This document shows, in pieces, positions 1 through 62,038 of a DNA stretch of 62,038 nt. Source of the DNA: a virus (Duplodnaviria; Caudoviricetes); IMG/VR virus record IMGVR_UViG_3300020207_000023, positions 1 through 62,038 of that record; one strand, given 5' to 3'. The position numbers were made by a program, and so were the translations under genes. Within the stretch, counting starts at the first letter, position 1. Every line of letters starts with the position of its first letter. Under the pieces are notes generated by a model, which was not told the origin of the DNA, did no database searches, and was given only the letters and a program-made list of their open reading frames with translations.

Positions 1-105
1 TGGCTACATACTGTGCCAGTGTAAATGCGGTCGTACTCCCATCACCAGTGAACTGCTGGAATGTGATGTCGCCTACATTTGGGTCTATTCCTATATATGC
101 CATTA
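1..105. repeat. Exact 105-bp direct repeat of 61124-61228 (5' end of the MAYIGIDPNV tail gene plus TAATG junction)
   Basis: Base-by-base identity; copies diverge at 106 (g) vs 61229 (t). Confidence 0.95.
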
Positions 106-288
106 GTCGGCTTCCTGTATTGTTAATTCACCCGCCTCAACTTGGCGCATAATTTCTGCGTAGTGGCGGTTGGCTGGGTCAAGGGGGACTATAATGGGTT
201 GGTCGTCAATAGTTGCGACAAGGCTTAAAACCTCATTAGTGTCTGCATCGCGGGTGTATTTAGCCATAGTAATTGTCATTTCATCCAT
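103..288 (-). CDS. Small protein following tail fibre gene (possible fibre chaperone)
   Basis: 61 aa, VPLDPANRHYAEI motif; TAA overlaps next ATG. Confidence 0.6.
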   Translation of the reverse strand: MDEMTITMAKYTRDADTNEVLSLVATIDDQPIIVPLDPANRHYAEIMRQVEAGELTIQEAD

Positions 289-290
289 AA

Positions 291-1337
291 TTACAACTCC
301 GCATCCGCAGTAACCGACCCCTCTGGTCGGTCTATATAGATATACTCGTTCGTAGCAAAAAATCTTGAGTTAAACTTAAAACAGTCCTGTGTAGCCACAG
401 TTTGAAAGTCTCTTGTTACCCACGGAGTGCCTGATATATTAGTGCTGTAATTAACGAAAGTTATCGTAGGAACGGCTCTTTTTCTGACTTTATAATGCGG
501 GACACATTGCCTATTTTCATGCGACCACCCACCAAAAGTTCCCGCATGGCAACCGTCCATAGTGTATAAAAGCTCATAATACCTCTGACAGAGCGCAAGC
601 TCTTCACCAAAGCTACGGTGTTCAAACGGCGTGGCCTGAGAGCCGAGTTCAACTTGCCAGCCTGTTACAAAAAACTCGTTATCTGTACTCGACAAGAAAT
701 TAACTTGGTTAGAAGTTGCCACAACATTGCTTGAGTTCCATTGATTTGCGGTTCCTTGGTAAGTGCTTCCAATTGATAAAGTAATTTGATGAATTGACCC
801 AGTTCCATTAGTGGTCAACCAAGTGCCGCTTGTATCACCCGGAATCGTAAATGATACTCTTTCCCATACATCTGCGGAAGTTAAACTAAACTCTTTTATG
901 TATGCCCTGTCGACGTCATTGTTCCTGACAGAATAACAAAATGTACCTGTTAAATTAGACTTGGCGTAAAAAGATATTGTGATAGATTTTGCACCTGACG
1001 TGCCATATCCTAAAACAGCATGGTTGTACCCCTCTATCTTGTGAGAGAGTGTTAAATATTGACCAGCAGCAATAGTTCCATCAATAGTGGTACAATCAAA
1101 TTTCATGCTTTGGGTAAAACCCTCGCCACTTGGAACAGTGGTGTCTTGTGTAATAGTAGTAGCACCATCGTTACCATTAAAAATGAGCATCCTGTCTAAT
1201 GAGTAAGTACCATCAGCAGGGTTTGCAAATGACGTCCCCCGCTGTGCCACTTGCATCGCACCATTGATAATAAGGTTCCGCCGACCATGTACGGCGGTAT
1301 CAGCGAAACTGGCATTATTAACAGTGCTAATCGGCAT
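291..1337 (-). CDS. Tail fibre/receptor-binding protein with carbohydrate-binding-like domain
   Basis: RNLIINGAMQVAQRG and ATPFEHRSFGEELALCQRYY motifs typical of phage fibres. Confidence 0.7.
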   Translation of the reverse strand: MPISTVNNASFADTAVHGRRNLIINGAMQVAQRGTSFANPADGTYSLDRMLIFNGNDGATTITQDTTVPSGEGFTQSMKFDCTTIDGTIAAGQYLTLSHKIEGYNHAVLGYGTSGAKSITISFYAKSNLTGTFCYSVRNNDVDRAYIKEFSLTSADVWERVSFTIPGDTSGTWLTTNGTGSIHQITLSIGSTYQGTANQWNSSNVVATSNQVNFLSSTDNEFFVTGWQVELGSQATPFEHRSFGEELALCQRYYELLYTMDGCHAGTFGGWSHENRQCVPHYKVRKRAVPTITFVNYSTNISGTPWVTRDFQTVATQDCFKFNSRFFATNEYIYIDRPEGSVTADAEL

Positions 1338-1342
1338 CTAGA

Positions 1343-1615
1343 TTACTCCGACAAATCTGCTTCCGCTTCGGCTTGCGCTTCTGCCGCAGTCCTTACAACA
1401 CCCAACTCAAAAGCCTGTGCAATCTGGGCATCCTTGCCAGTTGCAATAGCAATTTCATTAGCGTTGCAATGGGCTACCAAAGTCGCCACGATTTCATCGC
1501 CAGCAATTCTGGCACGGTTTGTTACAGCATTATCAGCCCAGTCTTGAGGGCTGAGTGCCGCATATTCCATACACTTGAGTTCAGTGTCTGTTAATTCGAT
1601 TGTGATATTTGGCAT
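1343..1615 (-). CDS. Small hypothetical protein downstream of C1q-like fibre
   Basis: 90 aa ORF with AGGAG RBS. Confidence 0.6.
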   Translation of the reverse strand: MPNITIELTDTELKCMEYAALSPQDWADNAVTNRARIAGDEIVATLVAHCNANEIAIATGKDAQIAQAFELGVVRTAAEAQAEAEADLSE

Positions 1616-1630
1616 TTTATTTACTCCTGT

Positions 1631-2662
1631 TTAGCCTAAAAGCCATCCCATGAACGCACACCGACCTAAATCTAAGGTAAAACTTGTGTTATTATAATTA
1701 ATCACTTGCACATTAACCGTATCATTCGCGGCAAGTTGTAAAAACTGAAAACCAGTGGCGGTCATATACGCCAAACCATAACCAATAGTCATTTCGTTGT
1801 TTTGCCCTACGCCGTTTTTATATAAAGTCATAGCTGGACCTGTTCCAGTTCCTGTTTGAGTCATACGAGCAAAAAACGCGTATGAACCAGCAATCGGGGC
1901 GGTAAAAGTATATGTGGTAGTATTAAACCCAGTATTACGACTACCAAGCGATACTTGATTGGTGAGCTGAAGTGTTTGATAAGCCGAAGTGCCAGACCAA
2001 CTTTGATTGCCACTTCCCCACGCATAAAACGCTGGTTGATACGGCATCGTGATACGACCTGACCCGTCTACAGCCATTCGTGTAGTGCCGCCATCGGTTC
2101 TAAAAATTAAACCCCCGCCTAAACTATTACTGTCTGCGTCAATATAAATATTTCCAGTTGCACCCTCTTGGATAATCTGACCAACTTGACTTCCACTTTG
2201 AAAAAGCGCTATGCCACCATAGTTTGACGACTTATCGAGTGTCAGCCTGTGTGATGTGCTGGGGGATGTTGTGCCAATTCCAACACTATTGTTGGTGCTG
2301 TCAACGTAAAGAGTGTCGGTGTCAACGGTAAGGTCGCCACTAAATGTGCCTGTCGTAGCGGCAAGCGCGGCATTAGGGTCATGTTCCAGCCGTGTTGTGA
2401 CCTCTGCCAACCCACGATAAACCACATATACATTAGCTGTGCCAGCCGAAGGCGCGGCATCAAATGTTAGGGTTGTGCCAGTCGCGGTGTATGACTTACC
2501 AACTCCAGGTTCTTGCTGGATGTTATTAACAAACACCTCAAGGTCTTCGGCAACATTCACAGCACGGTTCAGCGTAAACGCTACCGTTGACCCATCGCCA
2601 TTGAAATACTGGCTGGTGGGGCTGGCTAACGTCTGTGATGGTTTATCGCCTATGTATGCCAT
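1631..2662 (-). CDS. Tail fibre protein with C1q-like C-terminal head
   Basis: MAYIG N-terminus, VGIGTTSP repeat unit, FTAPIAGSYAF C1q-like strand. Confidence 0.7.
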   Translation of the reverse strand: MAYIGDKPSQTLASPTSQYFNGDGSTVAFTLNRAVNVAEDLEVFVNNIQQEPGVGKSYTATGTTLTFDAAPSAGTANVYVVYRGLAEVTTRLEHDPNAALAATTGTFSGDLTVDTDTLYVDSTNNSVGIGTTSPSTSHRLTLDKSSNYGGIALFQSGSQVGQIIQEGATGNIYIDADSNSLGGGLIFRTDGGTTRMAVDGSGRITMPYQPAFYAWGSGNQSWSGTSAYQTLQLTNQVSLGSRNTGFNTTTYTFTAPIAGSYAFFARMTQTGTGTGPAMTLYKNGVGQNNEMTIGYGLAYMTATGFQFLQLAANDTVNVQVINYNNTSFTLDLGRCAFMGWLLG

Positions 2663-2670
2663 TTTTTGTC

Positions 2671-3702
2671 CTAAACCGTATATGTGCCAGTGCTTGTATA
2701 TTTAAGAATTTTGTAACTTCCTACCGTTGTAATGGTAGGGGAGCCTGTAGTTGTTCCTGTGTATTTAGATGTAGGAATTTTCAATATGATAACTCCATCG
2801 CCACCATCGCCACCACTATAGCTAGTAGGAGCGTTTGGCATAGAGCCACCACCGCCACCGCCACCAAGGCCATCTGTACCCGCATTGCCCGCGCCGCCAC
2901 TAGCCGCGCCAGCATTACCGCCACCGCCAGAACCACCTGTTCCGACTGTGCCGCCGTTATATGTTCCACCACCACCACCGCCAGCGTATGTTACAGCAGA
3001 GCCTGTGATTGAAGATGACTGTCCTGCGCCGCCATTACCGCCCGCAGAAGTTGTTGCGTTAGCGCCCACTGCTCCAGCGCCCCCGCCCCCACCGCCGGGA
3101 TAGTTGGGAGAAGCGTAGTTAGACGTACCGCCGTCATTACCCTGACCAGCCGTACCAGAACCAGCGGGAGTTCTTCCTCTAGCACTACCACCACCAGAGC
3201 CACCGTCTTGTGCCTCATTCCCATCAGAGCCAGTTGTGGCACCACCAGCACCACCACCGCCACCAGTGGCAGTAACGGTAACAACCCCACTTCCAGTAAT
3301 AGTGCTGTCGTTGCCGTTAGTTCCCCCGCCAGTGTTTCCTGTGCCGCCAGCACCACCAGTCCCCACAGTAAGGGTTATGACTTTACCAGCTGTTATAGCG
3401 ACAGTGTCCGTTACAAGGCCACCAGCACCGCCACCACCAGCACCGCCGCCTGACCCAGAACCTGAAGCTCCACCGCCACCGCCACCAGCGACCACTAGAT
3501 ATTCGATAGAAACGTCATTTGTCTGGTCGCCCACGGCAACCCAATCCGTTCCATCATATACCTCGACAACGCCCAAGGTAGTATTGTATCTCATCATTCC
3601 CGTAACTGGGGAAGACGGTCTTTGGGCGGTCGTCCCAACAGAAAGATTTAGTGAGCCTGTACCTAAATTAAGCTGGTTTGGGCCAACCTTACCTAGCGCC
3701 AT
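2671..3702 (-). CDS. Glycine-rich tail-associated protein
   Basis: GTTAQRP motif, EYLVVAGGGGG and many poly-Gly tracts. Confidence 0.7.
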   Translation of the reverse strand: MALGKVGPNQLNLGTGSLNLSVGTTAQRPSSPVTGMMRYNTTLGVVEVYDGTDWVAVGDQTNDVSIEYLVVAGGGGGGASGSGSGGGAGGGGAGGLVTDTVAITAGKVITLTVGTGGAGGTGNTGGGTNGNDSTITGSGVVTVTATGGGGGAGGATTGSDGNEAQDGGSGGGSARGRTPAGSGTAGQGNDGGTSNYASPNYPGGGGGGAGAVGANATTSAGGNGGAGQSSSITGSAVTYAGGGGGGTYNGGTVGTGGSGGGGNAGAASGGAGNAGTDGLGGGGGGGSMPNAPTSYSGGDGGDGVIILKIPTSKYTGTTTGSPTITTVGSYKILKYTSTGTYTV

Positions 3703-4031
3703 TAGCTAATCTCCAGAATAGACATAGTCACATCAGCCGCTGATGCCTGACTTGCTGTCACTTTCAAAACATCAGATGCGTTCATCACAATCTTCTGGTC
3801 ACCGCCACAGGCCACCAAACTTGAGCCGACTGGCACAATCGCGTCTTTCACGATATAGACATTGTCGCCATCGTTGTTTTCCAACTGCACATCTACCGTA
3901 ATGGATACCGTCAGAATGTTAGCCACGTTAAGGCCGATGATTGTTGTTTCTGTTGAAGCGGGGCAAGTATAGATGGTAGCCGGACTCGTTCCCACCGCAG
4001 TATCTGTAAGTGTCTTAAATGAGTTTGCCAT
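3702..4031 (-). CDS. Putative virion structural protein
   Basis: 109 aa beta-rich ORF in tail operon. Confidence 0.55.
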   Translation of the reverse strand: MANSFKTLTDTAVGTSPATIYTCPASTETTIIGLNVANILTVSITVDVQLENNDGDNVYIVKDAIVPVGSSLVACGGDQKIVMNASDVLKVTASQASAADVTMSILEIS

Positions 4032-4034
4032 CTG

Positions 4035-4622
4035 TTACCCCAATGCTATTGCAAACGCCAAAGCGTTTGGATCTTGTTCCGTAAACCCCTGTATATTATC
4101 ACTGGTATCATTGAAAATAATCTGCTCAGCTGGCAAGGTGCAAAATATTGTGCGTGTGCCAGCCGACCAATTAACAGGGGCTTCTGCAAAAGTAAGCACC
4201 GCATTATCTGCTAATGTGACGCTAGTGTCCAAAACAATAGCTGTTTGGCTAGTTACAGTAGCGACATTAACAATGCCAGTTATGCCTGTGCCTGTAACTC
4301 TGTGGCCGACCTGTATCGTGCCACTATTACCATCTACAGCTACATTTGTAGAAGAAGTAACCGCCCCATTTACAGAGGCGGTTGCTGTGCTGGTGTTGGT
4401 ACTTTGTATCGTTTTGGTTCGGGCTAGTGTAGTACCAGACAAAGTGTATGTCCCTAACCCTATTTCAAAATCAGCACCATCTGAGCAAGCGTAATAAGTA
4501 GTATTACCATCCCCGATCTCAGAGAACGCTTCAAAGCCACCCAACGCCCCTGCCAGAGTATAAGCCCCTGTGCCAGTGGTTGTCGTAGTTTCCTTTATGC
4601 GGTCTCTGAGAACTAAGGCCAT
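4035..4622 (-). CDS. Tail-associated protein with one copy of a 66-aa repeat module
   Basis: DRIKETTTTTGTG N-terminus common in phage tail modules. Confidence 0.6.
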   Translation of the reverse strand: MALVLRDRIKETTTTTGTGAYTLAGALGGFEAFSEIGDGNTTYYACSDGADFEIGLGTYTLSGTTLARTKTIQSTNTSTATASVNGAVTSSTNVAVDGNSGTIQVGHRVTGTGITGIVNVATVTSQTAIVLDTSVTLADNAVLTFAEAPVNWSAGTRTIFCTLPAEQIIFNDTSDNIQGFTEQDPNALAFAIALG

Positions 4623-5668
4623 TACTTCAACTCAATAGATAGATTACCAGCATTGATGCGGAAGATATCACCTACCGCAAGAGTTTTACTTGCATCTAAC
4701 GCACCTACAAACAAGATGTTACCATCAAATGTTAGAGCCGCGTTATCTGCTAGAGTTACTGCCGTATCTAGGACGATAGCAGTCTGGCTAGTCACGGTAG
4801 CTACCTTTACCTCACCAGTAATGCCAGTGCCTCTCACTCGCTGTCCTACGACGATTGTGCCAGCATTGTTATCTACTGTCACATTTGTAGAAGATGTAAC
4901 TGCACCATCTACAAGTGCAGATGCACGGTTTTTGTCAGCAATAAAGGCATGGGATACAGTGTAAGTAGCAATACCGCTAGAAGCCGCAAACTCAATATTG
5001 TTATCGTTTACGACCTGTTGCTGGTCTGAAATAACCGTATCTCCATTGCTATGCGTGGTTGCTGTAGTGCTTGATGTTCCGCGAGTACAGCCTGTTAGCG
5101 TATTCGTGCCATCAAAAGTCAGCGCAGTATCATCTGCAATAGTGATTGCAGTATCCAATACCAAAGCTGTCTGGCTAGTTACAGTTGCCACTTTTACTGT
5201 GCCACTGATACCTGTGCCTGTCACAATCATACCGACCGTAATAGTCCCGCTATTACCATCTACAGCAAGGCTAGTAGAAGAAGTAACTGCACCATTAGCA
5301 TCTGCGGTAGCCGTGCCATCCTTACCTGTGTAGGTAATCAACTCATCATTAACTTGGATTGTACCAGATGACGGAAAAGCTTCTGCATCAGCAAGGTAAA
5401 ATTCAGTTTGTGAGTTAGTATGGTTTCCAGCCAACGTGGTTACAGATTGCTTCCAACCAGAAGCACTAACCTGTTGCCGATCATAATTGGCATCTTCAGT
5501 TGTGATATTCACCTCAGAAAGCGAACCACTTTCTGCGTGTGTCACACCTGTTGCCAAACCAACATAAATACTATTCCCTAGAGTAGCAAACGACAGGGAA
5601 TCATTTTTGAACAAATAATCTAGAATATGTCGTTCTAGATAGGTTGTTGCCGCATTAGATGTAGCCAT
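4622..5668 (-). CDS. Tail-associated protein with two copies of the 66-aa module
   Basis: 348 aa; ends GDIFRINAGNLSIEL; coupled to neighbours. Confidence 0.6.
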   Translation of the reverse strand: MATSNAATTYLERHILDYLFKNDSLSFATLGNSIYVGLATGVTHAESGSLSEVNITTEDANYDRQQVSASGWKQSVTTLAGNHTNSQTEFYLADAEAFPSSGTIQVNDELITYTGKDGTATADANGAVTSSTSLAVDGNSGTITVGMIVTGTGISGTVKVATVTSQTALVLDTAITIADDTALTFDGTNTLTGCTRGTSSTTATTHSNGDTVISDQQQVVNDNNIEFAASSGIATYTVSHAFIADKNRASALVDGAVTSSTNVTVDNNAGTIVVGQRVRGTGITGEVKVATVTSQTAIVLDTAVTLADNAALTFDGNILFVGALDASKTLAVGDIFRINAGNLSIELK

Positions 5669-5679
5669 GTTTTTTACTC

Positions 5680-6537
5680 CTAACTTCTTGGCTTATCTGG
5701 TAAACCTCGACGATATGCGTCGCTATTTTCCCGAGCCTCTGCTAAATCTTTAAGGCGAGTCATTTCCTGTATAAAGCGTTGTTCATACAAGGCCATCATA
5801 TCTTGTTCGCCTTTCATGTAAGTATATGCTTCAACGAGAGAACCGTAAAGAAGAGCGTTCGGGGCATTTTCGCCGAGCCATGATGTAGCCGCATTAGAAA
5901 CGACAGCTACCACTACGCCAGTTGCACCACTCGTACCACCTGTAACCGTTTCCCCGACGGAAAATGCCCCAGATAGTGTTGTAGGCGTGTATTCAACTTG
6001 CGCCGCACCGACAACAGCCAGCGTTGCCGAAGCACCGCTAATATTGCCTGTGATAGATTCCCCGACCACAAATGTCCCTGTCAAATTATTTAGAGTAACT
6101 ACAACAGGGATGTTTGTTATGCTTTCGGGGCGATAATAGTAATGAAGCTCTACATTGTAAGCTATATCTGGTGTAGGCGATAAAATAAAATTATCTACAT
6201 CAAATATGCCGTAAAAACGCGGAGTTGCATTACCTGTCACCGTATTGTTGAACTCTTGCAAATAGTTTACATCTTTCAACAATAGGAACTCTTTATAATT
6301 TGGCGTCGTAATCTGCAAAGAAAACGGCGACATATAATCAGTTGGCACAGACAAATAAGGGTTGCCTATAGTAAGCTGGGAAGTAGCATTTTTGCGAAAC
6401 AGCTCAAGATCAACCAGCGTAAAAATACGGTCTTCTGCCCCGCGTACAAACAAAGGCATATTATTTACAAAAGAAGTTTCGTAATTTTCAGTAAAGTCCT
6501 GAACCGCTTGGCTGAGTTGGCTATACGAAAAAGTCAT
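5680..6537 (-). CDS. Putative head-tail adaptor/tail tubular protein
   Basis: PTPD..Y.VELHYYYRP and LLYGSLVEAY motifs; position after capsid genes. Confidence 0.55.
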   Translation of the reverse strand: MTFSYSQLSQAVQDFTENYETSFVNNMPLFVRGAEDRIFTLVDLELFRKNATSQLTIGNPYLSVPTDYMSPFSLQITTPNYKEFLLLKDVNYLQEFNNTVTGNATPRFYGIFDVDNFILSPTPDIAYNVELHYYYRPESITNIPVVVTLNNLTGTFVVGESITGNISGASATLAVVGAAQVEYTPTTLSGAFSVGETVTGGTSGATGVVVAVVSNAATSWLGENAPNALLYGSLVEAYTYMKGEQDMMALYEQRFIQEMTRLKDLAEARENSDAYRRGLPDKPRS

Positions 6538-6546
6538 TAGTCACCC

Positions 6547-7047
6547 CTATGGCGATAAAGTGACTGGACCAGCTGACGAGTTTTCGCCGCCACCTTTAAC
6601 ACTGCCGACTGTAGCTGTTCCGCTACTCGCCGTAAAAGTGTATGTATCAGTTCCAGTAACCGTAATAGTGTAGCCTGAAGCGTTTTCAAGCACCGCTTTA
6701 GAAAACCCATCAAACCCTTCCACATCTCTGAATCGAACAACATCACTTGTCGCTCTCCCATGACTCCGCTCGTTTACTGTGATTACATTACTACCAATTC
6801 CTCCAGATAGAAAGGGGTTGGGAGTTAAAAGTCTCGCAGTAGCGGGTTCTGTACGATCAATACGAGGCTGAAATAAAGCCTCTGGGTCAGCAGGGGGGAT
6901 GTTAGGTTCTAGCTGTGGGTGTTTATACTCAAAGCACTCTGGGCATACTTTCAGGCCATTCCACTCAGTCTGCAGACTGCGATAAGGGTATTGAAACCCA
7001 CATCTGTCGCATAGAGCATTAGCGTATGAACCTACTGCATATGCCAT
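6547..7047 (-). CDS. Hypothetical protein with N-terminal Zn finger
   Basis: CDRCG...CPEC. Confidence 0.6.
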   Translation of the reverse strand: MAYAVGSYANALCDRCGFQYPYRSLQTEWNGLKVCPECFEYKHPQLEPNIPPADPEALFQPRIDRTEPATARLLTPNPFLSGGIGSNVITVNERSHGRATSDVVRFRDVEGFDGFSKAVLENASGYTITVTGTDTYTFTASSGTATVGSVKGGGENSSAGPVTLSP

Positions 7048-7727
7048 TATCTAAACCCATAATAATCCCTGCGAGGTGTTAGCGACAGGTTTGCCCTGTC
7101 TACATCTTCATAAGCGGCACGAGCAAACTCTTCTTCATACGAAGCCTTCAAAAGCTGAGCTCTTTCAGGTGCTTTTTTAATAGACAGGTAGTAAGCCAGA
7201 CCCGCCGCCAAGCAAGGATAGAACCGGAACGGCACTTCCATTGTGTTTTCATAATCATCCGCATCTTCAATGCGGGTAAGCCTATCATAAACAAAAGTAT
7301 ATGCTTGGTCTGGGGTAGGCCAAACATTCAGCACAGGCGTAATAGAACGGTCTATATACCACTGCACAGGCCGTGCTTCATTTAATTTGTTAGGGATATT
7401 TAAGAATTCATCGCGGCTAACCCGCTCTACTTGTATATCAGATTGGGTGCTGAGGCCAGCATTACTCCGTAAAACCGCGCTGAGAGCGTCTACAGTGTCA
7501 TTAGGCAAATTATATTGGTTAGTACCCTGAACTAGACTTACCGTGCTCTGTTGGATCGTCCAGCGGTTCAAACCTCGGTTAGCCCAATCCGCAAACAAAA
7601 GGTTGAGGGAGCGTTTGGCTGTTTTCAGGTCGTAACCAGTCCGGACTTCCAAGCCACACCGCTCATAAGCCTCTTCAATGTAATCCGCTACATCTAGTTC
7701 AAAATTGGTACTGCCTGAAGTAGCCAT
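7047..7727 (-). CDS. Putative head-tail connector protein
   Basis: 226 aa; AKRSLNLLFADWANRG and WPTPD motifs. Confidence 0.55.
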   Translation of the reverse strand: MATSGSTNFELDVADYIEEAYERCGLEVRTGYDLKTAKRSLNLLFADWANRGLNRWTIQQSTVSLVQGTNQYNLPNDTVDALSAVLRSNAGLSTQSDIQVERVSRDEFLNIPNKLNEARPVQWYIDRSITPVLNVWPTPDQAYTFVYDRLTRIEDADDYENTMEVPFRFYPCLAAGLAYYLSIKKAPERAQLLKASYEEEFARAAYEDVDRANLSLTPRRDYYGFR

Positions 7728-7735
7728 GCTTTACC

Positions 7736-7927
7736 TCATGCTTTCTTTTTCTTCTTTTTCTTCGGAAACCCTGCCTTCATATTAGCATACGCCGCCTTAG
7801 AAATAGTTGATTTTTTCTTAGAACGAGAAATACCTAGCTTTTTTCGCCTGTTGATATTGGCATATAAACCGCGTTTTGCCATGCCTTTCTCCGTTTGTTT
7901 AGACTGCTGGCTTCTGCCAATAGTCAT
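7736..7927 (-). CDS. Small basic hypothetical protein (start uncertain)
   Basis: GLYANINRRKKLG, Lys-rich. Confidence 0.5.
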   Translation of the reverse strand: MTIGRSQQSKQTEKGMAKRGLYANINRRKKLGISRSKKKSTISKAAYANMKAGFPKKKKKKKA

Positions 7928-8148
7928 TATTTACCACCTAAACTCAATAACAACGCTACAAATGCGTCACTATTCATAAGACCTGCAAATATAATCCCGC
8001 CGACCAACATCCATTTAGCTTGGAATACCGCCTTTTTAACATCGGTCATATCCGCATGAAGTTCATCAACACGCTTTACAATATGCTTTTGTTGCGTTTT
8101 CCACTCCGTAAATTCAATTTCTAGCTCATGCACACTTTTATCGGCCAC
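7927..8148 (-). CDS. Coiled-coil protein with C-terminal TM helix
   Basis: Probable GTG start at 8148; hydrophobic C-terminus. Confidence 0.5.
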   Translation of the reverse strand: MADKSVHELEIEFTEWKTQQKHIVKRVDELHADMTDVKKAVFQAKWMLVGGIIFAGLMNSDAFVALLLSLGGK

Positions 8149-8161
8149 GAAATACACCCTT

Positions 8162-8446
8162 TCACCATGCCTTACAAGACCAGTAGCGAGCACTGAACTT
8201 GTCTTTGGCGGTAGCACAGTTGTGACGAGCTCTAAAAGACTTGCGGCGAGCTGGTTGGTCTTTTTTGATTGACATATTGGGGTCTCCAAATCTGACCAGT
8301 TTGATTTGGCTACCCTTTTTTGCAAGAACTGCTGATTTTTTTGGACCATTCGGGGTGCGTTTGGGTTTGTTGTAGCCACTGAAAGTTTCCCCCCGATACT
8401 GTAATTTTCCGCTAGGTGTCCGTTTTACATTTTTTGTTGTAGCCAC
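8162..8446 (-). CDS. Conserved small basic phage protein
   Basis: RFGDP..RKSFRARHNC..ARYWSC motif. Confidence 0.65.
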   Translation of the reverse strand: MATTKNVKRTPSGKLQYRGETFSGYNKPKRTPNGPKKSAVLAKKGSQIKLVRFGDPNMSIKKDQPARRKSFRARHNCATAKDKFSARYWSCKAW

Positions 8447-9243
8447 TACAAGTCACTCCCATTTTGAATGTAAATAAACTCCATCGACGCGGACACATTA
8501 AAGTCAACAGACCCTGAAGAAGAAAACGCCCTCATTTCCAAGTCTGTTTTTTCTGTAAACTTTAACGGGTAAGTATAAAACTGTTCGTGTGCGCCATCTG
8601 TCAGGGTAAATCTTTCTTTTATCTGGAAGACTTCTCCGTATGGCCTAGCAACAAGACTAGCATTTAAAAGAGCTTTGGTGGCAGTAGACGTGCCTGTGGA
8701 TAAAGCCATTTTTGTAAGAAACGCTGTATATCCTGCGGGAACTGTCCAAAGAGCCATCAATGTTTGGTTATCACCATCCCCATTTATGGTCAGGTAAATA
8801 TTAGCGGGAACTCCAGCGGTCACTGTGCCTGTTCCTGCGTAAATTGTGCCAGCGTTTGCGCCACCACTGCCAGCACTGCGAACAATGCCGCGATTTATAC
8901 GAAAATAAGATTGTGTGGTATTAACAGCCGTTTGTCCATTTAAGGTGACAACTTCGTTTATTTCGTTGTAATCGGCGTCTAGGCCAAAAACTTCTACTGT
9001 TCTTGCACCAGTTCCTGCGGCAGTATCATTAGCTGAACTGCTTGATATAGTCATTACTGTGGCTGATGCGGGATAAGCGTATAAACCGCCTTGTTCCCAA
9101 ATAGTTTCCTTAGTGGCTCCAACAACAGCGTTGTAACCAAACTTAAAAACAGTTTTATGGAAGGATATTTGCCCACGAGCAACTTGAAGCTCGAACGGTT
9201 CGGAAGTTCCTACACGTGAGATAGAGCTTACTTCACGAGCCAT
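8446..9243 (-). CDS. Putative virion structural protein
   Basis: 265 aa, KFGYN..ETIW and GTGARTV motifs. Confidence 0.55.
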   Translation of the reverse strand: MAREVSSISRVGTSEPFELQVARGQISFHKTVFKFGYNAVVGATKETIWEQGGLYAYPASATVMTISSSSANDTAAGTGARTVEVFGLDADYNEINEVVTLNGQTAVNTTQSYFRINRGIVRSAGSGGANAGTIYAGTGTVTAGVPANIYLTINGDGDNQTLMALWTVPAGYTAFLTKMALSTGTSTATKALLNASLVARPYGEVFQIKERFTLTDGAHEQFYTYPLKFTEKTDLEMRAFSSSGSVDFNVSASMEFIYIQNGSDL

Positions 9244-9254
9244 TCGAGTCTCCT

Positions 9255-9527
9255 TTAGTTATAGAACACTGTCAGCGCAGTTATGGCTGTAAAGGCAGAA
9301 ACATAAATATCTTCTACCCTTATGCCTTCCGCTGGTATGTTCACTGAGTGTGAATCAGATGCAAGAAAATCAAGATCAAGTACCGTCGCGCCACCATTAC
9401 CATCAGTAATGGTTAAACGCGGAGCTCCTGTTGTCGTGAGAACTTGTATCTGACGAATACGCGCAGGACCAACACTAGCCGAGCCAGTGGCTGTCAAGCG
9501 TTTTGCTTTTACATCAGATCCAGCCAT
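9255..9527 (-). CDS. Hypothetical structural protein
   Basis: 90 aa with GGAGG RBS. Confidence 0.55.
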   Translation of the reverse strand: MAGSDVKAKRLTATGSASVGPARIRQIQVLTTTGAPRLTITDGNGGATVLDLDFLASDSHSVNIPAEGIRVEDIYVSAFTAITALTVFYN

Positions 9528-9539
9528 AACAGCCTCCTA

Positions 9540-9770
9540 CTAAGCGGTAGCTGTCGCGCCAGTGTCTACACGGATCCAGTTAGAACCATCTGAAAACACA
9601 AGGTTTCCTGTACCCGCGCCAGCCCCTTCAGCAACCTTACGAGCATTTGATACATAATAAACGTACCCTTCGTTATCGGCTGAGGCAGTTGGTAGGTCTG
9701 CAAAAAGGATTGGGTTTAGCCAGAAAGCAGTGTTTGTCTTTACTGGACCTGAAAAAGTTGTACGAGCCAT
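9540..9770 (-). CDS. Small capsid-associated protein
   Basis: MARTTFSGPV start; first gene after capsid terminator. Confidence 0.55.
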   Translation of the reverse strand: MARTTFSGPVKTNTAFWLNPILFADLPTASADNEGYVYYVSNARKVAEGAGAGTGNLVFSDGSNWIRVDTGATATA

Positions 9771-9837
9771 TTGGATCTCCTGTCGTGGCTAGTGTCAGCC
9801 GCACCATGCGACTGTCAGGGATAACATTACTTTACTC

Positions 9838-9868
9838 AAAAAAGAAGGGAGGCACAAGCCTCCCTTCT
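9838..9868 (-). terminator. Intrinsic terminator after major capsid gene
   Basis: AGAAGGGAGGC-ACAA-GCCTCCCTTCT hairpin followed by U-tract on minus strand. Confidence 0.85.
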
Positions 9869-9888
9869 CTTTATTTGATGTTTGTGGG

Positions 9889-10797
9889 TTAAGCTCCAGG
9901 AGAACCAAACACACAACGAGGGTCTGAAACACCGAAGCTGTAACGCTCACGAGCTTTGTAGCGCACATTGCCTGTTTCAAAATCGCCTTCCATGCTGTTT
10001 TGGATTGGCGAACGAACAAAGTGCTTAAAGCCGTTTGGTGCATCCGTCTTAATGAAGAATGCGTCTGTGTCGGTCAGGAAGTGGTTAACCACATAACCGT
10101 CAGGAAGCATACCCATGTTACGGATAGCGTTGGTGTCGTTATCTGCAGTTCCAGGACGCAGATTAGTAGCCATCAAACGCTCAGCCACAAACTGGAGGTT
10201 GGTAGGAATGATCAACTTCATACCACGCAGAGCGATTTTAAGGCCGCGCTCGTCGATGAAGTTAGAGATGTCAATCAGTGACTGCTCAAGCGAAGTTTCG
10301 TTGAGATCAGCCGCAGTTGTCAGCTCATTCCGGAATGTACCACCACCTGTGGTTGGGTGATTTGTTGCACACAATTCTACACCGTCACCAATAGCGAAGT
10401 TAGAGTTAAAGGCGTTGTTAAGAACAGCCGCCGCTTTAACTTGCTTAGTATTCGCCATTGAACGAGCAAGCGCACGAGTGTAGCGTGAGCTGAGGCGGTC
10501 GTAGAGGTTATCCTCAACAGCTTCCTCAGTGATAGCAAACGCCAGTGCGATTGTTTCATGGGTGTAGCGAGATGTGAAGGCTTCGTTTGCGGTATCGTAT
10601 GATACTGCCGCACCTTCACCTTTAGTTGGAGCTTGACCGAAGCCAGCGAGCATTACCTCTTCTTCGAAAGCCCGATCAGAATTTTCGGTTTCGTAGATTT
10701 CGGCGTGTTCGTTGTCGTAACGATCGTATTCCATGCCAAACAGAGCGTTAAGTCCAGGCTCAAGCTCTTTCAGCAGTTGACTTCTAGAAATAGCCAT
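9889..10797 (-). CDS. Major capsid protein
   Basis: MAISRSQLLKELEPGLNALFG start, YKARERYSFG end; after scaffold, before strong terminator. Confidence 0.85.
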   Translation of the reverse strand: MAISRSQLLKELEPGLNALFGMEYDRYDNEHAEIYETENSDRAFEEEVMLAGFGQAPTKGEGAAVSYDTANEAFTSRYTHETIALAFAITEEAVEDNLYDRLSSRYTRALARSMANTKQVKAAAVLNNAFNSNFAIGDGVELCATNHPTTGGGTFRNELTTAADLNETSLEQSLIDISNFIDERGLKIALRGMKLIIPTNLQFVAERLMATNLRPGTADNDTNAIRNMGMLPDGYVVNHFLTDTDAFFIKTDAPNGFKHFVRSPIQNSMEGDFETGNVRYKARERYSFGVSDPRCVFGSPGA

Positions 10798-10809
10798 CAG
10801 AGAGCCTCC

Positions 10810-11412
10810 TTAAATACCTGTGCTGGTGTTGTAGAAGTGGTTGTTCAACTTCACAATCGCCAACCGACCAGCTACAGTCGCATCGTCGTTTGAAGGAGAA
10901 TCTTCATAACCGACAATACGCATATTGAGAGTAGCTGTTGTAGCCGCAGTAGAAACAGCCAGTTCTGCGCTGGAAATACCAGAAGTCGCGTCACCAGAAG
11001 TTGCTGTTGCGAAGTTAGCGTTTGCGTTAACAGCCGCCTGAGTTGCCGCCGCATCACAATTGATCAAGAAAAGCTGATCAGGATGTGCCGCAATGGTACA
11101 AGTTGCTTCAGTACCGCTCTTTACAGAGGCAGTTCCAGGCCACTTGTTAGTGAAGGTAGGAGTTCCATCAAGAGCGATGTACTCACAACCCATAAATGCA
11201 CCGAGCAATGCTACAGTACCACCGTTAGCCGCACCTACAATATCCACAAGACCATTGGCAAGGGGAATAACTGGGCTACCCTGATAAATCACAGAGGAAG
11301 TTCCAGCTGTTCCCGCAGTCTGGATTTTGAAGGTCATCATACCGTTGGTATTTGCACCAGCTCCGAGCATCTTATACGGACGAAGTCCGAAAGCCGCATC
11401 GATATTAGCCAT
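10810..11412 (-). CDS. Putative capsid decoration/minor head protein
   Basis: 200 aa directly upstream of capsid gene. Confidence 0.5.
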   Translation of the reverse strand: MANIDAAFGLRPYKMLGAGANTNGMMTFKIQTAGTAGTSSVIYQGSPVIPLANGLVDIVGAANGGTVALLGAFMGCEYIALDGTPTFTNKWPGTASVKSGTEATCTIAAHPDQLFLINCDAAATQAAVNANANFATATSGDATSGISSAELAVSTAATTATLNMRIVGYEDSPSNDDATVAGRLAIVKLNNHFYNTSTGI

Positions 11413-11426
11413 GCTTTAGATTCCTT

Positions 11427-11885
11427 CTAGTTATCGGAGCCACCTTTAGCCCCGAAAGTTACACGGGATTGCCTATCTGGTTTAAGGATAGGCATTGAAC
11501 TATGCTCTTCCCGCATTAAGTCATTGTCGACCGCTTGCATTTGATCCGCGGTTTTACCACGGAAATAAGCATCACGCTCTTCTTTTGACTCGATTGGGAA
11601 ACGAGCTAAGAGTAGACCGCCAACTCCAATAACCCCCGCGTGTTTACCGTCTTGGATGGTAGGGGATTCAAAGTCAGGGAACTCATCTGCGCGAACAAGA
11701 TCAAAGCCTTCGCGTAGGCGAGCCGAAAGGTTCTTTTTATCGTCCTGACCCATGACTGATTCACGGATCCAACGATGAATGTATCCTTCCGGAGCTGGGG
11801 GTGCATCCAGTGTGGATGGAGGTTGCCAAGGTTTGCGGCGTGAGTCTTTCTCACGAGTTTGTGCTGTGCGTGGGGTACGATCCAT
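11427..11885 (-). CDS. Conserved head-module protein
   Basis: WQPPSTLDAPPAPEGYIHRWIR motif. Confidence 0.6.
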   Translation of the reverse strand: MDRTPRTAQTREKDSRRKPWQPPSTLDAPPAPEGYIHRWIRESVMGQDDKKNLSARLREGFDLVRADEFPDFESPTIQDGKHAGVIGVGGLLLARFPIESKEERDAYFRGKTADQMQAVDNDLMREEHSSMPILKPDRQSRVTFGAKGGSDN

Positions 11886-11896
11886 GATCTATTCCT

Positions 11897-12787
11897 TCAC
11901 GAATTAAGGCGAGCAAGTTGCTTCGCGTATTGTTCATAACTTACACCAAGTTTATCAGCTATGGCAACCTGTGAAGGACTTAGCTTGATTTTTTTGCTAG
12001 AAACCTTCCCAGCCGACCGTGACGCTGGTGCTACTGGTGATCGTGCATTAGACGGCTGTGATGCCCTGTTTTCCTCAAATTTATGGGGAAACTCTTCGCG
12101 CATACGCCGATCTAATTCCTGATAGTACTCATCACTTGTAGGGTCAAAATATTCTGACTCTACCAAGCGTTTATGAATACTAAATGCTGTAAGTGTCATT
12201 GGCTCATCTTGACCAAACCACTCATTTTTACGAGCCCAAGCCTGTGCTTTAGGGTCAGGCTGTGCGGGTTGTTGCTGTGCCTGTTGCTCTGGTTTTGCTT
12301 CAGCTGGCTTAGTTTTACGTTCTTCATACTCAGCTTTTGCAACAGTAAGCCGCTCTGACTCAATAGCCAGTTTAGCCAACTGTTTCTGAGCCTCAATTTG
12401 TGCATCAACATCGCCCATGTTGATAGCATTAGTAAGTTTGGTTTTAAGAATCTCTTCTTGGGTAGAAACACGCTGGTCATACTCAGTTAGGTAAGACTCA
12501 TCAATTTTACTTGACCGTGTTTTTAAATCTTCCATCTGTTGCTGAACTGATTTAGCATAATCAGTAGCCGCTTTTTCACGGCGTTCAGCTTCACGCATTT
12601 TATAGGTTAGCTTTTCAATGCGTTTTTTGACCTTGTCACTATAGCCCTCAAGGTCATCTTCGGAAGCTTCATCACCACTATCGGGGGCGGCTTCCGCTTT
12701 TGCTTCTACCTTTTCATCGGCTTCCGCAGAATCCTCAAGTTCTACCTCTACGGTATCCTCAAGTTCTTCCTTTACATCTTCTTGCAT
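11897..12787 (-). CDS. Putative capsid scaffolding protein
   Basis: Acidic coiled coil, C-terminal KLGVSYEQYAK helix, position. Confidence 0.65.
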   Translation of the reverse strand: MQEDVKEELEDTVEVELEDSAEADEKVEAKAEAAPDSGDEASEDDLEGYSDKVKKRIEKLTYKMREAERREKAATDYAKSVQQQMEDLKTRSSKIDESYLTEYDQRVSTQEEILKTKLTNAINMGDVDAQIEAQKQLAKLAIESERLTVAKAEYEERKTKPAEAKPEQQAQQQPAQPDPKAQAWARKNEWFGQDEPMTLTAFSIHKRLVESEYFDPTSDEYYQELDRRMREEFPHKFEENRASQPSNARSPVAPASRSAGKVSSKKIKLSPSQVAIADKLGVSYEQYAKQLARLNS

Positions 12788-12799
12788 AACTTACTCCTG

Positions 12800-13225
12800 T
12801 TATGTATGCAGAATATCTTCTGGGTTGTTGATCTTGGCTAAGATCTCGTCGTCATTAAGCAAGCGGACTTCGCCGCCATCGATCTTAAAACGACTTCCGG
12901 CATATCTGCCGAATATCACCCAATCACCTTCCGCACACCACGCACCAGTTTCCCCGAATTTATCAGGGTCTTTATACGCCAACGGACCAACTTTCATCAC
13001 ATAACCACATACTGTAGCTAGTGCTTCACGTTCAACCGCTTGGTCTGGGAGGTAAACACCGCCTTCGGTCTTTTTCTTACCCTTAAAGGGCAAAATAAGA
13101 ATACGCCAGCCAGTAGGCTGAGGCATTTTTTCCATGGCAGGGGTTGTTGGGGAGTTTTCTTCTTGTTTCTTTTTAGCTTCTTGAGCTTTTGCAATGTACT
13201 CAGGTACATAGAGGGTGCTAGTCAT
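12800..13225 (-). CDS. groES: GroES-like co-chaperonin
   Basis: PTGWRILI..KTEGGVYLP..GDWVIFGRYAG..LLNDDEILA Cpn10 signature. Confidence 0.85.
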   Translation of the reverse strand: MTSTLYVPEYIAKAQEAKKKQEENSPTTPAMEKMPQPTGWRILILPFKGKKKTEGGVYLPDQAVEREALATVCGYVMKVGPLAYKDPDKFGETGAWCAEGDWVIFGRYAGSRFKIDGGEVRLLNDDEILAKINNPEDILHT

Positions 13226-13409
13226 GATCCACCTTTTTTAGCAGGGCTAAAAGCTCCTGTTCAATGTTAGCAAGCTCTGCAAGACGCGCTCGCAGTTCCT
13301 TGAATGCGGAAAAATCCTCAATTTGGCCTTCAATTATTTGTTGTCCAATGAGCTCTTTCCGTTCCCTAATTATATTAAGGAGTTTTTCATGAATGTAAAG
13401 GTCTGACAT
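13218..13409 (-). CDS. Hypothetical protein
   Basis: 63 aa helical ORF overlapping groES start. Confidence 0.55.
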   Translation of the reverse strand: MSDLYIHEKLLNIIRERKELIGQQIIEGQIEDFSAFKELRARLAELANIEQELLALLKKVDHD

Positions 13410-13410
13410 T

Positions 13411-13806
13411 CTATTTTGTGACCTTTTTCACTTTTTCGAATGTGCGGAGGCCACCCAAGCCAAGCATACCCATCAAAACAGTCATAAGAGAGCTCATATC
13501 AAACTCAGGTAAAGCGGGTATTTCCACTCCTGCCCATGATACACCAAACAAAATCAATGGATTTAGCACAAAATGGTAGGCTAACGCGATACCGCACGTC
13601 CAACCAATGAAAGGACGCCACCCCGCCACAAACAAACTGCGGTGCTGTGCTTCCATTTTGTTGACTTCAACCTGTGCCATCGCCGCTTCATGTGCGGCTT
13701 TTTCTGCCATAGTCGCAATTTCATGCGCCATAGCGTTTTTGGCATCTTTGTCTTCAATAAATTTATCCAGTATACCTGTAACTGGACCGATTAGTGCTTG
13801 TAACAT
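13411..13806 (-). CDS. Holin (3TM, GTA-holin-like)
   Basis: GWRPFIGW and GMLGLGGLRTFEK motifs. Confidence 0.8.
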   Translation of the reverse strand: MLQALIGPVTGILDKFIEDKDAKNAMAHEIATMAEKAAHEAAMAQVEVNKMEAQHRSLFVAGWRPFIGWTCGIALAYHFVLNPLILFGVSWAGVEIPALPEFDMSSLMTVLMGMLGLGGLRTFEKVKKVTK

Positions 13807-13818
13807 ACCCTACTCCGT

Positions 13819-14034
13819 TTAATACACTTCCACTTTGTTACTGTCTATCCTTACTGGTTTGCAATATGCGGTAGCCCTATGCTCTGCAGGAACGCCACTG
13901 ATACTTCCATAATTACCGTATCGTTTTACTACCCTAGCCGCAAAGTAATTACAGTCATCAATAGACCGAAAATACATATCTTGGCTCTGCACCTTTCCAC
14001 CTAATAGCACAACCAGTAAAAACGCATGGATCAT
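13819..14034 (-). CDS. Small protein with hydrophobic N-terminus
   Basis: 71 aa, two Cys. Confidence 0.5.
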   Translation of the reverse strand: MIHAFLLVVLLGGKVQSQDMYFRSIDDCNYFAARVVKRYGNYGSISGVPAEHRATAYCKPVRIDSNKVEVY

Positions 14035-14264
14035 TTTTTATCAACAGGTTTGACCTCTACTGATTTATGCTCATGACCCATCCATATGCCAAAAACGCCC
14101 GTCATAACGCCCATGACAACAGAAACAAAAGCAGATTGCGGCGCACTAGGGTCTTCTAATGACATAAACCACTCAGCGCACCGCCACGACATAGCCGTAC
14201 TAACCAGCATCATAAAACGAGGCAGGATCTTCCACCGCAGAAATTGTTCTACGGTTACAGGCAT
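14031..14264 (-). CDS. Small two-TM membrane protein
   Basis: WKILPR..WFM..QSAFVSVVMG hydrophobic segments. Confidence 0.6.
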   Translation of the reverse strand: MPVTVEQFLRWKILPRFMMLVSTAMSWRCAEWFMSLEDPSAPQSAFVSVVMGVMTGVFGIWMGHEHKSVEVKPVDKK

Positions 14265-14548
14265 TAACGGACACCCTTAAACTTAGTGCCGCGCATCGCC
14301 TTACCGCCACCGCGACAAGAGCTTGACTTTTTGCCTTTTGCCATGCCACCTTTTTTGTAGCCTTTGCGAACCATACCGCCGCCCATATACTTTTTACGAG
14401 CCATGCCACCTTTTGATTTTTTATCAGGCTTCACACCATACTCCTGGAACAACTCAGCATCGATCTCAATAATCTTATCCATGTCGTCGTTTTCTACAGC
14501 ATTGCGCCGCAGTTCCATTAACTCTTCCATTCTCATATCATCAGCCAT
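14264..14548 (-). CDS. Protein with basic KGGM repeats
   Basis: Acidic N-half, Lys/Gly-rich C-half. Confidence 0.55.
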   Translation of the reverse strand: MADDMRMEELMELRRNAVENDDMDKIIEIDAELFQEYGVKPDKKSKGGMARKKYMGGGMVRKGYKKGGMAKGKKSSSCRGGGKAMRGTKFKGVR

Positions 14549-14558
14549 GCTAGTCTCC

Positions 14559-15275
14559 TTAAGGCTTCTGTTTATTCGTTAAAGATTCCTGTGCAACACT
14601 TCTAATATACCCTGTCACTTCATCTGGTGACATACTGGTGTATTTAGAAGCGATTGTATTTAATTCTTCATCTGTTTTAGGTTTATTTTCTGGTTTGTTT
14701 TCGGGTGGTTTATCCAAACCCCAACCCAATTTACCAGCAATTTGGTTGCCGATTGAAATAGCACTGGCAAGTCCTTTATCTATGCCCATCGCGCTAGGGA
14801 CAACTGATAAAATACCCAAAGGCGTTGTTTCTCCAGGAATCATACGCTTAAGAAGATTTTGTTGGAGAGTATGATATGGACTAAAGTTCGCATAGTTTTG
14901 AAGCATCGTGTTGGCAAAAGACATAGGCGAGGTATACGCAATATTGCCAAAAGGGTCTAAATACTGACCTGTAGGGGTAAATTTCTGCACAAATTGTTGA
15001 ACTTCGGGGTTGTTATAATAATCATTACCACCAATGCCATCAATTAAATTGTTTTGAATCATCCCAGCGGCGAGCATATTTTGGAAAGTGCTACCACCGA
15101 TATTGATGCCCCGAGCTTTTGCCCGAGCCATTTGGTCTTGCACATAACCTAATACTTTGTCGTCAGAAGACCTGCCACCTGTTTGTTCTTGGTTGCCGCC
15201 AGTGTAGCCTGTGTCTGATGCTGTGGTATTAGCACCAAAATCCTTATCACCTACTTCAGCACCAATATCAGCCAC
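14559..15275 (-). CDS. Hypothetical protein
   Basis: 238 aa ORF after portal. Confidence 0.55.
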   Translation of the reverse strand: MADIGAEVGDKDFGANTTASDTGYTGGNQEQTGGRSSDDKVLGYVQDQMARAKARGINIGGSTFQNMLAAGMIQNNLIDGIGGNDYYNNPEVQQFVQKFTPTGQYLDPFGNIAYTSPMSFANTMLQNYANFSPYHTLQQNLLKRMIPGETTPLGILSVVPSAMGIDKGLASAISIGNQIAGKLGWGLDKPPENKPENKPKTDEELNTIASKYTSMSPDEVTGYIRSVAQESLTNKQKP

Positions 15276-15277
15276 TA

Positions 15278-17674
15278 CTAGCCTCCTCTATTCATACTGC
15301 GTTGCATAGCAATTTGCGCTCGCATAGCGGCAATATCCTCAGTGCTTTCAATACGCTCACGGGCAATAGCCGCCTGTTCATTGGCTTTTTGCCTATTAAA
15401 CTCAAGCTCCATTTGGTCTTGCTGTGCCTGTTGCATTTGCTCTTGCTGGCGCAACTGAAGTTCCTGTTGCTTGAGGTCAACCAATGGGTCTTGCTGACCA
15501 CCGCCCAATACCTGTTGCTCTTGCTGGAGGTATTCAGTAATCAACTGCGTTTCAATTTGCGCTACCATTGCTTCGTGCATTTCTGGCGGCTGTTGTTGGG
15601 CGTTTGGATCCTGCATCATTTGCTGGTCATGCACCATTTTAGCCTTCATACCGATATGCTCAAAAATATGCGTTTGCAAAAGCTGAAGCGCGGCGGGGTT
15701 TCCACGCACTACCATACTTGACATATACGCTAAATGCGCTTGGATATGGGCATCATGGTCTTGCTGTGGGAAGGCTTGTATTTGTTGCCGCCCAGACAAA
15801 GCAAGTTGCAAAATGCCGTTTTCCTGTGCCGGACCCATCGGAGTAGGCTGTTGTGGTGGCGGCAAGATTTGCTCAATATTGTCTACGCCAAGCGCGGTAT
15901 ACACACGGCGGTAAGCCTCATACTGGTTATGAAGCTGAGGCTGTGCCATCGCTAGTTTCAACTGCTCCTGCGCCAGACTTACCCGCTGTGACATACTAAA
16001 GATGTTAGGGTTGGCTACTGGAACAATATCAATACGACCATCAAAGTCAGACTGTTTCAAACCCTGCTGGTTATTAGTAACATTGTAAGGGTAATCACCA
16101 CCCTCAAGCGAAATAATTTCCGCAAGCAGTTTGAACTCTTGCTTCATTGCGTTATACAGCCGCTTATGCACCGCTGACATAATACGGCTACCGCGTTCCA
16201 TAAGGGCGACTGTTGTGCCTACAGGCATTTCCGTATTTTGGATATTACCTGTGCCAATATCTGTAGTGCCTACAAATTTCTGCGCCGCATTAACTACAAA
16301 ACCGAGGAGTTGGAACAGAGTCGCGCTAGGCTCTTTGTAGGGCAAAGGCAAGAGCGAGCCGCGTAGCTCTGTCCCAACCACATCGACGTCGCGCCACTCT
16401 CCAGGCTGAAGGGGCTGGTCGTCATCTCGTATCCGTAGCCCTCTAGCCTTAAATCCAGCTGGCATATTGGCTAATGTGCCAGCATCTACCAGTTGGCGTA
16501 GGTTAGCGGTAGCTGTACGGGACAAATTACCAAGCAAATGGATCAAACCATTACCGTAAAACCCTAATCCTGGAGTGAACATATAATGGACAAAATACTG
16601 CTTTTTGCGCTTATTTGGGTCATCTTCCGCGTAGTTGCGGTAAATTGACAGCACTTCGCCAGAATCTGCGGAAACCGTTACAATATACGGCAATTTTACC
16701 CCTGTAGCCTCGCCAGACTCGTCTTGGTCGGGGAAATCTTCTAAATCTAGGTAACAATGGCACTCATACAGGGTGATTTCTTCATTATCCCCTGCCCTCT
16801 CCATACCAGAAAGCTGTTCTTTAGTATCATCCAGCTCACTATAATCACCCTCCCCTGCTTCTACATCAATATCACGGTAAAAACCGCTAATTTGGAGCTT
16901 GCGTAGCTCATTTGGGGACATTTTTATGATGTGTGTAACACGCTCAGAACTCGCTAAATCCGTAGCATTATACGGAACCAGCATATCTTCAGCCATTACA
17001 AACTTACTAACCTGACGCCCGAGCTGTGGGTCTTTATACACTTTCTTAAATGCGCTACCGCAAAGCCCCAAATAGTAAAGCATTTGGTCAAATTCAGCAT
17101 CGTATTCATCCATTACATGAACAATCTGGTAATTCATGTAATCTTTAATGCGGTCTGCCTGTTTTTCTAGGTCAGGGCTAGTATCGCCCAGCACTTGTGT
17201 CCGCACTGGACCACTCGGCGGCAATAATTCTTTATAGGCTTGGCTTTGGAATTGGCTAACGGCCTCGTTCAGCATTGGGTGGATAACGCCAGTAGCCCCT
17301 GCAAAGGGTTCGGTGCGGTTATCGTATTTAAGCCCTAAAAGGTCGAGTCCTTTAGTGTAAGTACTGATCCACTCTTTGCGCGACGAATTATCCTCATCTA
17401 CTTTTTCTAGCACCATACTAGATATAGCGACTAATTCATCATCATTTACACTCTCAGCAAGGTTACTGCCAAAGCCCATATCTTCAACAGAAGCAGTTTC
17501 AGGCTCCGCAAATTCTACTGAGCCATCTTCCATACGCGACATTTCCATACCATCGAAACTTGGTTCGGGGGCAGGGGCAGGAATATCCACCTCTAAATCA
17601 TCATCAGGCAAAGTTTGCCCAACCAATGTGAATTCACGTTCAATATTATTATAGGCACTAGGTTTTCTAGCCAT
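15278..17674 (-). CDS. Portal protein
   Basis: 798 aa after TerL; GSAFKKVY, GFYGNGL motifs, Gln-rich coiled-coil tail. Confidence 0.85.
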   Translation of the reverse strand: MARKPSAYNNIEREFTLVGQTLPDDDLEVDIPAPAPEPSFDGMEMSRMEDGSVEFAEPETASVEDMGFGSNLAESVNDDELVAISSMVLEKVDEDNSSRKEWISTYTKGLDLLGLKYDNRTEPFAGATGVIHPMLNEAVSQFQSQAYKELLPPSGPVRTQVLGDTSPDLEKQADRIKDYMNYQIVHVMDEYDAEFDQMLYYLGLCGSAFKKVYKDPQLGRQVSKFVMAEDMLVPYNATDLASSERVTHIIKMSPNELRKLQISGFYRDIDVEAGEGDYSELDDTKEQLSGMERAGDNEEITLYECHCYLDLEDFPDQDESGEATGVKLPYIVTVSADSGEVLSIYRNYAEDDPNKRKKQYFVHYMFTPGLGFYGNGLIHLLGNLSRTATANLRQLVDAGTLANMPAGFKARGLRIRDDDQPLQPGEWRDVDVVGTELRGSLLPLPYKEPSATLFQLLGFVVNAAQKFVGTTDIGTGNIQNTEMPVGTTVALMERGSRIMSAVHKRLYNAMKQEFKLLAEIISLEGGDYPYNVTNNQQGLKQSDFDGRIDIVPVANPNIFSMSQRVSLAQEQLKLAMAQPQLHNQYEAYRRVYTALGVDNIEQILPPPQQPTPMGPAQENGILQLALSGRQQIQAFPQQDHDAHIQAHLAYMSSMVVRGNPAALQLLQTHIFEHIGMKAKMVHDQQMMQDPNAQQQPPEMHEAMVAQIETQLITEYLQQEQQVLGGGQQDPLVDLKQQELQLRQQEQMQQAQQDQMELEFNRQKANEQAAIARERIESTEDIAAMRAQIAMQRSMNRGG

Positions 17675-17763
17675 TCGCTTTCCCCCCTTGAATTACGCGG
17701 AAAATGGGCTTGGGGGCAAGGCTCTGCTGAGCTAACTGCACAGCCTTTTTCAAATCATCTAAT

Positions 17764-19236
17764 TTATCCGTAATAGATTTGTTTTCTTGGTGGACCTTCA
17801 ACATAATCGTCATAATCCTCTGGGTGCTGTATAAACCCGCCTTCGCGAAACCGTCGGAGAGCCTGTGTTACCGTGTCAACGAAATCATCATTTTCGCCAG
17901 CCGGAAACGCCGCACACTCCTCTATGACTTCTTCCGCCCATCGTGTATCTGGAGCCCATACTAACCCAGATTCAAGGAGAGGCGCAATGGAGTTTACTCT
18001 TGTGTATTTATCATTCCCTCTGGACGGGCTATAATTCTGCACCGGAATACCCATACTGCGTAACTCTTGCGTCAACGGCATACCACTCGCCTTGGCCTCA
18101 ATCAACACACATTCCGGATCCCAATAATTATATTCCTCCATTGCAATACGCCGCAACTCAGGGAAATCCCATCGGCCACGCCGCGCATCACACAGAATAA
18201 TGTTTGGTGGTTCTCCCTCCTTAGGATAAAACACACCCCATGTGGTTATAGCACTAAAATCAGCATTCGTCTGTTTACTAAACGCCGTATCATAAGACTG
18301 CATCACATAACTCAGCGGCGGGATATCTTCCTTTTCCCACTTCTGCCACCAATCACGCTTCAATATAGCACTCGTCTCAGAAGTAGGATTCTGTTGCCAC
18401 TGCGCTTCCCACTTGCCAACAGACAAAGAAGCCTTAACCTTTAACAACTCATCCTTTTTCCAAAACTCCGGCCACAAAACCTTATCATCATCCAATAACG
18501 CCGGAAACTCAACCACCTCCCACTGGTCTGCCAATACATCGCGAGCCTGTTGCTTCAACAACTTACCCGTCAAATCTATCTCGGACCATCGCGTCATCAC
18601 AATTACAATCGCTCCTCCAGGTTGCAAACGCTGGCGTGGACCAGAAGTATACCACTCATACGCATTCTCCAATGCCGCAGGGGATAACGCATCCTGCTCC
18701 GAGTGCGGATCATCAATAATCATCAAATCCGCACCACGACCAGTAATCGCTCCTCCAACACCAGCCGCAAAATATTCGCCACCAGCATGGGTCTCCCATC
18801 TACCCGCCGCACTACTATCCTGCCGCAACTTTACATCCGGAAAGACCAGAGAGTATTCGTTACTGTTCATAAGGTTACGCACCTTACGTCCAAACCTCAC
18901 CGCCAATTCACCTGTATGCGTCGCCTGAATAATCTTTAACTTAGGGTTCAATCCCATCAACCAACTCGGCAACAAATAACTGGCAAACTCCGACTTCGTA
19001 TGTCGCGGTGGCATATTCACTATCAACCGCTTAATACTGCCATCCGCCAATCCATTAAACTTCTGCGCCATCACCTTATGGTGATTCCCCTCAATAAACT
19101 CAGGCCATACCGTTTTGGTATAAGCCATAAAATCCTTCCTCGCGCGATCACTCGAAGCATACTGTCCACTCTTTTCAAGCAAACGAGCATACTGCTTCAA
19201 CACATCTTCAGGAATAGTCAATGGAGCGTCTGGCAT
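17764..19236 (-). CDS. terL: Terminase large subunit
   Basis: NMPPRHTKS Walker A, IIDDP Walker B, SYDTA and NDDFVD nuclease motifs. Confidence 0.95.
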   Translation of the reverse strand: MPDAPLTIPEDVLKQYARLLEKSGQYASSDRARKDFMAYTKTVWPEFIEGNHHKVMAQKFNGLADGSIKRLIVNMPPRHTKSEFASYLLPSWLMGLNPKLKIIQATHTGELAVRFGRKVRNLMNSNEYSLVFPDVKLRQDSSAAGRWETHAGGEYFAAGVGGAITGRGADLMIIDDPHSEQDALSPAALENAYEWYTSGPRQRLQPGGAIVIVMTRWSEIDLTGKLLKQQARDVLADQWEVVEFPALLDDDKVLWPEFWKKDELLKVKASLSVGKWEAQWQQNPTSETSAILKRDWWQKWEKEDIPPLSYVMQSYDTAFSKQTNADFSAITTWGVFYPKEGEPPNIILCDARRGRWDFPELRRIAMEEYNYWDPECVLIEAKASGMPLTQELRSMGIPVQNYSPSRGNDKYTRVNSIAPLLESGLVWAPDTRWAEEVIEECAAFPAGENDDFVDTVTQALRRFREGGFIQHPEDYDDYVEGPPRKQIYYG

Positions 19237-19448
19237 GGGTCATGTCCTACAGCCAACATCAAACAAGCAATCAAACTACATAAATCGCTCTCTTCCAAAT
19301 ATATGTAATGCGTATGCCCATCCTCATAAAACAAGGTCAAAGCTATATCGCCATCTTCACTGGTCGTAACGCCCACATATTCTGGATCTCTGTTCATGAA
19401 TTCAAAATAGTATAAAAATTTCTGAGGGGCAATGAACCTATAACTCAT
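19218..19448 (-). CDS. Small hypothetical protein overlapping terL start (start uncertain)
   Basis: ORF track only. Confidence 0.35.
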   Translation of the reverse strand: MSYRFIAPQKFLYYFEFMNRDPEYVGVTTSEDGDIALTLFYEDGHTHYIYLEESDLCSLIACLMLAVGHDPCQTLH

Positions 19449-19454
19449 ATTTCA

Positions 19455-19654
19455 AAAAAGGGGGGTGGGGGTACGCGAATAATTATCTCGGTACTAACGA
19501 TGTCGAAAGAACCGTGTATACGCCTACGCATATACACCACTCGTCTGTCAAAGGGGGGTTGGGGGTGTGGCATTTTTGCCACATAGCCTAAAACGCCGCT
19601 GGGGACCCATAGGCGGCGGTTGTGCGGCTGGCGGTAGGTAACACCGCCAGCCGC
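19455..19654. other. Non-coding hairpin and G-tract cluster, candidate genome terminus/packaging signal
   Basis: Two G-run blocks and four inverted repeats. Confidence 0.45.
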
Positions 19655-20337
19655 TAGGGGTTAGCCCATAAGCACTAGGTTGCCATAGGCTGTGCCGTAT
19701 GTGTTAGCGGTTTGTGCGCTGTAGTTAAAGCCGCCATTAAGCACAGCCGCCACAGCATTTTGGTTGGTTGCCGTGCCAGCCGCCGCATTAACATTGGCAA
19801 ACACACTAGCCGCCCAATGTTGGTGCGCCGCCTGTATTGCCGCCAATGGCACAGGCTTGCCAATGCTGGTTGGCAATTTTGTGCTAATGGCTGGCACGTT
19901 GTAAACGGTAACACCGTTGGCGGTTGTGGTTGGCACACCGTTAACGCACGCCCATAAAATAAGGCCGCGTGCGCTAATGTTGCCAGCCTTGTTTGGTTGC
20001 ATGGTGCGCCACATTGCGCCGCCGCCAAACAAAGTGCCGTTGGCAAGTGCGGCTGGCGTTAATTGCAAGCCCACATTGCCTAAACCGTTGGCCTTAATAA
20101 AGGCCGCCATTGCCGCAACGCTAACCGCGTTTTTAGCACCGTTTGCACCGTTAAAAGCCTGTGCCGCTTGTGTTGTTTTGTTAACCATTGTTAACCCCTT
20201 TTTAGTTAATGTGCGGTAGCACCATTGCCCCGCCCCTATTTTATGCCACAGGTTTAATATGTTTGTAAACCCCTTTTTTACAGTATTGCCAAAATAATTA
20301 TTAGCAACGCCGCCACACTACCAAAAACCAGCGCAAT
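19605..20337. other. 733-bp segment with no GA or TC dinucleotide
   Basis: Line-by-line reading; bounded by GA at 19604-19605 and TC at 20337-20338. Confidence 0.93.
19661..20188 (-). CDS. Asp/Glu-free protein, paralog of 20823-21272
   Basis: 175 aa with no D or E; AAGGGG RBS; motifs collinear with paralog. Confidence 0.85.
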   Translation of the reverse strand: MVNKTTQAAQAFNGANGAKNAVSVAAMAAFIKANGLGNVGLQLTPAALANGTLFGGGAMWRTMQPNKAGNISARGLILWACVNGVPTTTANGVTVYNVPAISTKLPTSIGKPVPLAAIQAAHQHWAASVFANVNAAAGTATNQNAVAAVLNGGFNYSAQTANTYGTAYGNLVLMG

Positions 20338-20340
20338 CAT
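20278..20340 (-). CDS. 20-aa hydrophobic micropeptide MIALVFGSVAALLIIILAIL
   Basis: Hand translation; ATGA overlap with upstream stop. Confidence 0.4.
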   Translation of the reverse strand: MIALVFGSVAALLIIILAIL

Positions 20341-20510
20341 TTGTGCCGCCATGCGCCAATATAGCCGACCATAAAACTGGACAGGCCAATAATAAATAGC
20401 AATGCGCTAATGTAATGGTGGAGGGTTGGGATATTAAATGTGTCCACACTGGTAAACATTAAAAAGATACCAGCCAACATTAAATAACCATAGGTAACGA
20501 TAATAAGCAT
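20337..20510 (-). CDS. 57-aa two-TM membrane protein (absent from ORF track)
   Basis: Hand translation MLIIVTYGYLMLAGIFLMF...IGAWRHK; GGGAG RBS. Confidence 0.6.
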   Translation of the reverse strand: MLIIVTYGYLMLAGIFLMFTSVDTFNIPTLHHYISALLFIIGLSSFMVGYIGAWRHK

Positions 20511-20776
20511 AGCAAACTCCCTTGTTTGTGGTTAGGGGTTTACATTGCCAGCCGCCGCCGCGTCTTGCCAGTGCAAAATTGTCACTGTGATAACATGGGA
20601 AGTCGCGTGATTTCACAAGAGTTCATGACGGTCTTTCGTATTCATATGAGTGTATACGAAAGAGAGATCGTCCAATATCCAAAGGGGACTTATCCATCTA
20701 TCTATCTTATATGCTCATGTATACCGATAAGAGATTCATCTTCGTCACTCTTTGTCAATCAATCAATCCATCAAAT

Positions 20777-20804
20777 AAAAAAAGGGCGACCCGAAGGTCG
20801 CCCT
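20777..20804 (-). terminator. Intrinsic terminator with UUCG loop
   Basis: AGGGCGACC-TTCG-GGTCGCCCT then U-tract on minus strand. Confidence 0.9.
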
Positions 20805-20822
20805 CGTTGGAGGTGGAGTGGC

Positions 20823-21272
20823 TTATGCCGGAATGACATAAAGCTCCACGAAGTTTTTGCCCCATGTCGCTTTCGCGCTGGCTGACTGTCCGCCGTTAAG
20901 AGCGTCAAGCAAAGCATGGAAGCGACGCGCCTTAATTGAGCGGTGAGCCATGTCGACATCCTGCAGGGTGACCGTTTCCTTACCGGAGTTGATCAACTGC
21001 CAGACTACCTTGCCACGCAGGACAGACTTAGGTGAACCGTCTGCGTCATACAAGGTCCGCTTGCTTTCAAAGGGGAATGGCTGTTCCGCCTTTGGGTCAA
21101 CGTCGGCTACAATGCGGACGCCTACATTATTAGGATTCCCGCCAGCGTGTTCCTGGACAAACTTAAAAATGTCCTCGGCCGTAACGCCTTCGCGCTTGCG
21201 CTCATCAGGCAGTTCATTGATGCCTGCAAAAGTGATTTCCTGAGCGACTTTTTTAGTGACTGCTTTAGCCAT
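20823..21272 (-). CDS. Hypothetical protein, normally encoded paralog of 19661-20188
   Basis: Start MAKAVTKK behind TAGAAAGGA; own terminator. Confidence 0.8.
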   Translation of the reverse strand: MAKAVTKKVAQEITFAGINELPDERKREGVTAEDIFKFVQEHAGGNPNNVGVRIVADVDPKAEQPFPFESKRTLYDADGSPKSVLRGKVVWQLINSGKETVTLQDVDMAHRSIKARRFHALLDALNGGQSASAKATWGKNFVELYVIPA

Positions 21273-21305
21273 GATAAGTTCCTTTCTACGAACTTGCGAG
21301 TCCAG

Positions 21306-21360
21306 CACCATTGCTGGCTACCCTTATAGAGTAGCAAATTGACCTTCCTATGTAAACCCC
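21306..21360 (-). promoter_or_regulatory. Putative promoter TTTACA-N17-TACTCT, similar to 20218-20273
   Basis: GGGGTTTACA...AGGG...GCAATGGTGCT shared by both paralog leaders. Confidence 0.55.
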
Positions 21361-21475
21361 TAAATTGTCATAATGATAAAGAAAGATGTCGGCGGGTAGA
21401 ACGGCAGAAGTCCATGGACCTCTCACGACTTCACATGATTTCAGCCGCGATGGACGACGAACGAGGAGCCACTGA

Positions 21476-21901
21476 TCACTCTTCGTCGCTCTTCATCAAT
21501 CTATCGAGGACCTCTGCCCATCCATCTTTGTCCCTCGGCCACTCCATCCTGTAATCGTATGTTGGATCATTATCAATCAATCTCTTTGCAAGGTAGCGTC
21601 CATCCATAAACAATAGGCTCTGGGACGAAGGATGATGAACCAAGTTCCAAACGCATCCACCAACATCAGTTCTTGAGGTCTGCCATGCTATTTGATGAGG
21701 ACGCCACTTAGGGAACTTCTTGTCGGACTTTGTCGTAAGAACCTTTAACTCTACCCAGAAGTCCTTGCCATTCGCGCAACCGTTGACGTCAGGGACGCCT
21801 GGACTCGCCCATGACTCCATCCTTACCCAATGGACGTTTAGGTGGCGTGTTCCGTCCCGTAGGGCTTTCCATAATTTAGACTCAGGTTTCGGTGTTGGCA
21901 C
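21476..21901 (-). CDS. PD-(D/E)XK nuclease (VRR-NUC/Holliday junction resolvase-like)
   Basis: PGVPDV...WVELK...PHQIAW. Confidence 0.75.
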   Translation of the reverse strand: MPTPKPESKLWKALRDGTRHLNVHWVRMESWASPGVPDVNGCANGKDFWVELKVLTTKSDKKFPKWRPHQIAWQTSRTDVGGCVWNLVHHPSSQSLLFMDGRYLAKRLIDNDPTYDYRMEWPRDKDGWAEVLDRLMKSDEE

Positions 21902-22442
21902 TTGGATGAACTTCTATTTCTTGGAAGTTCGCATCTATGGTGGGCTGGGTCGCTTCTACAAGTTGGGGGAACTCTTGCTGTATGCGCCTGATCTCTGCCA
22001 TAACCTCATTGCGATCCATCTGGTCTATCTTGCCCATGAGGATTTCCTTGCGGTCAATGTAAAGTCCTGCGGCTTGGCCTCGTGACTTTTCAGCAGTGAC
22101 AGCGGCGGCGTAGTTCCCATTCTGCAACGCTTGGTCTCTTATCTCTGCCAGCTTCTTTACATGGCTTTCAAAGGTGACTTCAAACTTGTGTTGCAGTTCA
22201 TTCTTGATATCGCGTATGCGTTCCAAAACTTGGGGGTAGTCCCGTCCGTTCAACATACGGCTTGCGATGGCGTGTGCATTGGACTCTGCGTAGCCAGCGC
22301 GAAGTGCGGCCTCAGTTTGCGTAACTTCCTCTGTTGCGTAAATCATTGCAAACTTTTCTTGCTTGGGTGTCAGCCCTACTTCCACCCGAGGGTTAGCAAC
22401 AACGTCCAGAGTATTCTTGTGTGTAACTTTCGCTTTCGGCAT
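21882..22442 (-). CDS. terS: Terminase small subunit
   Basis: LTPKQEKFA..TEAALRAGY HTH; RGQAAGLY. Confidence 0.85.
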   Translation of the reverse strand: MPKAKVTHKNTLDVVANPRVEVGLTPKQEKFAMIYATEEVTQTEAALRAGYAESNAHAIASRMLNGRDYPQVLERIRDIKNELQHKFEVTFESHVKKLAEIRDQALQNGNYAAAVTAEKSRGQAAGLYIDRKEILMGKIDQMDRNEVMAEIRRIQQEFPQLVEATQPTIDANFQEIEVHPSANTET

Positions 22443-22516
22443 AACAACAGTCTACTTTCCTATAATAGTAACCGCAATAGAAATCGACTCTTTTCTAAAA
22501 GTGTAATCTCCAAGCT

Positions 22517-22659
22517 CGCGTAGGGGCTCAAAGTTTTAATCATAATATCACATTACTCACATTAAAGCATTGTTTTTGTTAGATAGCCAGATATCGTATA
22601 TTGTAATATCCGATCGATCACATCACTCGTGATTTCATTTTACCTACTATATATAAAAG
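22517..22659 (-). promoter_or_regulatory. AT-rich element homologous (inverted) to 42407-42526
   Basis: 16-bp perfect inverted match plus equally spaced GATAT motifs. Confidence 0.6.
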
Positions 22660-22783
22660 TGTCCCAATATCACCAGAGAGCCATGATCGGTTGACCATGA
22701 CCCCCTGCCTTTTGTGAATGGTTATTGGTTTTAGAGTGGTGATAGAAGAAGCACGGCTAGTGCGATTAGAGCCATTTCCATGA

Positions 22784-23185
22784 TTACCACCAGCAAGTGT
22801 AGATGACTTTTTGCCCTTTTTCCAGAGCGAGTGTAGCGGCACTACAGAACTCTGTGTCTTGTTCTAGGTAGCGATTGGCTTGCTCCTCTTGAAATTCGTG
22901 GCCGTAGAAGAACCCACCGTGACATTCGTGTTCGGCGAAGTTGTTTTGCACGGCTTCCCATAGGGCTTTGATGTCGTCAAGGTCGAGCTCTAGGTTAGAG
23001 CAGTTGAGTTCTATGGCAGATTCGCCAGTTTTTTGCTCCCAGAGTTTTTCCATAAACTCTTGAAGGCGACTGTGTTTGCGCCAGTAGAAATCGCGGTCGC
23101 TGTTAATGCTGACCCAAGTGTTGCCTTTGTCATCTTGTTCAGATGTTTCAGTGGCGTTGATATAAGCGTTTTGATCAAGTCCCAT
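22784..23185 (-). CDS. Conserved phage early protein
   Basis: MGLDQ...YWRKH motif; GGAGG RBS. Confidence 0.7.
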   Translation of the reverse strand: MGLDQNAYINATETSEQDDKGNTWVSINSDRDFYWRKHSRLQEFMEKLWEQKTGESAIELNCSNLELDLDDIKALWEAVQNNFAEHECHGGFFYGHEFQEEQANRYLEQDTEFCSAATLALEKGQKVIYTCWW

Positions 23186-23196
23186 TGTTACCTCCG

Positions 23197-23343
23197 TTAG
23201 TTAGATGGGTTAATTTCAACAAGTTCGGCTTCGCCGTATTCCACGCACTCGTTACAAGCGGTGGCTTCGTCGCCGTGTAGGTCAACGAGCAGTTCGCACT
23301 CCTCGCAACCGTCAACAGGTTTTGCGTAATAAGTCTTGGACAT
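23197..23343 (-). CDS. 48-aa CxxC...CxxC protein
   Basis: Start MSKTYY behind AACGGAGGTAACA. Confidence 0.6.
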   Translation of the reverse strand: MSKTYYAKPVDGCEECELLVDLHGDEATACNECVEYGEAELVEINPSN

Positions 23344-23378
23344 TGTTACCTCCGTTGGTTGACTCCGTAGGCTACTGC

Positions 23379-23874
23379 CTACCCTTATATAATAAGGTGT
23401 GAGGGGGCAGGAAGTAGCCTTTTTTGTTCGTCTTGATAACATTGTTGTCAGTCCAAAATGAGCAGGATGACGAGTAGACCTATCACACCTAGAATGGAAA
23501 GTAGAATCATGACTGAAACATCTGAACAAGTTGCTCCGCTATTTCACCGATGTAACTAAGGATTGCCCTTTGGTGAGAGGGATGTTCAGCATGGATAATC
23601 TTGCGGCAAAAGTCAAAACCATCACTATCATATGCACCATGCACCATCAGGTAATGCGATATAGTGCCTACCTCTTGTGGTATTTGTATTTCACTGACGA
23701 CAATGTATTCGTCGTCCCACACATCAACTGATGCAACATTTTCGGTCAGCACAGGGTCGTGCATAAAACGGCCTTCCATGACGGATTGCACTTGTTGTAA
23801 GAAATCTGTAGCCATTGCTACCTCCGTTAGTTGATGTAGCCACCATTGGCTACCCTTATATAATAAGGTGTGAG
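23379..23874 (-). repeat. 25-bp direct repeat CTACCCTTATATAATAAGGTGTGAG (23379-23403, 23850-23874), probable early promoter
   Basis: Identical copies, each upstream of a gene. Confidence 0.75.
23507..23815 (-). CDS. Hypothetical early protein
   Basis: 102 aa with GGAGG RBS. Confidence 0.65.
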   Translation of the reverse strand: MATDFLQQVQSVMEGRFMHDPVLTENVASVDVWDDEYIVVSEIQIPQEVGTISHYLMVHGAYDSDGFDFCRKIIHAEHPSHQRAILSYIGEIAEQLVQMFQS

Positions 23875-23907
23875 AGTTTGGGAAGTTGGTCTTTTACTTC
23901 CCGACGA

Positions 23908-23938
23908 CAAAAAAGACGGCCACCGAAGTGACCGCCTT
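23908..23938 (-). terminator. Intrinsic terminator
   Basis: GGCGGTCAC-TTCG-GTGGCCGTC followed by TTTTTT. Confidence 0.75.
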
Positions 23939-24014
23939 CTAAGGGAGGAGGAAAAATGAGTAAGTAGTCTTCTTACACTGTTATCGTTACCCATCTTATC
24001 CAATCCTGCAAGCC

Positions 24015-24242
24015 TCAATTTGGGAGACCGAGATTAGTGGTTGTTTCCAATACCTTATCGGTGAGCCGCCGTGCTCGCTCAGCCGTGACATCATCAATCC
24101 ATGATTCAATGTCATCAGGCTCCATCCCAAGATGTGCTAATTTCGTTGCACAGAGGCGAGCATCAATCTCGCCTTCTATGAACTGGAATTGCACTTCTTC
24201 TTGCTGATCCATCAGCCATGCTTTCACTTTACCCATAATCAA
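24015..24242 (-). CDS. Hypothetical protein
   Basis: MGKVKAWLMD motif common in marine phages. Confidence 0.6.
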   Translation of the reverse strand: MIMGKVKAWLMDQQEEVQFQFIEGEIDARLCATKLAHLGMEPDDIESWIDDVTAERARRLTDKVLETTTNLGLPN

Positions 24243-24526
24243 TCTCCTAATCCGTAAAGTAAATTGTGTAGGTCTGCTGGTTTACTTTTATCCAGCTTCA
24301 ACCTGTAGCCATCCCAGTCGTAATAACCGTGGATGGTGGGCATTTTGCGAAACGACCCTTTGATCACCACCACTTCTTTGATTTGTGTTTCATCGTGATG
24401 CTCAAATAATTTTGCATCAAATGCTTTACGCAGATACCGAGCAATGTCGGAGATCCGTGGGTATATGGGCGTCAGCCATTGACCGTGACTGCCGTGCATA
24501 TAGATTTGTGCGCTGTATCGTGCCAT
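24239..24526 (-). CDS. Hypothetical protein
   Basis: Start MARYSAQ behind AGGAG. Confidence 0.6.
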   Translation of the reverse strand: MARYSAQIYMHGSHGQWLTPIYPRISDIARYLRKAFDAKLFEHHDETQIKEVVVIKGSFRKMPTIHGYYDWDGYRLKLDKSKPADLHNLLYGLGD

Positions 24527-24527
24527 A

Positions 24528-24905
24528 TCAATACTCCTGCGGTAGTAACATCGTGCCATCAATGAGGTAGAACTTCCACTCCCCATCAAACGCATCGGTG
24601 TAGTTAATGTCGCGTTTCCAGAAAACATTACCGTCACCATCATCGGCAGTAATAAGTGCCTTACCGTCTTCAACAATAAGTTTAACAACGACGAACTCTT
24701 CATTGAGATCATTGATCGATGTTGCAACAATATCTAAAAACCAGTAGGCTCCACCGCCGCAGTTATCAGCAAAGAACTGCACACCGTTCGTATATACCAT
24801 CTGCTTGGTAAGGGGAAGGTCATAACGGCGCAGATAATCGGTGCCGCTGAAATGAGCGAGTTGTGTTGCAAACTCGGCTGGTGAAAGTGTTGTTTCAGTA
24901 TTCAT
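24528..24905 (-). CDS. DUF6876-like protein
   Basis: FSGT..YTNGV.FFA...AYWFLD..YTD..MLLPQEY. Confidence 0.7.
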   Translation of the reverse strand: MNTETTLSPAEFATQLAHFSGTDYLRRYDLPLTKQMVYTNGVQFFADNCGGGAYWFLDIVATSINDLNEEFVVVKLIVEDGKALITADDGDGNVFWKRDINYTDAFDGEWKFYLIDGTMLLPQEY

Positions 24906-24914
24906 TGTTACCTC

Positions 24915-25112
24915 CTATTGGAAAAGCAAGTTGTAATCATGGGCGTAAATGAAATCCTCAAAACTGTCAGCAGTTTTGAGTTGCCATATTTTCCATTCAC
25001 ACCGGAATATTTCAGCGGCATCATCATACAAGGTGAATTCCCACCCTGCTTCATGTGCCATTACAGTGACTGTGTCGCCACTGTCTGTTAATGAATAACC
25101 ACCGATAACCAT
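24915..25112 (-). CDS. Hypothetical protein
   Basis: 65 aa with AGGAG RBS. Confidence 0.6.
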   Translation of the reverse strand: MVIGGYSLTDSGDTVTVMAHEAGWEFTLYDDAAEIFRCEWKIWQLKTADSFEDFIYAHDYNLLFQ

Positions 25113-25195
25113 GTTAGACTCCTTTCTGCGAGTTAAGGTTATAGTTTAATATTAAAGTGTGAGTGCTTGAAAGCAAACACTAAATGCTCAAAGAT

Positions 25196-25365
25196 AAAAA
25201 AGGGTGTTCCGTGGATTTGTAGGCAATGATTTAAGGCAGACCCTACTTATGCTCACCGCATCCTGCTTTACAAACATGAACGAGGGACAGGATGGTTAGA
25301 GATCCACGGCCTTGTGTTCCGCGTCGTGCAACGCTAGGACGAGGTCGAACCCTATGCACCCCGCC
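25196..25365 (-). ncRNA. Candidate structured RNA
   Basis: Nested complementary segments closing onto a U-tract. Confidence 0.4.
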
Positions 25366-25392
25366 CAGAAAGGTTAATTGTCTGCGCCCCTC

Positions 25393-25626
25393 TTACCTGA
25401 CTAACTCAAACACTTCGGCATGGTCTAATTCAGGCCATGACCGAATGGTGAGTTTATTACGATCAATAATCCATACCGCACCTTTTTCTTTATGGAAAGA
25501 GATTCGAGCATGGAGGTTATCACTAATGCCAAACGCTTCGCATTCTACGAGCGTTGGGCTCATCCAGTCATAACAAACTATCTGCTCCAGAAGGTCTGGA
25601 GTGCGTTCCAAATCTTGTTTATCCAT
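25393..25626 (-). CDS. Hypothetical protein
   Basis: 77 aa, GAGGAGG RBS. Confidence 0.55.
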   Translation of the reverse strand: MDKQDLERTPDLLEQIVCYDWMSPTLVECEAFGISDNLHARISFHKEKGAVWIIDRNKLTIRSWPELDHAEVFELVR

Positions 25627-25902
25627 TTATTCCTCCTCGGGGTCGCTGTCATAATATGCAGACCGATCAGGGACACCCCAGTCTTTACGGTCTTCTTCGT
25701 TTTCGTATCCATAACGATACTCCTCAATTTGTGCTGGTGTCATAGAGCTTTGTTCAATCCGCTCACTGCCGTAGGTTCTACCCACATAGTAATGAGGTTC
25801 AAAACGTCGGCCGTAATAAGCATCAGCACTGCCACGATCCTGTGGGCTACCATGACGCGGTAGCCCATCAGTTACAATATTAGGCTTGGAGAGACTGGTC
25901 AT
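25627..25902 (-). CDS. Conserved small phage protein
   Basis: HGSPQDRGSADAYYGR..PHYY motif. Confidence 0.7.
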   Translation of the reverse strand: MTSLSKPNIVTDGLPRHGSPQDRGSADAYYGRRFEPHYYVGRTYGSERIEQSSMTPAQIEEYRYGYENEEDRKDWGVPDRSAYYDSDPEEE

Positions 25903-26107
25903 TGGTCACCCCGCCGTTTTCCATTATGTGTTCTTCAACGAACAGCATGGCTTCCCGATGCACATCAGGATACCGTGCTTTTACATAAGTGTGGAACAAG
26001 GATACCTCAGCATACATACGAGCTAATGTATAAATGTCCCGCGCTACAGACTCAACATCAGCACCAACTTTGCTGAAGTGATCCATGGTTTGTGGTTCAT
26101 CAATCAT
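25880..26107 (-). CDS. Hypothetical protein
   Basis: TAGAAAGGAG leader. Confidence 0.6.
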   Translation of the reverse strand: MIDEPQTMDHFSKVGADVESVARDIYTLARMYAEVSLFHTYVKARYPDVHREAMLFVEEHIMENGGVTNDQSLQA

Positions 26108-26154
26108 GGCAAGCTCCTTTCTACAAACTAAATGCCATAGTTAATAATAGCGGT

Positions 26155-26469
26155 TTACACCTCTTTGGCAAGTCTTTTTGCTTCACGCTTGGCAATAGCC
26201 AAGACGCGTTGCCGACTGATGTTATAACGCTCACCAATGCTCTGAAGCGTTTCCTTGAGGTTATACCGCCTATGCCATATATCATGATTCCGTTCGGCTT
26301 GTTTGGGCGAACCAGAGGGGTTGCCCACCCTACCGTCAGGAATATCCAGTTTATATCGCATAGACCATGCGCGAGCGGTCTGGTATGAATAGCCTAACCG
26401 CTCGGCAAAGTCTTTCCAGCTGGTGGATTGTGCCGCCGCTTCGCGGATCCACTGTTCTTTATTTTCCAT
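26155..26469 (-). CDS. HTH DNA-binding protein
   Basis: TLQSIGERYNISRQRVLAI helix-turn-helix. Confidence 0.7.
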   Translation of the reverse strand: MENKEQWIREAAAQSTSWKDFAERLGYSYQTARAWSMRYKLDIPDGRVGNPSGSPKQAERNHDIWHRRYNLKETLQSIGERYNISRQRVLAIAKREAKRLAKEV

Positions 26470-26746
26470 CCTGTGCCTCCCAATACTCATCCGATCTATC
26501 GTAAGGATGCTTGGGGGTGCTGGAATCACCAGAGCGCATCTTAGTGACGGTGCGCTCCTTAACAGGTTTTTCATGGAAGGACTGCACATAATTGAACAGC
26601 CCCTCCAGTTCTTCAAAGACCATCGGTTTGGAGAGCATTGGTCCGTGGAGCACCCATATTGTATCGGTTTCCGTTAGCGACAATGCTCCCCCGCAGTCCG
26701 AGGTATTAGCCTTGTAGATTTCCCACTCAGGCTTCATGAGAACCAC
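26459..26746 (-). CDS. Hypothetical protein
   Basis: ORF overlapping both neighbours. Confidence 0.5.
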   Translation of the reverse strand: MVLMKPEWEIYKANTSDCGGALSLTETDTIWVLHGPMLSKPMVFEELEGLFNYVQSFHEKPVKERTVTKMRSGDSSTPKHPYDRSDEYWEAQDGK

Positions 26747-27021
26747 CGTTTAATGCGCTCCCATAAACTCAAGCTGGCTTCATGTTTCTGCGCTTTGTTG
26801 TTGAACATATCAACAGACATGGTAATTGGACCACTGTCAACCACAGATTTATCTGGGGGGAATGGTAAGTATTCCTCTTTAAAGGAATACAGGATATAAC
26901 TCAGTTGGTTTTGGCTGAGTTTGAACTTTTTCTTAAGTTCTTTGTGGGTCAGCTTTTGTTCCTTCCGTGCGGTTAGCACATCAAGAATAAACTGATCGGT
27001 GTATTTTTGCTTACGAGCCAT
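26734..27021 (-). CDS. Putative HTH protein
   Basis: THKELKKKFKLSQNQLSYIL; AGGAG RBS. Confidence 0.55.
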   Translation of the reverse strand: MARKQKYTDQFILDVLTARKEQKLTHKELKKKFKLSQNQLSYILYSFKEEYLPFPPDKSVVDSGPITMSVDMFNNKAQKHEASLSLWERIKRWFS

Positions 27022-27463
27022 TGTTTTCTCTCCTTGCTCTAAGAATGCGCTCAGCGCGGTCAATACCCTGAGGGGTAATCTGGTAGTAGAACGGTGACAC
27101 ATTGCCAATCCTTACAAGGTCGCCGCGTGTAGCGAGCGAATACAGGATTTTAGATGGGTCATCTACAGGTTGGTCTTGGAAATCCTTACCGCACATACTC
27201 GCCCTGCTCAGGTAGAAAGCCACCAGTATATCGGCTGAAGCTCCTGTAGTGATAATCCTACTGAAAGCTCTTTTAGGTTTCATTTTAATCGGCGTCACCT
27301 CAGGGCTAGGAAGTGCTAATGGAAGGGTTTTTTCCTTGCCAATGTTTTTGAGGAGCCATTTGATTTGCATCGCAATACTACGGCACTCTTCCTCAGCCAT
27401 TTGAGACAGAATGTTGTAGGTTTGGATGTCAATCGCTACAGATTTGTGAGTATTTGTGTCCAT
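27011..27463 (-). CDS. Ribbon-helix-helix plus winged-helix DNA-binding protein
   Basis: HKSVAI..TY..L...A....RSIAMQI; YQITPQG. Confidence 0.6.
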   Translation of the reverse strand: MDTNTHKSVAIDIQTYNILSQMAEEECRSIAMQIKWLLKNIGKEKTLPLALPSPEVTPIKMKPKRAFSRIITTGASADILVAFYLSRASMCGKDFQDQPVDDPSKILYSLATRGDLVRIGNVSPFYYQITPQGIDRAERILRARRENNGS

Positions 27464-27472
27464 TTCTTTCTC

Positions 27473-27946
27473 CTATGCACACAGGTCTGCTACAAATTCA
27501 GGGATAGGCCGACACTCCCAGTCAAAGAGGTGTTGCTTTTCCCCACGGTAATAGTCACGGTATGCTGTGACTACATCATGATGGTGATACTCTACAGGCA
27601 TAGCCTGAGGGAACTTGGTAAAGCCTCGGGCTGTAAGGGCTGGTGGAGCACACCGTAAACTAAAGAAAATAGATTCGGAGCCGTGCGGTTTGCCACGGCG
27701 ATAGCGGAACTCTTTGAATAACTCAAAGCCTAAGTTCCATGTCATATTGTAGTTTTCTACAGTCTGCGCCGCCCATATCGTGCATGGGTGGTGCTGATGG
27801 TTGGGCATATACGGACCGTCGTTGCCGTTTAGCCAGTGAGCAGTAGATAGTATCTGCGTGGTCTCAAGCGGCATCTTGGTAATGTGGTTTTTGCAGTGCA
27901 TTTGAGCACACTGCTCAAGATCCATGGAAAGCCAGAAAATGTTCAT
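27473..27946 (-). CDS. Pyrimidine-dimer DNA glycosylase (DenV-like) family protein
   Basis: MNIFWL...H..KMPLETTQILSTAH, HPCTIW, PQAMP, AYRDYY. Confidence 0.75.
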   Translation of the reverse strand: MNIFWLSMDLEQCAQMHCKNHITKMPLETTQILSTAHWLNGNDGPYMPNHQHHPCTIWAAQTVENYNMTWNLGFELFKEFRYRRGKPHGSESIFFSLRCAPPALTARGFTKFPQAMPVEYHHHDVVTAYRDYYRGEKQHLFDWECRPIPEFVADLCA

Positions 27947-28194
27947 GGTAGGCGGTGCTCGGCAATAGGTAGGCTGACAGGCAATGCACGATTAGGTGGA
28001 TGGCACACAGCATAGACAAGCACCCTACGGTTAGGCGACTCATGGCGTATTTGCCTGTAAGTATCGGCACATAAATCAAGGTCGTCAAAGGGTATAGTCT
28101 TGTATTTGGCACAACCGAGGAACTCGGTAATGGTATAAGACTTGGCATAGAGAAACATTTCTGCTTCGTAATCTTCCCAACTATAATGTGACAT
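27943..28194 (-). CDS. Hypothetical protein
   Basis: TAGAAAGGA leader. Confidence 0.6.
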   Translation of the reverse strand: MSHYSWEDYEAEMFLYAKSYTITEFLGCAKYKTIPFDDLDLCADTYRQIRHESPNRRVLVYAVCHPPNRALPVSLPIAEHRLP

Positions 28195-28275
28195 AGGTTA
28201 TCCTTTCTACAATTAACCTATGTAAACTATAGTATGTAAGTTAACAGAATGTTAGCCCCTAATTTATCTTTTTAA

Positions 28276-28803
28276 TCACACACTAAGGTTGTGGTGGACT
28301 AGCACTTCGTTTACAGGTGCGAAGTCAGGTAAGTCTGAGAACTTTTTGTAAAGATAATTGATGCCAGTGTGCATTATCACTTTCATCTGCTCGCTTCCTG
28401 CAGAATGGCGATGGGAATAGAGCACGAGTTCAAGCATATCTGCCATCTTAAGTCTGCTTTTTTCTTCTGGCGTTAGGACAAAAGTCAATCCAAGGTCGTC
28501 CATCACTTTCTTTTCAGCCTTTTCAAAGGCTTGCAGGACTTCGGGGAACGACCATTTCGCCGTTGCTGGGATATCACCCAACACCATTTCAGGCACATCG
28601 TGATACAACGCCGCCATGATTAACTGTTTGCTACTATCAGGCCATAACTGGTCAATCAATATACTGACTGCGTATGAATGTGCTCCCACTGTTTGCCTCT
28701 CTGCTTGCATTGGAACAGTATGGTAGCGCAGTAGGAACTGTGCATCCCACGCTGTCATCAATGTTTTAATGTTGGTTGTTGTCTTGCATTTTCGTCCCGC
28801 CAT
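28276..28803 (-). CDS. HD-domain deoxynucleotide phosphohydrolase (YfbR-like)
   Basis: RYH..TVGAHS..ALYHDVPE..GDIP..ADMLE. Confidence 0.85.
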   Translation of the reverse strand: MAGRKCKTTTNIKTLMTAWDAQFLLRYHTVPMQAERQTVGAHSYAVSILIDQLWPDSSKQLIMAALYHDVPEMVLGDIPATAKWSFPEVLQAFEKAEKKVMDDLGLTFVLTPEEKSRLKMADMLELVLYSHRHSAGSEQMKVIMHTGINYLYKKFSDLPDFAPVNEVLVHHNLSV

Positions 28804-30685
28804 CTTTTATTCCTCTTGCCCATGGTTTGTCGCTAAATGTCTTTTTAGCTTCACCCCAGCTCGGACCGAACTCAGCATCCACAACGCTGGGGATTTGCAT
28901 ATTGACACAGGTTTCCATTATTTCTTGTATTTTTGCACCAGTATCAGGGTCAGCAACGGATATGTCAAGTTCATCATGAACCTGAATCATAGGCGTAATA
29001 CCCTCTTCATACAGGGCAACCATCGCCGCTTTAGTTTGGTCAGCGGCACTGCCTTGTATCAATCTATTTAAGGCTTTGTATGTGAATGCTCTTTTGATTG
29101 CCGGACCATGCTCGGCGTAAGCATCTTGATAAGACATGGGTTTGTATGTCCCATACGCATTTGGCTCCCATTTATCAAAACGACACTTGCGTCCTAACAG
29201 GGTGCGTATCAATCCTTTGTTAGATGCACGGTGGATTACATAATCAGCTAACTGTTGCACGAATGGCACTTTTCCATGATACTCGGCAAATAATTCTTTA
29301 GCGTCATCAAACTCCAAACCCAACTGCTCAGCCAGTTTATTCTTACCCATCCCGTAGAATAGGCCGAGGTTAATGTCTTTTGCTTGCTTGCGCGGCACTC
29401 CCACAATATTTGCCGCCATCTGGTGGAAATCGGTATTAGCATCAATGTTATACTGGTCGGCAAACTCTTGTGCGCCTTGCAGTTTCAGTAGGCTGGCATA
29501 ATGAACAACGAGGCGTGGTTCTTGGCTACTGTAATCAAAAGCCCCCCACAATTCACCTTCATCGGGTAGAAACAAGCCACGAATCATCGGACCAATCTCA
29601 GCGTTCCGTGCTGGCACTTGTTGTAGATTAGGATTGCTGTAACTGAAGCGGCCTGTAACTGTGCCGCCATCATCACTTCTCAAACTGTGTGCTTCAGCAT
29701 GGATGCGACCGTTATGTTGGTGCTTCAGTATAGTGTCTATAAAGGTAGTTCGGGCTTTATTCAGCTCTCGAGCTCGAACCACAGCCTTTGGCAAGTCATG
29801 GGCATGGTTGGCTAGAAAGTTTTTAGTGAAGCTAGGCTGTCCTGATTTGGGCGTTTTAGGGTATTTCAGCCCATTAGCGTCGAAGGCTTTAGCAATACTC
29901 GCCGCCGCCCATATATCAATATCTTGCCCACCCGCATCAGCTAGAACCTTTTGTTCTTCGCGTTCCAGATACTCTTTTAACTGCTCTGCTTTTTCAAGGT
30001 CTACCCGCACACCCTTCTTACGCATGGCAAAGACGACCTTTAACACTTTAAGTTCTAAATCAAAAATATCAGCAATATCTTCTTTTAGTATAAGCCCTTT
30101 GAAATGTTGCCACAGTTTCAGCGTAAGTGCGGCATCCTGTTCTGCGTATTGCCCGACAAAGTGGGCTGGCAGTTTCCACATTTCACTCTTAGCATTTACA
30201 CCAAATGAGTTAGCGGCTTCATACAGGTCTTTTTCGCTTTTGCGTTCGTTCAGGTAATCCCTACCAAGTGCGTTCAATGCGTAACTAAACCTGTTTTCAT
30301 CAAGCAGGGCGGCTACGATCATTGTATCAATCACACGGCCTTTAACCTCAATCCCTTCTGCCCACAGCCAGCCGAGGTCATACATAGCATTGTGCATAAT
30401 GTAATCGCGCTCAACAGAAACAATGTTGGAGAGCCATCGCAGAGTTTGCTTTGCATCAAAGTTACCGCCGTTTTCATGACGGATAGGGAAATACCAAGCC
30501 TTGCCCTCTACCGCTACAGCAATCCCAATGACATAGCCATCTTTACGAGGCCAGCCACTACCCATCGTAGTTAGGTTAGGGTCGCGTGTTTCAAGGTCAA
30601 TCGCTATTTCTCTAGCGTCCGACAGGTCGGGGTAGCCATCAGGCATAACCCACTCAGTCGGAGGTGTGAACAAGGGGAACTGCAT
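28766..30685 (-). CDS. polA: Family A DNA polymerase with 3'-5' exonuclease
   Basis: IDLET, HNAMYD, TGRFS..PNLQQVP, DYSSQEPR, KDINLGLFYG, QVHDEL. Confidence 0.95.
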   Translation of the reverse strand: MQFPLFTPPTEWVMPDGYPDLSDAREIAIDLETRDPNLTTMGSGWPRKDGYVIGIAVAVEGKAWYFPIRHENGGNFDAKQTLRWLSNIVSVERDYIMHNAMYDLGWLWAEGIEVKGRVIDTMIVAALLDENRFSYALNALGRDYLNERKSEKDLYEAANSFGVNAKSEMWKLPAHFVGQYAEQDAALTLKLWQHFKGLILKEDIADIFDLELKVLKVVFAMRKKGVRVDLEKAEQLKEYLEREEQKVLADAGGQDIDIWAAASIAKAFDANGLKYPKTPKSGQPSFTKNFLANHAHDLPKAVVRARELNKARTTFIDTILKHQHNGRIHAEAHSLRSDDGGTVTGRFSYSNPNLQQVPARNAEIGPMIRGLFLPDEGELWGAFDYSSQEPRLVVHYASLLKLQGAQEFADQYNIDANTDFHQMAANIVGVPRKQAKDINLGLFYGMGKNKLAEQLGLEFDDAKELFAEYHGKVPFVQQLADYVIHRASNKGLIRTLLGRKCRFDKWEPNAYGTYKPMSYQDAYAEHGPAIKRAFTYKALNRLIQGSAADQTKAAMVALYEEGITPMIQVHDELDISVADPDTGAKIQEIMETCVNMQIPSVVDAEFGPSWGEAKKTFSDKPWARGIKDGGTKMQDNNQH

Positions 30686-30839
30686 CCGCTTTTACTTTCA
30701 TAGGTTGGTTACATGAACAATGAGGCCATTTGTTTTTGAGGTTGCGAAAGGTGAGGTGTTTAACCTCACCCTTGCACTCACACTCAGCAACTACAGGCTC
30801 ATCCAACTTCGAGTTCGAGTTGTCGGTCATCTTTGTCAC
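30654..30839 (-). CDS. Small Cys-containing protein
   Basis: CEC...CSC, overlaps neighbours. Confidence 0.45.
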   Translation of the reverse strand: MTKMTDNSNSKLDEPVVAECECKGEVKHLTFRNLKNKWPHCSCNQPMKVKADAVPLVHTSD

Positions 30840-31245
30840 CGAATCGCATCCTTAATTCAGCCTCAACAAGAAACAAATAACGCCGTAGGTCGCGTATATC
30901 ATCTAAAACGCCTTCCTCGCGTCTGTCTTCCTCTGCTGTTTGGAACACATCATAATTCCAGTCAGCCACTTGCTTTTCAAGCCTGTCCCATTTGCGAGCC
31001 AGCATCATAAAAGCACCAACGCCTCCGCGCTGTTTCCAACTGTTGCCATAGGATTGCTCAGATATATGCAACCCTTCAACATCCTCCATAGCCAGACCCA
31101 GCACCTTATTGATAATGGCACTGTAATCATCGGCATCTATTTCACCGTTCCTAACCAATTTAAGATACTCCTCTTCCTCTAACTCACGCATACGCCGTGT
31201 CATATAAGCCTCGTGACTTTCGTGTTTTACAAAGTTTCCATCCAT
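30799..31245 (-). CDS. Nucleotide-modification-associated (Nmad1/MazG-like) protein
   Basis: SYGNSW..ARKWDRL..LDDIRDLRRY. Confidence 0.65.
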   Translation of the reverse strand: MDGNFVKHESHEAYMTRRMRELEEEEYLKLVRNGEIDADDYSAIINKVLGLAMEDVEGLHISEQSYGNSWKQRGGVGAFMMLARKWDRLEKQVADWNYDVFQTAEEDRREEGVLDDIRDLRRYLFLVEAELRMRFGDKDDRQLELEVG

Positions 31246-32243
31246 TTGTCTTTTCTCCGTTCTAGCCATTCGTAACACGCCAAATGCCAATCATCTGGCT
31301 TTATGTCTTTAGAATGTTCCATGGCTTGGAAAATTTCTTTTGCTTTCCATGCCACCCACATTCTGTGCATAGGCTGTGCCACTTCGCTAAAAACAGAGTT
31401 AACATATGCTCTAGGTTTCTCGGGGTCTTCCATAAACCACTCAAGCTCTTCATCAAAGGTAAGTATGTCGTCAACCAATGGAGAAGGTTTAATCATGCGT
31501 GTAGCATATGAATCATAGTCAGGGGTCATTCCATCAAGCCCCTCCAACACTTCCACATAGGCGTGGAGGTTGTTGCTGAACTGTGTATAGATCCCCACCT
31601 GTGCGCCAATCCGTGCCGCAATGTATTCCTGCAGAATGGACATATGGACAGCGTTAGCTCCCAGCGCACCCCAGATCATATCATTACTGCGGTTGCATAC
31701 CGTCATGTCCAGCTTATTATCGCGAACGCTGAAATATATATGCGTATTACAGGGGTGATCTTTGCATTCATTATCCTTGCGTAAATCACCTTCAGGATCC
31801 CACATAGCTAAAACAGTTCGTCTATCGTTTTCATAGGTCATAAGTCTATGAACAGCTATGTCTAATTGGTCTTTATAGAAATAGTTACGCCATCTATAAC
31901 CATATGCACCTTGGAGGGTCTTACCATTATCACTATAAGTACCCATCCGTTTATTATAACGCTGGATCCACTCAAGGTCTTCACGACCCGCTAACATCCA
32001 GAGGCTTTCCATAAAATGGAATACAGGGTTAGCGTCGCGTTGCGGATAGAACAATACCCGCTCGCAGGGGTTATTGTAAGTAATCGCACAAGGCTCACGG
32101 AACTCAAGTGCTTTACCGTTTCGGGTGTCTACTTCAACACCGCTAGTTTCAAGTGCTTGCTTCACCAGCCATAACGCATCACTGACATTAACAGCGGTGA
32201 ATGTGTGCATACCCCTCATTGGGGCTTTGCCAAATAGTGCCAT
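31227..32243 (-). CDS. Thymidylate synthase homolog, probable dUMP hydroxymethyltransferase
   Basis: Catalytic PC (HPCN), RSND, dUMP-type Asn (GANAVH), NLHAY; clustered with 5-hmdU kinase. Confidence 0.8.
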   Translation of the reverse strand: MALFGKAPMRGMHTFTAVNVSDALWLVKQALETSGVEVDTRNGKALEFREPCAITYNNPCERVLFYPQRDANPVFHFMESLWMLAGREDLEWIQRYNKRMGTYSDNGKTLQGAYGYRWRNYFYKDQLDIAVHRLMTYENDRRTVLAMWDPEGDLRKDNECKDHPCNTHIYFSVRDNKLDMTVCNRSNDMIWGALGANAVHMSILQEYIAARIGAQVGIYTQFSNNLHAYVEVLEGLDGMTPDYDSYATRMIKPSPLVDDILTFDEELEWFMEDPEKPRAYVNSVFSEVAQPMHRMWVAWKAKEIFQAMEHSKDIKPDDWHLACYEWLERRKDKWMETL

Positions 32244-32344
32244 AATGAACCACCTTTCTATGGGGCTATAAAGCCGCTCGAGCGGCTGAGGTTAGTTTGC
32301 CCTACCCAACTACCAAAAGCAACCTTCTGGCGGCTGTATGGGGC

Positions 32345-33346
32345 TTAAATAAAGTCAAAATGCTTCTTGACACGCTTAGTGTATGTCCCTCCATTTAATG
32401 CTTCTTTAATTGCAGTTTCCGTTTCCTCTGTAGGCTCGGGTAACGTCTTGCGTCCCATGCGGTCAGGTAACAATCCATTACGAAGAGTGGTGTTGTCACA
32501 ACCGTTACAAGGACCGAAATCGCGTTGCCCATGATACAGTTTTGTTCTCGCCGCATGGAAAGCCTCCCCCTGCCAAATATCATCAATATGTGTGTCCATT
32601 ATATTGCCGCACTTATACCATCCTACCCAATCATTACAGCAGACTGCGACATTGCCATCCCATCGTATTGACATTTCGCGGAAAGGTTTAGCACAGCGTT
32701 TGCCATCTTGGTCATGGTTCAATGGAAAAGCATTTCCAGCATGGTTGCTAACTTGGGCATGAGTTCCACTTGTAGCCAATGTGAGATCCATGCCAACAAC
32801 GATATCATGCTCTGTAACTTTTCTTCTACGGTGGGGGTTTGCGGCGCGGTCGGCGGGGTATTCAAAAACGGGATGTGGACCATTGTAACGCTCCTTGATT
32901 TTATCTACGATTTTAATACGGTCGTAGTTATCAAGGAATAGAACATTTAGCCCTGCATCCATAAGTTTGTTGACCGTTTCCTCTGTGTCTTTCAACAACC
33001 CACCACCATTGCTAGTCATCATAAGCGGTGTTCTGGGTAACTCTTTACGGAACAGACCCACCATTTCAATAAAGAAAGGGTGCATAGTAGGCTCGCCGTG
33101 CATAGCAAACTCAATGCGTGGATTCCACCCTGCCCTTTTAATTTCCTGACAAATTCGGGTAGCCGTTTGAATATGCAGATTTTTGTAAGGGGCAGATGCT
33201 TTACCATGCAGATTACTCGGACCATCAGCCTCGTTTTCACGGATAGACTGTATGCCGCAAAATGAGCAAGCAAGGTTGCACCCTTCCACAAACTCTACCT
33301 GAATAGAGTTTGGTGGGTCTTGATAAAAGTTAGATTGCTCCACCAT
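32345..33346 (-). CDS. Radical SAM enzyme with SPASM/twitch domain
   Basis: CNLACSFC, HGEP, C..PF...DGNVAVCC...GNI...CNGC. Confidence 0.9.
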   Translation of the reverse strand: MVEQSNFYQDPPNSIQVEFVEGCNLACSFCGIQSIRENEADGPSNLHGKASAPYKNLHIQTATRICQEIKRAGWNPRIEFAMHGEPTMHPFFIEMVGLFRKELPRTPLMMTSNGGGLLKDTEETVNKLMDAGLNVLFLDNYDRIKIVDKIKERYNGPHPVFEYPADRAANPHRRRKVTEHDIVVGMDLTLATSGTHAQVSNHAGNAFPLNHDQDGKRCAKPFREMSIRWDGNVAVCCNDWVGWYKCGNIMDTHIDDIWQGEAFHAARTKLYHGQRDFGPCNGCDNTTLRNGLLPDRMGRKTLPEPTEETETAIKEALNGGTYTKRVKKHFDFI

Positions 33347-34115
33347 CTTTAGCGGCCTTTCTCCATTGAACACGGACATCCCACCGCGTTTTCATACCTT
33401 CCCAACCTGTTTTAGTTTCCTTTTGTAATGCTTTCACATACAACGGAAAGGCTTGTTCCAAAGCGCGGCTGGCGCGTTCTTGCAGTTCAGCATTGCGATA
33501 TGTGCTACAGCCTCCAGCCGCACCAGAAGCACCACGCTGATCCCATGTCCAATCTACAATAACCGCATTGCCGTGTCCCTTTTGGAATAGGCTGAGGGTT
33601 ACATAGTAGTCCTCCATTAACTCCATAGCATCATAGCGTATGCCTAATTGTTGGAGGATATGGGGGCGTATGGCATGGACAGCGTTTTGCCGCATCCCAT
33701 ACTTTACCCGATCTGGGTAATGTTTGTCATTCATCTGGCGTGGGCTGAGGCCAACATGGGTGAAGTTATTTAACAGCCACTCCATGCGCTCCCACAGTTC
33801 GTGCATCTCACCCTGCTCAGTTTTTCTTAGGTTAGGTGCGTCATCATGTGCGCGGCGACCAAATATAAGATCGTCATCCAAAATAATAATTTTATCATAC
33901 TCCTGCTCCACTGCGTGATCTACAATAAATTGCCGGACATTGTTTATGCCCTTGATATCACCACGGTTCAGGCAGTAACGACCATTGTTAATATGTGCTT
34001 GCACTTCTTCTTGTGGGCAAACCAGAACCGCACTTTCTCTTGCTTCCGGACCAATACTTTCCCAAGTAGTTTGCTTGTTGATCCTACCCCTTGTAGGAAT
34101 AAAAATAGGTATCAT
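33330..34115 (-). CDS. GT-A glycosyltransferase, TAGT/JGT/GREB1-like DNA-base type
   Basis: IFIPTRGR, ILDDDL, MEDY, GGCS motifs. Confidence 0.75.
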   Translation of the reverse strand: MIPIFIPTRGRINKQTTWESIGPEARESAVLVCPQEEVQAHINNGRYCLNRGDIKGINNVRQFIVDHAVEQEYDKIIILDDDLIFGRRAHDDAPNLRKTEQGEMHELWERMEWLLNNFTHVGLSPRQMNDKHYPDRVKYGMRQNAVHAIRPHILQQLGIRYDAMELMEDYYVTLSLFQKGHGNAVIVDWTWDQRGASGAAGGCSTYRNAELQERASRALEQAFPLYVKALQKETKTGWEGMKTRWDVRVQWRKAAKDGGAI

Positions 34116-34432
34116 AACTCATCCTCATCAAACCTTATTGAACCAGAGGCCATTGCTTCTTCTAACTCTTCATCGGTTAGGTTGTCAATGTCTGCTTCAG
34201 TATATTTAAAAACCTTTTGTGGCTTCGTCCTCGGCCGTAACCGTTTCTTTTTGTTTGGCTTTGGTTGCTCGGGTTTCGGTTTCGGCACGGTGGGCTTGGA
34301 GGTCTCTAATACTTCCAATGTCCGATAGATGTGCTTGCATTTCTGACATACTCGCTTCCTCCGGACTGATTTGTCTGCTGTAAGTCTGCTGTCTGCGACG
34401 GTTGATTTGCCACTGCATTTTGGACACAACAT
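34112..34432 (-). CDS. NrdR-like Zn-ribbon protein without ATP cone
   Basis: CPKC..STVADSR..VRRKRVCQKC...RTLE. Confidence 0.7.
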   Translation of the reverse strand: MLCPKCSGKSTVADSRLTADKSVRRKRVCQKCKHIYRTLEVLETSKPTVPKPKPEQPKPNKKKRLRPRTKPQKVFKYTEADIDNLTDEELEEAMASGSIRFDEDEL

Positions 34433-34434
34433 TT

Positions 34435-35340
34435 CTACACCACCCCACCATTAGGAGCCTCCAACCACATTCCAACATTAGCCTGATACTTACTGCGTGG
34501 CTTGCCTTGTCCAAGGCGCACACGCTCATACTTATCCCACTCGCACAGGCTATGCTCAATAGTTCGCATATCTACTGCATCAAGGGGAACATGAGATTGA
34601 ATGTAGTTTGGTGCTTGAGCCAGTAACTCTTGCATTTCGGTATTGGCTTGGGTCTGGTTCATAGACTTAGTCAACACCCTATCGTGGATACGGTTCAGTC
34701 CTCGCTTTGCTCCCGGACCTGCGTTTGCCCAACTAAAACGGTCTTGTGCCTTGTCCAATACAGGTGTGTAGTTGAGGTCGGTAACCACTTCGTATGACAT
34801 AAAGCCTCCCCCTCCCCATCCCCGATAGGAAGCCATCGCTTTGTGGGTCGCCTCCAACGATTGCGTTTCCTCAGCGACCCCCGATAAATGCACCCTGTCT
34901 TTCCAAATAGGTTTGAGGAAGTGGTCAACAACGACCTCCGACTTACGAGCTTTGAGACCTTGATTAGTGATTATATAAGCTCCAGTGAATGTCCGCAAAC
35001 CAGAGGACAACCTAGCCTCAATAAGTTCTTTGGTATGGTCGGGATTCCATCCTTTATCTTCGTCAACCCACCCATGCTCTTCGGCAAACTCGCTTGTGCC
35101 AATCATGCGGAACAAACAACAATTAAAAACGATTTCACTGTGCGGACGGTTAGCATTTGGGTTAGTCCAGTTTTGGCGCATCCAAACAGTAACACGGTCA
35201 TTTTCACGGAAGGGGTTGGTGAACTTGTAATCCTGCAAAATGTGGTCGTCAGTCCAAGGGGGATTGACCCCCTTGGCTCGCTTTTGGTAAATAGCGTGAC
35301 GCTCATTTATCCAGTAAAAGAACCTTTCTATGTTCTCCAT
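34435..35340 (-). CDS. 5-hmdU DNA kinase (aGPT-Pplase1 family)
   Basis: ERHAI..PPWTDDHILQDYKFTN..RENDR, FTGAY, GPGAKRGL, EHSLCEWDKY. Confidence 0.85.
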   Translation of the reverse strand: MENIERFFYWINERHAIYQKRAKGVNPPWTDDHILQDYKFTNPFRENDRVTVWMRQNWTNPNANRPHSEIVFNCCLFRMIGTSEFAEEHGWVDEDKGWNPDHTKELIEARLSSGLRTFTGAYIITNQGLKARKSEVVVDHFLKPIWKDRVHLSGVAEETQSLEATHKAMASYRGWGGGGFMSYEVVTDLNYTPVLDKAQDRFSWANAGPGAKRGLNRIHDRVLTKSMNQTQANTEMQELLAQAPNYIQSHVPLDAVDMRTIEHSLCEWDKYERVRLGQGKPRSKYQANVGMWLEAPNGGVV

Positions 35341-35344
35341 AGGC

Positions 35345-35950
35345 TTAGTTCCCTAGCTTAATGACGCCTTTAGCCAACGCCAATTTAATATCAACACTGT
35401 TGCCTCCAGGAGTCAACGCTTTCATAGCGGACAAGGCATCAGCAACGGTAGCAGACTTTGCAAGGGCTTCAAAATTATGCCAGCGATTGCTACCTTCACG
35501 GTATGGGTTAGAACCTGTAACAACAATCGTTGCCTGTGGGTCATACTTAGCCCGAGCATTGCGCTCTGGCTTGGGTGTATCTACAGCAACGGTTGGCGTA
35601 GGCATAGGAGCCGACGGAGTATTCACCTGCATTTTAGTCTCCTTTTCAACAGGTTTATATTTTTTCGCGCGAGCCGCTACAATCGTGTGAAACTCTTTGT
35701 AAACGCCCTGCGAATTGAAATAGCCAGTAGTCTCACGCTGGATATTACTGGCTTCCAAAACACTGAGTAACTCTTGCTCAGTGAATGTGTTTTGTAATTG
35801 TTCCACATTTGAAAACACAATGCTATACTCATTGAGTTCTTTACAATTACGAAGTTCTCGCAATGAGGGAAACACAAAATAGGAATATGGCTCGTTCCTG
35901 TTGGATTCATTGTGGTTTTCCAATACTGCATAAGTCTTGATTGCCGCCAT
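35345..35950 (-). CDS. Hypothetical two-domain protein
   Basis: 201 aa with Pro/Thr linker; TAGAAAGGAG leader. Confidence 0.65.
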   Translation of the reverse strand: MAAIKTYAVLENHNESNRNEPYSYFVFPSLRELRNCKELNEYSIVFSNVEQLQNTFTEQELLSVLEASNIQRETTGYFNSQGVYKEFHTIVAARAKKYKPVEKETKMQVNTPSAPMPTPTVAVDTPKPERNARAKYDPQATIVVTGSNPYREGSNRWHNFEALAKSATVADALSAMKALTPGGNSVDIKLALAKGVIKLGN

Positions 35951-36096
35951 GTCAAAGCTCCTTTCTATAAGCCTTATACTGTTATTCTACTATATGTAGG
36001 GAATCAAGCAAGCCCTAAATACTCCAATGCCCCACTAAAAGTTCTCTTCTAGCAGGGCATTGGGCGAGAGGTGAGCTTCTGCCCACCCCCACATTC

Positions 36097-37128
36097 TTAG
36101 GCGGCTTTGGCGTATTCAAGAGCCTTTGCCATAGCCTTCCGCTTGACTTGGGCATTATTGCCAAACCATGCGGAGTTAAGGGCGTGGTCACGAGTCTTGG
36201 CTCGCTTTTGGTGATCCATAACATAAGTCACACCGTTTAGCGCACCCCACCAAGTCCCCTTGGCTGAAGACATATCGTGTCCTGGAGAAGTTTCAATAGC
36301 TTCCAGTATAGACTGGGAAGTTTTGGTAAACTCCTCATGAAGCGGTGGTAAGTCGGCCTCGTTAGACTTAGCGCGTTCAATAAGCAGTTTGGGCTGGAAC
36401 AACTCAGCAATGAAGTTATCCACCTGTTCCTTAGTAGCTCGTTGCTTGGCAAGGAACTCGGACTGCTGTTGGAACTGTGTCATTTGCTCACCACTAATAC
36501 CAAGTGCTGTTTCAGCGGCTTGCATAATTTCCTCGTCAAACATTTGCAAATGCAACACGCGGAACTTACCAGTCATACCCTCTTGGCTGAGCGCAAGGGT
36601 AATCGTATTGTTACACACCACACGGATGGGGGTGAACATAACAGTCATAGCAGTGCCAACCTTGTGACTGTTAGCCATGAGCAAGTAACCCTCGATCTCA
36701 TCGCCACCCGCTAACTTGAAGCCTTTCTTGATTTTAGCCAAGCCCCAAATGCGCTCGCCATCACTTAGGCTACCCGCCGTGTCCATTTCCATATGCCCTG
36801 CTTCAGTAAACTTTTTGAAGAATGACATTGTTTCGTGGTTCTGGAATGGAACAAACCCTTCACCGCAGTGCGATAGCACACGGTTATCGGTATCACGCAC
36901 CACTACATAATGGTCGTTAGCCCGAAGCATTTCGGCTTCACCGCGTGGGTCATTGAGGTTCCAAGTGTTAGGCTTGTCAGCGTAATAGACAGGCCGCTTG
37001 CTAACTGTCCAGTCAAGGCCAGCCGCTTTAAGCATTTCCTCAGGAGTAAGGTTATGCTCAACTTTTTCACCAAGCCCATGCCAAGGAACTTGTCCTGCAT
37101 AAGCCATTGTTTCTACCATATGTGCCAT
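36097..37128 (-). CDS. DUF932/DUF945 family phage protein
   Basis: PWHGLG..AGLDW, TPIRVVCNNT, GTWWGALNGVT. Confidence 0.85.
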   Translation of the reverse strand: MAHMVETMAYAGQVPWHGLGEKVEHNLTPEEMLKAAGLDWTVSKRPVYYADKPNTWNLNDPRGEAEMLRANDHYVVVRDTDNRVLSHCGEGFVPFQNHETMSFFKKFTEAGHMEMDTAGSLSDGERIWGLAKIKKGFKLAGGDEIEGYLLMANSHKVGTAMTVMFTPIRVVCNNTITLALSQEGMTGKFRVLHLQMFDEEIMQAAETALGISGEQMTQFQQQSEFLAKQRATKEQVDNFIAELFQPKLLIERAKSNEADLPPLHEEFTKTSQSILEAIETSPGHDMSSAKGTWWGALNGVTYVMDHQKRAKTRDHALNSAWFGNNAQVKRKAMAKALEYAKAA

Positions 37129-37149
37129 GATTGTTTCCTTTCTACAAAA

Positions 37150-37416
37150 CTAGGCGTCGTAACCAGCTTCCACAGTTGGAAGCACATCAAAGTCGGCAAG
37201 CGAAATGTCAAGCCAACAGGTTTCCCCCATTGCATTAAACGCAATCTGACAACGCATCTCAACATCGTTGTGCAACATTGTGTGGATAATGGGGTATTTG
37301 AAAGTATCGTCAAGTGCATCAAGAAACTTACGCTTCAGAGTGCGGTTTGCCTTACGGCGAATAGCACGGTCGTTAAGGGTAACGAAGTGCTCTTTGGTTA
37401 GGTATGGAACATCCAT
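37150..37416 (-). CDS. Hypothetical protein
   Basis: 88 aa behind TTTACA-type promoter motif. Confidence 0.55.
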   Translation of the reverse strand: MDVPYLTKEHFVTLNDRAIRRKANRTLKRKFLDALDDTFKYPIIHTMLHNDVEMRCQIAFNAMGETCWLDISLADFDVLPTVEAGYDA

Positions 37417-37515
37417 GTAATTAGCCCCTTCTATGGCTGGTTGGTTTATGCTTATATTAAATAAGTGTAGCAGTTGGATGTAAACCGCTAATAGGTCAAC
37501 CTGACAATTTAATAC

Positions 37516-39033
37516 TCACGCAGGAATTTGATAACCACGGCTGAACATGGGATGCACCAAATGTAAATGTTGTAGAGCGCGAGTAAGACCCACATAAAAC
37601 ACGCGAGCTTCATCAAAATGTTCGTTTTCAAACTTACGCCACATAGAATAGGAACGACGCATAGTGTCAGTGAGAACCATAACATTATCTGCTTGAGCTC
37701 CCTTTGCTGAGTGAATCGTTGAGATTCGGATGCGAGGCTCTTGTGTTAAGGATTCACCTTTGCGTAGACAGGCTTTAATGTAACGCTTATCTTTATCCGA
37801 TATTTTGCCCAACCCTTCATCCCAAGGGAGGCTGTGTAGTAATCCGTGGAAGTCCAGCAGATCTTGTAATCCATAACGCTGGTCTGGCTGTCCTTTACTA
37901 AAGGTTTTGTGTCCATACTCAACCTGTGTGCCTAACAACATCTGGCTATAAACAGTTCGCACCTGTTCAGCCGTTAGCATACCACCATCGCGTAGGTTTT
38001 CCCAAAGCCTAACTGATTCAAGAACTTTACCATCAATTGATTTACTGCCATTGTAGATATATAAATGTCCACGGCGGCGCACTTCTTCCTCAATCTGCTT
38101 TGCACCTCGTGTAGTGCGGCTGAGTAACAGCCAGTCACCTTCGGACATATTAACTTCTTCGGAGTGACGATGCCAATGGACAAACCCATCCTCATCCCGT
38201 GGGTTGAATTGTTTGGGTCTGCGATCAACGACGCGCTGAATTACTTTTTGGCTAAGTGCATGATGCAGGGCGGGTATCCTGTAACTTTGGTTCAGCACAG
38301 TGACACTGCCTTCAAGTCCTATGAAGTAGTCTACATCTGCACCCGCATAACGGAATATGGCTTGGTCGTCATCGCCAGCTACAAACATCTCTTTGCAGTT
38401 GGCTTGTAATAGATGTACCATTTTCCACTGCAATGGTGACAGGTCTTGCGCCTCATCAATGAACACCACCTCCAGTTTCGGTGCTAACTGACGGTAACAA
38501 AACTGCTCTAGCATATCTGTGTAGTCGAACAGTTGGTATCTATCCTTCCATGCCTTTAACCCCCTGTCTACGTAATCAACCCTAGCCCAGTCGGTTTTAA
38601 GCGGCACTGTAGAGGCATTGTAAACGCCACGCAGAGGCTGTTGCTGTATGCGAGCTATGTTAATCAGCTCAAGGAATTTATCGCCGTATCCAAAATCTTT
38701 ATACGGACCTTGGTCGGTGAGTCCTGAATTAAAGAAACCACCGATTTTTAACCAATCACCAATTTCAGTAAACTTATCCGATGTGAGAATTTGGTTATGG
38801 TTAATGCCCATCTGCATAAAGGCAAGGCTGTGAAGGGTGCGGAAGAAAGGTAAGTCGCGCCTGTGCAGTTTAAACTTTTCACAAGCACGGTCTATAGCTT
38901 CACTAGCGGCACGGCGAGTAAAGCCAAAGTAACCTATACGATCTGGTGCGACACCTTTGCTAAGATACTCTTCGACCTTGTTTAGGAGGTAGGTTGTTTT
39001 CCCTGTTCCTGGAGGTCCGAGTATAATATTCAT
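37516..39033 (-). CDS. UvrD/Rep-like SF1 helicase
   Basis: GPPGTGKT, IDEAQD, GDDDQAI, TIHSAKG, YVGLTRA. Confidence 0.92.
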   Translation of the reverse strand: MNIILGPPGTGKTTYLLNKVEEYLSKGVAPDRIGYFGFTRRAASEAIDRACEKFKLHRRDLPFFRTLHSLAFMQMGINHNQILTSDKFTEIGDWLKIGGFFNSGLTDQGPYKDFGYGDKFLELINIARIQQQPLRGVYNASTVPLKTDWARVDYVDRGLKAWKDRYQLFDYTDMLEQFCYRQLAPKLEVVFIDEAQDLSPLQWKMVHLLQANCKEMFVAGDDDQAIFRYAGADVDYFIGLEGSVTVLNQSYRIPALHHALSQKVIQRVVDRRPKQFNPRDEDGFVHWHRHSEEVNMSEGDWLLLSRTTRGAKQIEEEVRRRGHLYIYNGSKSIDGKVLESVRLWENLRDGGMLTAEQVRTVYSQMLLGTQVEYGHKTFSKGQPDQRYGLQDLLDFHGLLHSLPWDEGLGKISDKDKRYIKACLRKGESLTQEPRIRISTIHSAKGAQADNVMVLTDTMRRSYSMWRKFENEHFDEARVFYVGLTRALQHLHLVHPMFSRGYQIPA

Positions 39034-40547
39034 TAGATGATGTCTTCGTGTGTAGGCAACTCTGGCAGTGTCAATGGTTCGTCATTAGATGCAAAAAACT
39101 CTTGTGGTAATGACCACACATGAATCCCTTTGCCCTTTACACGCCAAAACATTTTTTCTGCTTCCATTCCCTGTAGCCGTAAGGTTATCTTGTTTGAAGT
39201 GTAGTGGTTGAAGTCGTTAACGGTCAGATGCTTTTTAATATCCTTGACTTGGAAGAATACTTTGCCCTCATCCCATACGGCTACGCCCTGCAATATGTCT
39301 TCACGGTCTGTACCTTTTGCTCTATCGGTGCAGAACTGCGACAACAAGTCTTCAAACTCGCCTTTAATTGTAGCATCAGGTGGCACTTCGACAATGGTTA
39401 AATTATCAAGCAGTAATTGTATCCGTGTTTGCCATGCTCTTTGGCTTACTGCGATAGGCAATTTATTGATTTGCGCTACACAATCTTTTTGGAATCGTGT
39501 CTGGCTAATCAACCCGTCTGTGCTTAATTCAACACGCTGACCATCTACATCTAGTATCCAAATAGGTGGATCGCCATCAATCTTTGTAAGGCTAGACATC
39601 TGGTTTTGCACACCAGCCGGACCAACGCCAAACTTGCGAGTAACGCATATATCCTTATTACAAAAAGGTTTGATAGGTTGATCGTCACATTTGTAATAAT
39701 AATCCTTGCGTTGTAACTGTTTGATAACCGCGCCAACCTCAGTATGACTAAGCGGCGGGTGCAAATACTCGACATTGTAACGCTGTATCAAGGCTTCCCA
39801 ATTATCAGGGTCAAACATTCGGGCATACACACCCAAGTTAAAGAGAGCATTGTTTCGTGAGCCTTCGCCAAAGCCCTGTTGACAAAGCTCATTCAAACAT
39901 GGTGGACCATCTTTTAACTTAGGTTCTGGCTCGGATATACGGTAAGCCGTAAAGTCTTCAGGCTTTATCAAGTAGCGTGTGGCTTTAGTCACAAACTCTT
40001 CAGGTGTCATAAGTTCACCCTTAAAGTCGTATACCGACCGCGTACTGAGGTCGCCCTTAAAGTAAGGCATATTCAAACCATTACCTGTATCACCACGGTC
40101 TACAAGAATGGTTGATTGTTTAGGAAATATCTCACCTTCGGCGTGGCCTAATGAAGCCGCCAGCTCGGTAAGTTTGGATTGCACAAACTCAGCTTTGAGT
40201 GCATCCGTGAAGAAGAAATAAATATGTGCGCCGCCAGATTTACTACGGCCTACCCATCCAACGATCTTAGCATCTTTGAGTTTTTTGACGAGTGCCTTAT
40301 GGTCTACATCGTATGTATCAATATCAATCGCACCCCACTTACAAAGGTTATCATCCCGGATAGGGATAATGCCTAGCCCTTGCTTACCATCTAGGTGCTG
40401 TTGCCAAAGTTCTTCAGTTGGTGGCTGTTTTATGATTTTGTAAACGCCAAGCCGCTTGCCATCACTGCGCTGTTCGTCAGGATTAAACACGCCATGCGCT
40501 CGTTTGTTACCATCAAATAGCTTTAGAAATTTCTCTGCTAAAGACAT
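39033..40547 (-). CDS. AEP-like primase with PriCT-type domain
   Basis: IDID, SKSGGAH, PPCL, EGSRNNALF. Confidence 0.75.
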   Translation of the reverse strand: MSLAEKFLKLFDGNKRAHGVFNPDEQRSDGKRLGVYKIIKQPPTEELWQQHLDGKQGLGIIPIRDDNLCKWGAIDIDTYDVDHKALVKKLKDAKIVGWVGRSKSGGAHIYFFFTDALKAEFVQSKLTELAASLGHAEGEIFPKQSTILVDRGDTGNGLNMPYFKGDLSTRSVYDFKGELMTPEEFVTKATRYLIKPEDFTAYRISEPEPKLKDGPPCLNELCQQGFGEGSRNNALFNLGVYARMFDPDNWEALIQRYNVEYLHPPLSHTEVGAVIKQLQRKDYYYKCDDQPIKPFCNKDICVTRKFGVGPAGVQNQMSSLTKIDGDPPIWILDVDGQRVELSTDGLISQTRFQKDCVAQINKLPIAVSQRAWQTRIQLLLDNLTIVEVPPDATIKGEFEDLLSQFCTDRAKGTDREDILQGVAVWDEGKVFFQVKDIKKHLTVNDFNHYTSNKITLRLQGMEAEKMFWRVKGKGIHVWSLPQEFFASNDEPLTLPELPTHEDII

Positions 40548-40664
40548 ATCTTACTCCAGTATAAAAGGGTGGGGACAGGGCATAGCAACTATAGATGATT
40601 TACCTTCCACGTCACTAGCCCCGCCCCCGAGCAACCGTAGGGCGATCAACCCCCACAGTTGAAC

Positions 40665-41474
40665 TTAGAACGGCACATCGTCATCATCTTGCTGTGACTG
40701 TTGTGCAGGGGCTTGAGTTTGCTCTGGGGCTTGCTCTTTAACCTCTACCTCACCAGACTTAACAGACTTAGCGAACGCGACTGCCATTTCAAACACGGCT
40801 TTATCACCAGCATTAGAAAGGTCAATCGGACCGACTTTGTTAATGTCCCAGCCAAACCAATTACCTTTATCATTGCTTTCAGCAACGGTAGACAGTTGGT
40901 ATTTGTGTGACATCATTGGCAAAGTGTACGGACCGTTTTTGCCTTCTGCTGTAAGTGACTGCATTTGTGTAACCCACTTGCGAGCTTTCTTCAGCTGTGT
41001 GCTAGACATAGTAATCAAGCAACGCTGTGGACCATCTTCATCAAGCAGGATTACAAAGAACTGAGCGGTGTTGGTCAGGATATTGCCGTTAGGCAGGATA
41101 TCTTCACCGCGCTCATTTTTAGTGGTAGTGTTAACGATAGCATCGTCAGGCTGGTAAGAACCATAATATCCACCGCCCTTTTCACGCGGAGCCCACTCAA
41201 CATAACGGCGATTGTAATAGCACGGCACAACCGCGATACCCTTTTCACCATCGTATGCTTTATTGGCTACAGTATTAAAGATCATGCCAGCTTCAGCACC
41301 CTCAACATACGCACCATCACGCTTATTAACCTGTGGGCTAAGTTGTGCAAGGATACGCAGAAAGGGGATAGCCATATCCTCTGAACTGGTTTCCTCAAAA
41401 CCCAGACCACCAAGGTCTTCGAACTGTGCTACTGCAAGAGCAGTGGCTTCCTTTTTTGCTACTTCAGTTGCCAT
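40665..41474 (-). CDS. Putative single-stranded DNA-binding protein
   Basis: IPFLRILAQLSPQV motif; acidic DDDDVPF tail. Confidence 0.65.
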   Translation of the reverse strand: MATEVAKKEATALAVAQFEDLGGLGFEETSSEDMAIPFLRILAQLSPQVNKRDGAYVEGAEAGMIFNTVANKAYDGEKGIAVVPCYYNRRYVEWAPREKGGGYYGSYQPDDAIVNTTTKNERGEDILPNGNILTNTAQFFVILLDEDGPQRCLITMSSTQLKKARKWVTQMQSLTAEGKNGPYTLPMMSHKYQLSTVAESNDKGNWFGWDINKVGPIDLSNAGDKAVFEMAVAFAKSVKSGEVEVKEQAPEQTQAPAQQSQQDDDDVPF

Positions 41475-41476
41475 AT

Positions 41477-42022
41477 TTACCTCCTAGTAATCTTGGCTCT
41501 TTGCCCCACGAATATACCCAACAGGTCATACGGCAAATTTTCACCTTTTTCTACCTGTTCCTTTACAAAAGACTTGAGTGTCATGGGTTCAACCCAAGTT
41601 TTTGTTTGAGTTGCCATACCGCGCTGTTCCAGCTCGGCAAGCAAATCTTTTGCGAGGTTATCCTCACCACGACCAAAAGCCGCAGTAACATGATTCTTAA
41701 TTAGCGAACCATGCCCCGCTTCAGTAAGCCAACTAAAGGCTTCCTCAGCACGGTCTTTAGCAATGCTGGCACTGTAATAAGGTGCGACCTTAATTTCACT
41801 GCCATCATCCATTTTTAGCTCAGACATACCATGCTCATCCATTGCCGCTGGGAGTAAATCCTCAGCAATTTTGCGATGGTCGCGCTTGGCGTCTTTGAGC
41901 TCTTGCTCAAGATCAGCGATCCGTTGTTCCAACATAACTTGTTGTTTACATAGGTTACTTATAGTGCTGATACCTGATTGATTAATGCTGGTTAGGTCTC
42001 CAGCCACACTTTCAAAGTCCAT
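41477..42022 (-). CDS. Conserved replication-module protein
   Basis: AFSWL..GHGSLIKN, VEPMTLKSFVKE. Confidence 0.7.
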   Translation of the reverse strand: MDFESVAGDLTSINQSGISTISNLCKQQVMLEQRIADLEQELKDAKRDHRKIAEDLLPAAMDEHGMSELKMDDGSEIKVAPYYSASIAKDRAEEAFSWLTEAGHGSLIKNHVTAAFGRGEDNLAKDLLAELEQRGMATQTKTWVEPMTLKSFVKEQVEKGENLPYDLLGIFVGQRAKITRR

Positions 42023-42345
42023 TAGGCAGACTCCTTCCTATGGTATAGATCTACTACCAACGGATAGTAACGTTCCTCTAGCCTGTCCCACTTTAATGCT
42101 TTGAACTTACCACTGTTTCTACGCGCCGCTTCAGCACAGGCAATGCCTATACATAAAGGGTCGCCTGAGAGCAGTAGGTAGTCGTCATCATTAAAGTGAC
42201 GCAAGCCACGATGAATGCGCCTAACTGTTGGCTGAGTGCTAAAAGAAACCTGTTCCTTGGCCGGAACAAGTATTTGCAGGTCACCGAAGGCAACTGCATC
42301 TGTGATATCTCTACCACGCACTTCTTGTGTAATGTAGACTGTCAC
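42022..42345 (-). CDS. Hypothetical protein
   Basis: DYLLLSGDP motif; first gene of leftward operon. Confidence 0.65.
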   Translation of the reverse strand: MTVYITQEVRGRDITDAVAFGDLQILVPAKEQVSFSTQPTVRRIHRGLRHFNDDDYLLLSGDPLCIGIACAEAARRNSGKFKALKWDRLEERYYPLVVDLYHRKESA

Positions 42346-42607
42346 GGCTTTCTACTCCGCTTTGCTTTCTACGCTGGGCGGGATTGCCCAACACAATTAC
42401 CATACGCTTTTATATATAGTAGTAAAATAAAAAAGTTATCATACTGGTCTATCCGATATTTTAATATCTGATATCTGATATCTGGGAATTGTTAATTTAC
42501 AAACGCTTACTTTGACTGGTCGCGCGGATAAAAACAAGACGCAAAAAGTGTAGTCAAGATTTTGGTTTGGGTGCTATTATACAAAGTACCCATTAGAAAG
42601 CGGTGTT
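42346..42607. promoter_or_regulatory. Divergent control region, candidate replication origin
   Basis: AT-rich; ATATCTG x3 at 42464-42484; TGCTATTAT extended -10 at 42572-42580. Confidence 0.55.
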
Positions 42608-44044
42608 ATGCGTTATAAATTTAAGTTTCAACCCTACCAGCATCAGCTGGAAGCACTGAAAAAGTCTTGGAACAAAACCGAGTTTGCCTATTTCATGGAT
42701 ATGGGAACAGGCAAATCTAAAGTGCTTATTGATAATATGTGCGTCCTGTATGACCGTGGCGAAATTACCGCCGCGCTTATTGTCGCACCCAAAGGTGTGT
42801 ATAGAAACTGGGAGCAAGGCGAACTGCCCACGCACATTCCTGACCATGTTATGTATGACACGGTGCTGTGGAATCCTAGCCAAACAAAAACACAGCTTGA
42901 AAAGCAAAAGACATTGTTTTTCCCAGATGATAACCTCAAGATTTTTGTTATGAATGTTGAGGCGTTCAGCACTAAAAAGGGCTGTGAAATAGCCGAGCGG
43001 TTTTTGCAAGCGCACAGCGCACTCATGGCTGTAGATGAAAGCACTACCATAAAAAGCAAGGATGCCAAGCGCACCAAGAACATTGTGAAAATTGGTAAGT
43101 CGGCCAGATACAGGCGTATCCTAACAGGCTCGCCAGTAACCAAAAGCCCTATGGATTTATACACACAATGTGAGTTCCTTGATTCGTGGTTGCTAGGCCA
43201 TAGTAGCTACTTTAGCTTCCAATACGAGTACGCTGTCGTGCAACGCCGTAGTATGGGAGCGCACAGTTTCAATCAGGTTGTGGGCTACCGTAACCTTGAT
43301 AAACTCAACGGCATACTGGAAAACTTCAGCTTCCGTGTTAAGAAAGAAGACTGTTTAGATTTGCCTGATAAAGTGTATATCAAGCGAGCAGTCGAGCTTA
43401 CAGATGAGCAGAAATCAGTTTACAGTAGCCTCAAAACATTTGCCCTAGCCATGCTGGAAGAAGGCTCGGTAACTACCGATACAATACTGACACAGCTATT
43501 ACGGCTACAACAGGTTTGTTCAGGCCATGTAAAATTAGATGATGGCGAAATGAAAACCTTTAACTCAGCCAAACTGCCCGAACTTATGTCTGTCCTTGAA
43601 GAAGTTGATGGCAAGGTTATCATATGGGCTAACTTCACACACGACATTAAGAACATCGAGCAAGCTATTGCAAAAGCATACGGCGAGCAAAGTGTAGCTA
43701 CATACTATGGGGAAACCGAGAGTGATGAGCGACAGGCCATTGTCAACCGTTTCCAAGACCCCAACGACCCACTTATGTATTTCGTAGGGCAACCACGGAC
43801 AGGTGGTTATGGCTTAACACTGACAGAAGCTAAGACTGTGGTGTATTACAGCAATAACTTTGACCTTGAAATACGGTTACAAAGTGAGGATAGAGCGCAC
43901 CGTATCGGGCAAACTAGCAAAGTAACATACATTGATATTGTAGCGGAAGACACAGTCGACGAGCGTATCTTGAAAGCCCTGCGGAACAAAATCAATATAG
44001 CAAGTCAAGTCCTTGCAGAAGACTTCAGGGACTGGATTGTTTAA
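42608..44044 (+). CDS. SNF2-family helicase
   Basis: MDMGTGKS, VDES, LTGSP, GYGLTL, QSEDRAHRIGQ. Confidence 0.92.
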   Translation: MRYKFKFQPYQHQLEALKKSWNKTEFAYFMDMGTGKSKVLIDNMCVLYDRGEITAALIVAPKGVYRNWEQGELPTHIPDHVMYDTVLWNPSQTKTQLEKQKTLFFPDDNLKIFVMNVEAFSTKKGCEIAERFLQAHSALMAVDESTTIKSKDAKRTKNIVKIGKSARYRRILTGSPVTKSPMDLYTQCEFLDSWLLGHSSYFSFQYEYAVVQRRSMGAHSFNQVVGYRNLDKLNGILENFSFRVKKEDCLDLPDKVYIKRAVELTDEQKSVYSSLKTFALAMLEEGSVTTDTILTQLLRLQQVCSGHVKLDDGEMKTFNSAKLPELMSVLEEVDGKVIIWANFTHDIKNIEQAIAKAYGEQSVATYYGETESDERQAIVNRFQDPNDPLMYFVGQPRTGGYGLTLTEAKTVVYYSNNFDLEIRLQSEDRAHRIGQTSKVTYIDIVAEDTVDERILKALRNKINIASQVLAEDFRDWIV

Positions 44045-44517
44045 ATCCTGCCCTTTTGCCTCATTAGCCATATAAACCATATGAAAAGGCCTATCGTTAA
44101 TACACCAAGCAGTATGATAGCGCATATCTCTAAAAACTTTTGTCGACGTTCTCTTTGACGATAAATGGTTTCCTGACGCTCTTTACGCACACGAGCTTCT
44201 GTTTTGATAAGGTCATCCCAAGCCTGTTGACCCATAGTGTATTGGATAAACGTGCGTAGCTCTTCCCTCTGTTGCTGAGCTTTGCGTTTAGCCGCAAAGA
44301 TTTCCATAGCTTCTTGCTCAACCGTTTTACTGGCTACGAGCTTTTTGAATATTGGAGGGTTTTTAGCCTCTTTTTCAGCTTGGTCAAGATCCGATAAAGC
44401 ACCCATCCAGCGACTTACATCACCAATCATGGATTCAATATCGCGGCCTACTGATATCCCTTTCTTGATAACAGCAAAAGCTGATGAGGCAGTGGCTAGT
44501 GCTGTTACAGGATCCAT
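44041..44517 (-). CDS. Coiled-coil protein with C-terminal TM helix
   Basis: MDPVTALA start, hydrophobic C-terminus; follows lysozyme. Confidence 0.65.
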   Translation of the reverse strand: MDPVTALATASSAFAVIKKGISVGRDIESMIGDVSRWMGALSDLDQAEKEAKNPPIFKKLVASKTVEQEAMEIFAAKRKAQQQREELRTFIQYTMGQQAWDDLIKTEARVRKERQETIYRQRERRQKFLEICAIILLGVLTIGLFIWFIWLMRQKGRI

Positions 44518-44966
44518 TAGGTTTCCCCAATAGCTCGCATACGATTTACCAACCGTTGTGCTCTATTAGTGACTTGCTGATACCAACGGGAATCAACCAT
44601 CTCATCAGCCGCTTTATTCCAATCACGAGCATCTACTCCTGCTTTCATACCTTTGAACTGACTAAGGCGGGGGTAGCCCATATTGAACATCATATTTGCA
44701 ATGATCAATCGCGCTTCTTCCGGAAGCTCTTCATAATCTTCGTAGAGTTTATCGCATTCAGATAATACAATATCGATATCTTTATTAAATGCTTGTACCA
44801 CTCTATCTTCGCTGACAGGCGTCCCGACTGGTGCTCCATGCTCCGGATCATCATCCCTAACAAGGTGGCCGATACCAAAAGTAGGATAACCCAAATGATC
44901 CAAGTATATCTCATACTTGCACCCTTCGTCTTCTTCTATTTCTTTTCTGAGTTGCTCTAGGTTCAT
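44517..44966 (-). CDS. Endolysin, T4-like GH24 lysozyme
   Basis: DEG....YLDHLGYPTFGIGHL, NMMFNMG, DSRWYQQV..RA. Confidence 0.9.
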   Translation of the reverse strand: MNLEQLRKEIEEDEGCKYEIYLDHLGYPTFGIGHLVRDDDPEHGAPVGTPVSEDRVVQAFNKDIDIVLSECDKLYEDYEELPEEARLIIANMMFNMGYPRLSQFKGMKAGVDARDWNKAADEMVDSRWYQQVTNRAQRLVNRMRAIGET

Positions 44967-47900
44967 GTTAAACCCATAATCCCTTGTTTGCGGTTTGCTA
45001 TAGCCCCACCTAACTCATCGCGTGGGAATAGAGAGGCATAGTCCGTAGTTGATTGTGCTGGCGCAGGAGGCGCACTAGCTAATGGCGTGTTACCTATATT
45101 CAGGCTAGGAACAGGCATAGGCGGTTGTGCTGGCGCAGGAGGCGCACTAGCTACATCTGTGGTGGGTTCTGTAGCTACAGCTGATACGTCACCCATAGAT
45201 GGAGCCATACGAGTCCGCAAGGTTTCTTCCTCCAGGGACTCACTTTGGTCTACAAAGCCCCTGCGGATATCATCAAGGATAATACCGTAAACTGAGTCTT
45301 TACCAATTTTGAAAGACTTACTACTATGGACATCTTTCATTTGTTTAACAGAAATAGGTGAAGCTAGAAACTTAGCCATCAGGTTTGCTTGGAGCACCTG
45401 TTTCAATGCGGCTATTTCTAAACCTTGCAACTGAGCAACAACAGAAGCTGATTGCAAACTTGAACCCAAATCATCAAGTTGATTAGAATACATTACATAA
45501 GTGCGGATATCAGCCAGCTCTTTCATATACTCTGGGTGCGCCGCGTTTTTGAACAAAGGCTCTAGCCTCGCATACTGACCTTCAAATTTCATAAGGCTTT
45601 GTATTTCTCTTGCCAGTATCGTTGGGTTGATAGTTTCCGCACCCAGATCAGTGCTAAACACGGTTGCTTTTTTGAGAATATCGTCAAACACAGAAGCTCG
45701 CATATTCAATGCGGCATTGCCCATGAAACCACCGTTTGCTTGTATGAACTTTGCCGCTTCAGCATCTGTCATATTAGACAACAGCGTTTTAGTTCTTGCA
45801 CCGTTGGACATATCCCGCGCAAGCGCAGAAACAACAGCATCTGAATTTAGCCATGCAGAGCGTTGTGCAATATCTTCTATTATAGCTCTATCAGCCGCAT
45901 TCGGCACAAGTTTTAGGAACAACTCAGGGTCGTTTTCTTTAATAGTACGGATACGCTGTGCAATCAAATCAGGTTTAGAAGCGAGGTCTTGCACAAAACC
46001 GTTTTGCACATCGCGTAAAAGCTGTTGCGCGGCATCCCGCCCTGCTGGTGTTTTGGAAGAGCTAATCAACCAGTTGGTCATTACATTCCAATCGGAAGAG
46101 TTAAACTCGCCAGACCAGAATTTTTTACCAAGTTCAGCAGGGTTTACCTGTGTGTTCCTTGCAAAAAAGGTATGGAGCTTACTGGCGTTCTTAACATCAG
46201 AAGCAAGTTTAGAGAGCTGTGTAGCTTCTTCCCATGCTTCCTTCCATCCAGCACCGCCGCCTTTGGGATTTTGCAAAACTTCATCTATAGACTTTAATAG
46301 CTTCACAGCATTTTGATTAGTTTGACCACCACCAAACGCAATATCAGCAACTTCGTTACGCATAGCTTGAAGTTGTTTGAGAGCATTGAAACTATAATCT
46401 TTGCCCTTATCACGAACTGAAAGTGTGGTAACTTCCTGATTCCAAACATTTTCAAACTTATCAGCGATGTTTAGTAGCCGTTGGTCTACTGATTCAATCG
46501 TTTCAGTTACTTCTTTAGCTGGTGTAGTGACAGTGCGGGTAATAGGTTTACCATCCGGACCAAGAACACCTGTTTCCACAACCTCTGTTTTAGCTTCGGT
46601 TGTACCAGCACGAGTTTGTGTGCCTACCCGAATATCTTGGGCTACCTCTTTGACAGGAGCTAAATCAAAAACAACATTTTCAGCTTCAGCAGTTTCAAAC
46701 GCACGAGTGTAGGCTTGATCAGTTACTTCCCGCAGACTTTTATCCAACTGGCCTGTAAGCATACGGATATCTTCTTGCGTTTTCTGTAGCGTTTTGGTGT
46801 CGACATTTGCACCTTCAGCACGGAGTTTATACAAGTCATCAAGCTCTGTGCTGAGCCTACGAGCAGACAAATCTAAATACTGGCGTAGTTCTGCCGCAGT
46901 AAACCCTTCAAAACCATCTGGTGATTTGGCCTTTTGGTCTAGCAACTGCCAGAGTTTTGCCTGTTGGTTATTGAACACTTGTTGCGGCGTTTTAGATAAC
47001 CCCGCTACCTGACCTTGAATCCTTTTAATAATAGGGCTATCAGTAAGCTGGGAAACCGTGAGTAGTGGTAAGCCTAACCGTTCTGCGGCTTCCTGACCTA
47101 CAATGGATTGTGGTGTGGTCTTACCAGCTAATAGGGCTGTCCTACCTGACTCACCAAAAATTGCTCGAACACGAGCCCCTACTCCAGGAGCAACTGCATT
47201 GATAGTAGCTTCCAAAGAACCGATAATAGCGGCATCTTTCAAAACAGAAGGGTCAGTCATAACATCATAAAATGAACGACCTGTTTCGTTTACTGCCCAT
47301 TGCTCAAGGATATTTGCCGCCGCCGCTGAACCACCAACAGCCGCCGAACCGAGTACGCTGGGCGGGAAAATAATCGCCGCTGTAAGAGCCGCTACATTTG
47401 TAGGCGTTACCACATTAGCTTCTACTTCAAGTAGGTCAGCTAAAAACTCTTTACCAGCTCCTGGAGCTTCTGGGTTAAAAGTAGGATCAGCACGGTATAG
47501 CGCACCATTTGGCACGACACTATACAGTTCTACCGTTTTGCCGCCGCCTACATCTATACGCAAGTAACGGCCTTCAGGGTAGTGCTTTTTGAAATACCCC
47601 CTGCGATCTTCAAACTTATTGCGGCGAGCTAAACCCTCACGCACACCTACTTTTATTGGACCGACAGTATCTGCACCTTGATAACCTTTACCGCCATACT
47701 GATCAATAATCAAGTTTTCAACACGGTTGCGCTCTAATGATTCAAGTTCAACATCGCTTTTGAAAGGTTGGTCAGTGAGCAGTTGCCCTTTGCCAATATC
47801 AGGTTCAACAGTAAGCGGCGTAAAATCATCAGGACGACCAGTACCCATATCCATAGCACCAGCCACATCTTCGGCAAACTGCGACTCTATAGCCGCACGG

Positions 47901-48106
47901 TTAACTACATCAATAGTTTCTTGGTCTACTTGACGAGTTGGAACATCTTCCAAACTGTAAGGTGTAATCCTAGCACCGCTTGGAGTAAAAAACACATCAG
48001 GTACTGCATCTACAACAAGCGCATCATCATCTAGTGTGAGAATACTTGGTTCGAGTTTATTGGGGCTACCATCTACGGTATCGACTACCAAATCATCTTC
48101 GGCCAT
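44963..48106 (-). CDS. Large internal virion/ejection protein
   Basis: 1047 aa helical protein at end of structural operon. Confidence 0.6.
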   Translation of the reverse strand: MAEDDLVVDTVDGSPNKLEPSILTLDDDALVVDAVPDVFFTPSGARITPYSLEDVPTRQVDQETIDVVNRAAIESQFAEDVAGAMDMGTGRPDDFTPLTVEPDIGKGQLLTDQPFKSDVELESLERNRVENLIIDQYGGKGYQGADTVGPIKVGVREGLARRNKFEDRRGYFKKHYPEGRYLRIDVGGGKTVELYSVVPNGALYRADPTFNPEAPGAGKEFLADLLEVEANVVTPTNVAALTAAIIFPPSVLGSAAVGGSAAAANILEQWAVNETGRSFYDVMTDPSVLKDAAIIGSLEATINAVAPGVGARVRAIFGESGRTALLAGKTTPQSIVGQEAAERLGLPLLTVSQLTDSPIIKRIQGQVAGLSKTPQQVFNNQQAKLWQLLDQKAKSPDGFEGFTAAELRQYLDLSARRLSTELDDLYKLRAEGANVDTKTLQKTQEDIRMLTGQLDKSLREVTDQAYTRAFETAEAENVVFDLAPVKEVAQDIRVGTQTRAGTTEAKTEVVETGVLGPDGKPITRTVTTPAKEVTETIESVDQRLLNIADKFENVWNQEVTTLSVRDKGKDYSFNALKQLQAMRNEVADIAFGGGQTNQNAVKLLKSIDEVLQNPKGGGAGWKEAWEEATQLSKLASDVKNASKLHTFFARNTQVNPAELGKKFWSGEFNSSDWNVMTNWLISSSKTPAGRDAAQQLLRDVQNGFVQDLASKPDLIAQRIRTIKENDPELFLKLVPNAADRAIIEDIAQRSAWLNSDAVVSALARDMSNGARTKTLLSNMTDAEAAKFIQANGGFMGNAALNMRASVFDDILKKATVFSTDLGAETINPTILAREIQSLMKFEGQYARLEPLFKNAAHPEYMKELADIRTYVMYSNQLDDLGSSLQSASVVAQLQGLEIAALKQVLQANLMAKFLASPISVKQMKDVHSSKSFKIGKDSVYGIILDDIRRGFVDQSESLEEETLRTRMAPSMGDVSAVATEPTTDVASAPPAPAQPPMPVPSLNIGNTPLASAPPAPAQSTTDYASLFPRDELGGAIANRKQGIMGLT

Positions 48107-50545
48107 TTACTGTCCCCCAACGAAAGTCATGCCTGAATAAGTATCCCACAGTTTTCTCAAACTATCTTCATTCGGCACATTTGTAATCACTCTGCCGTCA
48201 CGATCTCTTAGCACACCGAGTGAAACTAACTGCCCTGCGCTTGCTTTAAACTTATCAAAGCTGTCAAACTGCGAAGTGAATTTCGCCATTTTTGATTGAC
48301 GATCGGTAAGGTTGAAAGTATCTGTGCCACCTTCCGCATTAACCCTTTGAGCTCTAATATCGCCAGCCAGACTTGCGGAAGGCAGATTTGCAATTTCATC
48401 TGCATCCATGATTTTGTTTTCTGGTTTAGCTCTCCACTCCGCGCGAGCCTTGCTAAGAGCAAGGTATTTAGCCTCTGCATCGGCAATGCCAGCACCTTCT
48501 TTTTGCATCCAATTTGTAACGAAGGCTTGCTCGTTCCTAGCGCGGTTAGCGGCATTGGTGTAGATTTTAGAAAGCAGTTTAAGACCGTCAGGTGTGGTGT
48601 AAAGGCTCGGACCAGCACCTTGAACCATCTGCAATTCTTCTTGGTTGAGGTTTCCAGGAATAAACTGTGTCAGCCTCAATGCAAACTGGTTAGACGCAAA
48701 CTGAGCCGCTTCACCCGATACAGGGTCGCCACCCATAATCGTATTGTAAACATCGTTTGAAACACCTTCTTTAACAAAGGTATCAAGACCAGGAACAGCT
48801 TTGATAAACTTCTGCAAGCTCAAACGTGTTCCTGCGAGTGCGCCTGTTTCAAAGTTTTCAGAAGCCACTGCCGCTTGGTTTGCAAAGTTTTCAAGCTCTG
48901 TAGACAACCCAACATTTTTGTTAAGCTCAGTAATATCGTCGCCCAACATTTTTGCAAATACATCGTTAATAGATTTGCGTGGGTCGTAATTAGTTGTCAA
49001 GGTGTTTTTAGCCTTGAGGTAATTGTTTATGGCGTTTGCTCTAAACTCCATCTTAGCGGCTTCTGCCTGAGCAGGAGACTTACCAGCATCAATAGCGGCG
49101 GTGTAAGCAAGGTCAGCACCTTCTTCCATCATACGCTCGTATTCAGTTGTCACTGGCATAAGTTGTTTTGACAATATTTCAATTTTTTGAGCCGCCGCTT
49201 CAAATGCCGCACTATCTGTATCTGGATCCAGCGTATCAATATCATTTTGGGCAGATTCAAGCTCTTTAATATTGCGTATGAGATCAGTTGGCATTGGACC
49301 CATTTCCACGCCATCTGCTGTAATTTGCGTAGCTTCTTTGCCATCATACCTAAAGAACTGGCCTTGCGGGGTTTGGAATACTTTGTATGGGCGAACAACG
49401 CCATCAGGAGCTTTAAGCTCTATTTCGCCATTATCTTTATTGATGCTAAGGATATCGCCTGTATCCGTAACCTTTACATCAAAATTACCTTTAGCTTCTC
49501 CTACAAGATAGTAACCTTTGTTTTCTTTATTGATGTCTTCAGCGGCGGCGCGAGGGTTATACATCATCACCTGACCATTATCAAGCTTCTGTGTTTCCCA
49601 TTTAATAGAACCTTGTTTTATTGGAGTAGATTTACCTGTCCGCACATTTACTCCAATGACAGAACCATCATCCATTTTTTGGATACTAAGGTCTGGTATC
49701 TTTGCCGCTTCTACAGCAAAAGTTTTCAATAGCTCAGACTGAGCTTCAGTTCTAGCTGTTTTGCTTGCCGCCGCCGCATCAGCCGCTTTTAACTTAATGG
49801 CCTGTTCGGTCTGGCTTTTGGCTTTTGCCATTTCAAGGATAGGGTCACTAACCGCTTTAATTGTTTCTGGCTTTAGCACAGAACTAATCAGCTCACCTTT
49901 TGGTGCATTAGCTACTGCCGCCGCTAATTGCAGACCAGCAATGTATGGGTTGATTTCGTAGGCTTTGCCTGTATCGCCCATAATGCCTTGATATTGTTTC
50001 AAATAATCTTCGTAAGAAGTTGATTGCGGAACCAAATTCATCATAGTTTGATAGTTCCCCAGATTAAAACTTGCTGGAAGTGCGTCCGCATTAAAACCTT
50101 TTGGCAATACTGTTTCGCCTTCTGGGGGAGAACCAGCCTGACGCATTACAGGTTGTTCACCCATAGCCATACGAGCTATAGCTTCTTCTTGTCCAGGAGC
50201 TTGCATCATACCCATATTGATGCCGCCCTCTGGCGATTCCTGTTCAGCCATTTCCATAATAGTAAGGGTAGGCTGGATAAGCGTTAGCACAGACTCTGGA
50301 GTTTGGTTAGCATCCTTTTTACCAACCAACCCTGCTAGTTCGGCACGGCGTTCTTCAACAGTTGCTTCATCGCCGCGCAACGCATTCATTACGCCAGCAT
50401 AATCTTCTGCTGAATCAATATCCGCTTCCAAACTTTCTATGCTTTCAGCTACATCTGCAAGTCCAGAAGTAATACCAGACCCATCAGCTTGAGCTACAGG
50501 TTGCTGAGCCGCAAACATTTGCCGTTTTAGAACTTCATCCATCAT
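48107..50545 (-). CDS. Internal virion/ejection protein
   Basis: 812 aa, position in operon. Confidence 0.55.
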   Translation of the reverse strand: MMDEVLKRQMFAAQQPVAQADGSGITSGLADVAESIESLEADIDSAEDYAGVMNALRGDEATVEERRAELAGLVGKKDANQTPESVLTLIQPTLTIMEMAEQESPEGGINMGMMQAPGQEEAIARMAMGEQPVMRQAGSPPEGETVLPKGFNADALPASFNLGNYQTMMNLVPQSTSYEDYLKQYQGIMGDTGKAYEINPYIAGLQLAAAVANAPKGELISSVLKPETIKAVSDPILEMAKAKSQTEQAIKLKAADAAAASKTARTEAQSELLKTFAVEAAKIPDLSIQKMDDGSVIGVNVRTGKSTPIKQGSIKWETQKLDNGQVMMYNPRAAAEDINKENKGYYLVGEAKGNFDVKVTDTGDILSINKDNGEIELKAPDGVVRPYKVFQTPQGQFFRYDGKEATQITADGVEMGPMPTDLIRNIKELESAQNDIDTLDPDTDSAAFEAAAQKIEILSKQLMPVTTEYERMMEEGADLAYTAAIDAGKSPAQAEAAKMEFRANAINNYLKAKNTLTTNYDPRKSINDVFAKMLGDDITELNKNVGLSTELENFANQAAVASENFETGALAGTRLSLQKFIKAVPGLDTFVKEGVSNDVYNTIMGGDPVSGEAAQFASNQFALRLTQFIPGNLNQEELQMVQGAGPSLYTTPDGLKLLSKIYTNAANRARNEQAFVTNWMQKEGAGIADAEAKYLALSKARAEWRAKPENKIMDADEIANLPSASLAGDIRAQRVNAEGGTDTFNLTDRQSKMAKFTSQFDSFDKFKASAGQLVSLGVLRDRDGRVITNVPNEDSLRKLWDTYSGMTFVGGQ

Positions 50546-51411
50546 TAGCCAAACGCTTTCTGTGCCGCACCATACAGACTCAAGCCACCAATACCCGCAC
50601 CGAGCAACTGGTTAAGTAATCCAGGCTGAGGTGCGGCTTGGATGCTTGTTGTCATCTGCGATGACGGAGCACCTTTGTAAATATCTGATAGGAAGCCGAG
50701 TCGTTGGTATGGCTCGTAAATCTGTTGCATTTGTGTCTGGCGAGCCGCTTCGTCCTGTGCTTGTAGGATGTTGCGTTCCTGTTCGCCAAGCTGTGCCAAC
50801 TGTGCAATACCAGACTGACCTAAACGGCTTTGTAACTCGCCTAGACCTGCTTGTTGCATACCTAGCTGGCCTAACCCCTGACCAGCCGCTAATGACCGTT
50901 GCATCTCATTCTGAGCGGCTTGCTGGGCTTGCAAAAAGTTTTGCGCTTGAGCTTTAGCCATTGCATCAGCCATATTGCGGCCTACTTCAGCTTGTTGAAT
51001 AGCCGCACGGCCTCCACCAAATGCACCCGCACCGACAGCTTGCCCTGCTACCTGTTGAAACTGTGGGGCGTATGCCCTTTGGATTTCAGCTTGAACCGCC
51101 TGTTGGTAGGGGTTCATATACTGTTGCATCTGGGCGGCAGAAGGCGCACCTGTGCCAGCCAAATACTGACCACCCGCAATATTCATTGTAGCCTGACCAG
51201 ACTGCAAATATGGCAGATAGCTAGACAAACCTGATTGTGCCGCAGACAATGCCTGTTGCTGGGCAGAAGTCATACCTTGTGAGGTAATTCCTGGAAGACC
51301 ACCAGTCGGCGGTGCGCTAGTCAGCTGTTTTGCTTGCTCCATAAGCCCGAGCTTATAGGCTTCAATATCTGGACTTTCGCGTTGAATTACTTCTTGGGTT
51401 TCAGTAGCCAT
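50545..51411 (-). CDS. DNA transfer/pilot-like protein
   Basis: Gln/Ala/Gly-rich; YMNPYQQAV, GAFGGGR. Confidence 0.6.
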   Translation of the reverse strand: MATETQEVIQRESPDIEAYKLGLMEQAKQLTSAPPTGGLPGITSQGMTSAQQQALSAAQSGLSSYLPYLQSGQATMNIAGGQYLAGTGAPSAAQMQQYMNPYQQAVQAEIQRAYAPQFQQVAGQAVGAGAFGGGRAAIQQAEVGRNMADAMAKAQAQNFLQAQQAAQNEMQRSLAAGQGLGQLGMQQAGLGELQSRLGQSGIAQLAQLGEQERNILQAQDEAARQTQMQQIYEPYQRLGFLSDIYKGAPSSQMTTSIQAAPQPGLLNQLLGAGIGGLSLYGAAQKAFG

Positions 51412-52781
51412 TATGCTTTCCCTTCAAACTGACGCATCATGGCGTACATTCGTTTTGCGCCTTGTTGACGGTCTCCACCACCAGCACCACGGACAGCATT
51501 AGCAGTCATTACAAACTCACCATCGCTGAGCATTGCTGGTATTGAATCACTTGTGCCTGTTCCCGGACCACTGATCTCACCACCTCCAGCGGCGTAATAT
51601 GGGTTATTGCCATAAAACAGGTTCGGGTCAAAAGCATATTTGTATGTGCCTGATGCAATATCTTCGGCTAGGATTTTTGCACCAGTGCGATCATCATAAC
51701 CGTCACCATCCTCATCGACAGGCTTATCCATAAGCGCGGCGGCTCCAATACCAACACCCGCCAACGGACCATATTTAGCAAACATCCCAGGAGCTTCTGT
51801 ACTGACAGCACTTGCGGCATTTTGGGCTATTTTCATTAACTCTGCTTCAGTCGGGACAGGTTGGTTAAAGGTCGCCGCTAGTTCTTTAGCTTTGTTGACA
51901 GCATTTGCGGCGGCTTGATTAGCTTGGGTCGTTGCATCGATAGATGTTCTGCTTGGGCTTAAATATTTTTCTAAGAAAGACTCACCCGAAGTTTCTACTG
52001 AAGCTACACCTGTGTTCGGATCAATTACAAATTTTGAAGTATTTTCCGCAGGATTGTAAATGTACTCTTCAAAAAGGCTAGGGTTAGTAGCTGAATTTTG
52101 TAACGCCTGTTGTGTCGCTTGTTGACCTTGAGCGGTCAATTGCGCCATCTGTTGCTGACCAGCTTGGCTAAATGGATTTACAGGGGTAAGTGCGTCCTGC
52201 ACACCAAAGGTTCCGATACCGCCCTGTGGAGCGGCAACACTGCCTGTGAAGCTACCACCTGTTAGCATCCGTGTGCCGCCTGACAATACACCAGATATCA
52301 GAGCTTGCTTAAATGCGTCTTTTGTAGATGCCCCACCAATTTTTGCGCCTACAAAACTACCGAGGCCAGATGCCAAAAACGCTGGCATAGCTGGGAATAA
52401 GAAAGGTGCGGCAATAGGTAATACAATCGGCGCAACTTTTTTGACGAGCTTTTTAACGCTTTTGAACAGCTTTTTTAAGAAAAACTCAGGCTGACCAGTT
52501 ACAGGGTTGATACTGTTAAACTCACTACCAACAACATAACGCTCTGGCTCCAAGCCCATATCTTCCATTTGCTTGAAGAGCATTTTCTTCATGCGGGGGT
52601 TAGCTTCCAGCACTTCCAAAGGAATTACTGTTTCACCCTCAGCGGCATGAACAATATATGTATCACCTTCACGCCCAAAATCAGCCAACATCTCTGCGGC
52701 GCGGCGCATAGTTTCAACCCCGCCTGTTGGAACAAGCGGCGCATTTTGAACTTCATATGGTAGTGTAGCTATACCTTGCAT
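51411..52781 (-). CDS. Internal virion protein
   Basis: INPVTGQPEFF and GPGTGTSDSIPAMLSDGEFV motifs. Confidence 0.65.
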   Translation of the reverse strand: MQGIATLPYEVQNAPLVPTGGVETMRRAAEMLADFGREGDTYIVHAAEGETVIPLEVLEANPRMKKMLFKQMEDMGLEPERYVVGSEFNSINPVTGQPEFFLKKLFKSVKKLVKKVAPIVLPIAAPFLFPAMPAFLASGLGSFVGAKIGGASTKDAFKQALISGVLSGGTRMLTGGSFTGSVAAPQGGIGTFGVQDALTPVNPFSQAGQQQMAQLTAQGQQATQQALQNSATNPSLFEEYIYNPAENTSKFVIDPNTGVASVETSGESFLEKYLSPSRTSIDATTQANQAAANAVNKAKELAATFNQPVPTEAELMKIAQNAASAVSTEAPGMFAKYGPLAGVGIGAAALMDKPVDEDGDGYDDRTGAKILAEDIASGTYKYAFDPNLFYGNNPYYAAGGGEISGPGTGTSDSIPAMLSDGEFVMTANAVRGAGGGDRQQGAKRMYAMMRQFEGKA

Positions 52782-52839
52782 CGTAGATCCTTACTTACAA
52801 TGTGATGCAGGGTAGCAAATTCCTGTATATGCTGGAATC

Positions 52840-52868
52840 ATCATAACTCCAAATATGCCTTTCTGCAA
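52840..52868 (-). promoter_or_regulatory. Sigma70-like promoter TTGCAG-N17-TATGAT
   Basis: Hexamers and spacing in intergenic gap. Confidence 0.55.
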
Positions 52869-52869
52869 C

Positions 52870-53100
52870 CTATGGCGCGATTTTTACCGTGCCAGAATCA
52901 TTCCAAAGAGCACCTGTTTCCAAACCAGTGGCTGAAGTAGGTAACTCTGTCAACACTATAGTAGCCCCACGCAACCCTCCTGGATTGCGTTCTTGCTGAA
53001 TAAATAGCTCTAATGTACGAATTAAATCCTGCATATATTGTGGGCTATACTCAGCTGGAGCTTCTGGGAGTCTTGGTGGTGCTATTTGGTTACTAGACAT
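52870..53100 (-). CDS. Small tail-associated protein
   Basis: LPTSATGLETGALWNDSG. Confidence 0.6.
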   Translation of the reverse strand: MSSNQIAPPRLPEAPAEYSPQYMQDLIRTLELFIQQERNPGGLRGATIVLTELPTSATGLETGALWNDSGTVKIAP

Positions 53101-55202
53101 TACCGCCTCCCATCTGGGCGCACATCAACTCGTGGGCTACCTAATTTCCACTTAGTGCCTAGTGCGTTAGATTCTACCCGCAATGCAAAAGATCTACCTC
53201 TTGCTCGCAGATATAGTTGATTTGTATATTCTTCCACAGGGTTAATAGATGTTCTAATAGCCGCCTGTGATGCAGTATTATCAAAACTTTGTCCCGGAAA
53301 GTCCCGAGCTTTTACTGTAAAGGTCGCCTGTGGGCTAGACAAAGCAGTAGACCCATCAAATGTCATATCAGGTATAAGCCTACGCACATATGTAAAACTC
53401 TCACCATCTTGCATATCAATAGCCGCAGACTCAATAAATGAGTTCATAGCAGATCCATCAGCATCATAACCAAACTCATGGTTATACAAATAACCGCCTT
53501 CAGCCGCTATTGGAAAAGAGCGTGTGCCACGGTCTAACCATGCTGTTCTACGCAAAGTGCCAAAATACCAGAGCTTTTCTATGTAATTGTAAACCACATA
53601 GCGGTCGTTTTCACCATCGCCACCATTTTGTAGCGAGTTTGAATCTGAAGGGTAGAACCAAAATACTTCGCCATATTCTGAGTTAATACCAGCAAACACT
53701 TTATCAGCCTGACCAGTATTAAAATCTAAGAACACCTTATCTTTTACGGTGCATGGCAACTGCTGAGTTTGACCAGCATAAATATAGAAATTATCGATGC
53801 CCATCCAGAACACAAAGTCTTCTGTAGCAACCGCCGCATGAGGTCCGGCAATAGTGATGTTTGACGCAAGCTGTTGCAACCCAAAAGTAAACGGAGGTCC
53901 GATATAGCGCAAAGAGCTAAGTGAAGTATCTGTCCACACCAGCACCTCACGCTTTGTTTCAACGGCTTGCACAAAAGTAGAACCAGCACCTAACCGTAAA
54001 TCACCCGCCGTTGTATCTACTCGGGCTTCCCACTCTACTTCAGACTCTTGGTCTGAGAAACGAATGAGCAGAGGATCCTGCACCGTGCCGCCCTGTGGGT
54101 TACATCCAAATGCAATAACATGGCGGTCTTGGTCAGATACCAAAACTTGTTTAGCTACTATCGGTGTTTCATTAGCCCCTGCCAATGTACCAATTTCCAC
54201 TGCTCTTGAGCTTGTTCCAGTATTCTTAACCCAATAATAGATTGCACCATCACGAGGGTTGATCAACAGGTTTTCGCCAAAGTTATCATGTGACCACAAC
54301 CGTATTTCAGTAGTTGTGGTAGAAGGTGAAGGCATCCCCCAACCATGTGTAGCATCATCTATAGTGTCACCGTTTGCATGAGTAGTAGCAGTAGTGCTGA
54401 TAGTGCCACGAATACAGCCAGTAAAATCGTTACCGCTGATACCAGTGTATTGGATAATTTCAGCATTAATCTTTATATACCCACTACTAGGAAAGCCTGT
54501 GGTGCTAGTCGCTGTAATTGTTGTGGCTGTAGCACTCAGGCCAGCACCCATATTAACAGTCGTTGTGGCGGCTGTGGTAGTTGTGCCACCGAATACCCCT
54601 GCACCCCAGCCTGTGCCGCCTACAGCCGTATTCAGGCCAACATTTATTTGGTATGCCCCAACCACCGCCGCGCCACCATTGCCTGTGTCAGAGGCGTTAG
54701 CGGTTGCGCTTACAGTTATTTGATACTGGCTACCACTGATAATGCTTGTGACTTGATGTTGAGCATTAAGAATTGCCGCCGTAATATTACCGCCTAGTGT
54801 GACTGCCCCACTAAAAGTGACGAAATCATCTTGACCTGCTCCGTGGTTTACATCAGTAACAGTAATAATGTTTGAACCGTTCGTAGCGGCAAAAGTCACC
54901 GCACCAGCCGCCGTTGTAGAGCTGAGCGGCGTAATATCGTTAAATGTTTCACCTTCCTCAATATAATATTTGAGGTGTGTGCCTACACCTAAATAATTAG
55001 AACCATCTAAGCCAATCCAGTTATGCAACGCCCTTGCCGCGCCGAGGTAGGTATTAGAACTATACTTTTCCCACCCACCAATTTTTTCAGGGTAGCCAAA
55101 CCTAAAACGGATTTTGTCACAATCACGCCAGCCGCCCTCATTAGAGTAAGATGTAATCTCTCTATTGATTCCAGGCTTGAATTGTAACTTCGTTAGTGGC
55201 AT
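53100..55202 (-). CDS. Tail nozzle/packaged-DNA stabilisation-like protein
   Basis: 700 aa beta-rich; RFRFGYPEKIGGW, IRFSDQE, ends RPDGRR. Confidence 0.65.
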   Translation of the reverse strand: MPLTKLQFKPGINREITSYSNEGGWRDCDKIRFRFGYPEKIGGWEKYSSNTYLGAARALHNWIGLDGSNYLGVGTHLKYYIEEGETFNDITPLSSTTAAGAVTFAATNGSNIITVTDVNHGAGQDDFVTFSGAVTLGGNITAAILNAQHQVTSIISGSQYQITVSATANASDTGNGGAAVVGAYQINVGLNTAVGGTGWGAGVFGGTTTTAATTTVNMGAGLSATATTITATSTTGFPSSGYIKINAEIIQYTGISGNDFTGCIRGTISTTATTHANGDTIDDATHGWGMPSPSTTTTEIRLWSHDNFGENLLINPRDGAIYYWVKNTGTSSRAVEIGTLAGANETPIVAKQVLVSDQDRHVIAFGCNPQGGTVQDPLLIRFSDQESEVEWEARVDTTAGDLRLGAGSTFVQAVETKREVLVWTDTSLSSLRYIGPPFTFGLQQLASNITIAGPHAAVATEDFVFWMGIDNFYIYAGQTQQLPCTVKDKVFLDFNTGQADKVFAGINSEYGEVFWFYPSDSNSLQNGGDGENDRYVVYNYIEKLWYFGTLRRTAWLDRGTRSFPIAAEGGYLYNHEFGYDADGSAMNSFIESAAIDMQDGESFTYVRRLIPDMTFDGSTALSSPQATFTVKARDFPGQSFDNTASQAAIRTSINPVEEYTNQLYLRARGRSFALRVESNALGTKWKLGSPRVDVRPDGRR

Positions 55203-56254
55203 TAGGCTAATGTTCCTGTAAATCCAGAAGTATCAAAAGAACCAGTAGACCGCGCACCTGTGTAGTCCTGAATTACAGAACCACGCTGGCTGTTGCTTGT
55301 AGTCAAAGTTGTTTGCGTATGCCCATATTGGATATAACGGTTGTTTTGCACTTCCATAGAGGTGCTTTTGTTATTTGAAGCAAACCAAATATAACGAACA
55401 CCGCTAATAGTTTTTGCCCCTGCCGCGATATTACGAGTATCACGACCGCCACTATTATAGTTTATAGAAAATTGTTGATTTGATGTAATGGTGTCATCAA
55501 AAGAACCATCAGCTTTCGTTGGCAATACAGTATTCATACTGTAATTTCCTGCACCATAGTTTCCATAATCTAGTTCGTTATATGTCCAATATGCTGTAAA
55601 ATTATTGCCCGACCGCACCAGTTTCCAATTAAAACCCCCACCGTAATCGCTGTGATAAATATCAGGACCAGACGCGCCACCAAAACCGCCAATCAAATTG
55701 ATACGCACAGTGCCGCCACTGCTTTGCAAAGCAGATACAAAATCGGTGCGGCTTGACCCACTAAATGTGCCATTTCCAATAACAACAACAGTAGAAGATG
55801 AAGAGTTACGCGCTCCATAGCCACCAGAGCCTGTAACAGTTCCTAGGATGTTTAAGCGTAGTGTGCCATTAGCCCCAGAAGGGAAAGTAATCCCATCAAG
55901 GTTAACAGCAGAGTTACTAATAGTGACCCCATAATTTATGATAATATCTTTGTTATAATCACCTGTGTAATCATTACCAAAAATGGTTTGAGCATTTTGG
56001 TTCTGTGCAGAAGCATTAAACACATAGGTAAAATATTTAGAAGTGCTTCTAAAATCCTGAACGGATATAGCCCCCGAAGAAGGTATCCCAGCAGAGTAAT
56101 CCTGAGCTAGGTTGTTAGCCGCTTTTTGTCTTATAGGGGTATTCCCACCCGCCGGACCTTTATAAAGGTCGCCAAGCGAGATACTGCCTGTGCCGCCTAC
56201 AAACTCTGTTCTTAGATCAGCAAAAGAAACTGCCCCAAATGAAGGTATAGCCAT
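55202..56254 (-). CDS. Tail fibre distal/adhesin-like protein
   Basis: IPSSGAISVQDFR N-terminal module, Gly-rich C-domain. Confidence 0.55.
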   Translation of the reverse strand: MAIPSFGAVSFADLRTEFVGGTGSISLGDLYKGPAGGNTPIRQKAANNLAQDYSAGIPSSGAISVQDFRSTSKYFTYVFNASAQNQNAQTIFGNDYTGDYNKDIIINYGVTISNSAVNLDGITFPSGANGTLRLNILGTVTGSGGYGARNSSSSTVVVIGNGTFSGSSRTDFVSALQSSGGTVRINLIGGFGGASGPDIYHSDYGGGFNWKLVRSGNNFTAYWTYNELDYGNYGAGNYSMNTVLPTKADGSFDDTITSNQQFSINYNSGGRDTRNIAAGAKTISGVRYIWFASNNKSTSMEVQNNRYIQYGHTQTTLTTSNSQRGSVIQDYTGARSTGSFDTSGFTGTLA

Positions 56255-56973
56255 TAAACGGATCCATATGCTGTCACATTACCTACAACAGTCAGATTGC
56301 CTGAGCTGTCTAGTTTCATTTTATTTGCGCCACCATAAGCGAACATAATATTGTTCGACCCATCCTGCGTAATTGTCCAACCACCTGTTTTAAGGGTGAC
56401 TGTAATTGTCCCACTTCCAGGAGGAGAAACACCCCCTGTAGCGGTAATTGTTCCGGTACAGGTAATAGCACCTGTGATATTTACATCACCTGTGCCAATA
56501 ATATCAAAGTTATTAAGGTCAAGGTTGCCGCCAAGTTGGGGGCTAGTATCATCTACAACATCATTTGGCAACTCATAAACTTGAGCACCCGCCCCAGCAC
56601 CATCAGCATAAATCCACTGCGATACCCCCGCAGGAATACTGGCATTACCGCCAGAACCTTGCGTAAATACGACTGTTTGACTTGTGGTATTGTTTACCAG
56701 ATAACATTTAGCGGCGTTATTAGGATCAATAGTAATGGTATTTGTGCCAGTTGGCGAACCAGCAATAACCAATACTTTGTAGCCACCATCAGACAAAGCA
56801 CCGTCAGATGTTGTCAATGTATGCGTTGTGCCACCAATCGTAATCGTGCCAACACCATTAACAGCGCGGTCAATAATATCAAAATTCAGGTTTGTAGTTG
56901 CTCCCCACGCACCCGATTGTTCACCAGTTCCAGGTTTTTCTAAACCAGTGTTATTGGTATATGTGCTTGCCAT
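56254..56973 (-). CDS. Tail fibre proximal protein
   Basis: GEQSGAWG, DTSPQLGGNLD, GNVTAYGS motifs. Confidence 0.65.
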   Translation of the reverse strand: MASTYTNNTGLEKPGTGEQSGAWGATTNLNFDIIDRAVNGVGTITIGGTTHTLTTSDGALSDGGYKVLVIAGSPTGTNTITIDPNNAAKCYLVNNTTSQTVVFTQGSGGNASIPAGVSQWIYADGAGAGAQVYELPNDVVDDTSPQLGGNLDLNNFDIIGTGDVNITGAITCTGTITATGGVSPPGSGTITVTLKTGGWTITQDGSNNIMFAYGGANKMKLDSSGNLTVVGNVTAYGSV

Positions 56974-57000
56974 CTAAAACCACCATATTTATCTAAACCA

Positions 57001-57029
57001 ACTATAAGCTCAATAGGCTTTTTCGTAAA
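57001..57029 (-). promoter_or_regulatory. Sigma70-like promoter TTTACG-N17-TATAGT
   Basis: Hexamers and spacing in intergenic gap. Confidence 0.6.
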
Positions 57030-57030
57030 G

Positions 57031-57807
57031 TCAAACTGTTTTCTTTGTCCATACTCCAGGATTCGTAGCCGCAATTTTAACCCAATTTGAACTTGTAGGA
57101 ACAATTTGTATCCAACTTTCTGGCGGCACAGAAGCATCAATAGGCTCCCAGAACAACCTATTTGTGATGATTATATCAAATTGGGCATTAGAGTGTGCTT
57201 CAGCATTATAGATAAGAATACCACCAAAGGGGTATGTACGGAACAGTGCTTCTAATTCAGCTGTGCCTTGCTGTATGACACCCCCTGTATTGATCATTTC
57301 AAAATTGCCGATAATATCAGCAAAACCGCTATATGTCATATTAGCATTAGCAGATTGCTCAAAATTCATATCTATAATGCTAACACCACCAGCGATATAA
57401 TCGCCATCTGCGCTTTGCGTAAACTCAGCGGTTTGCTCATAAACACCACTGGCGATATAGATCCCTGGAGTGCTTTGTGCAAAATTGAAGTTATTTTCAA
57501 TAAGGGCTGGCCTAACACGATTACCTTCGGTTGATTGTATCAACTCTGCGGTTATGCCATTTACACCAGAAGCAACTAATAAACCGTCTGATGTTTGTGT
57601 GAAATTGAGCGAACCTTCCAACGCACCAACAAGAATACCAACTGCGATATTAGCTTTACTTGCTGTGCCTATCATTTCTGATAAGCCGTAAGCTACGAGG
57701 TTGCCGTTTTGTGAACCAGTGAAATTAAAGTCTAACGATTCAGACCCGAACTGCAAAATGCCGTGCGAGGATAAAGAAGTTTCTGATATCGCAAACTCAC
57801 CTAGCAT
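57031..57807 (-). CDS. Tail-associated protein with degenerate repeats
   Basis: Repeated NFxQS units, Trp-spaced C-terminus. Confidence 0.55.
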   Translation of the reverse strand: MLGEFAISETSLSSHGILQFGSESLDFNFTGSQNGNLVAYGLSEMIGTASKANIAVGILVGALEGSLNFTQTSDGLLVASGVNGITAELIQSTEGNRVRPALIENNFNFAQSTPGIYIASGVYEQTAEFTQSADGDYIAGGVSIIDMNFEQSANANMTYSGFADIIGNFEMINTGGVIQQGTAELEALFRTYPFGGILIYNAEAHSNAQFDIIITNRLFWEPIDASVPPESWIQIVPTSSNWVKIAATNPGVWTKKTV

Positions 57808-58343
57808 TAGCCTGCAATTTCCATGAGTGTAATGGTAGACGTTGAACCTTTGTCGTCATTGATAGCCCACCTATTGACATAACCCGCCCCACCCGACTCC
57901 TTGACCTGAACCTTATAGGTTGTGGCGGATGTCGTTGACGGGCTGTCGAGGTGTGAAATCGAAATGGTGTCTGTTACTCTGTCACCGCCAGGACTGATGT
58001 TGACACCCCCAGAGGTGAAAAATGCTTCATAGGTCGCCGCAGAACCACTACCTGTGTTTTTGCAAATCACGGTGGTTCCTCTAAGTAAGCGAAACCAGTG
58101 TATGTAACCGCTGGTGTCTGCAGATGCTACTATGCCAACCATGACCAAAATTTTGCTATTGGTTGATAAGGGTGTGATTGTAGCAGAAAGTCCGGTAACA
58201 TCTGCAAACGATGTTCCGGGGTTTTCAAAGGTATCTGTCATCGTGCTGGATTTTACTTGGAGTATGCTTCCAGACGGCATCTTAGAAGTGGGTAGCGCAG
58301 TGTTAGTACCCAACAAGGTTGCAAGATTACGGGCGTTACTCAT
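57807..58343 (-). CDS. Short tail fibre-tip paralog
   Basis: GSILQV, ITPLSTNSKILV, DSPSTTSATTY, LMEIAG. Confidence 0.65.
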   Translation of the reverse strand: MSNARNLATLLGTNTALPTSKMPSGSILQVKSSTMTDTFENPGTSFADVTGLSATITPLSTNSKILVMVGIVASADTSGYIHWFRLLRGTTVICKNTGSGSAATYEAFFTSGGVNISPGGDRVTDTISISHLDSPSTTSATTYKVQVKESGGAGYVNRWAINDDKGSTSTITLMEIAG

Positions 58344-58352
58344 AGCTTACTC

Positions 58353-58739
58353 CTAGTCTGGCTTTGTAGGCCACACTACATCGTCAAGGGAAGTGTAGCT
58401 GTCGGTAATATCCCGCAATGCTTGGCGGTAAGCATGGCGAGCCTCGTTGGAATTCACATCCTGCAATGCCCACCAATCAGTCTCAGCCAACCTACGGTCA
58501 CGCTCAGCACGGAGGGCTTTCATAGGCTCCGCCGCATTAAGCTCTTTTAATTTATTGTTTACTTGCGTCCATGTTACGCCCCAATCAGCACTGTTAGCAG
58601 ATTCAATGGCAGAGCCATTCTCATCCGCGCCAGTTACCTTGCGAAACATTTCCTTAAACTCTGCCGCGCTTGTCGGCTCACCACGCAACACCCATTCGGT
58701 GATGCCGAGTTCGGTAAGTGCTTCTGCTATACTTGCCAT
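58353..58739 (-). CDS. Tail fibre assembly chaperone
   Basis: LRAERDRRLAETDW..YRQALRDI..WPTKP. Confidence 0.8.
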   Translation of the reverse strand: MASIAEALTELGITEWVLRGEPTSAAEFKEMFRKVTGADENGSAIESANSADWGVTWTQVNNKLKELNAAEPMKALRAERDRRLAETDWWALQDVNSNEARHAYRQALRDITDSYTSLDDVVWPTKPD

Positions 58740-58767
58740 TTTGTTTTACTCCTATTAAACAAAGCCG

Positions 58768-59457
58768 CTATGTTTTCACGCCAAATACAGTGACATTTCC
58801 ATCAACAGGAGCAAATGTAGCGGATGCGGTAATATCGGTTCCATTGGCGGCACCAACAACCACTCCCATTCTTATGTCTGTTGCGGATGCGGCGTCACCA
58901 ACATCCTCGCTAGAGCCTGAGTCCTCGAACCACTTATTAGCTTCAGAATCTTGCTGATACATAATACATCTACTTTTTATAGCCGTGGGAATAGAGCTAG
59001 AAAATGGATTCATAATAATACACTCTCCACTAAAATACTCATTTGCAACACTACCAAGAGAGGCGTGGATTTGATGCACACCTTGTGAGCTAAAATACCA
59101 GTGTTTGCCATCACCCGATGAACTATTTAGCTGAGAATATTGCATAGCACCTCTTACGGCAGTGCTTGTTGATATAAGAGTTCCTCCGTTACCAAAACGA
59201 ATATAAAGATAAGCTCCAGTGGTTCCGGGACGGTTTACTCTATAAAAAACTTGGTAATAATCATAATTAGCAGAAAAACACCCATTTATATGAAGTGCAT
59301 CAATAGCGGCGGTAGTGGCTGACACAGAGCCAACATGGGTCATGCCAACATTGATTGGCGGATTGTTGAAACTAACATTACCAGTCGCGTCAATCGTCAT
59401 CGCGGTGTTGCTGTTCGTTGGGTCTTGGATTGTGGAGACTTTTAATATGCTCGTCAT
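58768..59457 (-). CDS. Short tail fibre-like protein
   Basis: MTSILKVSTI start. Confidence 0.6.
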   Translation of the reverse strand: MTSILKVSTIQDPTNSNTAMTIDATGNVSFNNPPINVGMTHVGSVSATTAAIDALHINGCFSANYDYYQVFYRVNRPGTTGAYLYIRFGNGGTLISTSTAVRGAMQYSQLNSSSGDGKHWYFSSQGVHQIHASLGSVANEYFSGECIIMNPFSSSIPTAIKSRCIMYQQDSEANKWFEDSGSSEDVGDAASATDIRMGVVVGAANGTDITASATFAPVDGNVTVFGVKT

Positions 59458-59948
59458 TGTGCAATCCCCAATACTGTAATAGTCCAACCTTTGTGGTCAT
59501 AGTAAATCGAATTTGCATAGGTAGATGTGCCATCAGCTTTTCTAAAATAGACCTTATAGGTATGGTCACCTGTTCCCAAATTAGAATCTATGCCCTGCAA
59601 ACACACTTGGTCATAAACTTCGGTGCCGCCTGCAACAACCCCAAGCTGAGACCGTATAAGTTCTGAAGTAGACGGAGCCGACCTTTCCAACTTCCAGTCT
59701 ACGAAGGCATGGGTGTTTTTATTCACCCGAAACGAGCCACTAGCCACAACAATAATTTTACTCAATTTTGCTACAGTCGCGGCGGGAACAGTGATTTCAG
59801 AGCCGTTTACGATAAACGCGGTTGAAGTGCTTGTAAGTGAATTATCGGCTCCAAGTTTGTTTCCATCGGCATATATAACATGACCCGGAATCTGCACACC
59901 GTTGCCGCTAGTCTTCTCGTTAATGGTATCGACATAGAGCGTACTCAT
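59454..59948 (-). CDS. Short tail fibre-tip paralog
   Basis: MSTLYVDTINEKTSGNGVQIPGHV start. Confidence 0.6.
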   Translation of the reverse strand: MSTLYVDTINEKTSGNGVQIPGHVIYADGNKLGADNSLTSTSTAFIVNGSEITVPAATVAKLSKIIVVASGSFRVNKNTHAFVDWKLERSAPSTSELIRSQLGVVAGGTEVYDQVCLQGIDSNLGTGDHTYKVYFRKADGTSTYANSIYYDHKGWTITVLGIAQ

Positions 59949-60490
59949 TGTGCGATCTCCATTGCATACATCCAAGATTGAAGACCACCAACATTTATAA
60001 TGGCTGAACTCGTTCCACTATAGACAATCCATTGCAAACTATAAGTTCTTGCGTTTGTTGAACCAGCACTTAAATCTGCTGTATGTCCTAGTTGATGGTA
60101 AGTATCACTATTTCCATGATATGTTTCATAAGAGGGGTTTGCAGATCCCCAAACAACAGTGCTACCTTCTAAAAGTCTAGTAGAAATTCCGTGAGTTGCT
60201 ACATGATAAACATTAACTTGCCATATCACATGAATTTTAGATGTGGAATATTTAGGTGTCATAGTTAGTGTGGGGGTGGCTAGAGCAACCCAAGAAGTTG
60301 ATCCAGTTGTATATTGAGTGTTAGAATAACTTATAGGTGTTACTTGAACCACACTCCCCGCTGGCATCGTTGCGCCATTTGGTATGGTGACACTGTTGGG
60401 GAAAGTTACCAGCCCACTGCTACTATTGATATCAATAGCCGAGGTTCCCGCCGCATTGTTTATCTGATCTACATTTAATATCGAAGCCAT
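59945..60490 (-). CDS. Short tail fibre-tip paralog
   Basis: MASILNVDQI, TPKYSTSKI, MEIAQ. Confidence 0.65.
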   Translation of the reverse strand: MASILNVDQINNAAGTSAIDINSSSGLVTFPNSVTIPNGATMPAGSVVQVTPISYSNTQYTTGSTSWVALATPTLTMTPKYSTSKIHVIWQVNVYHVATHGISTRLLEGSTVVWGSANPSYETYHGNSDTYHQLGHTADLSAGSTNARTYSLQWIVYSGTSSAIINVGGLQSWMYAMEIAQ

Positions 60491-60497
60491 TTATGCC

Positions 60498-61226
60498 TCA
60501 CAGTATTGTTAAGTTGCCATCGACCGTAATAGTCACCGACGAATCTATCGTCAACGGACCAATAGCCAAAGCATTTTTAGTTGACCCTATAGTCGTATTC
60601 TGCGTAACCGATTGGTTATTCGTACGGAATACAGCCGTATCAACCGTTGTATTTGTCGTTTGAAACTGCGGTGCTGTAATTTCACCACTGAAAGTTCCAC
60701 CCGATGCCTTACTTACTGTATCAGTAACTGTGAAAGCGCGAAAGGCTCTAATCACTAATTCATCACTTGCCGACGCACCACTAGCCAGCGTAATCGTATC
60801 ACCATTACTAGGGGTATAATCAGTGCTATCTAAATGCACACCATTCAAATACACATCTACATCATTGCCGCTAAACGCTAATATCGCGCCATTATAATCA
60901 GCACCAGTAAAAACTGTCTGGCTGGCAGTCGCTACATACTTAAATAACTGCATAGCGTATGACAGGGGCTGGTCTACAGCGCGACCAAAGTAACGGACAG
61001 TAATTACATCGCCGTTAGCGGGCGCGGCAGAAAAAGTAAGTGTATTGCCATAAGCTGTATAAGCGGCACTAGATCCAGGCTCTTGCACTACATTACCAAT
61101 AGTGACAATGATAGCCTCACCACTGGCTACATACTGTGCCAGTGTAAATGCGGTCGTACTCCCATCACCAGTGAACTGCTGGAATGTGATGTCGCCTACA
61201 TTTGGGTCTATTCCTATATATGCCAT
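60498..61226 (-). CDS. Tail fibre base/adaptor protein
   Basis: MAYIG start, FTGDGSTTAFTL, VYLNGV motifs. Confidence 0.65.
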   Translation of the reverse strand: MAYIGIDPNVGDITFQQFTGDGSTTAFTLAQYVASGEAIIVTIGNVVQEPGSSAAYTAYGNTLTFSAAPANGDVITVRYFGRAVDQPLSYAMQLFKYVATASQTVFTGADYNGAILAFSGNDVDVYLNGVHLDSTDYTPSNGDTITLASGASASDELVIRAFRAFTVTDTVSKASGGTFSGEITAPQFQTTNTTVDTAVFRTNNQSVTQNTTIGSTKNALAIGPLTIDSSVTITVDGNLTIL

Positions 61227-61228
61227 TA
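61124..61228. repeat. Second copy of the 105-bp repeat at 1-105
   Basis: Exact identity. Confidence 0.95.
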
Positions 61229-61615
61229 TGGTTTCTCCGGCCACACAACATCGTCTAATGATGCGTAGTTCTGTGGCACATCTCGTAATGCTTGGCGATA
61301 ATCAAGTTGAGCTTGCGTAGCGGTTCTGTCCGGAGCAACCATCCAGTCCGAGGCCGCCAATCGTCTATCACGCTCTTCCCGCAAAAACCGCAAAGGCTTT
61401 TCCGTAACAAGCGCGTCCATCTTTGCGGAAATCTCACCCCAAGTGACACCAAAATCTGCGGGGTCGGTACTTTCAGTAGCAATACCGTTTTCATCTGCGC
61501 CAGTGAGTTTTACAAAAGACGCATTAAATTCCGCTTCAGTTGTAGGTTCGCCTTCTAATTTATAATTCTCAACACCCAAAGCAATTAGCGCATCGGAAAC
61601 AAATACATTACTCAT
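61226..61615 (-). CDS. Tail fibre assembly chaperone, paralog of 58353-58739
   Basis: LREERDRRLAASDW..YRQALRDV..WPEKP. Confidence 0.8.
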   Translation of the reverse strand: MSNVFVSDALIALGVENYKLEGEPTTEAEFNASFVKLTGADENGIATESTDPADFGVTWGEISAKMDALVTEKPLRFLREERDRRLAASDWMVAPDRTATQAQLDYRQALRDVPQNYASLDDVVWPEKP

Positions 61616-62037
61616 TGGCGTATCTCCGTTGCGACAATATGAAGAGGTGCTGTCCAACCCCAGTTACTATTGTTACCGTTTGAGTGGCAGAACAATGTGT
61701 TGTTTGTACCTTCACTGCTGTAATAAAAGCCATAGGTGACGGAACTCGTAGTGCTGGGTTCATCGACGCCAATAAGTGTGTATTGATTCATATCATTCAC
61801 ATCATAGCCGTTGTTGCTTCTAGCAAAAGCAGACTGCATTAAGTTACGAGTACCTAAAGCACCACCTGTTGTGGAAAAGTCATAATATGTGCCACTAACC
61901 AACCGGAAAGGCTTAAATCCGAACAAAATGTTTGCCGCTCCCGTTGGGTTGAGCGGAATGGCGTAAGTTACAACAATTTTACTGTTAGAAAACTTAGGCG
62001 TAAAGGTTAGACGAAAGTTGTTATGAACCTCAGTCCA
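61612..62037 (-). CDS. 5'-truncated tail fibre-tip paralog
   Basis: Frame open to window edge; FTPKFSNSKIV, DEPSTTSSVTY, EIRQ. Confidence 0.65.
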   Translation of the reverse strand, partial: WTEVHNNFRLTFTPKFSNSKIVVTYAIPLNPTGAANILFGFKPFRLVSGTYYDFSTTGGALGTRNLMQSAFARSNNGYDVNDMNQYTLIGVDEPSTTSSVTYGFYYSSEGTNNTLFCHSNGNNSNWGWTAPLHIVATEIRQ

Positions 62038-62038
62038 A

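What the first reader, a model, noticed from the sequence alone, without database searches (positions are those of the whole stretch)
19605..20337. 733 bp with no GA and no TC dinucleotide
Seen: between GA at 19604-19605 and TC at 20337-20338 neither dinucleotide occurs, so 5'-TC-3' (equivalently GA) is absent from both strands; 19550-19603 is also free. About 90 would be expected at equal base frequencies. All four bases are common, the reversed dinucleotides AG and CT are present, and the rest of the genome uses GA/TC freely. The ban covers coding and non-coding DNA (leader, RBS, gene, downstream hairpin), so selection acts on the DNA or RNA itself. Inference: the segment must remain free of a TC/GA-context mark or lesion, either the phage's own T hypermodification or a host activity (GA/TC-containing restriction sites, DarT-type TNTC ADP-ribosylation, DddA-type TC deamination).
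Basis: seen in the sequence. Interest (0 to 1): 0.97.

Follow-up and report, generated by a model that had tools for sequence, protein, structure and literature searches.

The report
Phage gene purged of GA and TC
One complete small gene of a marine phage that chemically modifies its own thymines has been rewritten so that it contains no GA and no TC at all (and so no aspartate or glutamate), probably so that this one gene escapes the modification and stays readable, while a normally written sister copy sits next door.

Summary
Window 19605-20337 has no GA or TC; the next-longest such gap is 65 bp.

It is one self-contained minus-strand transcription unit: promoter, hairpin leader, GGGG ribosome site, 175-codon ORF, TAA stop, hairpin terminator.

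The ORF encodes a real, fast-evolving protein of unknown fold under purifying selection, with dN/dS of 0.04-0.16. It is a diverged tandem paralog of the normally coded neighbour at 20823-21272.

The purge is conserved. 46 of 67 homologous IMG/VR loci (35-99% aa identity) have zero GA/TC where 38-62 are expected.

It is strand-specific. Sense GA (template-strand TC) is 0-2 in all 53 distinct ORFs. Sense TC is relaxed in some lineages, fully in one.

Every near-complete genome of the clade carries a 5-hmdU thymidine-hypermodification cluster. Published work implicates T followed by C or G as the target context.

Best reading (about 0.5): the unit carries no modifiable T, so host RNA polymerase can read it from fully hypermodified DNA. 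Main rival (about 0.25): the mRNA is immune to GA- and UC-cutting RNases.

I found nothing like it in print.

The parts
19605..20337 (.). GA/TC-free island of 733 bp. A further free stretch at 19550-19603 is separated from it by a single GA at 19604.
20264..20273 (-). GGGGTTTACA motif holding the putative -35 hexamer TTTACA (20264-20269). It is conserved about 70-90 nt upstream of the start codon in the homologous loci.
   Evidence: The promoter function is inferred from the sequence pattern only.
20240..20245 (-). Putative -10 hexamer CATAAA, 18 nt after the -35. Relatives have TATAAT-like hexamers at 16-19 nt.
   Evidence: One search's stricter scan did not list it, because it lacks T at position 6.
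20213..20233 (-). Leader (5'UTR) hairpin with a CAAUGGUG-type loop region. A similar hairpin stands in the leader of paralog A.
   Evidence: whole 52-nt leader -12.6 kcal/mol, z -2.0.
20195..20200 (-). Ribosome-binding site of the AAGGGG type, which avoids the usual GGAG.
19661..20188 (-). ORF B: 175 aa, no Asp or Glu, pI 10.2, TAA stop. It belongs to a conserved protein family of unknown fold.
19624..19654 (-). 13-bp G+C-rich hairpin directly after the stop codon, a putative terminator or 3' stabiliser. Low-GC relatives have a hairpin followed by a U run here.
   Evidence: -30.7 kcal/mol, z -4.1.
19566..19583 (-). Second short hairpin (TGTGGCA...TGCCACA), lying in the 19550-19603 free stretch.
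19553..19565 (-). C-run (CCCCAACCCCCC) followed by a GA-rich stretch. This is the conserved downstream limit of the GA-free zone in nearly all loci.
20278..20340 (-). Mini-ORF of 20 hydrophobic residues between the 57-aa membrane ORF and the B promoter. It lies inside the free zone apart from its ATGA start overlap, and equivalents exist in several lineages.
   Evidence: Whether it is expressed is unknown.
20823..21272 (-). Paralog A: 149 aa from the second ATG (the ORF runs to 21311). It has normal coding, with 19 Asp+Glu and GA 5.6 and TC 5.8 per 100 nt. It is homologous to B.
   Evidence: BLASTP E 2e-10 to the remote B-family member P0051; hhalign probability 80.8%, E 1.3e-5, 127 columns.
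21351..21360 (-). A second exact GGGGTTTACA motif, the putative promoter of paralog A. Its surroundings do contain GA and TC.
20782..20805 (-). Intrinsic terminator of paralog A: 10-bp stem followed by a T run.
34435..35340 (-). 5-hmdU DNA kinase (5-HMUDK), the core of the thymidine-hypermodification cluster.
   Evidence: PF18723, E 1.7e-51.
31227..34115 (-). Rest of the modification cluster: thymidylate-synthase-like dUMP hydroxymethylase (31227-32243), radical SAM/SPASM enzyme (32345-33379), glycosyltransferase-like protein (33330-34115).

Best explanation
The island is one complete transcription unit on the minus strand: a sigma-70-like promoter, hairpin leader, GGGG ribosome site, 175-codon ORF 'B', TAA stop and hairpin terminator. 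It has been recoded so that the template strand carries no 5'-TC-3', which means no GA in the message. In most lineages the coding strand carries none either.

B is a diverged tandem duplicate of the normally coded neighbour 'A'. Removing GA cost B every Asp and Glu codon.

The phage replaces T by 5-hydroxymethyl-dU and then hypermodifies part of it on the DNA through a 5-hmdU DNA kinase pathway. I infer that in this clade the modified T is the one followed by C. The B unit then holds no modifiable T and stays chemically plain while the rest of the genome becomes bulky.

Bulky 5-substituents on T impair bacterial RNA polymerase. B would therefore be the one gene the host polymerase can read freely from fully modified DNA, meaning the infecting genome and late, mature DNA. 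A and the other genes would be read best from freshly replicated hmU DNA.

Shown here: the purge, its conservation, the strand hierarchy, the unit's limits, the paralogy, and the presence of the cluster.

Inferred: TC as the modification context in this phage, the effect on the polymerase, and the timing. What the A/B protein does is unknown.
For: 1. One cause explains both absences. GA and TC are reverse complements, so 'no TC on either strand' is a single rule.

2. The purge is conserved over deep divergence.
- 46 of 67 IMG/VR loci have 0 GA/TC in the homolog and 6 have 1-2, against 38-62 expected.
- Remoter B types in L088-L090 and L093 are purged too.
- Strictly purged pairs have dS of 0.23-0.76 without gaining one site, and dN/dS is 0.04-0.16 in 17 of the 18 pairs computed.

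3. The template strand is the stricter one. Sense GA is 0-2 in all 53 distinct ORFs. The rare GAs are Asp/Glu codons or, once, a codon junction, never a synonymous NGA codon.

4. The limits follow a transcription unit.

5. The modification cluster is in the window. 5-HMUDK is found in 11 of 27 related records, including 3 of 3 that are at least 90% complete, and in G028. The four named relatives that lack the kinase also lack A and B.

6. Literature.
- Resistant restriction sites in M6, ViI and phi W-14 share TG or TC, pointing to the kinase's preference (PMC6449724, passages).
- 5-hmdU is converted 'in sequence-specific contexts' (PMC8989533, passages).
- E. coli polymerase transcribes an hmU template at about 350%. 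After 5-HMUDK phosphorylation this falls to 37% of natural DNA (PMC6457204, passages).
- Bulky major-groove groups block bacterial polymerases (PMC4838386, abstract).

7. Genome-wide hint that TC/GA sites are shielded.
- Over six genomes, palindromic hexamers with TC/GA have a median O/E of 0.81-0.87, and none is below 0.3.
- Those without TC/GA have a median of 0.61-0.64, and 12 of 44 are below 0.3 (MWU p 0.003-0.004, Fisher p 0.026).
- There is no such difference among non-palindromes (p 0.86) or in four relatives without the kinase (p 0.8).

8. A normally coded paralog with the same promoter motif sits beside B, as expected for a modification-sensitive and modification-proof pair.
Against: - No modification data exist for this phage, so TC as the context is inferred.
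- TG/CA, the other published context, is abundant in the island.
- The coding (non-template) strand is purged just as absolutely in most lineages (37 of 53 ORFs have 0 TC). Lesions on the non-template strand normally hinder polymerase little.
- In one lineage (L054/55/58) that constraint vanished completely, with TC 29 against 28 expected, while the template constraint stayed. That looks like two separable constraints.
- Sense TC is tolerated in the promoter spacer of lineages that allow none in the transcript.
- The other genes, including early ones, carry more template-strand TC than coding-strand TC: 6.1 against 4.1 per 100 nt. Modification therefore cannot block transcription outright.
- TCGA (O/E 0.42) and GGWCC-containing words are avoided although they contain TC/GA.
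- All genomes with the island belong to one clade, so co-occurrence with the kinase is one evolutionary event.
- The first 50 kb of two other kinase-bearing phages, PhiJL001 and YuA, show no such island.
- Relaxed and strict genomes share the same cluster genes.
Confidence: 0.5

Rival explanations
1. RNA-level immunity. The B message is kept free of GA, and in most hosts of UC, so that endoribonucleases with those dinucleotide preferences cannot cut it. Candidates are host abortive-infection or CRISPR-associated HEPN-type RNases, or a phage host-shutoff RNase. B would be an RNase-proof copy of A that can still be made when other messages are destroyed.
For: - The two constraints behave independently. 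GA is never relaxed, while UC is relaxed partly or fully in separate lineages. That fits two agents.
- Zero tolerance along the transcript, including the coding strand, is natural if one cut kills the message.
- UC is allowed just upstream of the -10 but not downstream of it.
- The purge spans the leader to the 3' hairpins, which is the region a stable message needs.
- B evolves fast (36-53% identity where terL is 71-89%), as arms-race proteins do.
- Recalled, from no call: Cas13b orthologs are reported to have GA or UC collateral preferences, and ACA-free messages escape MazF.
Against: - The two avoided dinucleotides would be reverse complements of each other by coincidence, roughly 1 in 15.
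- The match to the published TS context of 5-hmdU modification would be a second coincidence.
- The free zone usually runs well upstream of the promoter. The median distance to the nearest GA is 66 nt and to the nearest TC 76 nt before the -35 motif, against 19 and 26 expected. In several lineages it covers an upstream mini-ORF.
- Stable hairpin stems, which single-strand RNases would spare, are purged too.
- No RNase was recognised among the 36 window ORFs scanned. Most ORFs of the window were not scanned.
- No gene shared by strict genomes is missing from the UC-relaxed genomes.
Confidence: 0.25
2. A host enzyme that acts on DNA at TC threatens the gene, and B is purged to stay intact or error-free. 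Candidates are a DddA/APOBEC-like cytosine deaminase, a DarT-like thymidine ADP-ribosyltransferase, or a nuclease or glycosylase that recognises the phage's modified T.
For: - A single TC rule explains both absences.
- A template-strand lesion or C-to-U change corrupts or blocks the transcript, whereas a coding-strand one does not. This could give the observed hierarchy.
- Nucleases that target hypermodified phage DNA have been described (PMC12191111, search listing only).
Against: - No such host factor is known for these uncultured phages.
- Protecting one gene does not save a genome that is damaged everywhere else.
- DarT motifs are longer than TC (recalled).
- The limits follow the transcription unit, not a DNA fragment.
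- It offers no explanation for the link with the clade's own modification cluster.
Confidence: 0.1
3. The island is a DNA recognition region that must stay unmodified for protein binding, such as a pac site for the small terminase or an origin. The ORF would be incidental.
For: It lies between terS and terL, where pac sites often lie (the pac location is recalled knowledge).
Against: - The strand asymmetry.
- The limits match promoter to terminator.
- The ORF is under strong purifying selection, folds confidently and has a paralog.
- DNA sequence within the island diverges freely at synonymous sites (dS up to about 0.9), which a binding site would not allow.
Confidence: 0.03
4. The island is a relic of local hypermutation, for example TC-to-TT editing on both strands, and is not maintained by selection.
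For: AA and TT are somewhat enriched in the island.
Against: - The island has more G+C (52%) than the window (46%).
- The ORF is intact with dN/dS of 0.04-0.16.
- The purge is kept across lineages with large synonymous divergence, and down to 35% protein identity.
Confidence: 0.01

Closest known systems
Thymidine-hypermodifying phages (M6/YuA-like, ViI, phi W-14, SP10; 5-hmdU DNA kinase pathway)
   Same: The same enzyme set is present: dUMP hydroxymethylase-like thymidylate synthase, 5-HMUDK, and radical SAM and transferase tailoring genes. Published modification is partial and context-dependent, with T before G or C proposed.
   Different: No modification-free gene or dinucleotide-free stretch is described in the passages I read. 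I found none in the first 50 kb of YuA or PhiJL001. This clade is uncultured, and its modified base and context are unknown.
Restriction-site (palindrome) avoidance in phage genomes
   Same: It is also selection against short words because of what acts on the nucleic acid. These genomes show strong classical avoidance too, for example GCTAGC 0 observed against 52.6 expected.
   Different: Classical avoidance is genome-wide, concerns 4-8-bp sites and is statistical. Here a dinucleotide is removed absolutely from one transcription unit only, in a strand-specific way, at the price of two amino acids.
Cleavage-site-free messages (ACA-less mRNAs that escape MazF; recalled, with the toxin review PMC5408214 seen only in the listing)
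   Same: A whole message lacks a short word, so it would survive a sequence-specific RNase. The limits coincide with a transcript.
   Different: No cognate RNase is known here. Two words that are reverse complements are avoided. The purge often extends upstream of the promoter.
Artificial transcription switch on 5-hmU DNA (Vanikova et al. 2019, PMC6457204)
   Same: hmU templates are transcribed well by bacterial polymerase, and further derivatisation by 5-HMUDK turns them down. That is the effect the proposed mechanism relies on.
   Different: That work is an in vitro demonstration on fully substituted templates. A natural gene built to be exempt from the switch has not been reported there.

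Membership tests
Thymidine-hypermodifying phage (5-hmdU pathway) | dUMP hydroxymethylase of the thymidylate-synthase family | tested here: met
   Window 31227-32243(-): PF00303 E 1.4e-19; phrog_5131 thymidylate synthase E 1.8e-105. Hydroxymethylase rather than methylase activity is inferred from context.
Thymidine-hypermodifying phage (5-hmdU pathway) | 5-hmdU DNA kinase | tested here: met
   Window 34435-35340(-): PF18723 E 1.7e-51 over 274 of 281 positions. Homologs at 35-38% identity occur in YuA-like, PaMx11 and other phages.
Thymidine-hypermodifying phage (5-hmdU pathway) | Tailoring enzymes next to the kinase | tested here: met
   Radical SAM/SPASM enzyme at 32345-33379 and a glycosyltransferase-like protein at 33330-34115 (PF20691, phrog_842).
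Thymidine-hypermodifying phage (5-hmdU pathway) | Hypermodified T actually present in virion DNA, and its sequence context | not testable with these tools
The only indirect hint is the palindrome statistics.
Restriction-site avoidance | Avoided words are recognition-site-like (palindromic, 4-8 bp) and depleted across the genome | tested here: not met
   The avoided word is a dinucleotide, is absent only from one 733-bp unit, and is used freely elsewhere (6,356 occurrences in the window). There is one island per genome in six genomes.
Cleavage-site-free mRNA (toxin or RNase escape) | The word is absent from the transcribed strand over the transcript only | tested here: inconclusive
   UC is tolerated in the promoter spacer but not in the transcript, which supports this. 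However, the free zone mostly extends 45-280 nt upstream of the -35 motif, and hairpin stems are purged too.
Cleavage-site-free mRNA (toxin or RNase escape) | A cognate RNase with that specificity in the host or phage | not tested
   The host is unknown. No RNase was recognised among the 36 window ORFs scanned; most ORFs of the window were not scanned.
Deaminase hypermutation footprint | Loss of TC with gain of TT/AA, a drop in G+C, and decay of coding capacity | tested here: not met
   The island's G+C is 52% against 46% for the window. dN/dS is 0.04-0.16.
Known protein family for ORF B or paralog A | A significant match to a curated family or a solved or predicted fold | tested here: not met
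   - Pfam and PHROGs: 0 families for both proteins.
- GenBank phages by tblastn: no match.
- Foldseek against PDB and BFVD: no hit with E <= 0.001.
- ESM Atlas: no usable hit.

The most novel reading that the evidence does not exclude
In this phage clade, hypermodification of T in the TC context doubles as a genome-wide transcription throttle. B is the single exempt gene, an 'ignition' or 'always-on' copy read from the incoming, fully modified chromosome. Its normally coded twin A is read only from young, unmodified DNA. Together the pair would be a natural expression switch that senses the epigenetic state of DNA. The cost of building it shows in a protein that evolved to fold and work with no acidic residue at all.
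Probability: 0.3. Interest if true: 0.95.

Novelty: categorically new. Interest (0 to 1): 0.9.

Why it matters
If the leading reading holds:
- It would be the first natural example of a gene written to be invisible to its own genome's DNA modification.
- It would be direct evidence that phage hypermodification shapes transcription, not only protection from nucleases.
- It would read out the sequence specificity of an uncultured phage's modification system from sequence alone.

If the RNA reading holds, it would point to dinucleotide-specific RNases as a major selective force in marine phage-host systems. It would also mark B as a likely counter-defence protein.

Either way:
- The locus is a clean natural experiment, with strict, partly relaxed and fully relaxed lineages and a normally coded paralog.
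- It shows that a folded protein family (AlphaFold pTM 0.81) can be maintained for a long time with no Asp or Glu.
- A dinucleotide-gap scan could become a cheap way to find modification or cleavage contexts in metagenomic viruses.

Tried and rejected
**Searches for relatives and names**
- DNA and protein searches of the island against GenBank phages found nothing. The same was true for paralog A.
- Pfam and PHROGs gave no family for B or A.
- Rfam found nothing in 19000-20700 at E <= 1.
- The four named terL relatives (HTVC027P, HTVC023P, 023Pt_psg01, DSL-LC04) have no island within 8 kb of terL. They also lack the kinase, B and A. For the empty answers the tool itself warns that 'nothing rang' is not proof of absence.

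**Search for a gene that explains the relaxed lineages**
- I compared the window's 93 ORFs by tblastn against five whole contigs. No gene is present in all strict genomes and absent from both relaxed ones.
- The comparison was one-directional as printed. Genes present only in relaxed genomes were not examined.

**Fold and similarity searches**

**Generality**
- The first 50 kb of PhiJL001 (of 63.6 kb) and of YuA (of 58.7 kb) have no comparable gap for any of the 16 dinucleotides. The remaining parts were not scanned.

**Remote members**
- P0049 and P0051 gave no IMG/VR locus.
- P0051 gave none in the metagenome set.

**Literature**
- Searches for a precedent found none.
- Supplementary tables of PMC6449724, which hold the per-enzyme restriction results, were not open and may bear on the TC versus TG question.

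**Readings rejected**
- Translation or tRNA-level causes: out-of-frame and non-coding sites are purged too.
- Chance long ORF: rejected because of family conservation, dN/dS and the confident fold.
- Assembly artefact: rejected because many independent contigs agree.

- The search of earlier findings, the look-up of sequencing runs and complex prediction.
- Expression data and an A-B binding test could therefore not be obtained.
- I made no claim about A-B binding.
Full report
**1. The observation**

The window is a complete 62,038-bp phage record.
- Between GA at 19604 and TC at 20337 there is no GA and no TC. The next-longest such gap is 65 bp.
- A further 56-bp free stretch lies just to the left.
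- None of the other nine strand-symmetric dinucleotide classes has a gap longer than 205 bp. At the window's own GA/TC rate (0.102 per position) about 75 occurrences are expected.
- All four bases and all 14 other dinucleotides are present.
- Resampling synonymous codons for the same protein gives 12.8 GA and 17.7 TC on average, and never fewer than 5 and 8 in 2000 draws.

**2. What lies there**

Nearly all genes run on the minus strand. In transcription order the neighbourhood reads as follows:
- small terminase (21882-22442)
- a VRR-NUC-like nuclease (21476-21901)
- a 149/162-aa ORF 'A' (20823-21272/21311)
- a 57-aa membrane ORF (20337-20510)
- a 20-residue hydrophobic mini-ORF (20278-20340)
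- the island ORF 'B' (19661-20188)
- a 76-aa ORF
- large terminase (17764-19236) and portal

Comparing 28 representative loci shows a conserved anatomy around B:
- a GGGGTTTACA motif (window 20264-20273) followed after 16-19 nt by a TATAAT-like hexamer
- a leader hairpin
- an AAGGGG-type ribosome site instead of GGAG
- the ORF, always ending in TAA or TAG
- a strong hairpin (window 19624-19654, -30.7 kcal/mol, z -4.1), carrying a U run in low-GC relatives
- a second small hairpin or palindrome
- a C-run
- a GA-rich stretch that ends the free zone

The island is therefore one self-contained transcription unit. The promoter and terminator roles are inferred from sequence alone.

**3. B is a real protein**
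- A search of 5.8 billion proteins found 29 relatives. A profile search of 1.84 billion representatives found only 24, so the family is narrow.
- Alignments show 16-26 invariant columns.
- AlphaFold2 gives pLDDT 81 and pTM 0.81.
- In 17 of the 18 pairs computed, dN/dS is 0.04-0.16. dS is 0.23-0.76 in the 11 pairs where both members carry at most one sense TC, and up to 1.3 in pairs that include a TC-relaxed member. The 18th pair is saturated. One further pair was skipped because the lengths differ.
- No family, fold or language-model neighbour was found.
- B has no Asp or Glu and a pI of 10.2. Even the remotest relatives have at most one acidic residue.
- Across five related genomes B is 36-53% identical where terL is 71-89% identical. 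It evolves quickly in sequence while staying purged.

**4. The purge is conserved**

IMG/VR holds 67 loci with a B homolog at 35-99% identity. Counted over the tblastn match in each locus, where 38-62 GA/TC are expected:
- 46 of 67 loci have zero GA/TC, with gaps of 620-970 bp
- 6 have one or two
- 15 have 9-29

A more remote type (L088-L090) has a 760-bp gap with the same anatomy.

The remotest type recovered is L093, which sits directly upstream of a terL. It has a single GA in about 700 nt. That GA is an Asp codon, and the Asp is shared by the remote B relatives; it lines up with the Asp of the conserved LLDALNGG motif of A. This looks like an intermediate stage of the recoding. It also shows that one site can be tolerated.

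Each of six whole genomes has exactly one island.

**5. The constraint is strand-specific**

Among 53 distinct ORFs:
- Sense GA is 0 in 42, 1 in 9 and 2 in 2, against a background of 22-41.
- Sense TC is 0 in 37 and 1-2 in 5.
- Sense TC is 8-10 in one group (L013, L018-22) and 10-17 in another (L036/37/50).
- Sense TC is 27-28 in L054/55/58, or 29-30 with refined start codons. That equals the synonymous expectation of 28.

In the TC-relaxed lineages the rare GAs are all Asp/Glu codons; the one GA in the near-strict L051 lies at a codon junction, and none is a synonymous NGA codon.

The universal rule is therefore 'no GA in the message', which is the same as 'no TC in the template strand'. The coding-strand rule is common but dispensable.

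Relaxation is recent in places. L013 differs from the strict L010 by a dS of only 0.26 yet has 8 TC.

Sense TC also occurs in the promoter spacer, or just before the -10, in three promoter families. These include lineages with no TC in the transcript.

On the other hand the free zone usually extends well upstream of the -35 motif. The median distance to the nearest GA is 66 nt and to the nearest TC 76 nt, against 19 and 26 expected, with a minimum of 17.

**6. A tandem paralog**

The neighbour A has the only other exact GGGGTTTACA on the coding strand (21351-21360), a similar leader hairpin and a clean intrinsic terminator.
- A matches the remote B-family member P0051 over its whole length (BLASTP E 2e-10, 28% identity).
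- A 21-sequence profile of A matches the 29-sequence profile of B over 127 columns (hhalign probability 80.8%, E 1.3e-5).
- The order of predicted secondary-structure elements agrees.
- A is coded normally: 19 Asp+Glu, and GA 5.6 and TC 5.8 per 100 nt.
- A is 59-71% identical across the five related genomes.
- The order terS, (nuclease and A), B, terL holds in all six genomes.

The phage thus keeps two copies of one protein family side by side, one ordinary and one purged.

**7. The modification link**

The window carries the following cluster:
- a thymidylate-synthase-like enzyme
- a radical SAM/SPASM enzyme
- a glycosyltransferase-like protein
- a 5-hmdU DNA kinase
- an HD-type nucleotidase beside the family-A polymerase

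The kinase is found in 11 of 27 related records, including all 3 that are at least 90% complete, in both strict and TC-relaxed genomes, and in G028. The 16 records without it are fragments, at most 73% complete.

The four named relatives have no kinase, no B and no A. This is consistent with a link but amounts to a single clade, not independent events.

From the literature:
- Passages of PMC8989533 state that 5-hmdU is converted in sequence-specific contexts.
- Passages of PMC6449724 report that restriction-resistant sites of M6, ViI and phi W-14 share TG or TC, and propose that the kinase prefers these.
- Passages of PMC6457204 report 350% transcription from hmU templates by E. coli polymerase. 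After kinase treatment this falls to 37% of natural DNA.
- The abstract of PMC4838386 reports that bulky major-groove groups block bacterial polymerases, probably at initiation.

As an indirect genome-wide test I compared palindromic hexamers over six genomes:
- The 16 with TC/GA have a median O/E of 0.81-0.87, and none is below 0.3.
- The 44 without have a median of 0.61-0.64, and 12 are below 0.3. Examples are GCTAGC at 0 observed against 52.6 expected and GTGCAC at 0 against 56.1.
- The tests give MWU p 0.003-0.004 and Fisher p 0.026.
- Non-palindromic hexamers show no difference (p 0.86). Neither do the 17-kb loci of the four kinase-less relatives (p 0.8).
- Grouping by TG/CA, TA or TT/AA shows nothing.

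This fits TC/GA-containing sites being shielded from restriction. Against it, TCGA has an O/E of 0.42 and GGWCC-containing words are avoided. The effect is also carried mainly by G000 and G004.

**8. Weighing the explanations**

Any model tied to plain double-stranded DNA fails on the strand asymmetry and on limits that follow a transcript. This covers a pac site, a nuclease-proof fragment and general restriction avoidance.

Two transcription-bound models remain.

The DNA model says there is no modifiable T for the polymerase to meet. In its favour:
- It explains with one rule why the two avoided words are reverse complements.
- It explains why that word is of the published T-before-C/G kind.
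- It explains why the zone tends to extend upstream of the promoter.
- It explains why a purged and an ordinary paralog coexist.

It strains to explain the absolute purge of the coding strand and its clean loss in one lineage.

The RNA model says there is no site for GA- and UC-cutting RNases. It explains those two points naturally. However, it needs two coincidences and an unknown RNase.

I put the DNA-modification reading at about 0.5, the RNA reading at about 0.25, a host TC-directed DNA enzyme at about 0.1, and the rest on other or unknown causes.

The function of the A/B protein is open. Its position, own promoter and fast evolution suggest an early or continuously needed host-interaction factor, but that is inference.

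**9. Novelty**

Three full-text searches and the passages I read gave no report of any of the following:
- a dinucleotide-free gene
- a modification-exempt gene in a hypermodified phage
- an acid-free recoded paralog

The finding rests on sequence statistics that are very strong. The mechanism is not yet shown.

Noticed in passing
window 19450-19565 (-), and the equivalent place in L006-L072, L088-L090 and L093: Directly after the island there is a conserved non-coding block. It holds a C-run (19553-19565), a GA-rich stretch, a 10-bp hairpin (19514-19537) and a second C-run followed by Ts (19460-19471). It is kept in loci whose B proteins are only 35-50% identical, and may be a regulatory or processing site ahead of terL.
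   Followed up: partly
window 9768-9820 (-): Rfam match to the Mu-gpT-DE RNA motif (74.6 bits against a gathering score of 49). It lies just downstream of the most conserved structural gene (9889-10797, 86-93% identical in relatives), probably the major capsid gene.
   Followed up: no
whole window and five related genomes (G004, G008, G009, G013, G015): Some palindromic hexamers are avoided to an extreme degree. GCTAGC is 0 observed against 52.6 expected, GTGCAC 0 against 56.1, GCATGC 1 against 39.5, TGCGCA 1 against 37.0 and GGTACC 2 against 40.3. CCGG and GGCC have O/E of 0.26 and 0.33. The avoidance is much weaker in the TC-relaxed genomes G008 and G009.
   Followed up: partly
L054, L063, L066, L070 (about 10 nt before the start codon): In these lineages the ribosome site is ACGGAGT. 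The only GA of the whole unit is then the Shine-Dalgarno GGAG, which suggests that one site can be afforded where it pays.
   Followed up: no
window 20278-20340 (-); L007, L023, L034, L036/37/41 upstream of the B promoter: A tiny ORF for a hydrophobic peptide of about 20 residues recurs between the membrane ORF and the B promoter. In strict lineages it is GA/TC-free as well, and in the relaxed L036/L037 it is not.
   Followed up: partly
window 42608-44044 (+): An SNF2-family helicase (PF00176, E 7e-22) is the one large gene on the plus strand, opposite to the rest of the genome.
   Followed up: no
window 40665-42022 (-) and 39033-40547 (-): Homologs of Pam3 phage gp33/gp34 (PF23984, PF23977) sit next to an archaeo-eukaryotic-type primase (PF22548). 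A DUF932 protein lies at 36097-37128.
   Followed up: no
protein P0021: This 131-aa database member follows the family for about 100 residues and then ends in an unrelated tail. It is probably a chimeric or adapter-contaminated short contig (745 bp).
   Followed up: no

What the first reader, a model, noticed from the sequence alone, without database searches (positions are those of the whole stretch)
19605..35340. Proposed system: context-specific T hypermodification plus an unmodifiable starter cassette
Established: 5-hmdU DNA kinases of phages such as ViI and M6 act post-replicatively on a sequence-context subset of 5-hmdU, and bulky base J influences transcription in kinetoplastids. Seen: this genome has such a pathway (31227-35340) and one complete gene lacking TC on both strands near the presumed terminus. 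Inference: T in TC is bulkily modified in virion DNA, hindering host RNA polymerase; the TC-free unit is readable on entry and its product unlocks or protects the rest. I do not know of a described system like this.
Basis: inference. Interest (0 to 1): 0.9.

Follow-up and report, generated by a model that had tools for sequence, protein, structure and literature searches.

The report
Dinucleotide-free duplicate gene in marine phage
A marine phage that chemically modifies its thymines keeps two copies of one small gene, and one copy, with its promoter and terminator, has been stripped of every TC and GA, probably so it cannot be modified and stays readable.

Summary
Window 19605-20336 (733 bp) has no TC and no GA; the next longest gap is 65 bp. 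It covers one transcription unit: promoter, a 175-aa gene with no D or E ("P2"), and a terminator-like hairpin.

The gene match has zero TC/GA in 60 of 80 metagenomic relatives, down to 35% protein identity. In 16 of 17 fetched kinase-bearing genomes with TerL, the longest TC/GA-free gap lies just upstream of TerL.

New findings:
- P2 is a purged duplicate of an ordinary neighbour, P1 (20823-21311; hhalign 96%). 16 of 19 genomes showed both copies.
- Avoidance includes promoter DNA: 19 sites seen, 293 expected.
- It is strand-asymmetric. Template-strand TC stays avoided where non-template TC has returned.

Published work suggests 5-hmdU kinases prefer TG/TC, and kinase treatment cut E. coli RNA polymerase output about ten-fold.

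Best reading (about 0.55): P2 is a unit the kinase cannot mark, so it stays readable on modified DNA. Against: relaxed P2 copies coexist with the kinase, and other promoters do not avoid TC/GA.

The parts
19605..20336 (.). TC/GA-free island (733 bp), co-extensive with one transcription unit
   Evidence: gap scan; 0 TC and 0 GA against 51.4 and 40.2 expected
19661..20188 (-). P2: 175-aa protein with no D or E (net basic), orphan family, the TC/GA-purged paralog
   Evidence: homologs; purifying selection, median dN/dS 0.24 over 24 pairs; no Pfam, PHROG, PADLOC, NCBIfam or PDB match; model pTM 0.75 with no fold hit
20264..20274 (-). P2 promoter motif AGGGGTTTACA (-35 TTTACA at 20264-20269)
   Evidence: exact copies only at 20264, 20534 and 21351; a -35-like box 57-108 nt before the ATG in 53 of 55 unique lineages printed
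20238..20245 (-). -10-like CATAAAAT, 18 nt after the -35 box (read from sequence; start site not mapped)
   Evidence: sequence; one search shows it conserved in close relatives
20195..20200 (-). GA-free ribosome-binding site AAGGGG
   Evidence: the 99%-identical relative L003 has AAGAGG here and TTGACC near the promoter
19624..19654 (-). GC-rich 12-bp hairpin after the P2 stop codon (terminator-like, no T run), inside the island
   Evidence: Read sequence; the avoidance extends 38-96 nt past the stop in the relatives I compared by hand coordinates
20337..20510 (-). 57-aa two-helix membrane protein gene; contains TC/GA here but lies inside the island (about 970-990 bp) in some relatives
   Evidence: L012; L024, L025, L034, L036, L038; G009
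20823..21311 (-). P1: ordinary paralog of P2 (ORF 162 aa, probable start at 21272; 21 D/E, 29 sense TC, 28 sense GA)
   Evidence: hhalign against superfamily profile A3: probability 96.3%, E 1.5e-9, 116 columns; hmmsearch E 6.3e-12; start inferred from alignment A5
21351..21361 (-). P1 promoter motif AGGGGTTTACA; the P1 and P2 leaders also share CAATGGTGCT 35-37 nt downstream
20782..20805 (-). P1 intrinsic-terminator-like hairpin followed by a T run
34435..35340 (-). 5-hmdU DNA kinase (HMUDK)
   Evidence: PF18723, E 1.7e-51, 175.7 bits
33330..34115 (-). TAGT-family glycosyltransferase
   Evidence: PF20691, E 9.5e-14
32345..33379 (-). Radical SAM / SPASM enzyme
31227..32243 (-). Thymidylate-synthase-like enzyme (presumed dUMP hydroxymethylase; substrate not testable here)
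   Evidence: PF00303, E 1.4e-19; below every NCBIfam thymidylate-synthase cut-off
34112..34432 (-). NrdR-like Zn-ribbon protein inside the cluster
28276..28803 (-). HD-domain 5'-deoxynucleotidase-like protein
17764..19236 (-). Terminase large subunit, immediately downstream of P2 and the 76-aa gene 19218-19448
21476..22442 (-). HNH endonuclease (21476-21901) and terminase small subunit (21882-22442), upstream of P1

Best explanation
P2 is a duplicate of the whole P1 transcription unit, kept free of the dinucleotide step TC/GA on both strands. The phage's post-replicative thymidine hypermodification starts with the 5-hmdU DNA kinase, which I infer acts on T in 5'-TC-3'. With no TC on either strand, no base in the P2 unit can be modified. 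Its promoter and template therefore stay as plain 5-hmU DNA, and host sigma70-type RNA polymerase reads it equally well whatever the modification state of the rest of the genome. That would apply on fully modified virion DNA after injection and on matured DNA late in infection. P1 is the unconstrained, acid-containing version, read from DNA that is not yet modified. SHOWN: the island, its conservation, the paralogy, promoter inclusion, strand asymmetry, and restriction of the family to the kinase-bearing clade. FROM PAPERS: a TG/TC preference inferred in other phages, and repression of E. coli RNAP by kinase treatment of a 5hmU template. INFERRED: that TC is this clade's context, that modification hinders the host polymerase in vivo, and when P2 matters. 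The function of the P protein is unknown.
For: Island and its significance. Conservation: zero TC/GA in the gene match in 60 of 80 metagenome loci (35-100% identity); 10 loci have 1-3 sites and 10 have 9-29. In IMG/VR, 10 of 17 loci have zero. The longest TC/GA-free gap lies next to TerL in 16 of 17 fetched genomes that carry TerL. Graded cost: in G023, G025, G042, G028, G022 and G046 the TC/GA count equals the D+E count (1-3), so only acidic codons remain. Transcription-unit logic: the roughly 55-nt promoter segment has 19 TC/GA against 293 expected in 59 unique sequences, while the compositional twin CT/AG has 261; 40 of 59 have none. Strand asymmetry: L071 and L076 have sense TC 28 (expected 20.5-21.3) but sense GA 1 (expected 15-16; 0 of 2000 simulations as low). 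L042, L039 and L041 have GA 1 against 11-13 expected. G017 has TC 23 (expected 18.6) but GA 11 against 19.5 expected (P=0.002), 8 of them in D/E codons. Paralogy. Clade link: all 18 kinase-selected genomes plus 2 of 2 P-family-selected complete genomes have the kinase. No P family and no island in HTVC027P or 023Pt_psg01 (first 50 kb each). Islands persist in genomes lacking TAGT and rSAM but keeping the kinase and the ThyA-like gene (G032 829 bp, G035 719 bp, G047 713 bp), which points to the kinase step. Literature: PMC6449724 (TG/TC); PMC8989533 (about 23% conversion); PMC6457204 (5hmU template 350%, then about 10% of that after 5-HMUDK and ATP); PMC11550810 abstract (template and non-template strand effects differ for T7 RNAP). 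RNA-library contigs cover P2 in 3 of 4 runs laid, one spanning 19547-20370 with no mismatch.
Against: The modification context has not been measured in this clade, and no DNA chemistry is available. Other intergenic regions are no more depleted than coding DNA (O/E 0.84 against 0.83). P1's own upstream region has 25 sites in 164 bp. So all other genes, early ones included, must be transcribed from TC-containing and presumably modified DNA. P2 copies that have largely or fully regained TC/GA coexist with an intact kinase in G017, G050 and G051. G001 has the complete cluster and a kinase almost identical to strict G016, yet 10 sense TC. Relaxation is recurrent and tracks neither kinase phylogeny nor any gene's presence. 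M6 and PhiJL001 carry the kinase but have no dinucleotide-free island in the 50 kb examined of each. The kinase link is phylogenetically confounded, since it may reflect one clade. The published preference is TG plus TC, while TG/CA is not avoided here. The transcription start is unmapped, and the RNA evidence is from contigs only, so DNA carry-over is possible.
Confidence: 0.55

Rival explanations
1. Target avoidance against a DNA-acting enzyme other than the phage's own pathway. Examples are a host nuclease or nickase, a Type IV (modification-dependent) restriction enzyme, or a TC-specific DNA cytosine deaminase. Under this reading P2 is a damage-proof gene, for instance an inhibitor of that enzyme, which stays intact and expressible while the rest of the genome is attacked.
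For: Avoidance of one duplex step on both strands points to DNA. Relaxation is recurrent, scattered, and independent of kinase phylogeny and gene content, as expected if the selecting agent sits in the host. P2 evolves fast for this genome: dN/dS 0.24 against 0.085 for TerL, and 35-43% identity where TerL is about 82%. The per-site cost is graded. That TC-specific bacterial deaminases exist is recalled, not tested.
Against: A single cut or mutation elsewhere would still kill the phage, so protecting one gene helps only under special assumptions. The most persistent constraint is on the template strand, whereas transcription-coupled deamination would expose the non-template strand most. The boundaries match the RNA polymerase footprint and the terminator. 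P1 and P2 match no PADLOC model. No host is known, and the family is absent from 185,579 prokaryote species genomes.
Confidence: 0.15
2. An RNA-level cause: P2 mRNA avoids GA, and in most lineages also UC, to escape an endoribonuclease of low specificity, such as a host abortive-infection RNase or a phage host-shutoff RNase. This would be a natural counterpart of ACA-less mRNAs that resist MazF.
For: Sense-strand GA is the most persistent avoidance, which an mRNA-level target explains directly. The avoidance runs through the 3' untranslated hairpin. An RNA-library contig spans the whole island, so all of it may be transcribed.
Against: The two avoided dinucleotides are reverse complements. That is automatic for a DNA step but about a 1 in 15 coincidence for two RNA motifs. 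The promoter segment upstream of the likely start site is as depleted as the gene (19 against 293 expected), and in L062-L064 and L099 the boundary sits 18-23 nt upstream of the -35 box next to TC/GA-dense DNA. No RNase is recognisable in the window.
Confidence: 0.08
3. A structural DNA function between terS and terL, such as a packaging-initiation region or an origin, needs about 0.7-1 kb of unmodified DNA. The resident gene merely adapted to that.
For: Constant position immediately upstream of TerL. The contigs of G009 and G046 end inside P2.
Against: The limits follow the promoter, CDS and terminator, not a fixed distance from terL. The strand asymmetry follows the direction of the gene. 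The G009 ends are an assembly overlap (370 bp at 96.5%). In G050 the flagged terminal repeat is about 19 kb from P2. P2 is a duplicate of a gene unit, leader included.
Confidence: 0.04

Closest known systems
Post-replicative thymidine hypermodification via 5-hmdU DNA kinase (phages M6, ViI, phiW-14, SP10)
   Same: The window has the kinase (PF18723) and a thymidylate-synthase-like gene next to PolA. The same pairing is reported for HTVC023P-type pelagiphage clades V, VIII and IX (PMC9599517, passages). A dinucleotide-level preference (TG/TC) was inferred from restriction resistance (PMC6449724).
   Different: The partner enzymes here are a TAGT glycosyltransferase and a SPASM radical SAM enzyme; the product is unknown. 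No paper I searched or read in part describes a modification-site-free gene. M6 and PhiJL001 have none in the 50 kb examined. Only TC, not TG, is avoided here.
In vitro switching of bacterial transcription by 5-HMUDK phosphorylation of 5hmU templates (Vanikova et al. 2019, PMC6457204)
   Same: It shows the assumed effect: kinase action on template 5hmU lowers E. coli RNAP output about ten-fold, and bulkier groups abolish it.
   Different: It is an artificial, fully substituted 311-bp template with one promoter. There is no sequence context, no phage biology and no escape element.
Recognition-site avoidance in phage genomes, and first-expressed anti-restriction genes such as T7 gene 0.3 or T5 pre-early genes (recalled, not looked up)
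   Same: Selection removes short sequence words from DNA so that an enzyme cannot act, and one gene must work before or despite the rest.
   Different: Here the avoided word is a dinucleotide. It is removed completely from one transcription unit only, probably against the phage's own enzyme. P2 is not at a demonstrated genome end, and it has an ordinary paralog.
ACA-less mRNAs that resist MazF (recalled, not looked up)
   Same: A coding sequence purged of a short motif so that it alone survives a global activity.
   Different: That case is RNA-level and single-stranded. Here both strands and the untranscribed promoter are purged.
Base J (glucosyl-hmU) and transcription in kinetoplastids
   Same: A bulky hmU derivative that affects RNA polymerase progress, with a glycosyltransferase acting on hydroxymethyl pyrimidine.
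   Different: That system is eukaryotic, is placed at specific loci by a dedicated oxygenase, and has no motif-free gene logic.

Membership tests
5-hmdU-kinase-dependent thymidine hypermodification system | 5-hmdU DNA kinase (HMUDK) present | tested here: met
   PF18723, 175.7 bits (cut-off 25), residues 4-277 of 301
5-hmdU-kinase-dependent thymidine hypermodification system | dUMP hydroxymethylase supplying 5-hmdUTP | tested here: inconclusive
   Thymidylate-synthase fold (PF00303, E 1.4e-19) but below all NCBIfam TS cut-offs. Whether it is a hydroxymethylase or a methylase cannot be told from sequence here.
5-hmdU-kinase-dependent thymidine hypermodification system | Enzyme that replaces the phosphate (aGPT-Pplase-type transferase) plus tailoring enzymes | tested here: inconclusive
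   Only TAGT, radical SAM/SPASM and a Zn-ribbon were recognised. The 201-aa gene 35345-35950 next to the kinase has no match.
5-hmdU-kinase-dependent thymidine hypermodification system | Modified thymidine actually present in virion DNA, in a defined context | not testable with these tools
   No DNA chemistry or raw signal data.
Modification-blind ('unmodifiable') transcription unit, the class proposed here | Complete absence of the presumed target word on both strands across promoter, CDS and terminator | tested here: met
Modification-blind ('unmodifiable') transcription unit, the class proposed here | The avoided word equals the modification context | not testable with these tools
   Indirect only: TG/TC inferred for M6, ViI and phiW-14 (PMC6449724)
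Modification-blind ('unmodifiable') transcription unit, the class proposed here | Co-occurrence with the modification genes | tested here: inconclusive
   The P family is always found with the kinase and is absent from kinase-less outgroups. But this may reflect a single clade, and relaxed P2 copies coexist with the kinase.
First-entry / pre-early starter gene (T7 0.3-like, T5 first-step-transfer-like) | Located at the genome end that enters first | tested here: not met
   P2 lies between terS and terL. In G050 the flagged direct terminal repeat is about 19 kb from P2. Physical ends of the window phage are unknown.
RNase-resistant motif-less mRNA (MazF/ACA-less type) | Avoidance confined to the transcript | tested here: not met
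   The promoter segment upstream of the likely start site is equally purged. Caveat: the start site is not mapped.

The most novel reading that the evidence does not exclude
Thymidine hypermodification in these abundant marine podoviruses acts as a genome-wide brake on host RNA polymerase as well as a shield against restriction. The phage carries a bootstrap: a kinase-blind, TC-free copy (P2) of a gene whose ordinary copy (P1) is silenced with everything else. P2 is then the one unit fully readable on mature or incoming DNA, and its protein licenses or protects expression of the modified genome. A gene's dinucleotide content would then set its sensitivity to a viral epigenetic mark, and the kinase's target could be read from sequence alone.
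Probability: 0.3. Interest if true: 0.92.

Novelty: categorically new. Interest (0 to 1): 0.86.

Why it matters
If this is right, it is the first natural case of a gene built to be invisible to its own genome's DNA modification.

- **A function for hypermodification beyond anti-restriction.** It would control transcription, which so far has only been shown in vitro.
- **A sequence-only read-out of a kinase's target.** That target has been stated as unknown or only inferred (PMC5889632, PMC6449724).
- **A test needing no cultured phage.** Kinase treatment plus in vitro transcription of the P1 and P2 units would decide it.
- **Ecological weight.** The relatives named and the group described in PMC9599517 are HTVC023P-type pelagiphages, reported there as widespread and abundant.
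- **A striking fact whatever the mechanism.** A protein family has been forced to evolve without aspartate or glutamate by a constraint on its DNA.

Tried and rejected
Tried without result:
- megablast of 20 kb and tblastn of P2 against named phages found nothing.
- Pfam, PHROGs, PADLOC, NCBIfam and PDB sequence profiles gave no match for P1 or P2.
- Foldseek of the P2 model against PDB and BFVD, and of the P1 model against PDB, gave nothing at E <= 0.001.
- The ESM Atlas gave no usable hit for P1.
- The prokaryote genome scan found no relative of P2.
- tblastn of P2 on the window found no paralog. That was a false negative, later resolved by profile comparison.

Considered and rejected or down-weighted:
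- Chance or composition.
- An open frame created only by the lack of TGA: rejected by dN/dS 0.24 and 39 invariant columns in 26 sequences.
- Tandem duplication in G009: it is a 370-bp end overlap.
- A general feature of kinase-bearing phages: M6 and PhiJL001 have none in the 50 kb examined of each.
- General promoter avoidance.
- A single accessory gene that tracks the state. The best candidate, window 44517-44966, is absent from all 3 relaxed genomes but also from 4 of 14 strict or near-strict ones.
- Kinase lineage as a predictor of the state.

Cautions on my own calls:
- The 80-locus table mixes P1 and P2 hits. I use it only as the lead that revealed the paralog.
- While working I once wrote 61 of 80; recounting the output gives 60 of 80.
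- Regions with no RNA-contig cover are not evidence of silence, and depth there cannot rank genes.
- No complex-prediction job was run, because I make no binding claim.
- Supplementary files were not opened. Flodman et al.'s supplementary restriction tables could bear on TC against TG.

Full report
**1. What the window is.** The window is a whole 62,038-bp virus record, with nearly all genes on the minus strand. Its terminase, portal and capsid genes are closest to Pelagibacter phages HTVC027P and HTVC023P, phage 023Pt_psg01 and DSL-LC04 (58-64% TerL identity). A 2022 study (PMC9599517; passages read) describes HTVC023P-type podoviral pelagiphages. It reports that its clades V, VIII and IX all carry a thymidylate synthase plus "aG/PT-PPlase1" pair for DNA hypermodification. 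The word "dinucleotide" does not occur in that paper.

- thymidylate-synthase-like enzyme, 31227-32243
- radical SAM/SPASM enzyme, 32345-33379
- TAGT glycosyltransferase, 33330-34115
- Zn-ribbon protein, 34112-34432
- 5-hmdU DNA kinase, 34435-35340 (PF18723, 175.7 bits)

**2. The observation.** Positions 19605-20336 contain no TC and no GA. The next longest such gap is 65 bp, and no other dinucleotide class gives anything comparable. Base composition predicts 51 TC and 40 GA in the stretch. With the protein held fixed and codons drawn from the genome's own usage, about 17 TC and 15 GA are expected in the CDS; none are seen. No other gene comes near this: the portal gene, next most depleted, still has 70 TC and 154 GA.

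The island starts right after the stop codon of the upstream 57-aa gene. It contains:
- a sigma70-like promoter (AGGGGTTTACA, then 18 nt, then CATAAAAT)
- a GA-free ribosome-binding site (AAGGGG)
- the 175-aa ORF 19661-20188(-), which has no Asp or Glu
- a GC-rich hairpin after the stop codon

**3. It is conserved, so it is selected.**
- The protein has homologs only in marine viral and metagenome data. None was found in 185,579 prokaryote species genomes.
- In 80 metagenome loci spanning 35-100% identity, the gene match has zero TC/GA in 60, 1-3 sites in 10, and 9-29 sites in 10. About 50-65 are expected from flanking density.
- Gaps are typically 600-990 bp and always pass the CDS on both sides. 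In some lineages they also cover the upstream small membrane-protein gene.
- The family is almost entirely free of Asp and Glu.
- It is under purifying selection: median dN/dS is 0.24 for P2, 0.13 for P1 and 0.085 for TerL.

I then fetched 18 near-complete kinase-bearing IMG/VR genomes. In 16 of the 17 that carry TerL, the longest TC/GA-free gap lies just upstream of TerL, at 167-991 bp. This holds even where tblastn finds no homolog. These islands all encode distant members of one superfamily.

**4. New finding: a paralog pair.** The ordinary gene 20823-21311 (P1; 21 D/E, 29 sense TC, 28 sense GA) is a distant paralog of the island gene (P2).
- hhalign against the superfamily profile gives 96.3% probability, E 1.5e-9. 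Pairwise BLASTP misses it.
- An HMM scan of 19 genomes found both an ordinary copy and a TerL-proximal depleted copy in 16. Of the rest, G009 lists only P2, and G016 lists only P1 in that call but its P2 was seen. G013, which has no TerL hit, lists none.
- The two units share the promoter motif and a leader element, CAATGGTGCT, 35-37 nt downstream. So the whole unit was duplicated and one copy was purged.
- Residues that are acidic and conserved in P1 are replaced in P2.
- Neither protein matches any family or fold.
- Kinase-less outgroups, and M6 and PhiJL001, have no family member in the 50 kb examined of each.

**5. What kind of constraint it is.** Four results bear on this.

- **The cost is graded per site.** In six partly relaxed genomes with 1-3 sites (G023, G025, G042, G028, G022, G046), the TC/GA count equals the D+E count, so only acidic codons remain. 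In distant lineages the only sites near the start lie in functional elements: GGAG in the ribosome-binding site and TATTCT in the -10 box. The 99%-identical relative L003 has GA sites that give AAGAGG at the ribosome-binding site and TTGACC near the promoter.
- **It covers promoter DNA.** I took 59 unique sequences, from 20 nt upstream of the -35 box through the -10. They hold 19 TC/GA where 293 are expected. The compositional twin CT/AG has 261. 40 of the 59 have no TC/GA at all. In L062-L064 and L099 the boundary lies 18-23 nt upstream of the -35 box, next to TC/GA-dense DNA.
- **It is strand-asymmetric.** In lineages that looked relaxed, sense-strand TC has returned to the synonymous expectation: 28 against about 21 in L071 and L076, and 23 against 18.6 in G017. 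Sense-strand GA, which is template-strand TC, stays far below it: 1 against 15-16, 1 against 11-13, and 11 against 19.5 with 8 of those in D/E codons.
- **The two avoided words are reverse complements.** That is automatic for a DNA step.

Together these point to a DNA-level constraint felt by RNA polymerase at the promoter and on the template, and not to an mRNA motif or a packaging site.

**6. Link to the modification.**
- Flodman et al. 2019 (PMC6449724; abstract and passages) found that restriction-resistant sites in M6, ViI and phiW-14 share TG or TC. They proposed that the 5hmdU kinase prefers these contexts.
- Lee et al. 2018 state that the motifs are not yet known (PMC5889632; passage).
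- M6 kinase phosphorylates about 23% of 5-hmdU in fully substituted DNA (PMC8989533, section 15). T-in-TC is 18.9% of all T in this window (arithmetic).
- Vanikova et al. [quoted passage not shown] - For T7 RNA polymerase, template and non-template strand modifications act differently (PMC11550810; abstract only).
- Islands persist in genomes that lack TAGT and radical SAM but keep the kinase and the ThyA-like gene. That fits the kinase step as the common factor.

My reading follows from this. P2 carries no site for the kinase. It therefore remains plain 5hmU DNA and remains readable whatever the state of the genome.

**7. Evidence against, and limits.**
- The context is unmeasured in this clade. 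TG/CA is not avoided.
- Other intergenic regions are not depleted (O/E 0.84 against 0.83 for coding), and P1's upstream region is dense in TC/GA. So modification cannot be an absolute block, or something else lets the other genes be read.
- P2 copies in G017, G050 and G051 have regained TC fully and GA partly or fully, yet these genomes keep the kinase.
- G001 has the full cluster and a kinase nearly identical to that of strict G016, but 10 sense TC.
- Relaxation is recurrent and tracks neither kinase lineage nor any gene's presence. This leaves room for a host-side agent.
- The kinase association may reflect a single clade. Only 2 complete genomes were chosen independently of the kinase, and both have it.
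- M6 and PhiJL001 have no island in the 50 kb examined of each.
- "Near the terminus" is unsupported. In G050, flagged with direct terminal repeats, the first 60 nt recur 127 nt before the contig's end. That repeat is about 19 kb from P2, beside the replication module.
- RNA-library contigs cover P2 in runs X1, X5 and X9 and P1 in X1, X5 and X7. One X1 contig spans 19547-20370 with no mismatch. Contigs cannot show starts, strand or level, and DNA carry-over is possible.

**8. Verdict.** The best-supported mechanism (about 0.55) is a kinase-blind, TC-free duplicate transcription unit that stays readable by RNA polymerase on hypermodified DNA.

Rivals:
- avoidance of a host DNA-acting enzyme (0.15)
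- an RNase-resistant mRNA (0.08)
- a structural DNA role (0.04)
- the remainder is unknown

I found no description of such an element. The searches were made, plus the papers read in part and listed above.

Noticed in passing
window 19441-19470 and 19549-19575: Two similar G-rich tracts (A-run, then G6, T, G5) lie between P2's hairpin and the 76-aa gene 19218-19448. A GTATAC-containing hairpin lies between them (19514-19537). Their function is unknown.
   Followed up: no
window 20511-20822: The spacer between P1's terminator and the small membrane gene is unusually rich in TC/GA (47 in 312 bp). It holds TGAT/GATA-type short repeats, palindromes, and an inverted exact copy of the promoter motif at 20534-20544(+).
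   Followed up: no
L003 / L023, about -114, -66, -10 and +277 relative to the P2 ATG: A relative with 99% identical P2 has four TC/GA sites in the unit. Two of them give AAGAGG at the ribosome-binding site and TTGACC near the promoter.
   Followed up: partly
G009 and G046 contig ends: Two of the fetched near-complete assemblies break inside P2. G009's ends overlap by 370 bp at 96.5%, and G046 has P2 at both ends. This suggests population-level hypervariability of P2 that breaks assemblies.
   Followed up: partly
L001 (HTVC027P) 16498-16680; L002 (023Pt_psg01) 15308-15521: The kinase-less outgroups have their longest AT-free (154 bp) and TA-free (215 bp) stretches between terS and terL, the same genomic position as P2 here.
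   Followed up: no
window 44963-50545: Two large orphan proteins (1047 and 812 aa, no Pfam or PHROG match) occur only in the five genomes that also have TAGT and radical SAM. The other genomes carry unrelated 1062-aa and 891-aa proteins instead.
   Followed up: no
window 44517-44966: This 149-aa gene is absent from all 3 genomes with relaxed P2 and present in 10 of 14 strict or near-strict ones. The correlation is imperfect.
   Followed up: partly
window 42346-42607: This is a strand-switch region between the only large plus-strand gene (helicase 42608-44044) and the minus-strand replication module. By analogy with G050's flagged terminal repeat it may lie near the physical genome end.
   Followed up: no
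window 31227-32243: The thymidylate-synthase-like protein scores below every NCBIfam thymidylate-synthase cut-off (best 93 bits against 174.55), consistent with a divergent, possibly hydroxymethylating enzyme.
   Followed up: no

What the first reader, a model, noticed from the sequence alone, without database searches (positions are those of the whole stretch)
19661..21272. Paralog pair: one copy written without Asp/Glu, one written normally
Seen: the 175-aa protein has no D or E (all GAN codons) and ends in TAA. It aligns collinearly with 20823-21272: VSVAAMAAFIKANGLGNVGLQL / VTAEDIFKFVQEHAGGNPNNVGVRI; ARGLILWACVNG / LRGKVVWQLINS; VPLAAIQAAH / VTLQDVDMAH; AVAAVLNGG..SA / ALLDALNGG..SA; TYGTAYGNLVL / TWGKNFVELYV. 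Acidic positions are often Ala or Asn in the purged copy. Both leaders share GGGGTTTACA...AGGG...GCAATGGTGCT. Inference: a duplicated transcription unit where one copy gave up two amino acids to purge TC/GA, acting as a bootstrap version before the normal copy can be expressed. Function unknown; lacking acids it is not an Ocr-like DNA mimic.
Basis: partly seen in the sequence, partly recalled or inferred. Interest (0 to 1): 0.92.

Follow-up and report, generated by a model that had tools for sequence, protein, structure and literature searches.

The report
Phage gene purged of GA/TC steps
A marine phage keeps one whole gene, promoter included, free of the two-base step GA/TC, so its protein contains no aspartate or glutamate, probably so that this one gene escapes the chemical modification the phage puts on the rest of its own DNA.

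Summary
Window 19605-20336 has no GA or TC on either strand: a 733-bp gap, against 65 bp for the next longest. It spans the promoter, leader, 175-aa ORF and terminators of one transcription unit.

The missing Asp/Glu is a by-product. Synonymous GA is absent too: GGA 0 of 756 Gly codons and G|A codon junctions 0 of 1873 in 41 distinct relatives.

The purge is conserved: 45 of 68 related IMG/VR loci, down to 35% protein identity, keep gaps of at least 620 bp. dN/dS is 0.04-0.13.

ORF175 and ORF149 are paralogs. hhalign gives E 3.9e-5 directly, and 4.4e-13 and 3e-20 through a bridging family. Promoter and leader were duplicated with them.

All 16 genomes checked carry a 5-hmdU DNA kinase hypermodification cluster.

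Best reading (0.5): TC is the hypermodification context, and this unit is a modification-free expression island.

The parts
19605..20336 (.). GA/TC-free zone: no 5'-GA-3' or 5'-TC-3' on either strand. Bounded by a GA in a terminator loop (19604) and by the TGA stop codon of the upstream gene (20337).
   Evidence: conserved in related loci
19661..20188 (-). ORF175 (the 'p2' copy): 175 aa, no Asp or Glu, pI 10.2, stop TAA. Purged paralog in a protein family with no known function.
20239..20273 (-). Promoter of ORF175: AGGGGTTTACA (-35 TTTACA at 20264-20269), a 17-18 nt spacer, then GCATAAAA as the -10 region. Sigma-70-like and conserved in relatives. The spacers are also free of GA/TC.
   Evidence: 24 distinct spacers, 408 nt: 1 GA, 1 TC
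20216..20231 (-). 5'-leader stem-loop holding the shared 11-mer GCAATGGTGCT (20218-20228). The stems covary between relatives. The window's own copy forms 4 of the 6 consensus pairs.
   Evidence: 4 of 6 pairs show compensatory changes
20195..20199 (-). Ribosome-binding site AGGGG, a Shine-Dalgarno written without GA. Some relatives use GGAG instead.
19590..19654 (-). Two terminator-like hairpins after the stop codon. One is a perfect 12-bp stem (19624-19654). The second is followed by a T run on the - strand, and the GA/TC-free zone ends in its loop.
   Evidence: I6; read from the sequence
20337..20510 (-). 57-aa small membrane protein between the two paralogs. It is partly depleted of sense-strand GA (2 in 174 nt). 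In loci L010 and L019 it lies fully inside the purged zone.
20823..21272 (-). ORF149 (the 'p1' copy): the normally written paralog, 19 Asp+Glu, with ordinary GA (5.6 per 100 nt) and TC (5.8 per 100 nt).
21304..21360 (-). Promoter (GGGGTTTACA 21351-21360) and leader 11-mer (21304-21314) of ORF149. Same layout as the ORF175 unit, but the spacer contains GA and TC.
20782..20805 (-). Intrinsic-terminator-like hairpin plus T run ending the ORF149 unit.
28276..35340 (-). Thymidine hypermodification gene cluster, with the DNA polymerase gene inside it: HD phosphohydrolase 28276-28803, thymidylate-synthase-like 31227-32243, radical SAM/SPASM 32345-33379, TAGT-like glycosyltransferase 33330-34115, NrdR-like Zn ribbon 34112-34432, 5-hmdU DNA kinase 34435-35340.
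   Evidence: HMUDK_hel E 1.7e-51; 36% identical to phage M6 ORF055

Best explanation
ORF175 is the second copy (p2) of an old tandem duplication of a phage transcription unit. The first copy (p1) is ORF149. Selection on the DNA duplex keeps the whole p2 unit free of the step 5'-GA-3'/5'-TC-3': promoter, hairpin leader, ORF and terminators. Losing all GAN codons, and so Asp and Glu, is the price paid.

The most likely reason is that 5'-TC-3' is the context in which the phage's 5-hmdU DNA kinase pathway installs its bulky thymidine hypermodification after replication. Without any TC on either strand, this about 730-bp unit would be the one part of the genome that never carries the adduct. Its sigma-70-type promoter and its template would then look the same to the host RNA polymerase whether the surrounding DNA is virion-grade modified or freshly replicated. 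Expression of this copy would not depend on modification state, while the normally written copy would follow it.

Shown: the purge, its maintenance by selection, the paralogy, and the co-occurrence with the kinase cluster.

Inferred: that TC is the modified context, that the adduct disturbs promoter use or transcription, and when each copy is expressed.

The protein's own job is unknown. It is basic, and relatives carry K/A/P-rich tails, so I guess it handles DNA.
For: 1. **The constraint is on nucleotides, not on the protein.**
   - In 41 distinct strict relatives: GGA 0 of 756 Gly codons, CGA/AGA 0 of 58 Arg codons, G|A codon junctions 0 of 1873, NTC 2 of 1453.
   - In neighbouring genes of the same loci: GGA 571 of 1765, G|A 1527 of 5137, NTC 923 of 4875.
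2. **It acts on duplex DNA beyond the mRNA.** Both strands are purged. 24 distinct non-transcribed promoter spacers (408 nt) hold 1 GA and 1 TC. GA and TC are near zero from -100 to +600 relative to the ATG in 52 strict loci.
3. **It is actively maintained.** dS is 0.23-0.49 between strict pairs without one new GA or TC, and dN/dS is 0.04-0.13.
4. **It is costly.** Where the purge is lost, acidic residues return, at 5-8 per protein.
5. **There is one such zone per genome** in all 6 genomes scanned for it.
6. **The kinase is always present.** HMUDK_hel is found in the window and in 15 of 15 further records that hold the pair. The enzymes downstream of the kinase differ between clades while the purged dinucleotide stays the same. 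That fits specificity residing in the kinase.
7. **Published precedent.** PMC6449724 (abstract and passages read) infers from restriction resistance that 5-HMUDK-type modification in M6, ViI and phi W-14 sits at T in TG or TC dinucleotides.
8. **Palindrome avoidance.**
   - In 16 of 16 genomes, palindromes containing GA/TC are less avoided than the rest (mean log2 O/E -0.61 against -1.22; permutation P 0.013).
   - None of the 15 most avoided palindromes contains GA/TC.
   - The AG/CT control class, which has the same base composition, shows no effect.
   - M6 shows the same signature for TG/CA (+1.96), the context that paper reports for its kinase.
9. **Site density.** TC/GA steps number 6356, or 19% of all T on both strands. 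From memory, known partial hypermodifications replace 20-50% of T.
Against: - No chemistry. Neither the modified base nor its sequence context is known for this phage group.
- The palindrome effect is modest once GC content is controlled (coefficient 0.53 +- 0.27, t 1.9). The 16 genomes are related to each other.
- The kinase-free control HTVC027P avoids palindromes only weakly overall, so it is a poor control (GA/TC difference 0.15).
- All other genes, including the capsid gene (GA 6.3, TC 6.4 per 100 nt), are full of GA/TC yet must be transcribed. The adduct therefore cannot block transcription in general.
- Lineages that lost the purge partly or fully (16 of 68 loci in clade 1; many in clade 2) still carry the kinase and the same cluster genes. 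Presence of the cluster does not predict purge state.
- Phage M6, which has a homologous kinase, has no dinucleotide-free island.
- In vitro work with T7 RNA polymerase found only moderate effects of such uracil modifications (PMC11550810, abstract read).
- The co-occurrence of pair and kinase may simply reflect shared ancestry.
Confidence: 0.5

Rival explanations
1. The purge is at DNA level but aimed at an outside enzyme rather than the phage's own modification. Candidates are a host or competitor factor that acts at GA/TC steps: a TC-specific double-strand DNA deaminase, a nuclease, or CRISPR interference with a TTC-type PAM. The unit would be a target-free cassette for a gene that must survive or stay unmutated.
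For: The purge is strand-symmetric and includes non-transcribed promoter DNA. Purge state varies between close relatives that have identical modification clusters. TC-relaxed genomes tend to carry a different endolysin type, which hints at different hosts. That TC-context deaminases and TTC PAMs exist is recalled, not tested.
Against: Protecting 730 bp of a 62-kb genome does not save the phage from a nuclease or from CRISPR. More conserved and essential genes such as terL and the portal gene are not purged. A PAM or restriction site would need only a longer motif removed, not every GA/TC. This reading gives no reason for the strict link with the kinase cluster (16 of 16 genomes).
Confidence: 0.15
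2. The purge is at RNA level. The mRNA must lack GA, and in most lineages UC, to resist an endoribonuclease or to escape a GGA-binding translational repressor. This would resemble ACA-less mRNAs that survive MazF.
For: In clade 1 the sense-strand GA ban is universal, while sense TC can return to background. In 6 relaxed lineages GGA is 0 of 105 and G|A is 0 of 287, but NTC is 33 of 236 against 158 of 912 in neighbouring genes. The ribosome-binding site is written AGGGG without GA. A stabilising 5' hairpin suggests the mRNA's lifetime matters.
Against: Non-transcribed promoter spacers and DNA upstream of the -35 are purged too. The reverse asymmetry occurs in clade 2, where TC is 0 while GA persists only in 1-5 Asp/Glu codons. 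An RNA reading would therefore need two separate RNA specificities. Several lineages tolerate GGAG in the leader. Pfam and PHROG scans of about 30 window proteins found no phage RNase.
Confidence: 0.1
3. The zone is a cis-acting DNA site that must stay unmodified, such as a packaging recognition site or a transcription-primed origin between terS and terL. The ORF merely lies within it.
For: The position between terS and terL is conserved in all loci whose contigs reach that far. Duplex symmetry fits protein recognition of DNA.
Against: The zone's edges track one transcription unit, from promoter to terminators. The ORF is under strong purifying selection with conserved motifs. The zone is 620-970 bp long, far more than known terminase or origin sites need (recalled). 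In clade 2 the unit sits at varying distances from p1.
Confidence: 0.07
4. The purge reflects mutational bias, not selection: local hypermutation of TC to TT (and so GA to AA) in a highly exposed region. A variant holds that selection acts purely at protein level for a protein without acidic residues.
For: Asn is frequent (20 of 175 residues). AA and TT are slightly higher in purged copies than in p1 (11.8 and 7.6 against 10.6 and 6.3 per 100 nt).
Against: The zone's G+C (52%) is above the genome's 46%, which is the opposite of C-to-T decay. The edges are sharp at the unit's borders. Synonymous substitutions are plentiful yet never create GA or TC. Gly codons cycle among GGT, GGC and GGG only. 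Protein-level selection cannot explain the absence of GGA, of G|A junctions, of TCN and NTC codons, or of GA/TC in non-coding DNA.
Confidence: 0.04

Closest known systems
Dinucleotide-context thymidine hypermodification by 5-hmdU DNA kinase pathways (phages M6, ViI, phi W-14)
   Same: The window's kinase is homologous: Pfam HMUDK_hel E 1.7e-51 and 36% identity to M6 ORF055. It sits with a thymidylate-synthase-like gene next to the DNA polymerase. Published restriction data place these modifications at T followed by G or C (PMC6449724).
   Different: None of those phages is reported to keep a gene free of the context, and M6 has no such island. Here only TC/GA is purged. TG/CA is abundant in the zone (CA 57, TG 67). 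The modification of this marine group has not been identified.
Restriction-site and palindrome avoidance in phage genomes
   Same: Selection removes short DNA words recognised by DNA-acting enzymes. These genomes avoid palindromes strongly, for example GTGCAC and GGCC.
   Different: Known avoidance is genome-wide, statistical and concerns 4-6-bp sites. This case is absolute, local to one transcription unit, concerns a 2-bp step, and removes two amino acids from a protein.
ACA-less mRNAs that escape the MazF endoribonuclease (recalled)
   Same: A gene is written without a short word so that it alone stays expressible.
   Different: That case works at RNA level on one strand. Here both strands and non-transcribed promoter DNA are purged.
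Proteins tuned to modified phage DNA, such as SPO1 TF1 (binds hmU DNA) or T4 Alc (recalled)
   Same: They are phage proteins whose role depends on the phage's base substitution. That is a possible functional analogy for the p1/p2 family, which was found only in kinase-bearing genomes.
   Different: There is no sequence or fold relation. Pfam, PHROG, PDB sequence and Foldseek searches found nothing. Function is untested.
Ocr/ArdA-type DNA mimics
   Same: Small phage proteins with strongly skewed charge.
   Different: The sign is opposite. ORF175 has no acidic residue and a net charge of about +8.

Membership tests
p1/p2 family (unnamed; ORF149-like and ORF175-like proteins) | Significant profile-level similarity between the two window proteins | tested here: met
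   hhalign A1 against A2: probability 70.5%, E 3.9e-5. Via bridging family A4: A1-A4 97.9%, E 4.4e-13; A2-A4 99.3%, E 3e-20. The A2 profile pulls D/E-free proteins out of 1.8 billion representatives. BLASTP alone is not significant (E 0.19).
p1/p2 family (unnamed; ORF149-like and ORF175-like proteins) | Shared motifs and the same order of secondary-structure elements | tested here: met
   Invariant R, W, N, LNGG and (Y/W)G residues line up. The AlphaFold2 models (pLDDT 78.6 and 88.7) have the same helix/strand order, with two insertions in ORF175. The two models could not be superposed with the tools at hand.
p1/p2 family (unnamed; ORF149-like and ORF175-like proteins) | Tandem arrangement with duplicated promoter and leader | tested here: met
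   The leaders align with the same spacing. The order terS-nuclease-p1-(membrane ORF)-p2-terL holds in clade 1 loci. In L089-L167 most loci show p1 followed by p2; the others show a single copy on short contigs.
5-hmdU DNA kinase thymidine hypermodification system | 5-HMUDK gene | tested here: met
   PF18723 E 1.7e-51, 175.7 bits against a cut-off of 25. Found in 15 of 15 related records.
5-hmdU DNA kinase thymidine hypermodification system | A source of 5-hmdU (thymidylate-synthase-like hydroxymethylase) and downstream tailoring enzymes | tested here: inconclusive
   Pfam hits to Thymidylat_synt (1.4e-19), Radical_SAM/SPASM, TAGT and HD. Whether the synthase-like enzyme makes 5-hmdUMP was not tested.
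5-hmdU DNA kinase thymidine hypermodification system | Hypermodified thymidine present in virion DNA, in a defined sequence context | not testable with these tools
   Only indirect evidence: palindromes containing GA/TC are less avoided, and there is published TG/TC context for other phages.
Ocr-like acidic DNA mimic | Highly acidic surface | tested here: not met
   0 Asp/Glu, pI 10.18
HU/TF1-type DNA-binding proteins | Sequence or fold match to the HU family | tested here: not met
   No Pfam or PHROG family. No Foldseek PDB hit at E <= 0.001. No PDB profile hit at E <= 10 for A2.

The most novel reading that the evidence does not exclude
The purged unit reveals two things. First, it reads out the kinase's sequence rule: hypermodification at T of 5'-TC-3'. 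Second, it shows that hypermodified DNA is a poor substrate for the host RNA polymerase. On this reading p2 is a pioneer factor, the only gene readable on the incoming, fully modified genome. Its product licenses transcription or replication of modified DNA. Later the better, acid-containing paralog p1 is made from new, not yet modified copies and takes over. A natural protein family would thus have lived for a long time on an 18-letter amino-acid alphabet because of a rule written in DNA chemistry.
Probability: 0.2. Interest if true: 0.95.

Novelty: categorically new. Interest (0 to 1): 0.88.

Why it matters
- **A rare kind of constraint.** A DNA-level rule has removed two amino acids from a conserved natural protein family, and it has been kept across proteins down to 35% identity.
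- **A way to read specificity from sequence.** If TC is the modification context, the purge gives the sequence specificity of a hypermodification enzyme from genomes alone. For thymidine hypermodifications that specificity was called unknown in 2018 (PMC5889632, passage read). It was only inferred from restriction patterns in 2019.
- **A testable link to gene expression.** It would also show that phages must manage how their own DNA armour affects transcription. That question becomes directly testable with the p1/p2 pair, because the two units share the same promoter design and differ in the purge.
- **Abundance.** The phages belong to the HTVC023P-type marine podovirus group. The abstracts listed call pelagiphages abundant and the HTVC023P type widespread; the group itself was assigned by terL similarity.
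- **Prior reports.** Seven literature searches (plus the reading) found no report of a dinucleotide-free gene.

Tried and rejected
**Searches for a known family.** All were empty.
- Pfam and PHROGs for both proteins and for 10 distant relatives.
- PDB profile search with A2.
- Foldseek against PDB for both models: no hit at E <= 0.001.
- ESM Atlas for ORF149.
- blastn and tblastn against 50,697 phage records for the region, ORF175, ORF149 and P0115.

**Looking for what explains loss of the purge.**
- The kinase cluster is present and alike in purged and relaxed genomes.
- A gene presence/absence screen over 16 genomes gave only an endolysin-type swap, Hydrolase_2 against Phage_lysozyme. Numbers are small and confounded by relatedness, so I set it aside.
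- No other dinucleotide is purged in relaxed copies.

**Generality.** M6 has no dinucleotide-free island. HTVC027P, which lacks the kinase, has none either.

**Replacement pattern at acidic positions.** Only 3 alignment columns were usable, which is uninformative.

**Structured RNAs and tRNAs.**
- Rfam on 19200-21700 gave only two sub-threshold hits on the ORF149 terminator.
- There are no tRNAs.

**Genome ends.** No terminal repeat was found. The first 105 nt recur at 61124, inside the tail-fibre genes.

**Complex prediction of ORF149 with ORF175.** No verdict (score 0.01), so this is evidence neither for nor against binding.

**RNA-library contigs.** They cover ORF175 and ORF149 at 100% identity. 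They cannot show strand, ends or level, and DNA carry-over is possible. I use them only as a weak hint. Stretches without cover are not interpreted.

- Supplements were not opened.
Full report
**What the window is.**
- The window is a 62,038-bp virus record. Nearly all genes lie on the - strand.
- Its large terminase is 58-64% identical to those of Pelagibacter phages HTVC027P and HTVC023P and of two uncultured relatives.
- The finding lies between the small terminase (21882-22442) and the large terminase (17764-19236).
- In order on the - strand: terS, a VRR-NUC-like nuclease, ORF149, a 57-aa membrane ORF, ORF175, two small ORFs, terL.
- This is the head of the packaging and structural block, about 20 kb downstream of the replication genes.
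- About 30 proteins were scanned and no phage RNA polymerase was found. Transcription presumably relies on the host enzyme.

**The observation.**
- ORF175 (19661-20188, -) has no Asp and no Glu and ends in TAA.
- The underlying anomaly is in the DNA. Between 19604 and 20337 there is no GA and no TC on either strand.
  - This gap is 733 bp. The next longest of 6356 gaps is 65 bp.
  - No other dinucleotide class has a gap above 205 bp.
  - The expected number of gaps this long is about 1.5e-29.
- Re-coding the same protein with the window's own codon usage gives 30.8 +- 4.5 GA+TC, minimum 15, in 20000 trials.
- No other gene in the window comes near zero for both strands. ORF175 has 0 per 100 nt. 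The other genes have GA 3.9-10.6 and TC 1.1-7.2 per 100 nt, except the adjacent 57-aa ORF, whose sense GA is 1.1.

**Anatomy of the unit.**
- The zone starts right after the TGA stop of the upstream membrane ORF and ends in the loop of the second terminator hairpin.
- It contains these elements:
  - an A/T-rich stretch;
  - AGGGGTTTACA;
  - a 17-18-nt spacer and a TATAAT-like box;
  - a stem-loop leader with covarying stems (4 of 6 pairs show compensatory changes);
  - a ribosome-binding site written AGGGG;
  - the ORF;
  - two hairpins.
- ORF149 has the same promoter word, the same 11-mer in its leader hairpin at the same spacing, and its own terminator. Its promoter spacer and its ORF contain ordinary numbers of GA and TC.

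**Paralogy.**
- BLASTP between the two proteins is not significant (E 0.19).
- Family profiles (25 and 37 sequences) align collinearly over 128 columns at E 3.9e-5. The invariant residues of both families fall in the same columns.
- A search of 1.8 billion representative proteins with the ORF149 profile returned 49 hits at E <= 0.001. These include about a dozen proteins with 0-2 acidic residues.
- An alignment of 11 of these (A4) matches the ORF175 family at E 4.4e-13 and the ORF149 family at E 3e-20.
- The AlphaFold2 models (pLDDT 78.6 and 88.7) have the same order of helices and strands.
- I conclude the two are paralogs in one unnamed family.
- Neither model nor either profile matches anything solved or named.

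**Conservation of the purge.**
- Of 29 protein homologs of ORF175 (52-97% identity), 25 have no Asp or Glu.
- In 68 IMG/VR loci (35-99% identity):
  - 57 encode a copy with no acidic residue;
  - 45 keep a GA/TC-free gap of 620-973 bp;
  - gene order is conserved.
- Averaged over 52 'strict' loci, GA and TC are each at or below 0.2 per 100 nt from -100 to +500 relative to the ATG. GA is already rising in the last bin (+500 to +600: GA 0.9, TC 0.2). Both then rise to background.
- The ban is on nucleotides. Counts in 41 distinct strict ORFs, with neighbouring genes of the same loci for comparison:

| Site | Strict ORFs | Neighbouring genes |
|---|---|---|
| GGA among Gly codons | 0 of 756 | 571 of 1765 |
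| CGA/AGA among Arg codons | 0 of 58 | 577 of 1558 |
| G\|A codon junctions | 0 of 1873 | 1527 of 5137 |
| NTC codons | 2 of 1453 | 923 of 4875 |

- Non-transcribed DNA is included. 24 distinct promoter spacers (408 nt) hold one GA and one TC. Outside one lineage, the 30 nt upstream of the -35 hold none.
- The gene is real and constrained. dN/dS is 0.04-0.13. Strict pairs differ at dS 0.23-0.49 without a single new GA or TC.

**Loss and partial loss.**
- In clade 1, 16 of 68 loci, in about six lineages, have regained sense-strand TC. Their NTC codons are 33 of 236, against 158 of 912 in neighbouring genes.
- These loci still show no synonymous GA: GGA 0 of 105 and junctions 0 of 287.
- A second, more distant clade (79 loci) has the same layout of p1 followed by p2. 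Its p2 copies show every state:
  - both GA and TC at zero;
  - TC zero with GA only inside 1-5 retained Asp/Glu codons;
  - GA zero with TC back;
  - fully relaxed copies with 5-8 acidic residues.
- On a tree of 181 distinct family members, p1 copies cluster together. The p2 copies of each clade also cluster. Relaxed states are scattered among purged ones (midpoint root, FastTree, so deep nodes are uncertain).
- From this I draw three points. The two bans are separable in both directions. The purge looks older than its losses. Acids return when it lapses, which marks the acid-free state as a cost.

**Link to DNA hypermodification.**
- The window carries a 5-hmdU DNA kinase (HMUDK_hel, E 1.7e-51). 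It also carries a thymidylate-synthase-like gene, a radical SAM/SPASM enzyme, a TAGT-like glycosyltransferase and an HD hydrolase, all around the DNA polymerase gene.
- The kinase is 36% identical to that of phage M6.
- PMC9599517 (passages read) reports such genes in HTVC023P-type clades V, VIII and IX. It states that multiple auxiliary genes of the uncultivated genomes are absent from the cultivated HTVC023P-type phages.
  - HTVC027P has no such genes between its helicase and polymerase.
  - No Pelagibacter phage is named among the organism groups of the 96 phage records with a kinase homolog.
- The kinase was found in 15 of 15 further records that hold the pair, including fully relaxed ones.
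- The gene after the kinase differs between clades while the purged step is the same.
- PMC6449724 (abstract and passages) infers that kinase-dependent modification in M6, ViI and phi W-14 sits at T in TG or TC.
- As an indirect test I compared avoidance of 4- and 6-bp palindromes with and without each dinucleotide class:
  - In 16 of 16 genomes those containing GA/TC are less avoided (-0.61 against -1.22 log2 O/E; permutation P 0.013).
  - The AG/CT class, which has the same composition, shows nothing.
  - The TG/CA class is more avoided.
  - After GC control the effect is t = 1.9.
  - M6 gives the mirror picture, with TG/CA sites spared (+1.96).
  - HTVC027P shows little avoidance of any kind.

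**Interpretation.**
- The purge is strand-symmetric, reaches non-transcribed promoter DNA, and can lapse on either strand. This points to recognition of the duplex step rather than of the mRNA.
- The match to one transcription unit points to expression rather than to a packaging or origin site.
- Together with the kinase cluster and the published dinucleotide contexts, the best reading is a modification-free expression island. I give it 0.5.
- Against this reading:
  - every other gene is transcribed despite abundant GA/TC;
  - loss of the purge is not explained by cluster content;
  - M6 has no island;
  - no chemistry exists for this phage group.
- Rivals and their weights are listed separately.
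- Metatranscriptome contigs from three runs cover ORF175 and ORF149 without mismatch. One contig joins the membrane ORF to the start of ORF175. This is a weak hint of expression only.

**Function of the protein.** It is unknown. ORF175 is basic (pI 10.2, about +8), and relatives carry K/A/P-rich tails. A DNA-associated role is a guess.

**Novelty.**
- I found no report of a gene or transcription unit kept free of a dinucleotide, or of a protein family lacking two amino acids for that reason.
- Supplements were closed.

Noticed in passing
window 28276-35340 (-): A thymidine hypermodification cluster: HD hydrolase, thymidylate-synthase-like gene, radical SAM/SPASM, TAGT-like glycosyltransferase, NrdR-like Zn ribbon and 5-hmdU DNA kinase, arranged around the family A DNA polymerase. 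The second clade (G006-G015) replaces the radical SAM and TAGT genes with one ORF of 424-446 aa or 340-364 aa that I did not identify.
   Followed up: partly
whole window and records G001-G015: Very strong avoidance of some palindromes. Mean log2 O/E over 16 genomes: GTGCAC -5.0, GCTAGC -4.2, GGCC -4.0, GGTACC -3.9. None of the 15 most avoided contains GA/TC.
   Followed up: partly
window 20202-20225 (-): A 7-codon upstream ORF (ATG GTG CTA ... TAA) lies inside the leader hairpin of ORF175. In the ORF149 leader the same ATG is in frame with the main ORF, giving the 162-aa reading. Homologs start at MAKSAKK, which favours the start at 21272.
   Followed up: no
window 20511-20781: A 270-bp intergenic stretch between the ORF149 terminator and the membrane ORF. 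It is unusually rich in GA/TC, holds a 13-bp inverted repeat (20632-20663), and carries a reversed copy of GGGGTTTACA at 20535-20544 on the + strand. Rfam gives no match within it; the only two hits, both far below threshold, lie at its upstream edge on the ORF149 terminator (20770-20860).
   Followed up: partly
window 1-105 and 61124-61228: The first 105 nt of the record recur inside the tail-fibre region. Several tail-fibre-like ORFs share N-terminal modules. No terminal repeat marks the genome ends.
   Followed up: no
G001, G002, G006-G008, G009 compared with the other genomes: Genomes whose p2 copy has regained TC mostly carry a Hydrolase_2-type cell-wall hydrolase instead of the phage lysozyme. 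This may mark a different host group. Numbers are small and confounded by relatedness.
   Followed up: partly
window 20337-20510 (-): The 57-aa membrane ORF between the paralogs has only 2 sense-strand GA, one of them in its stop codon. In L010 and L019 it lies wholly inside a 970-bp purged zone. One RNA-library contig joins it to ORF175.
   Followed up: partly
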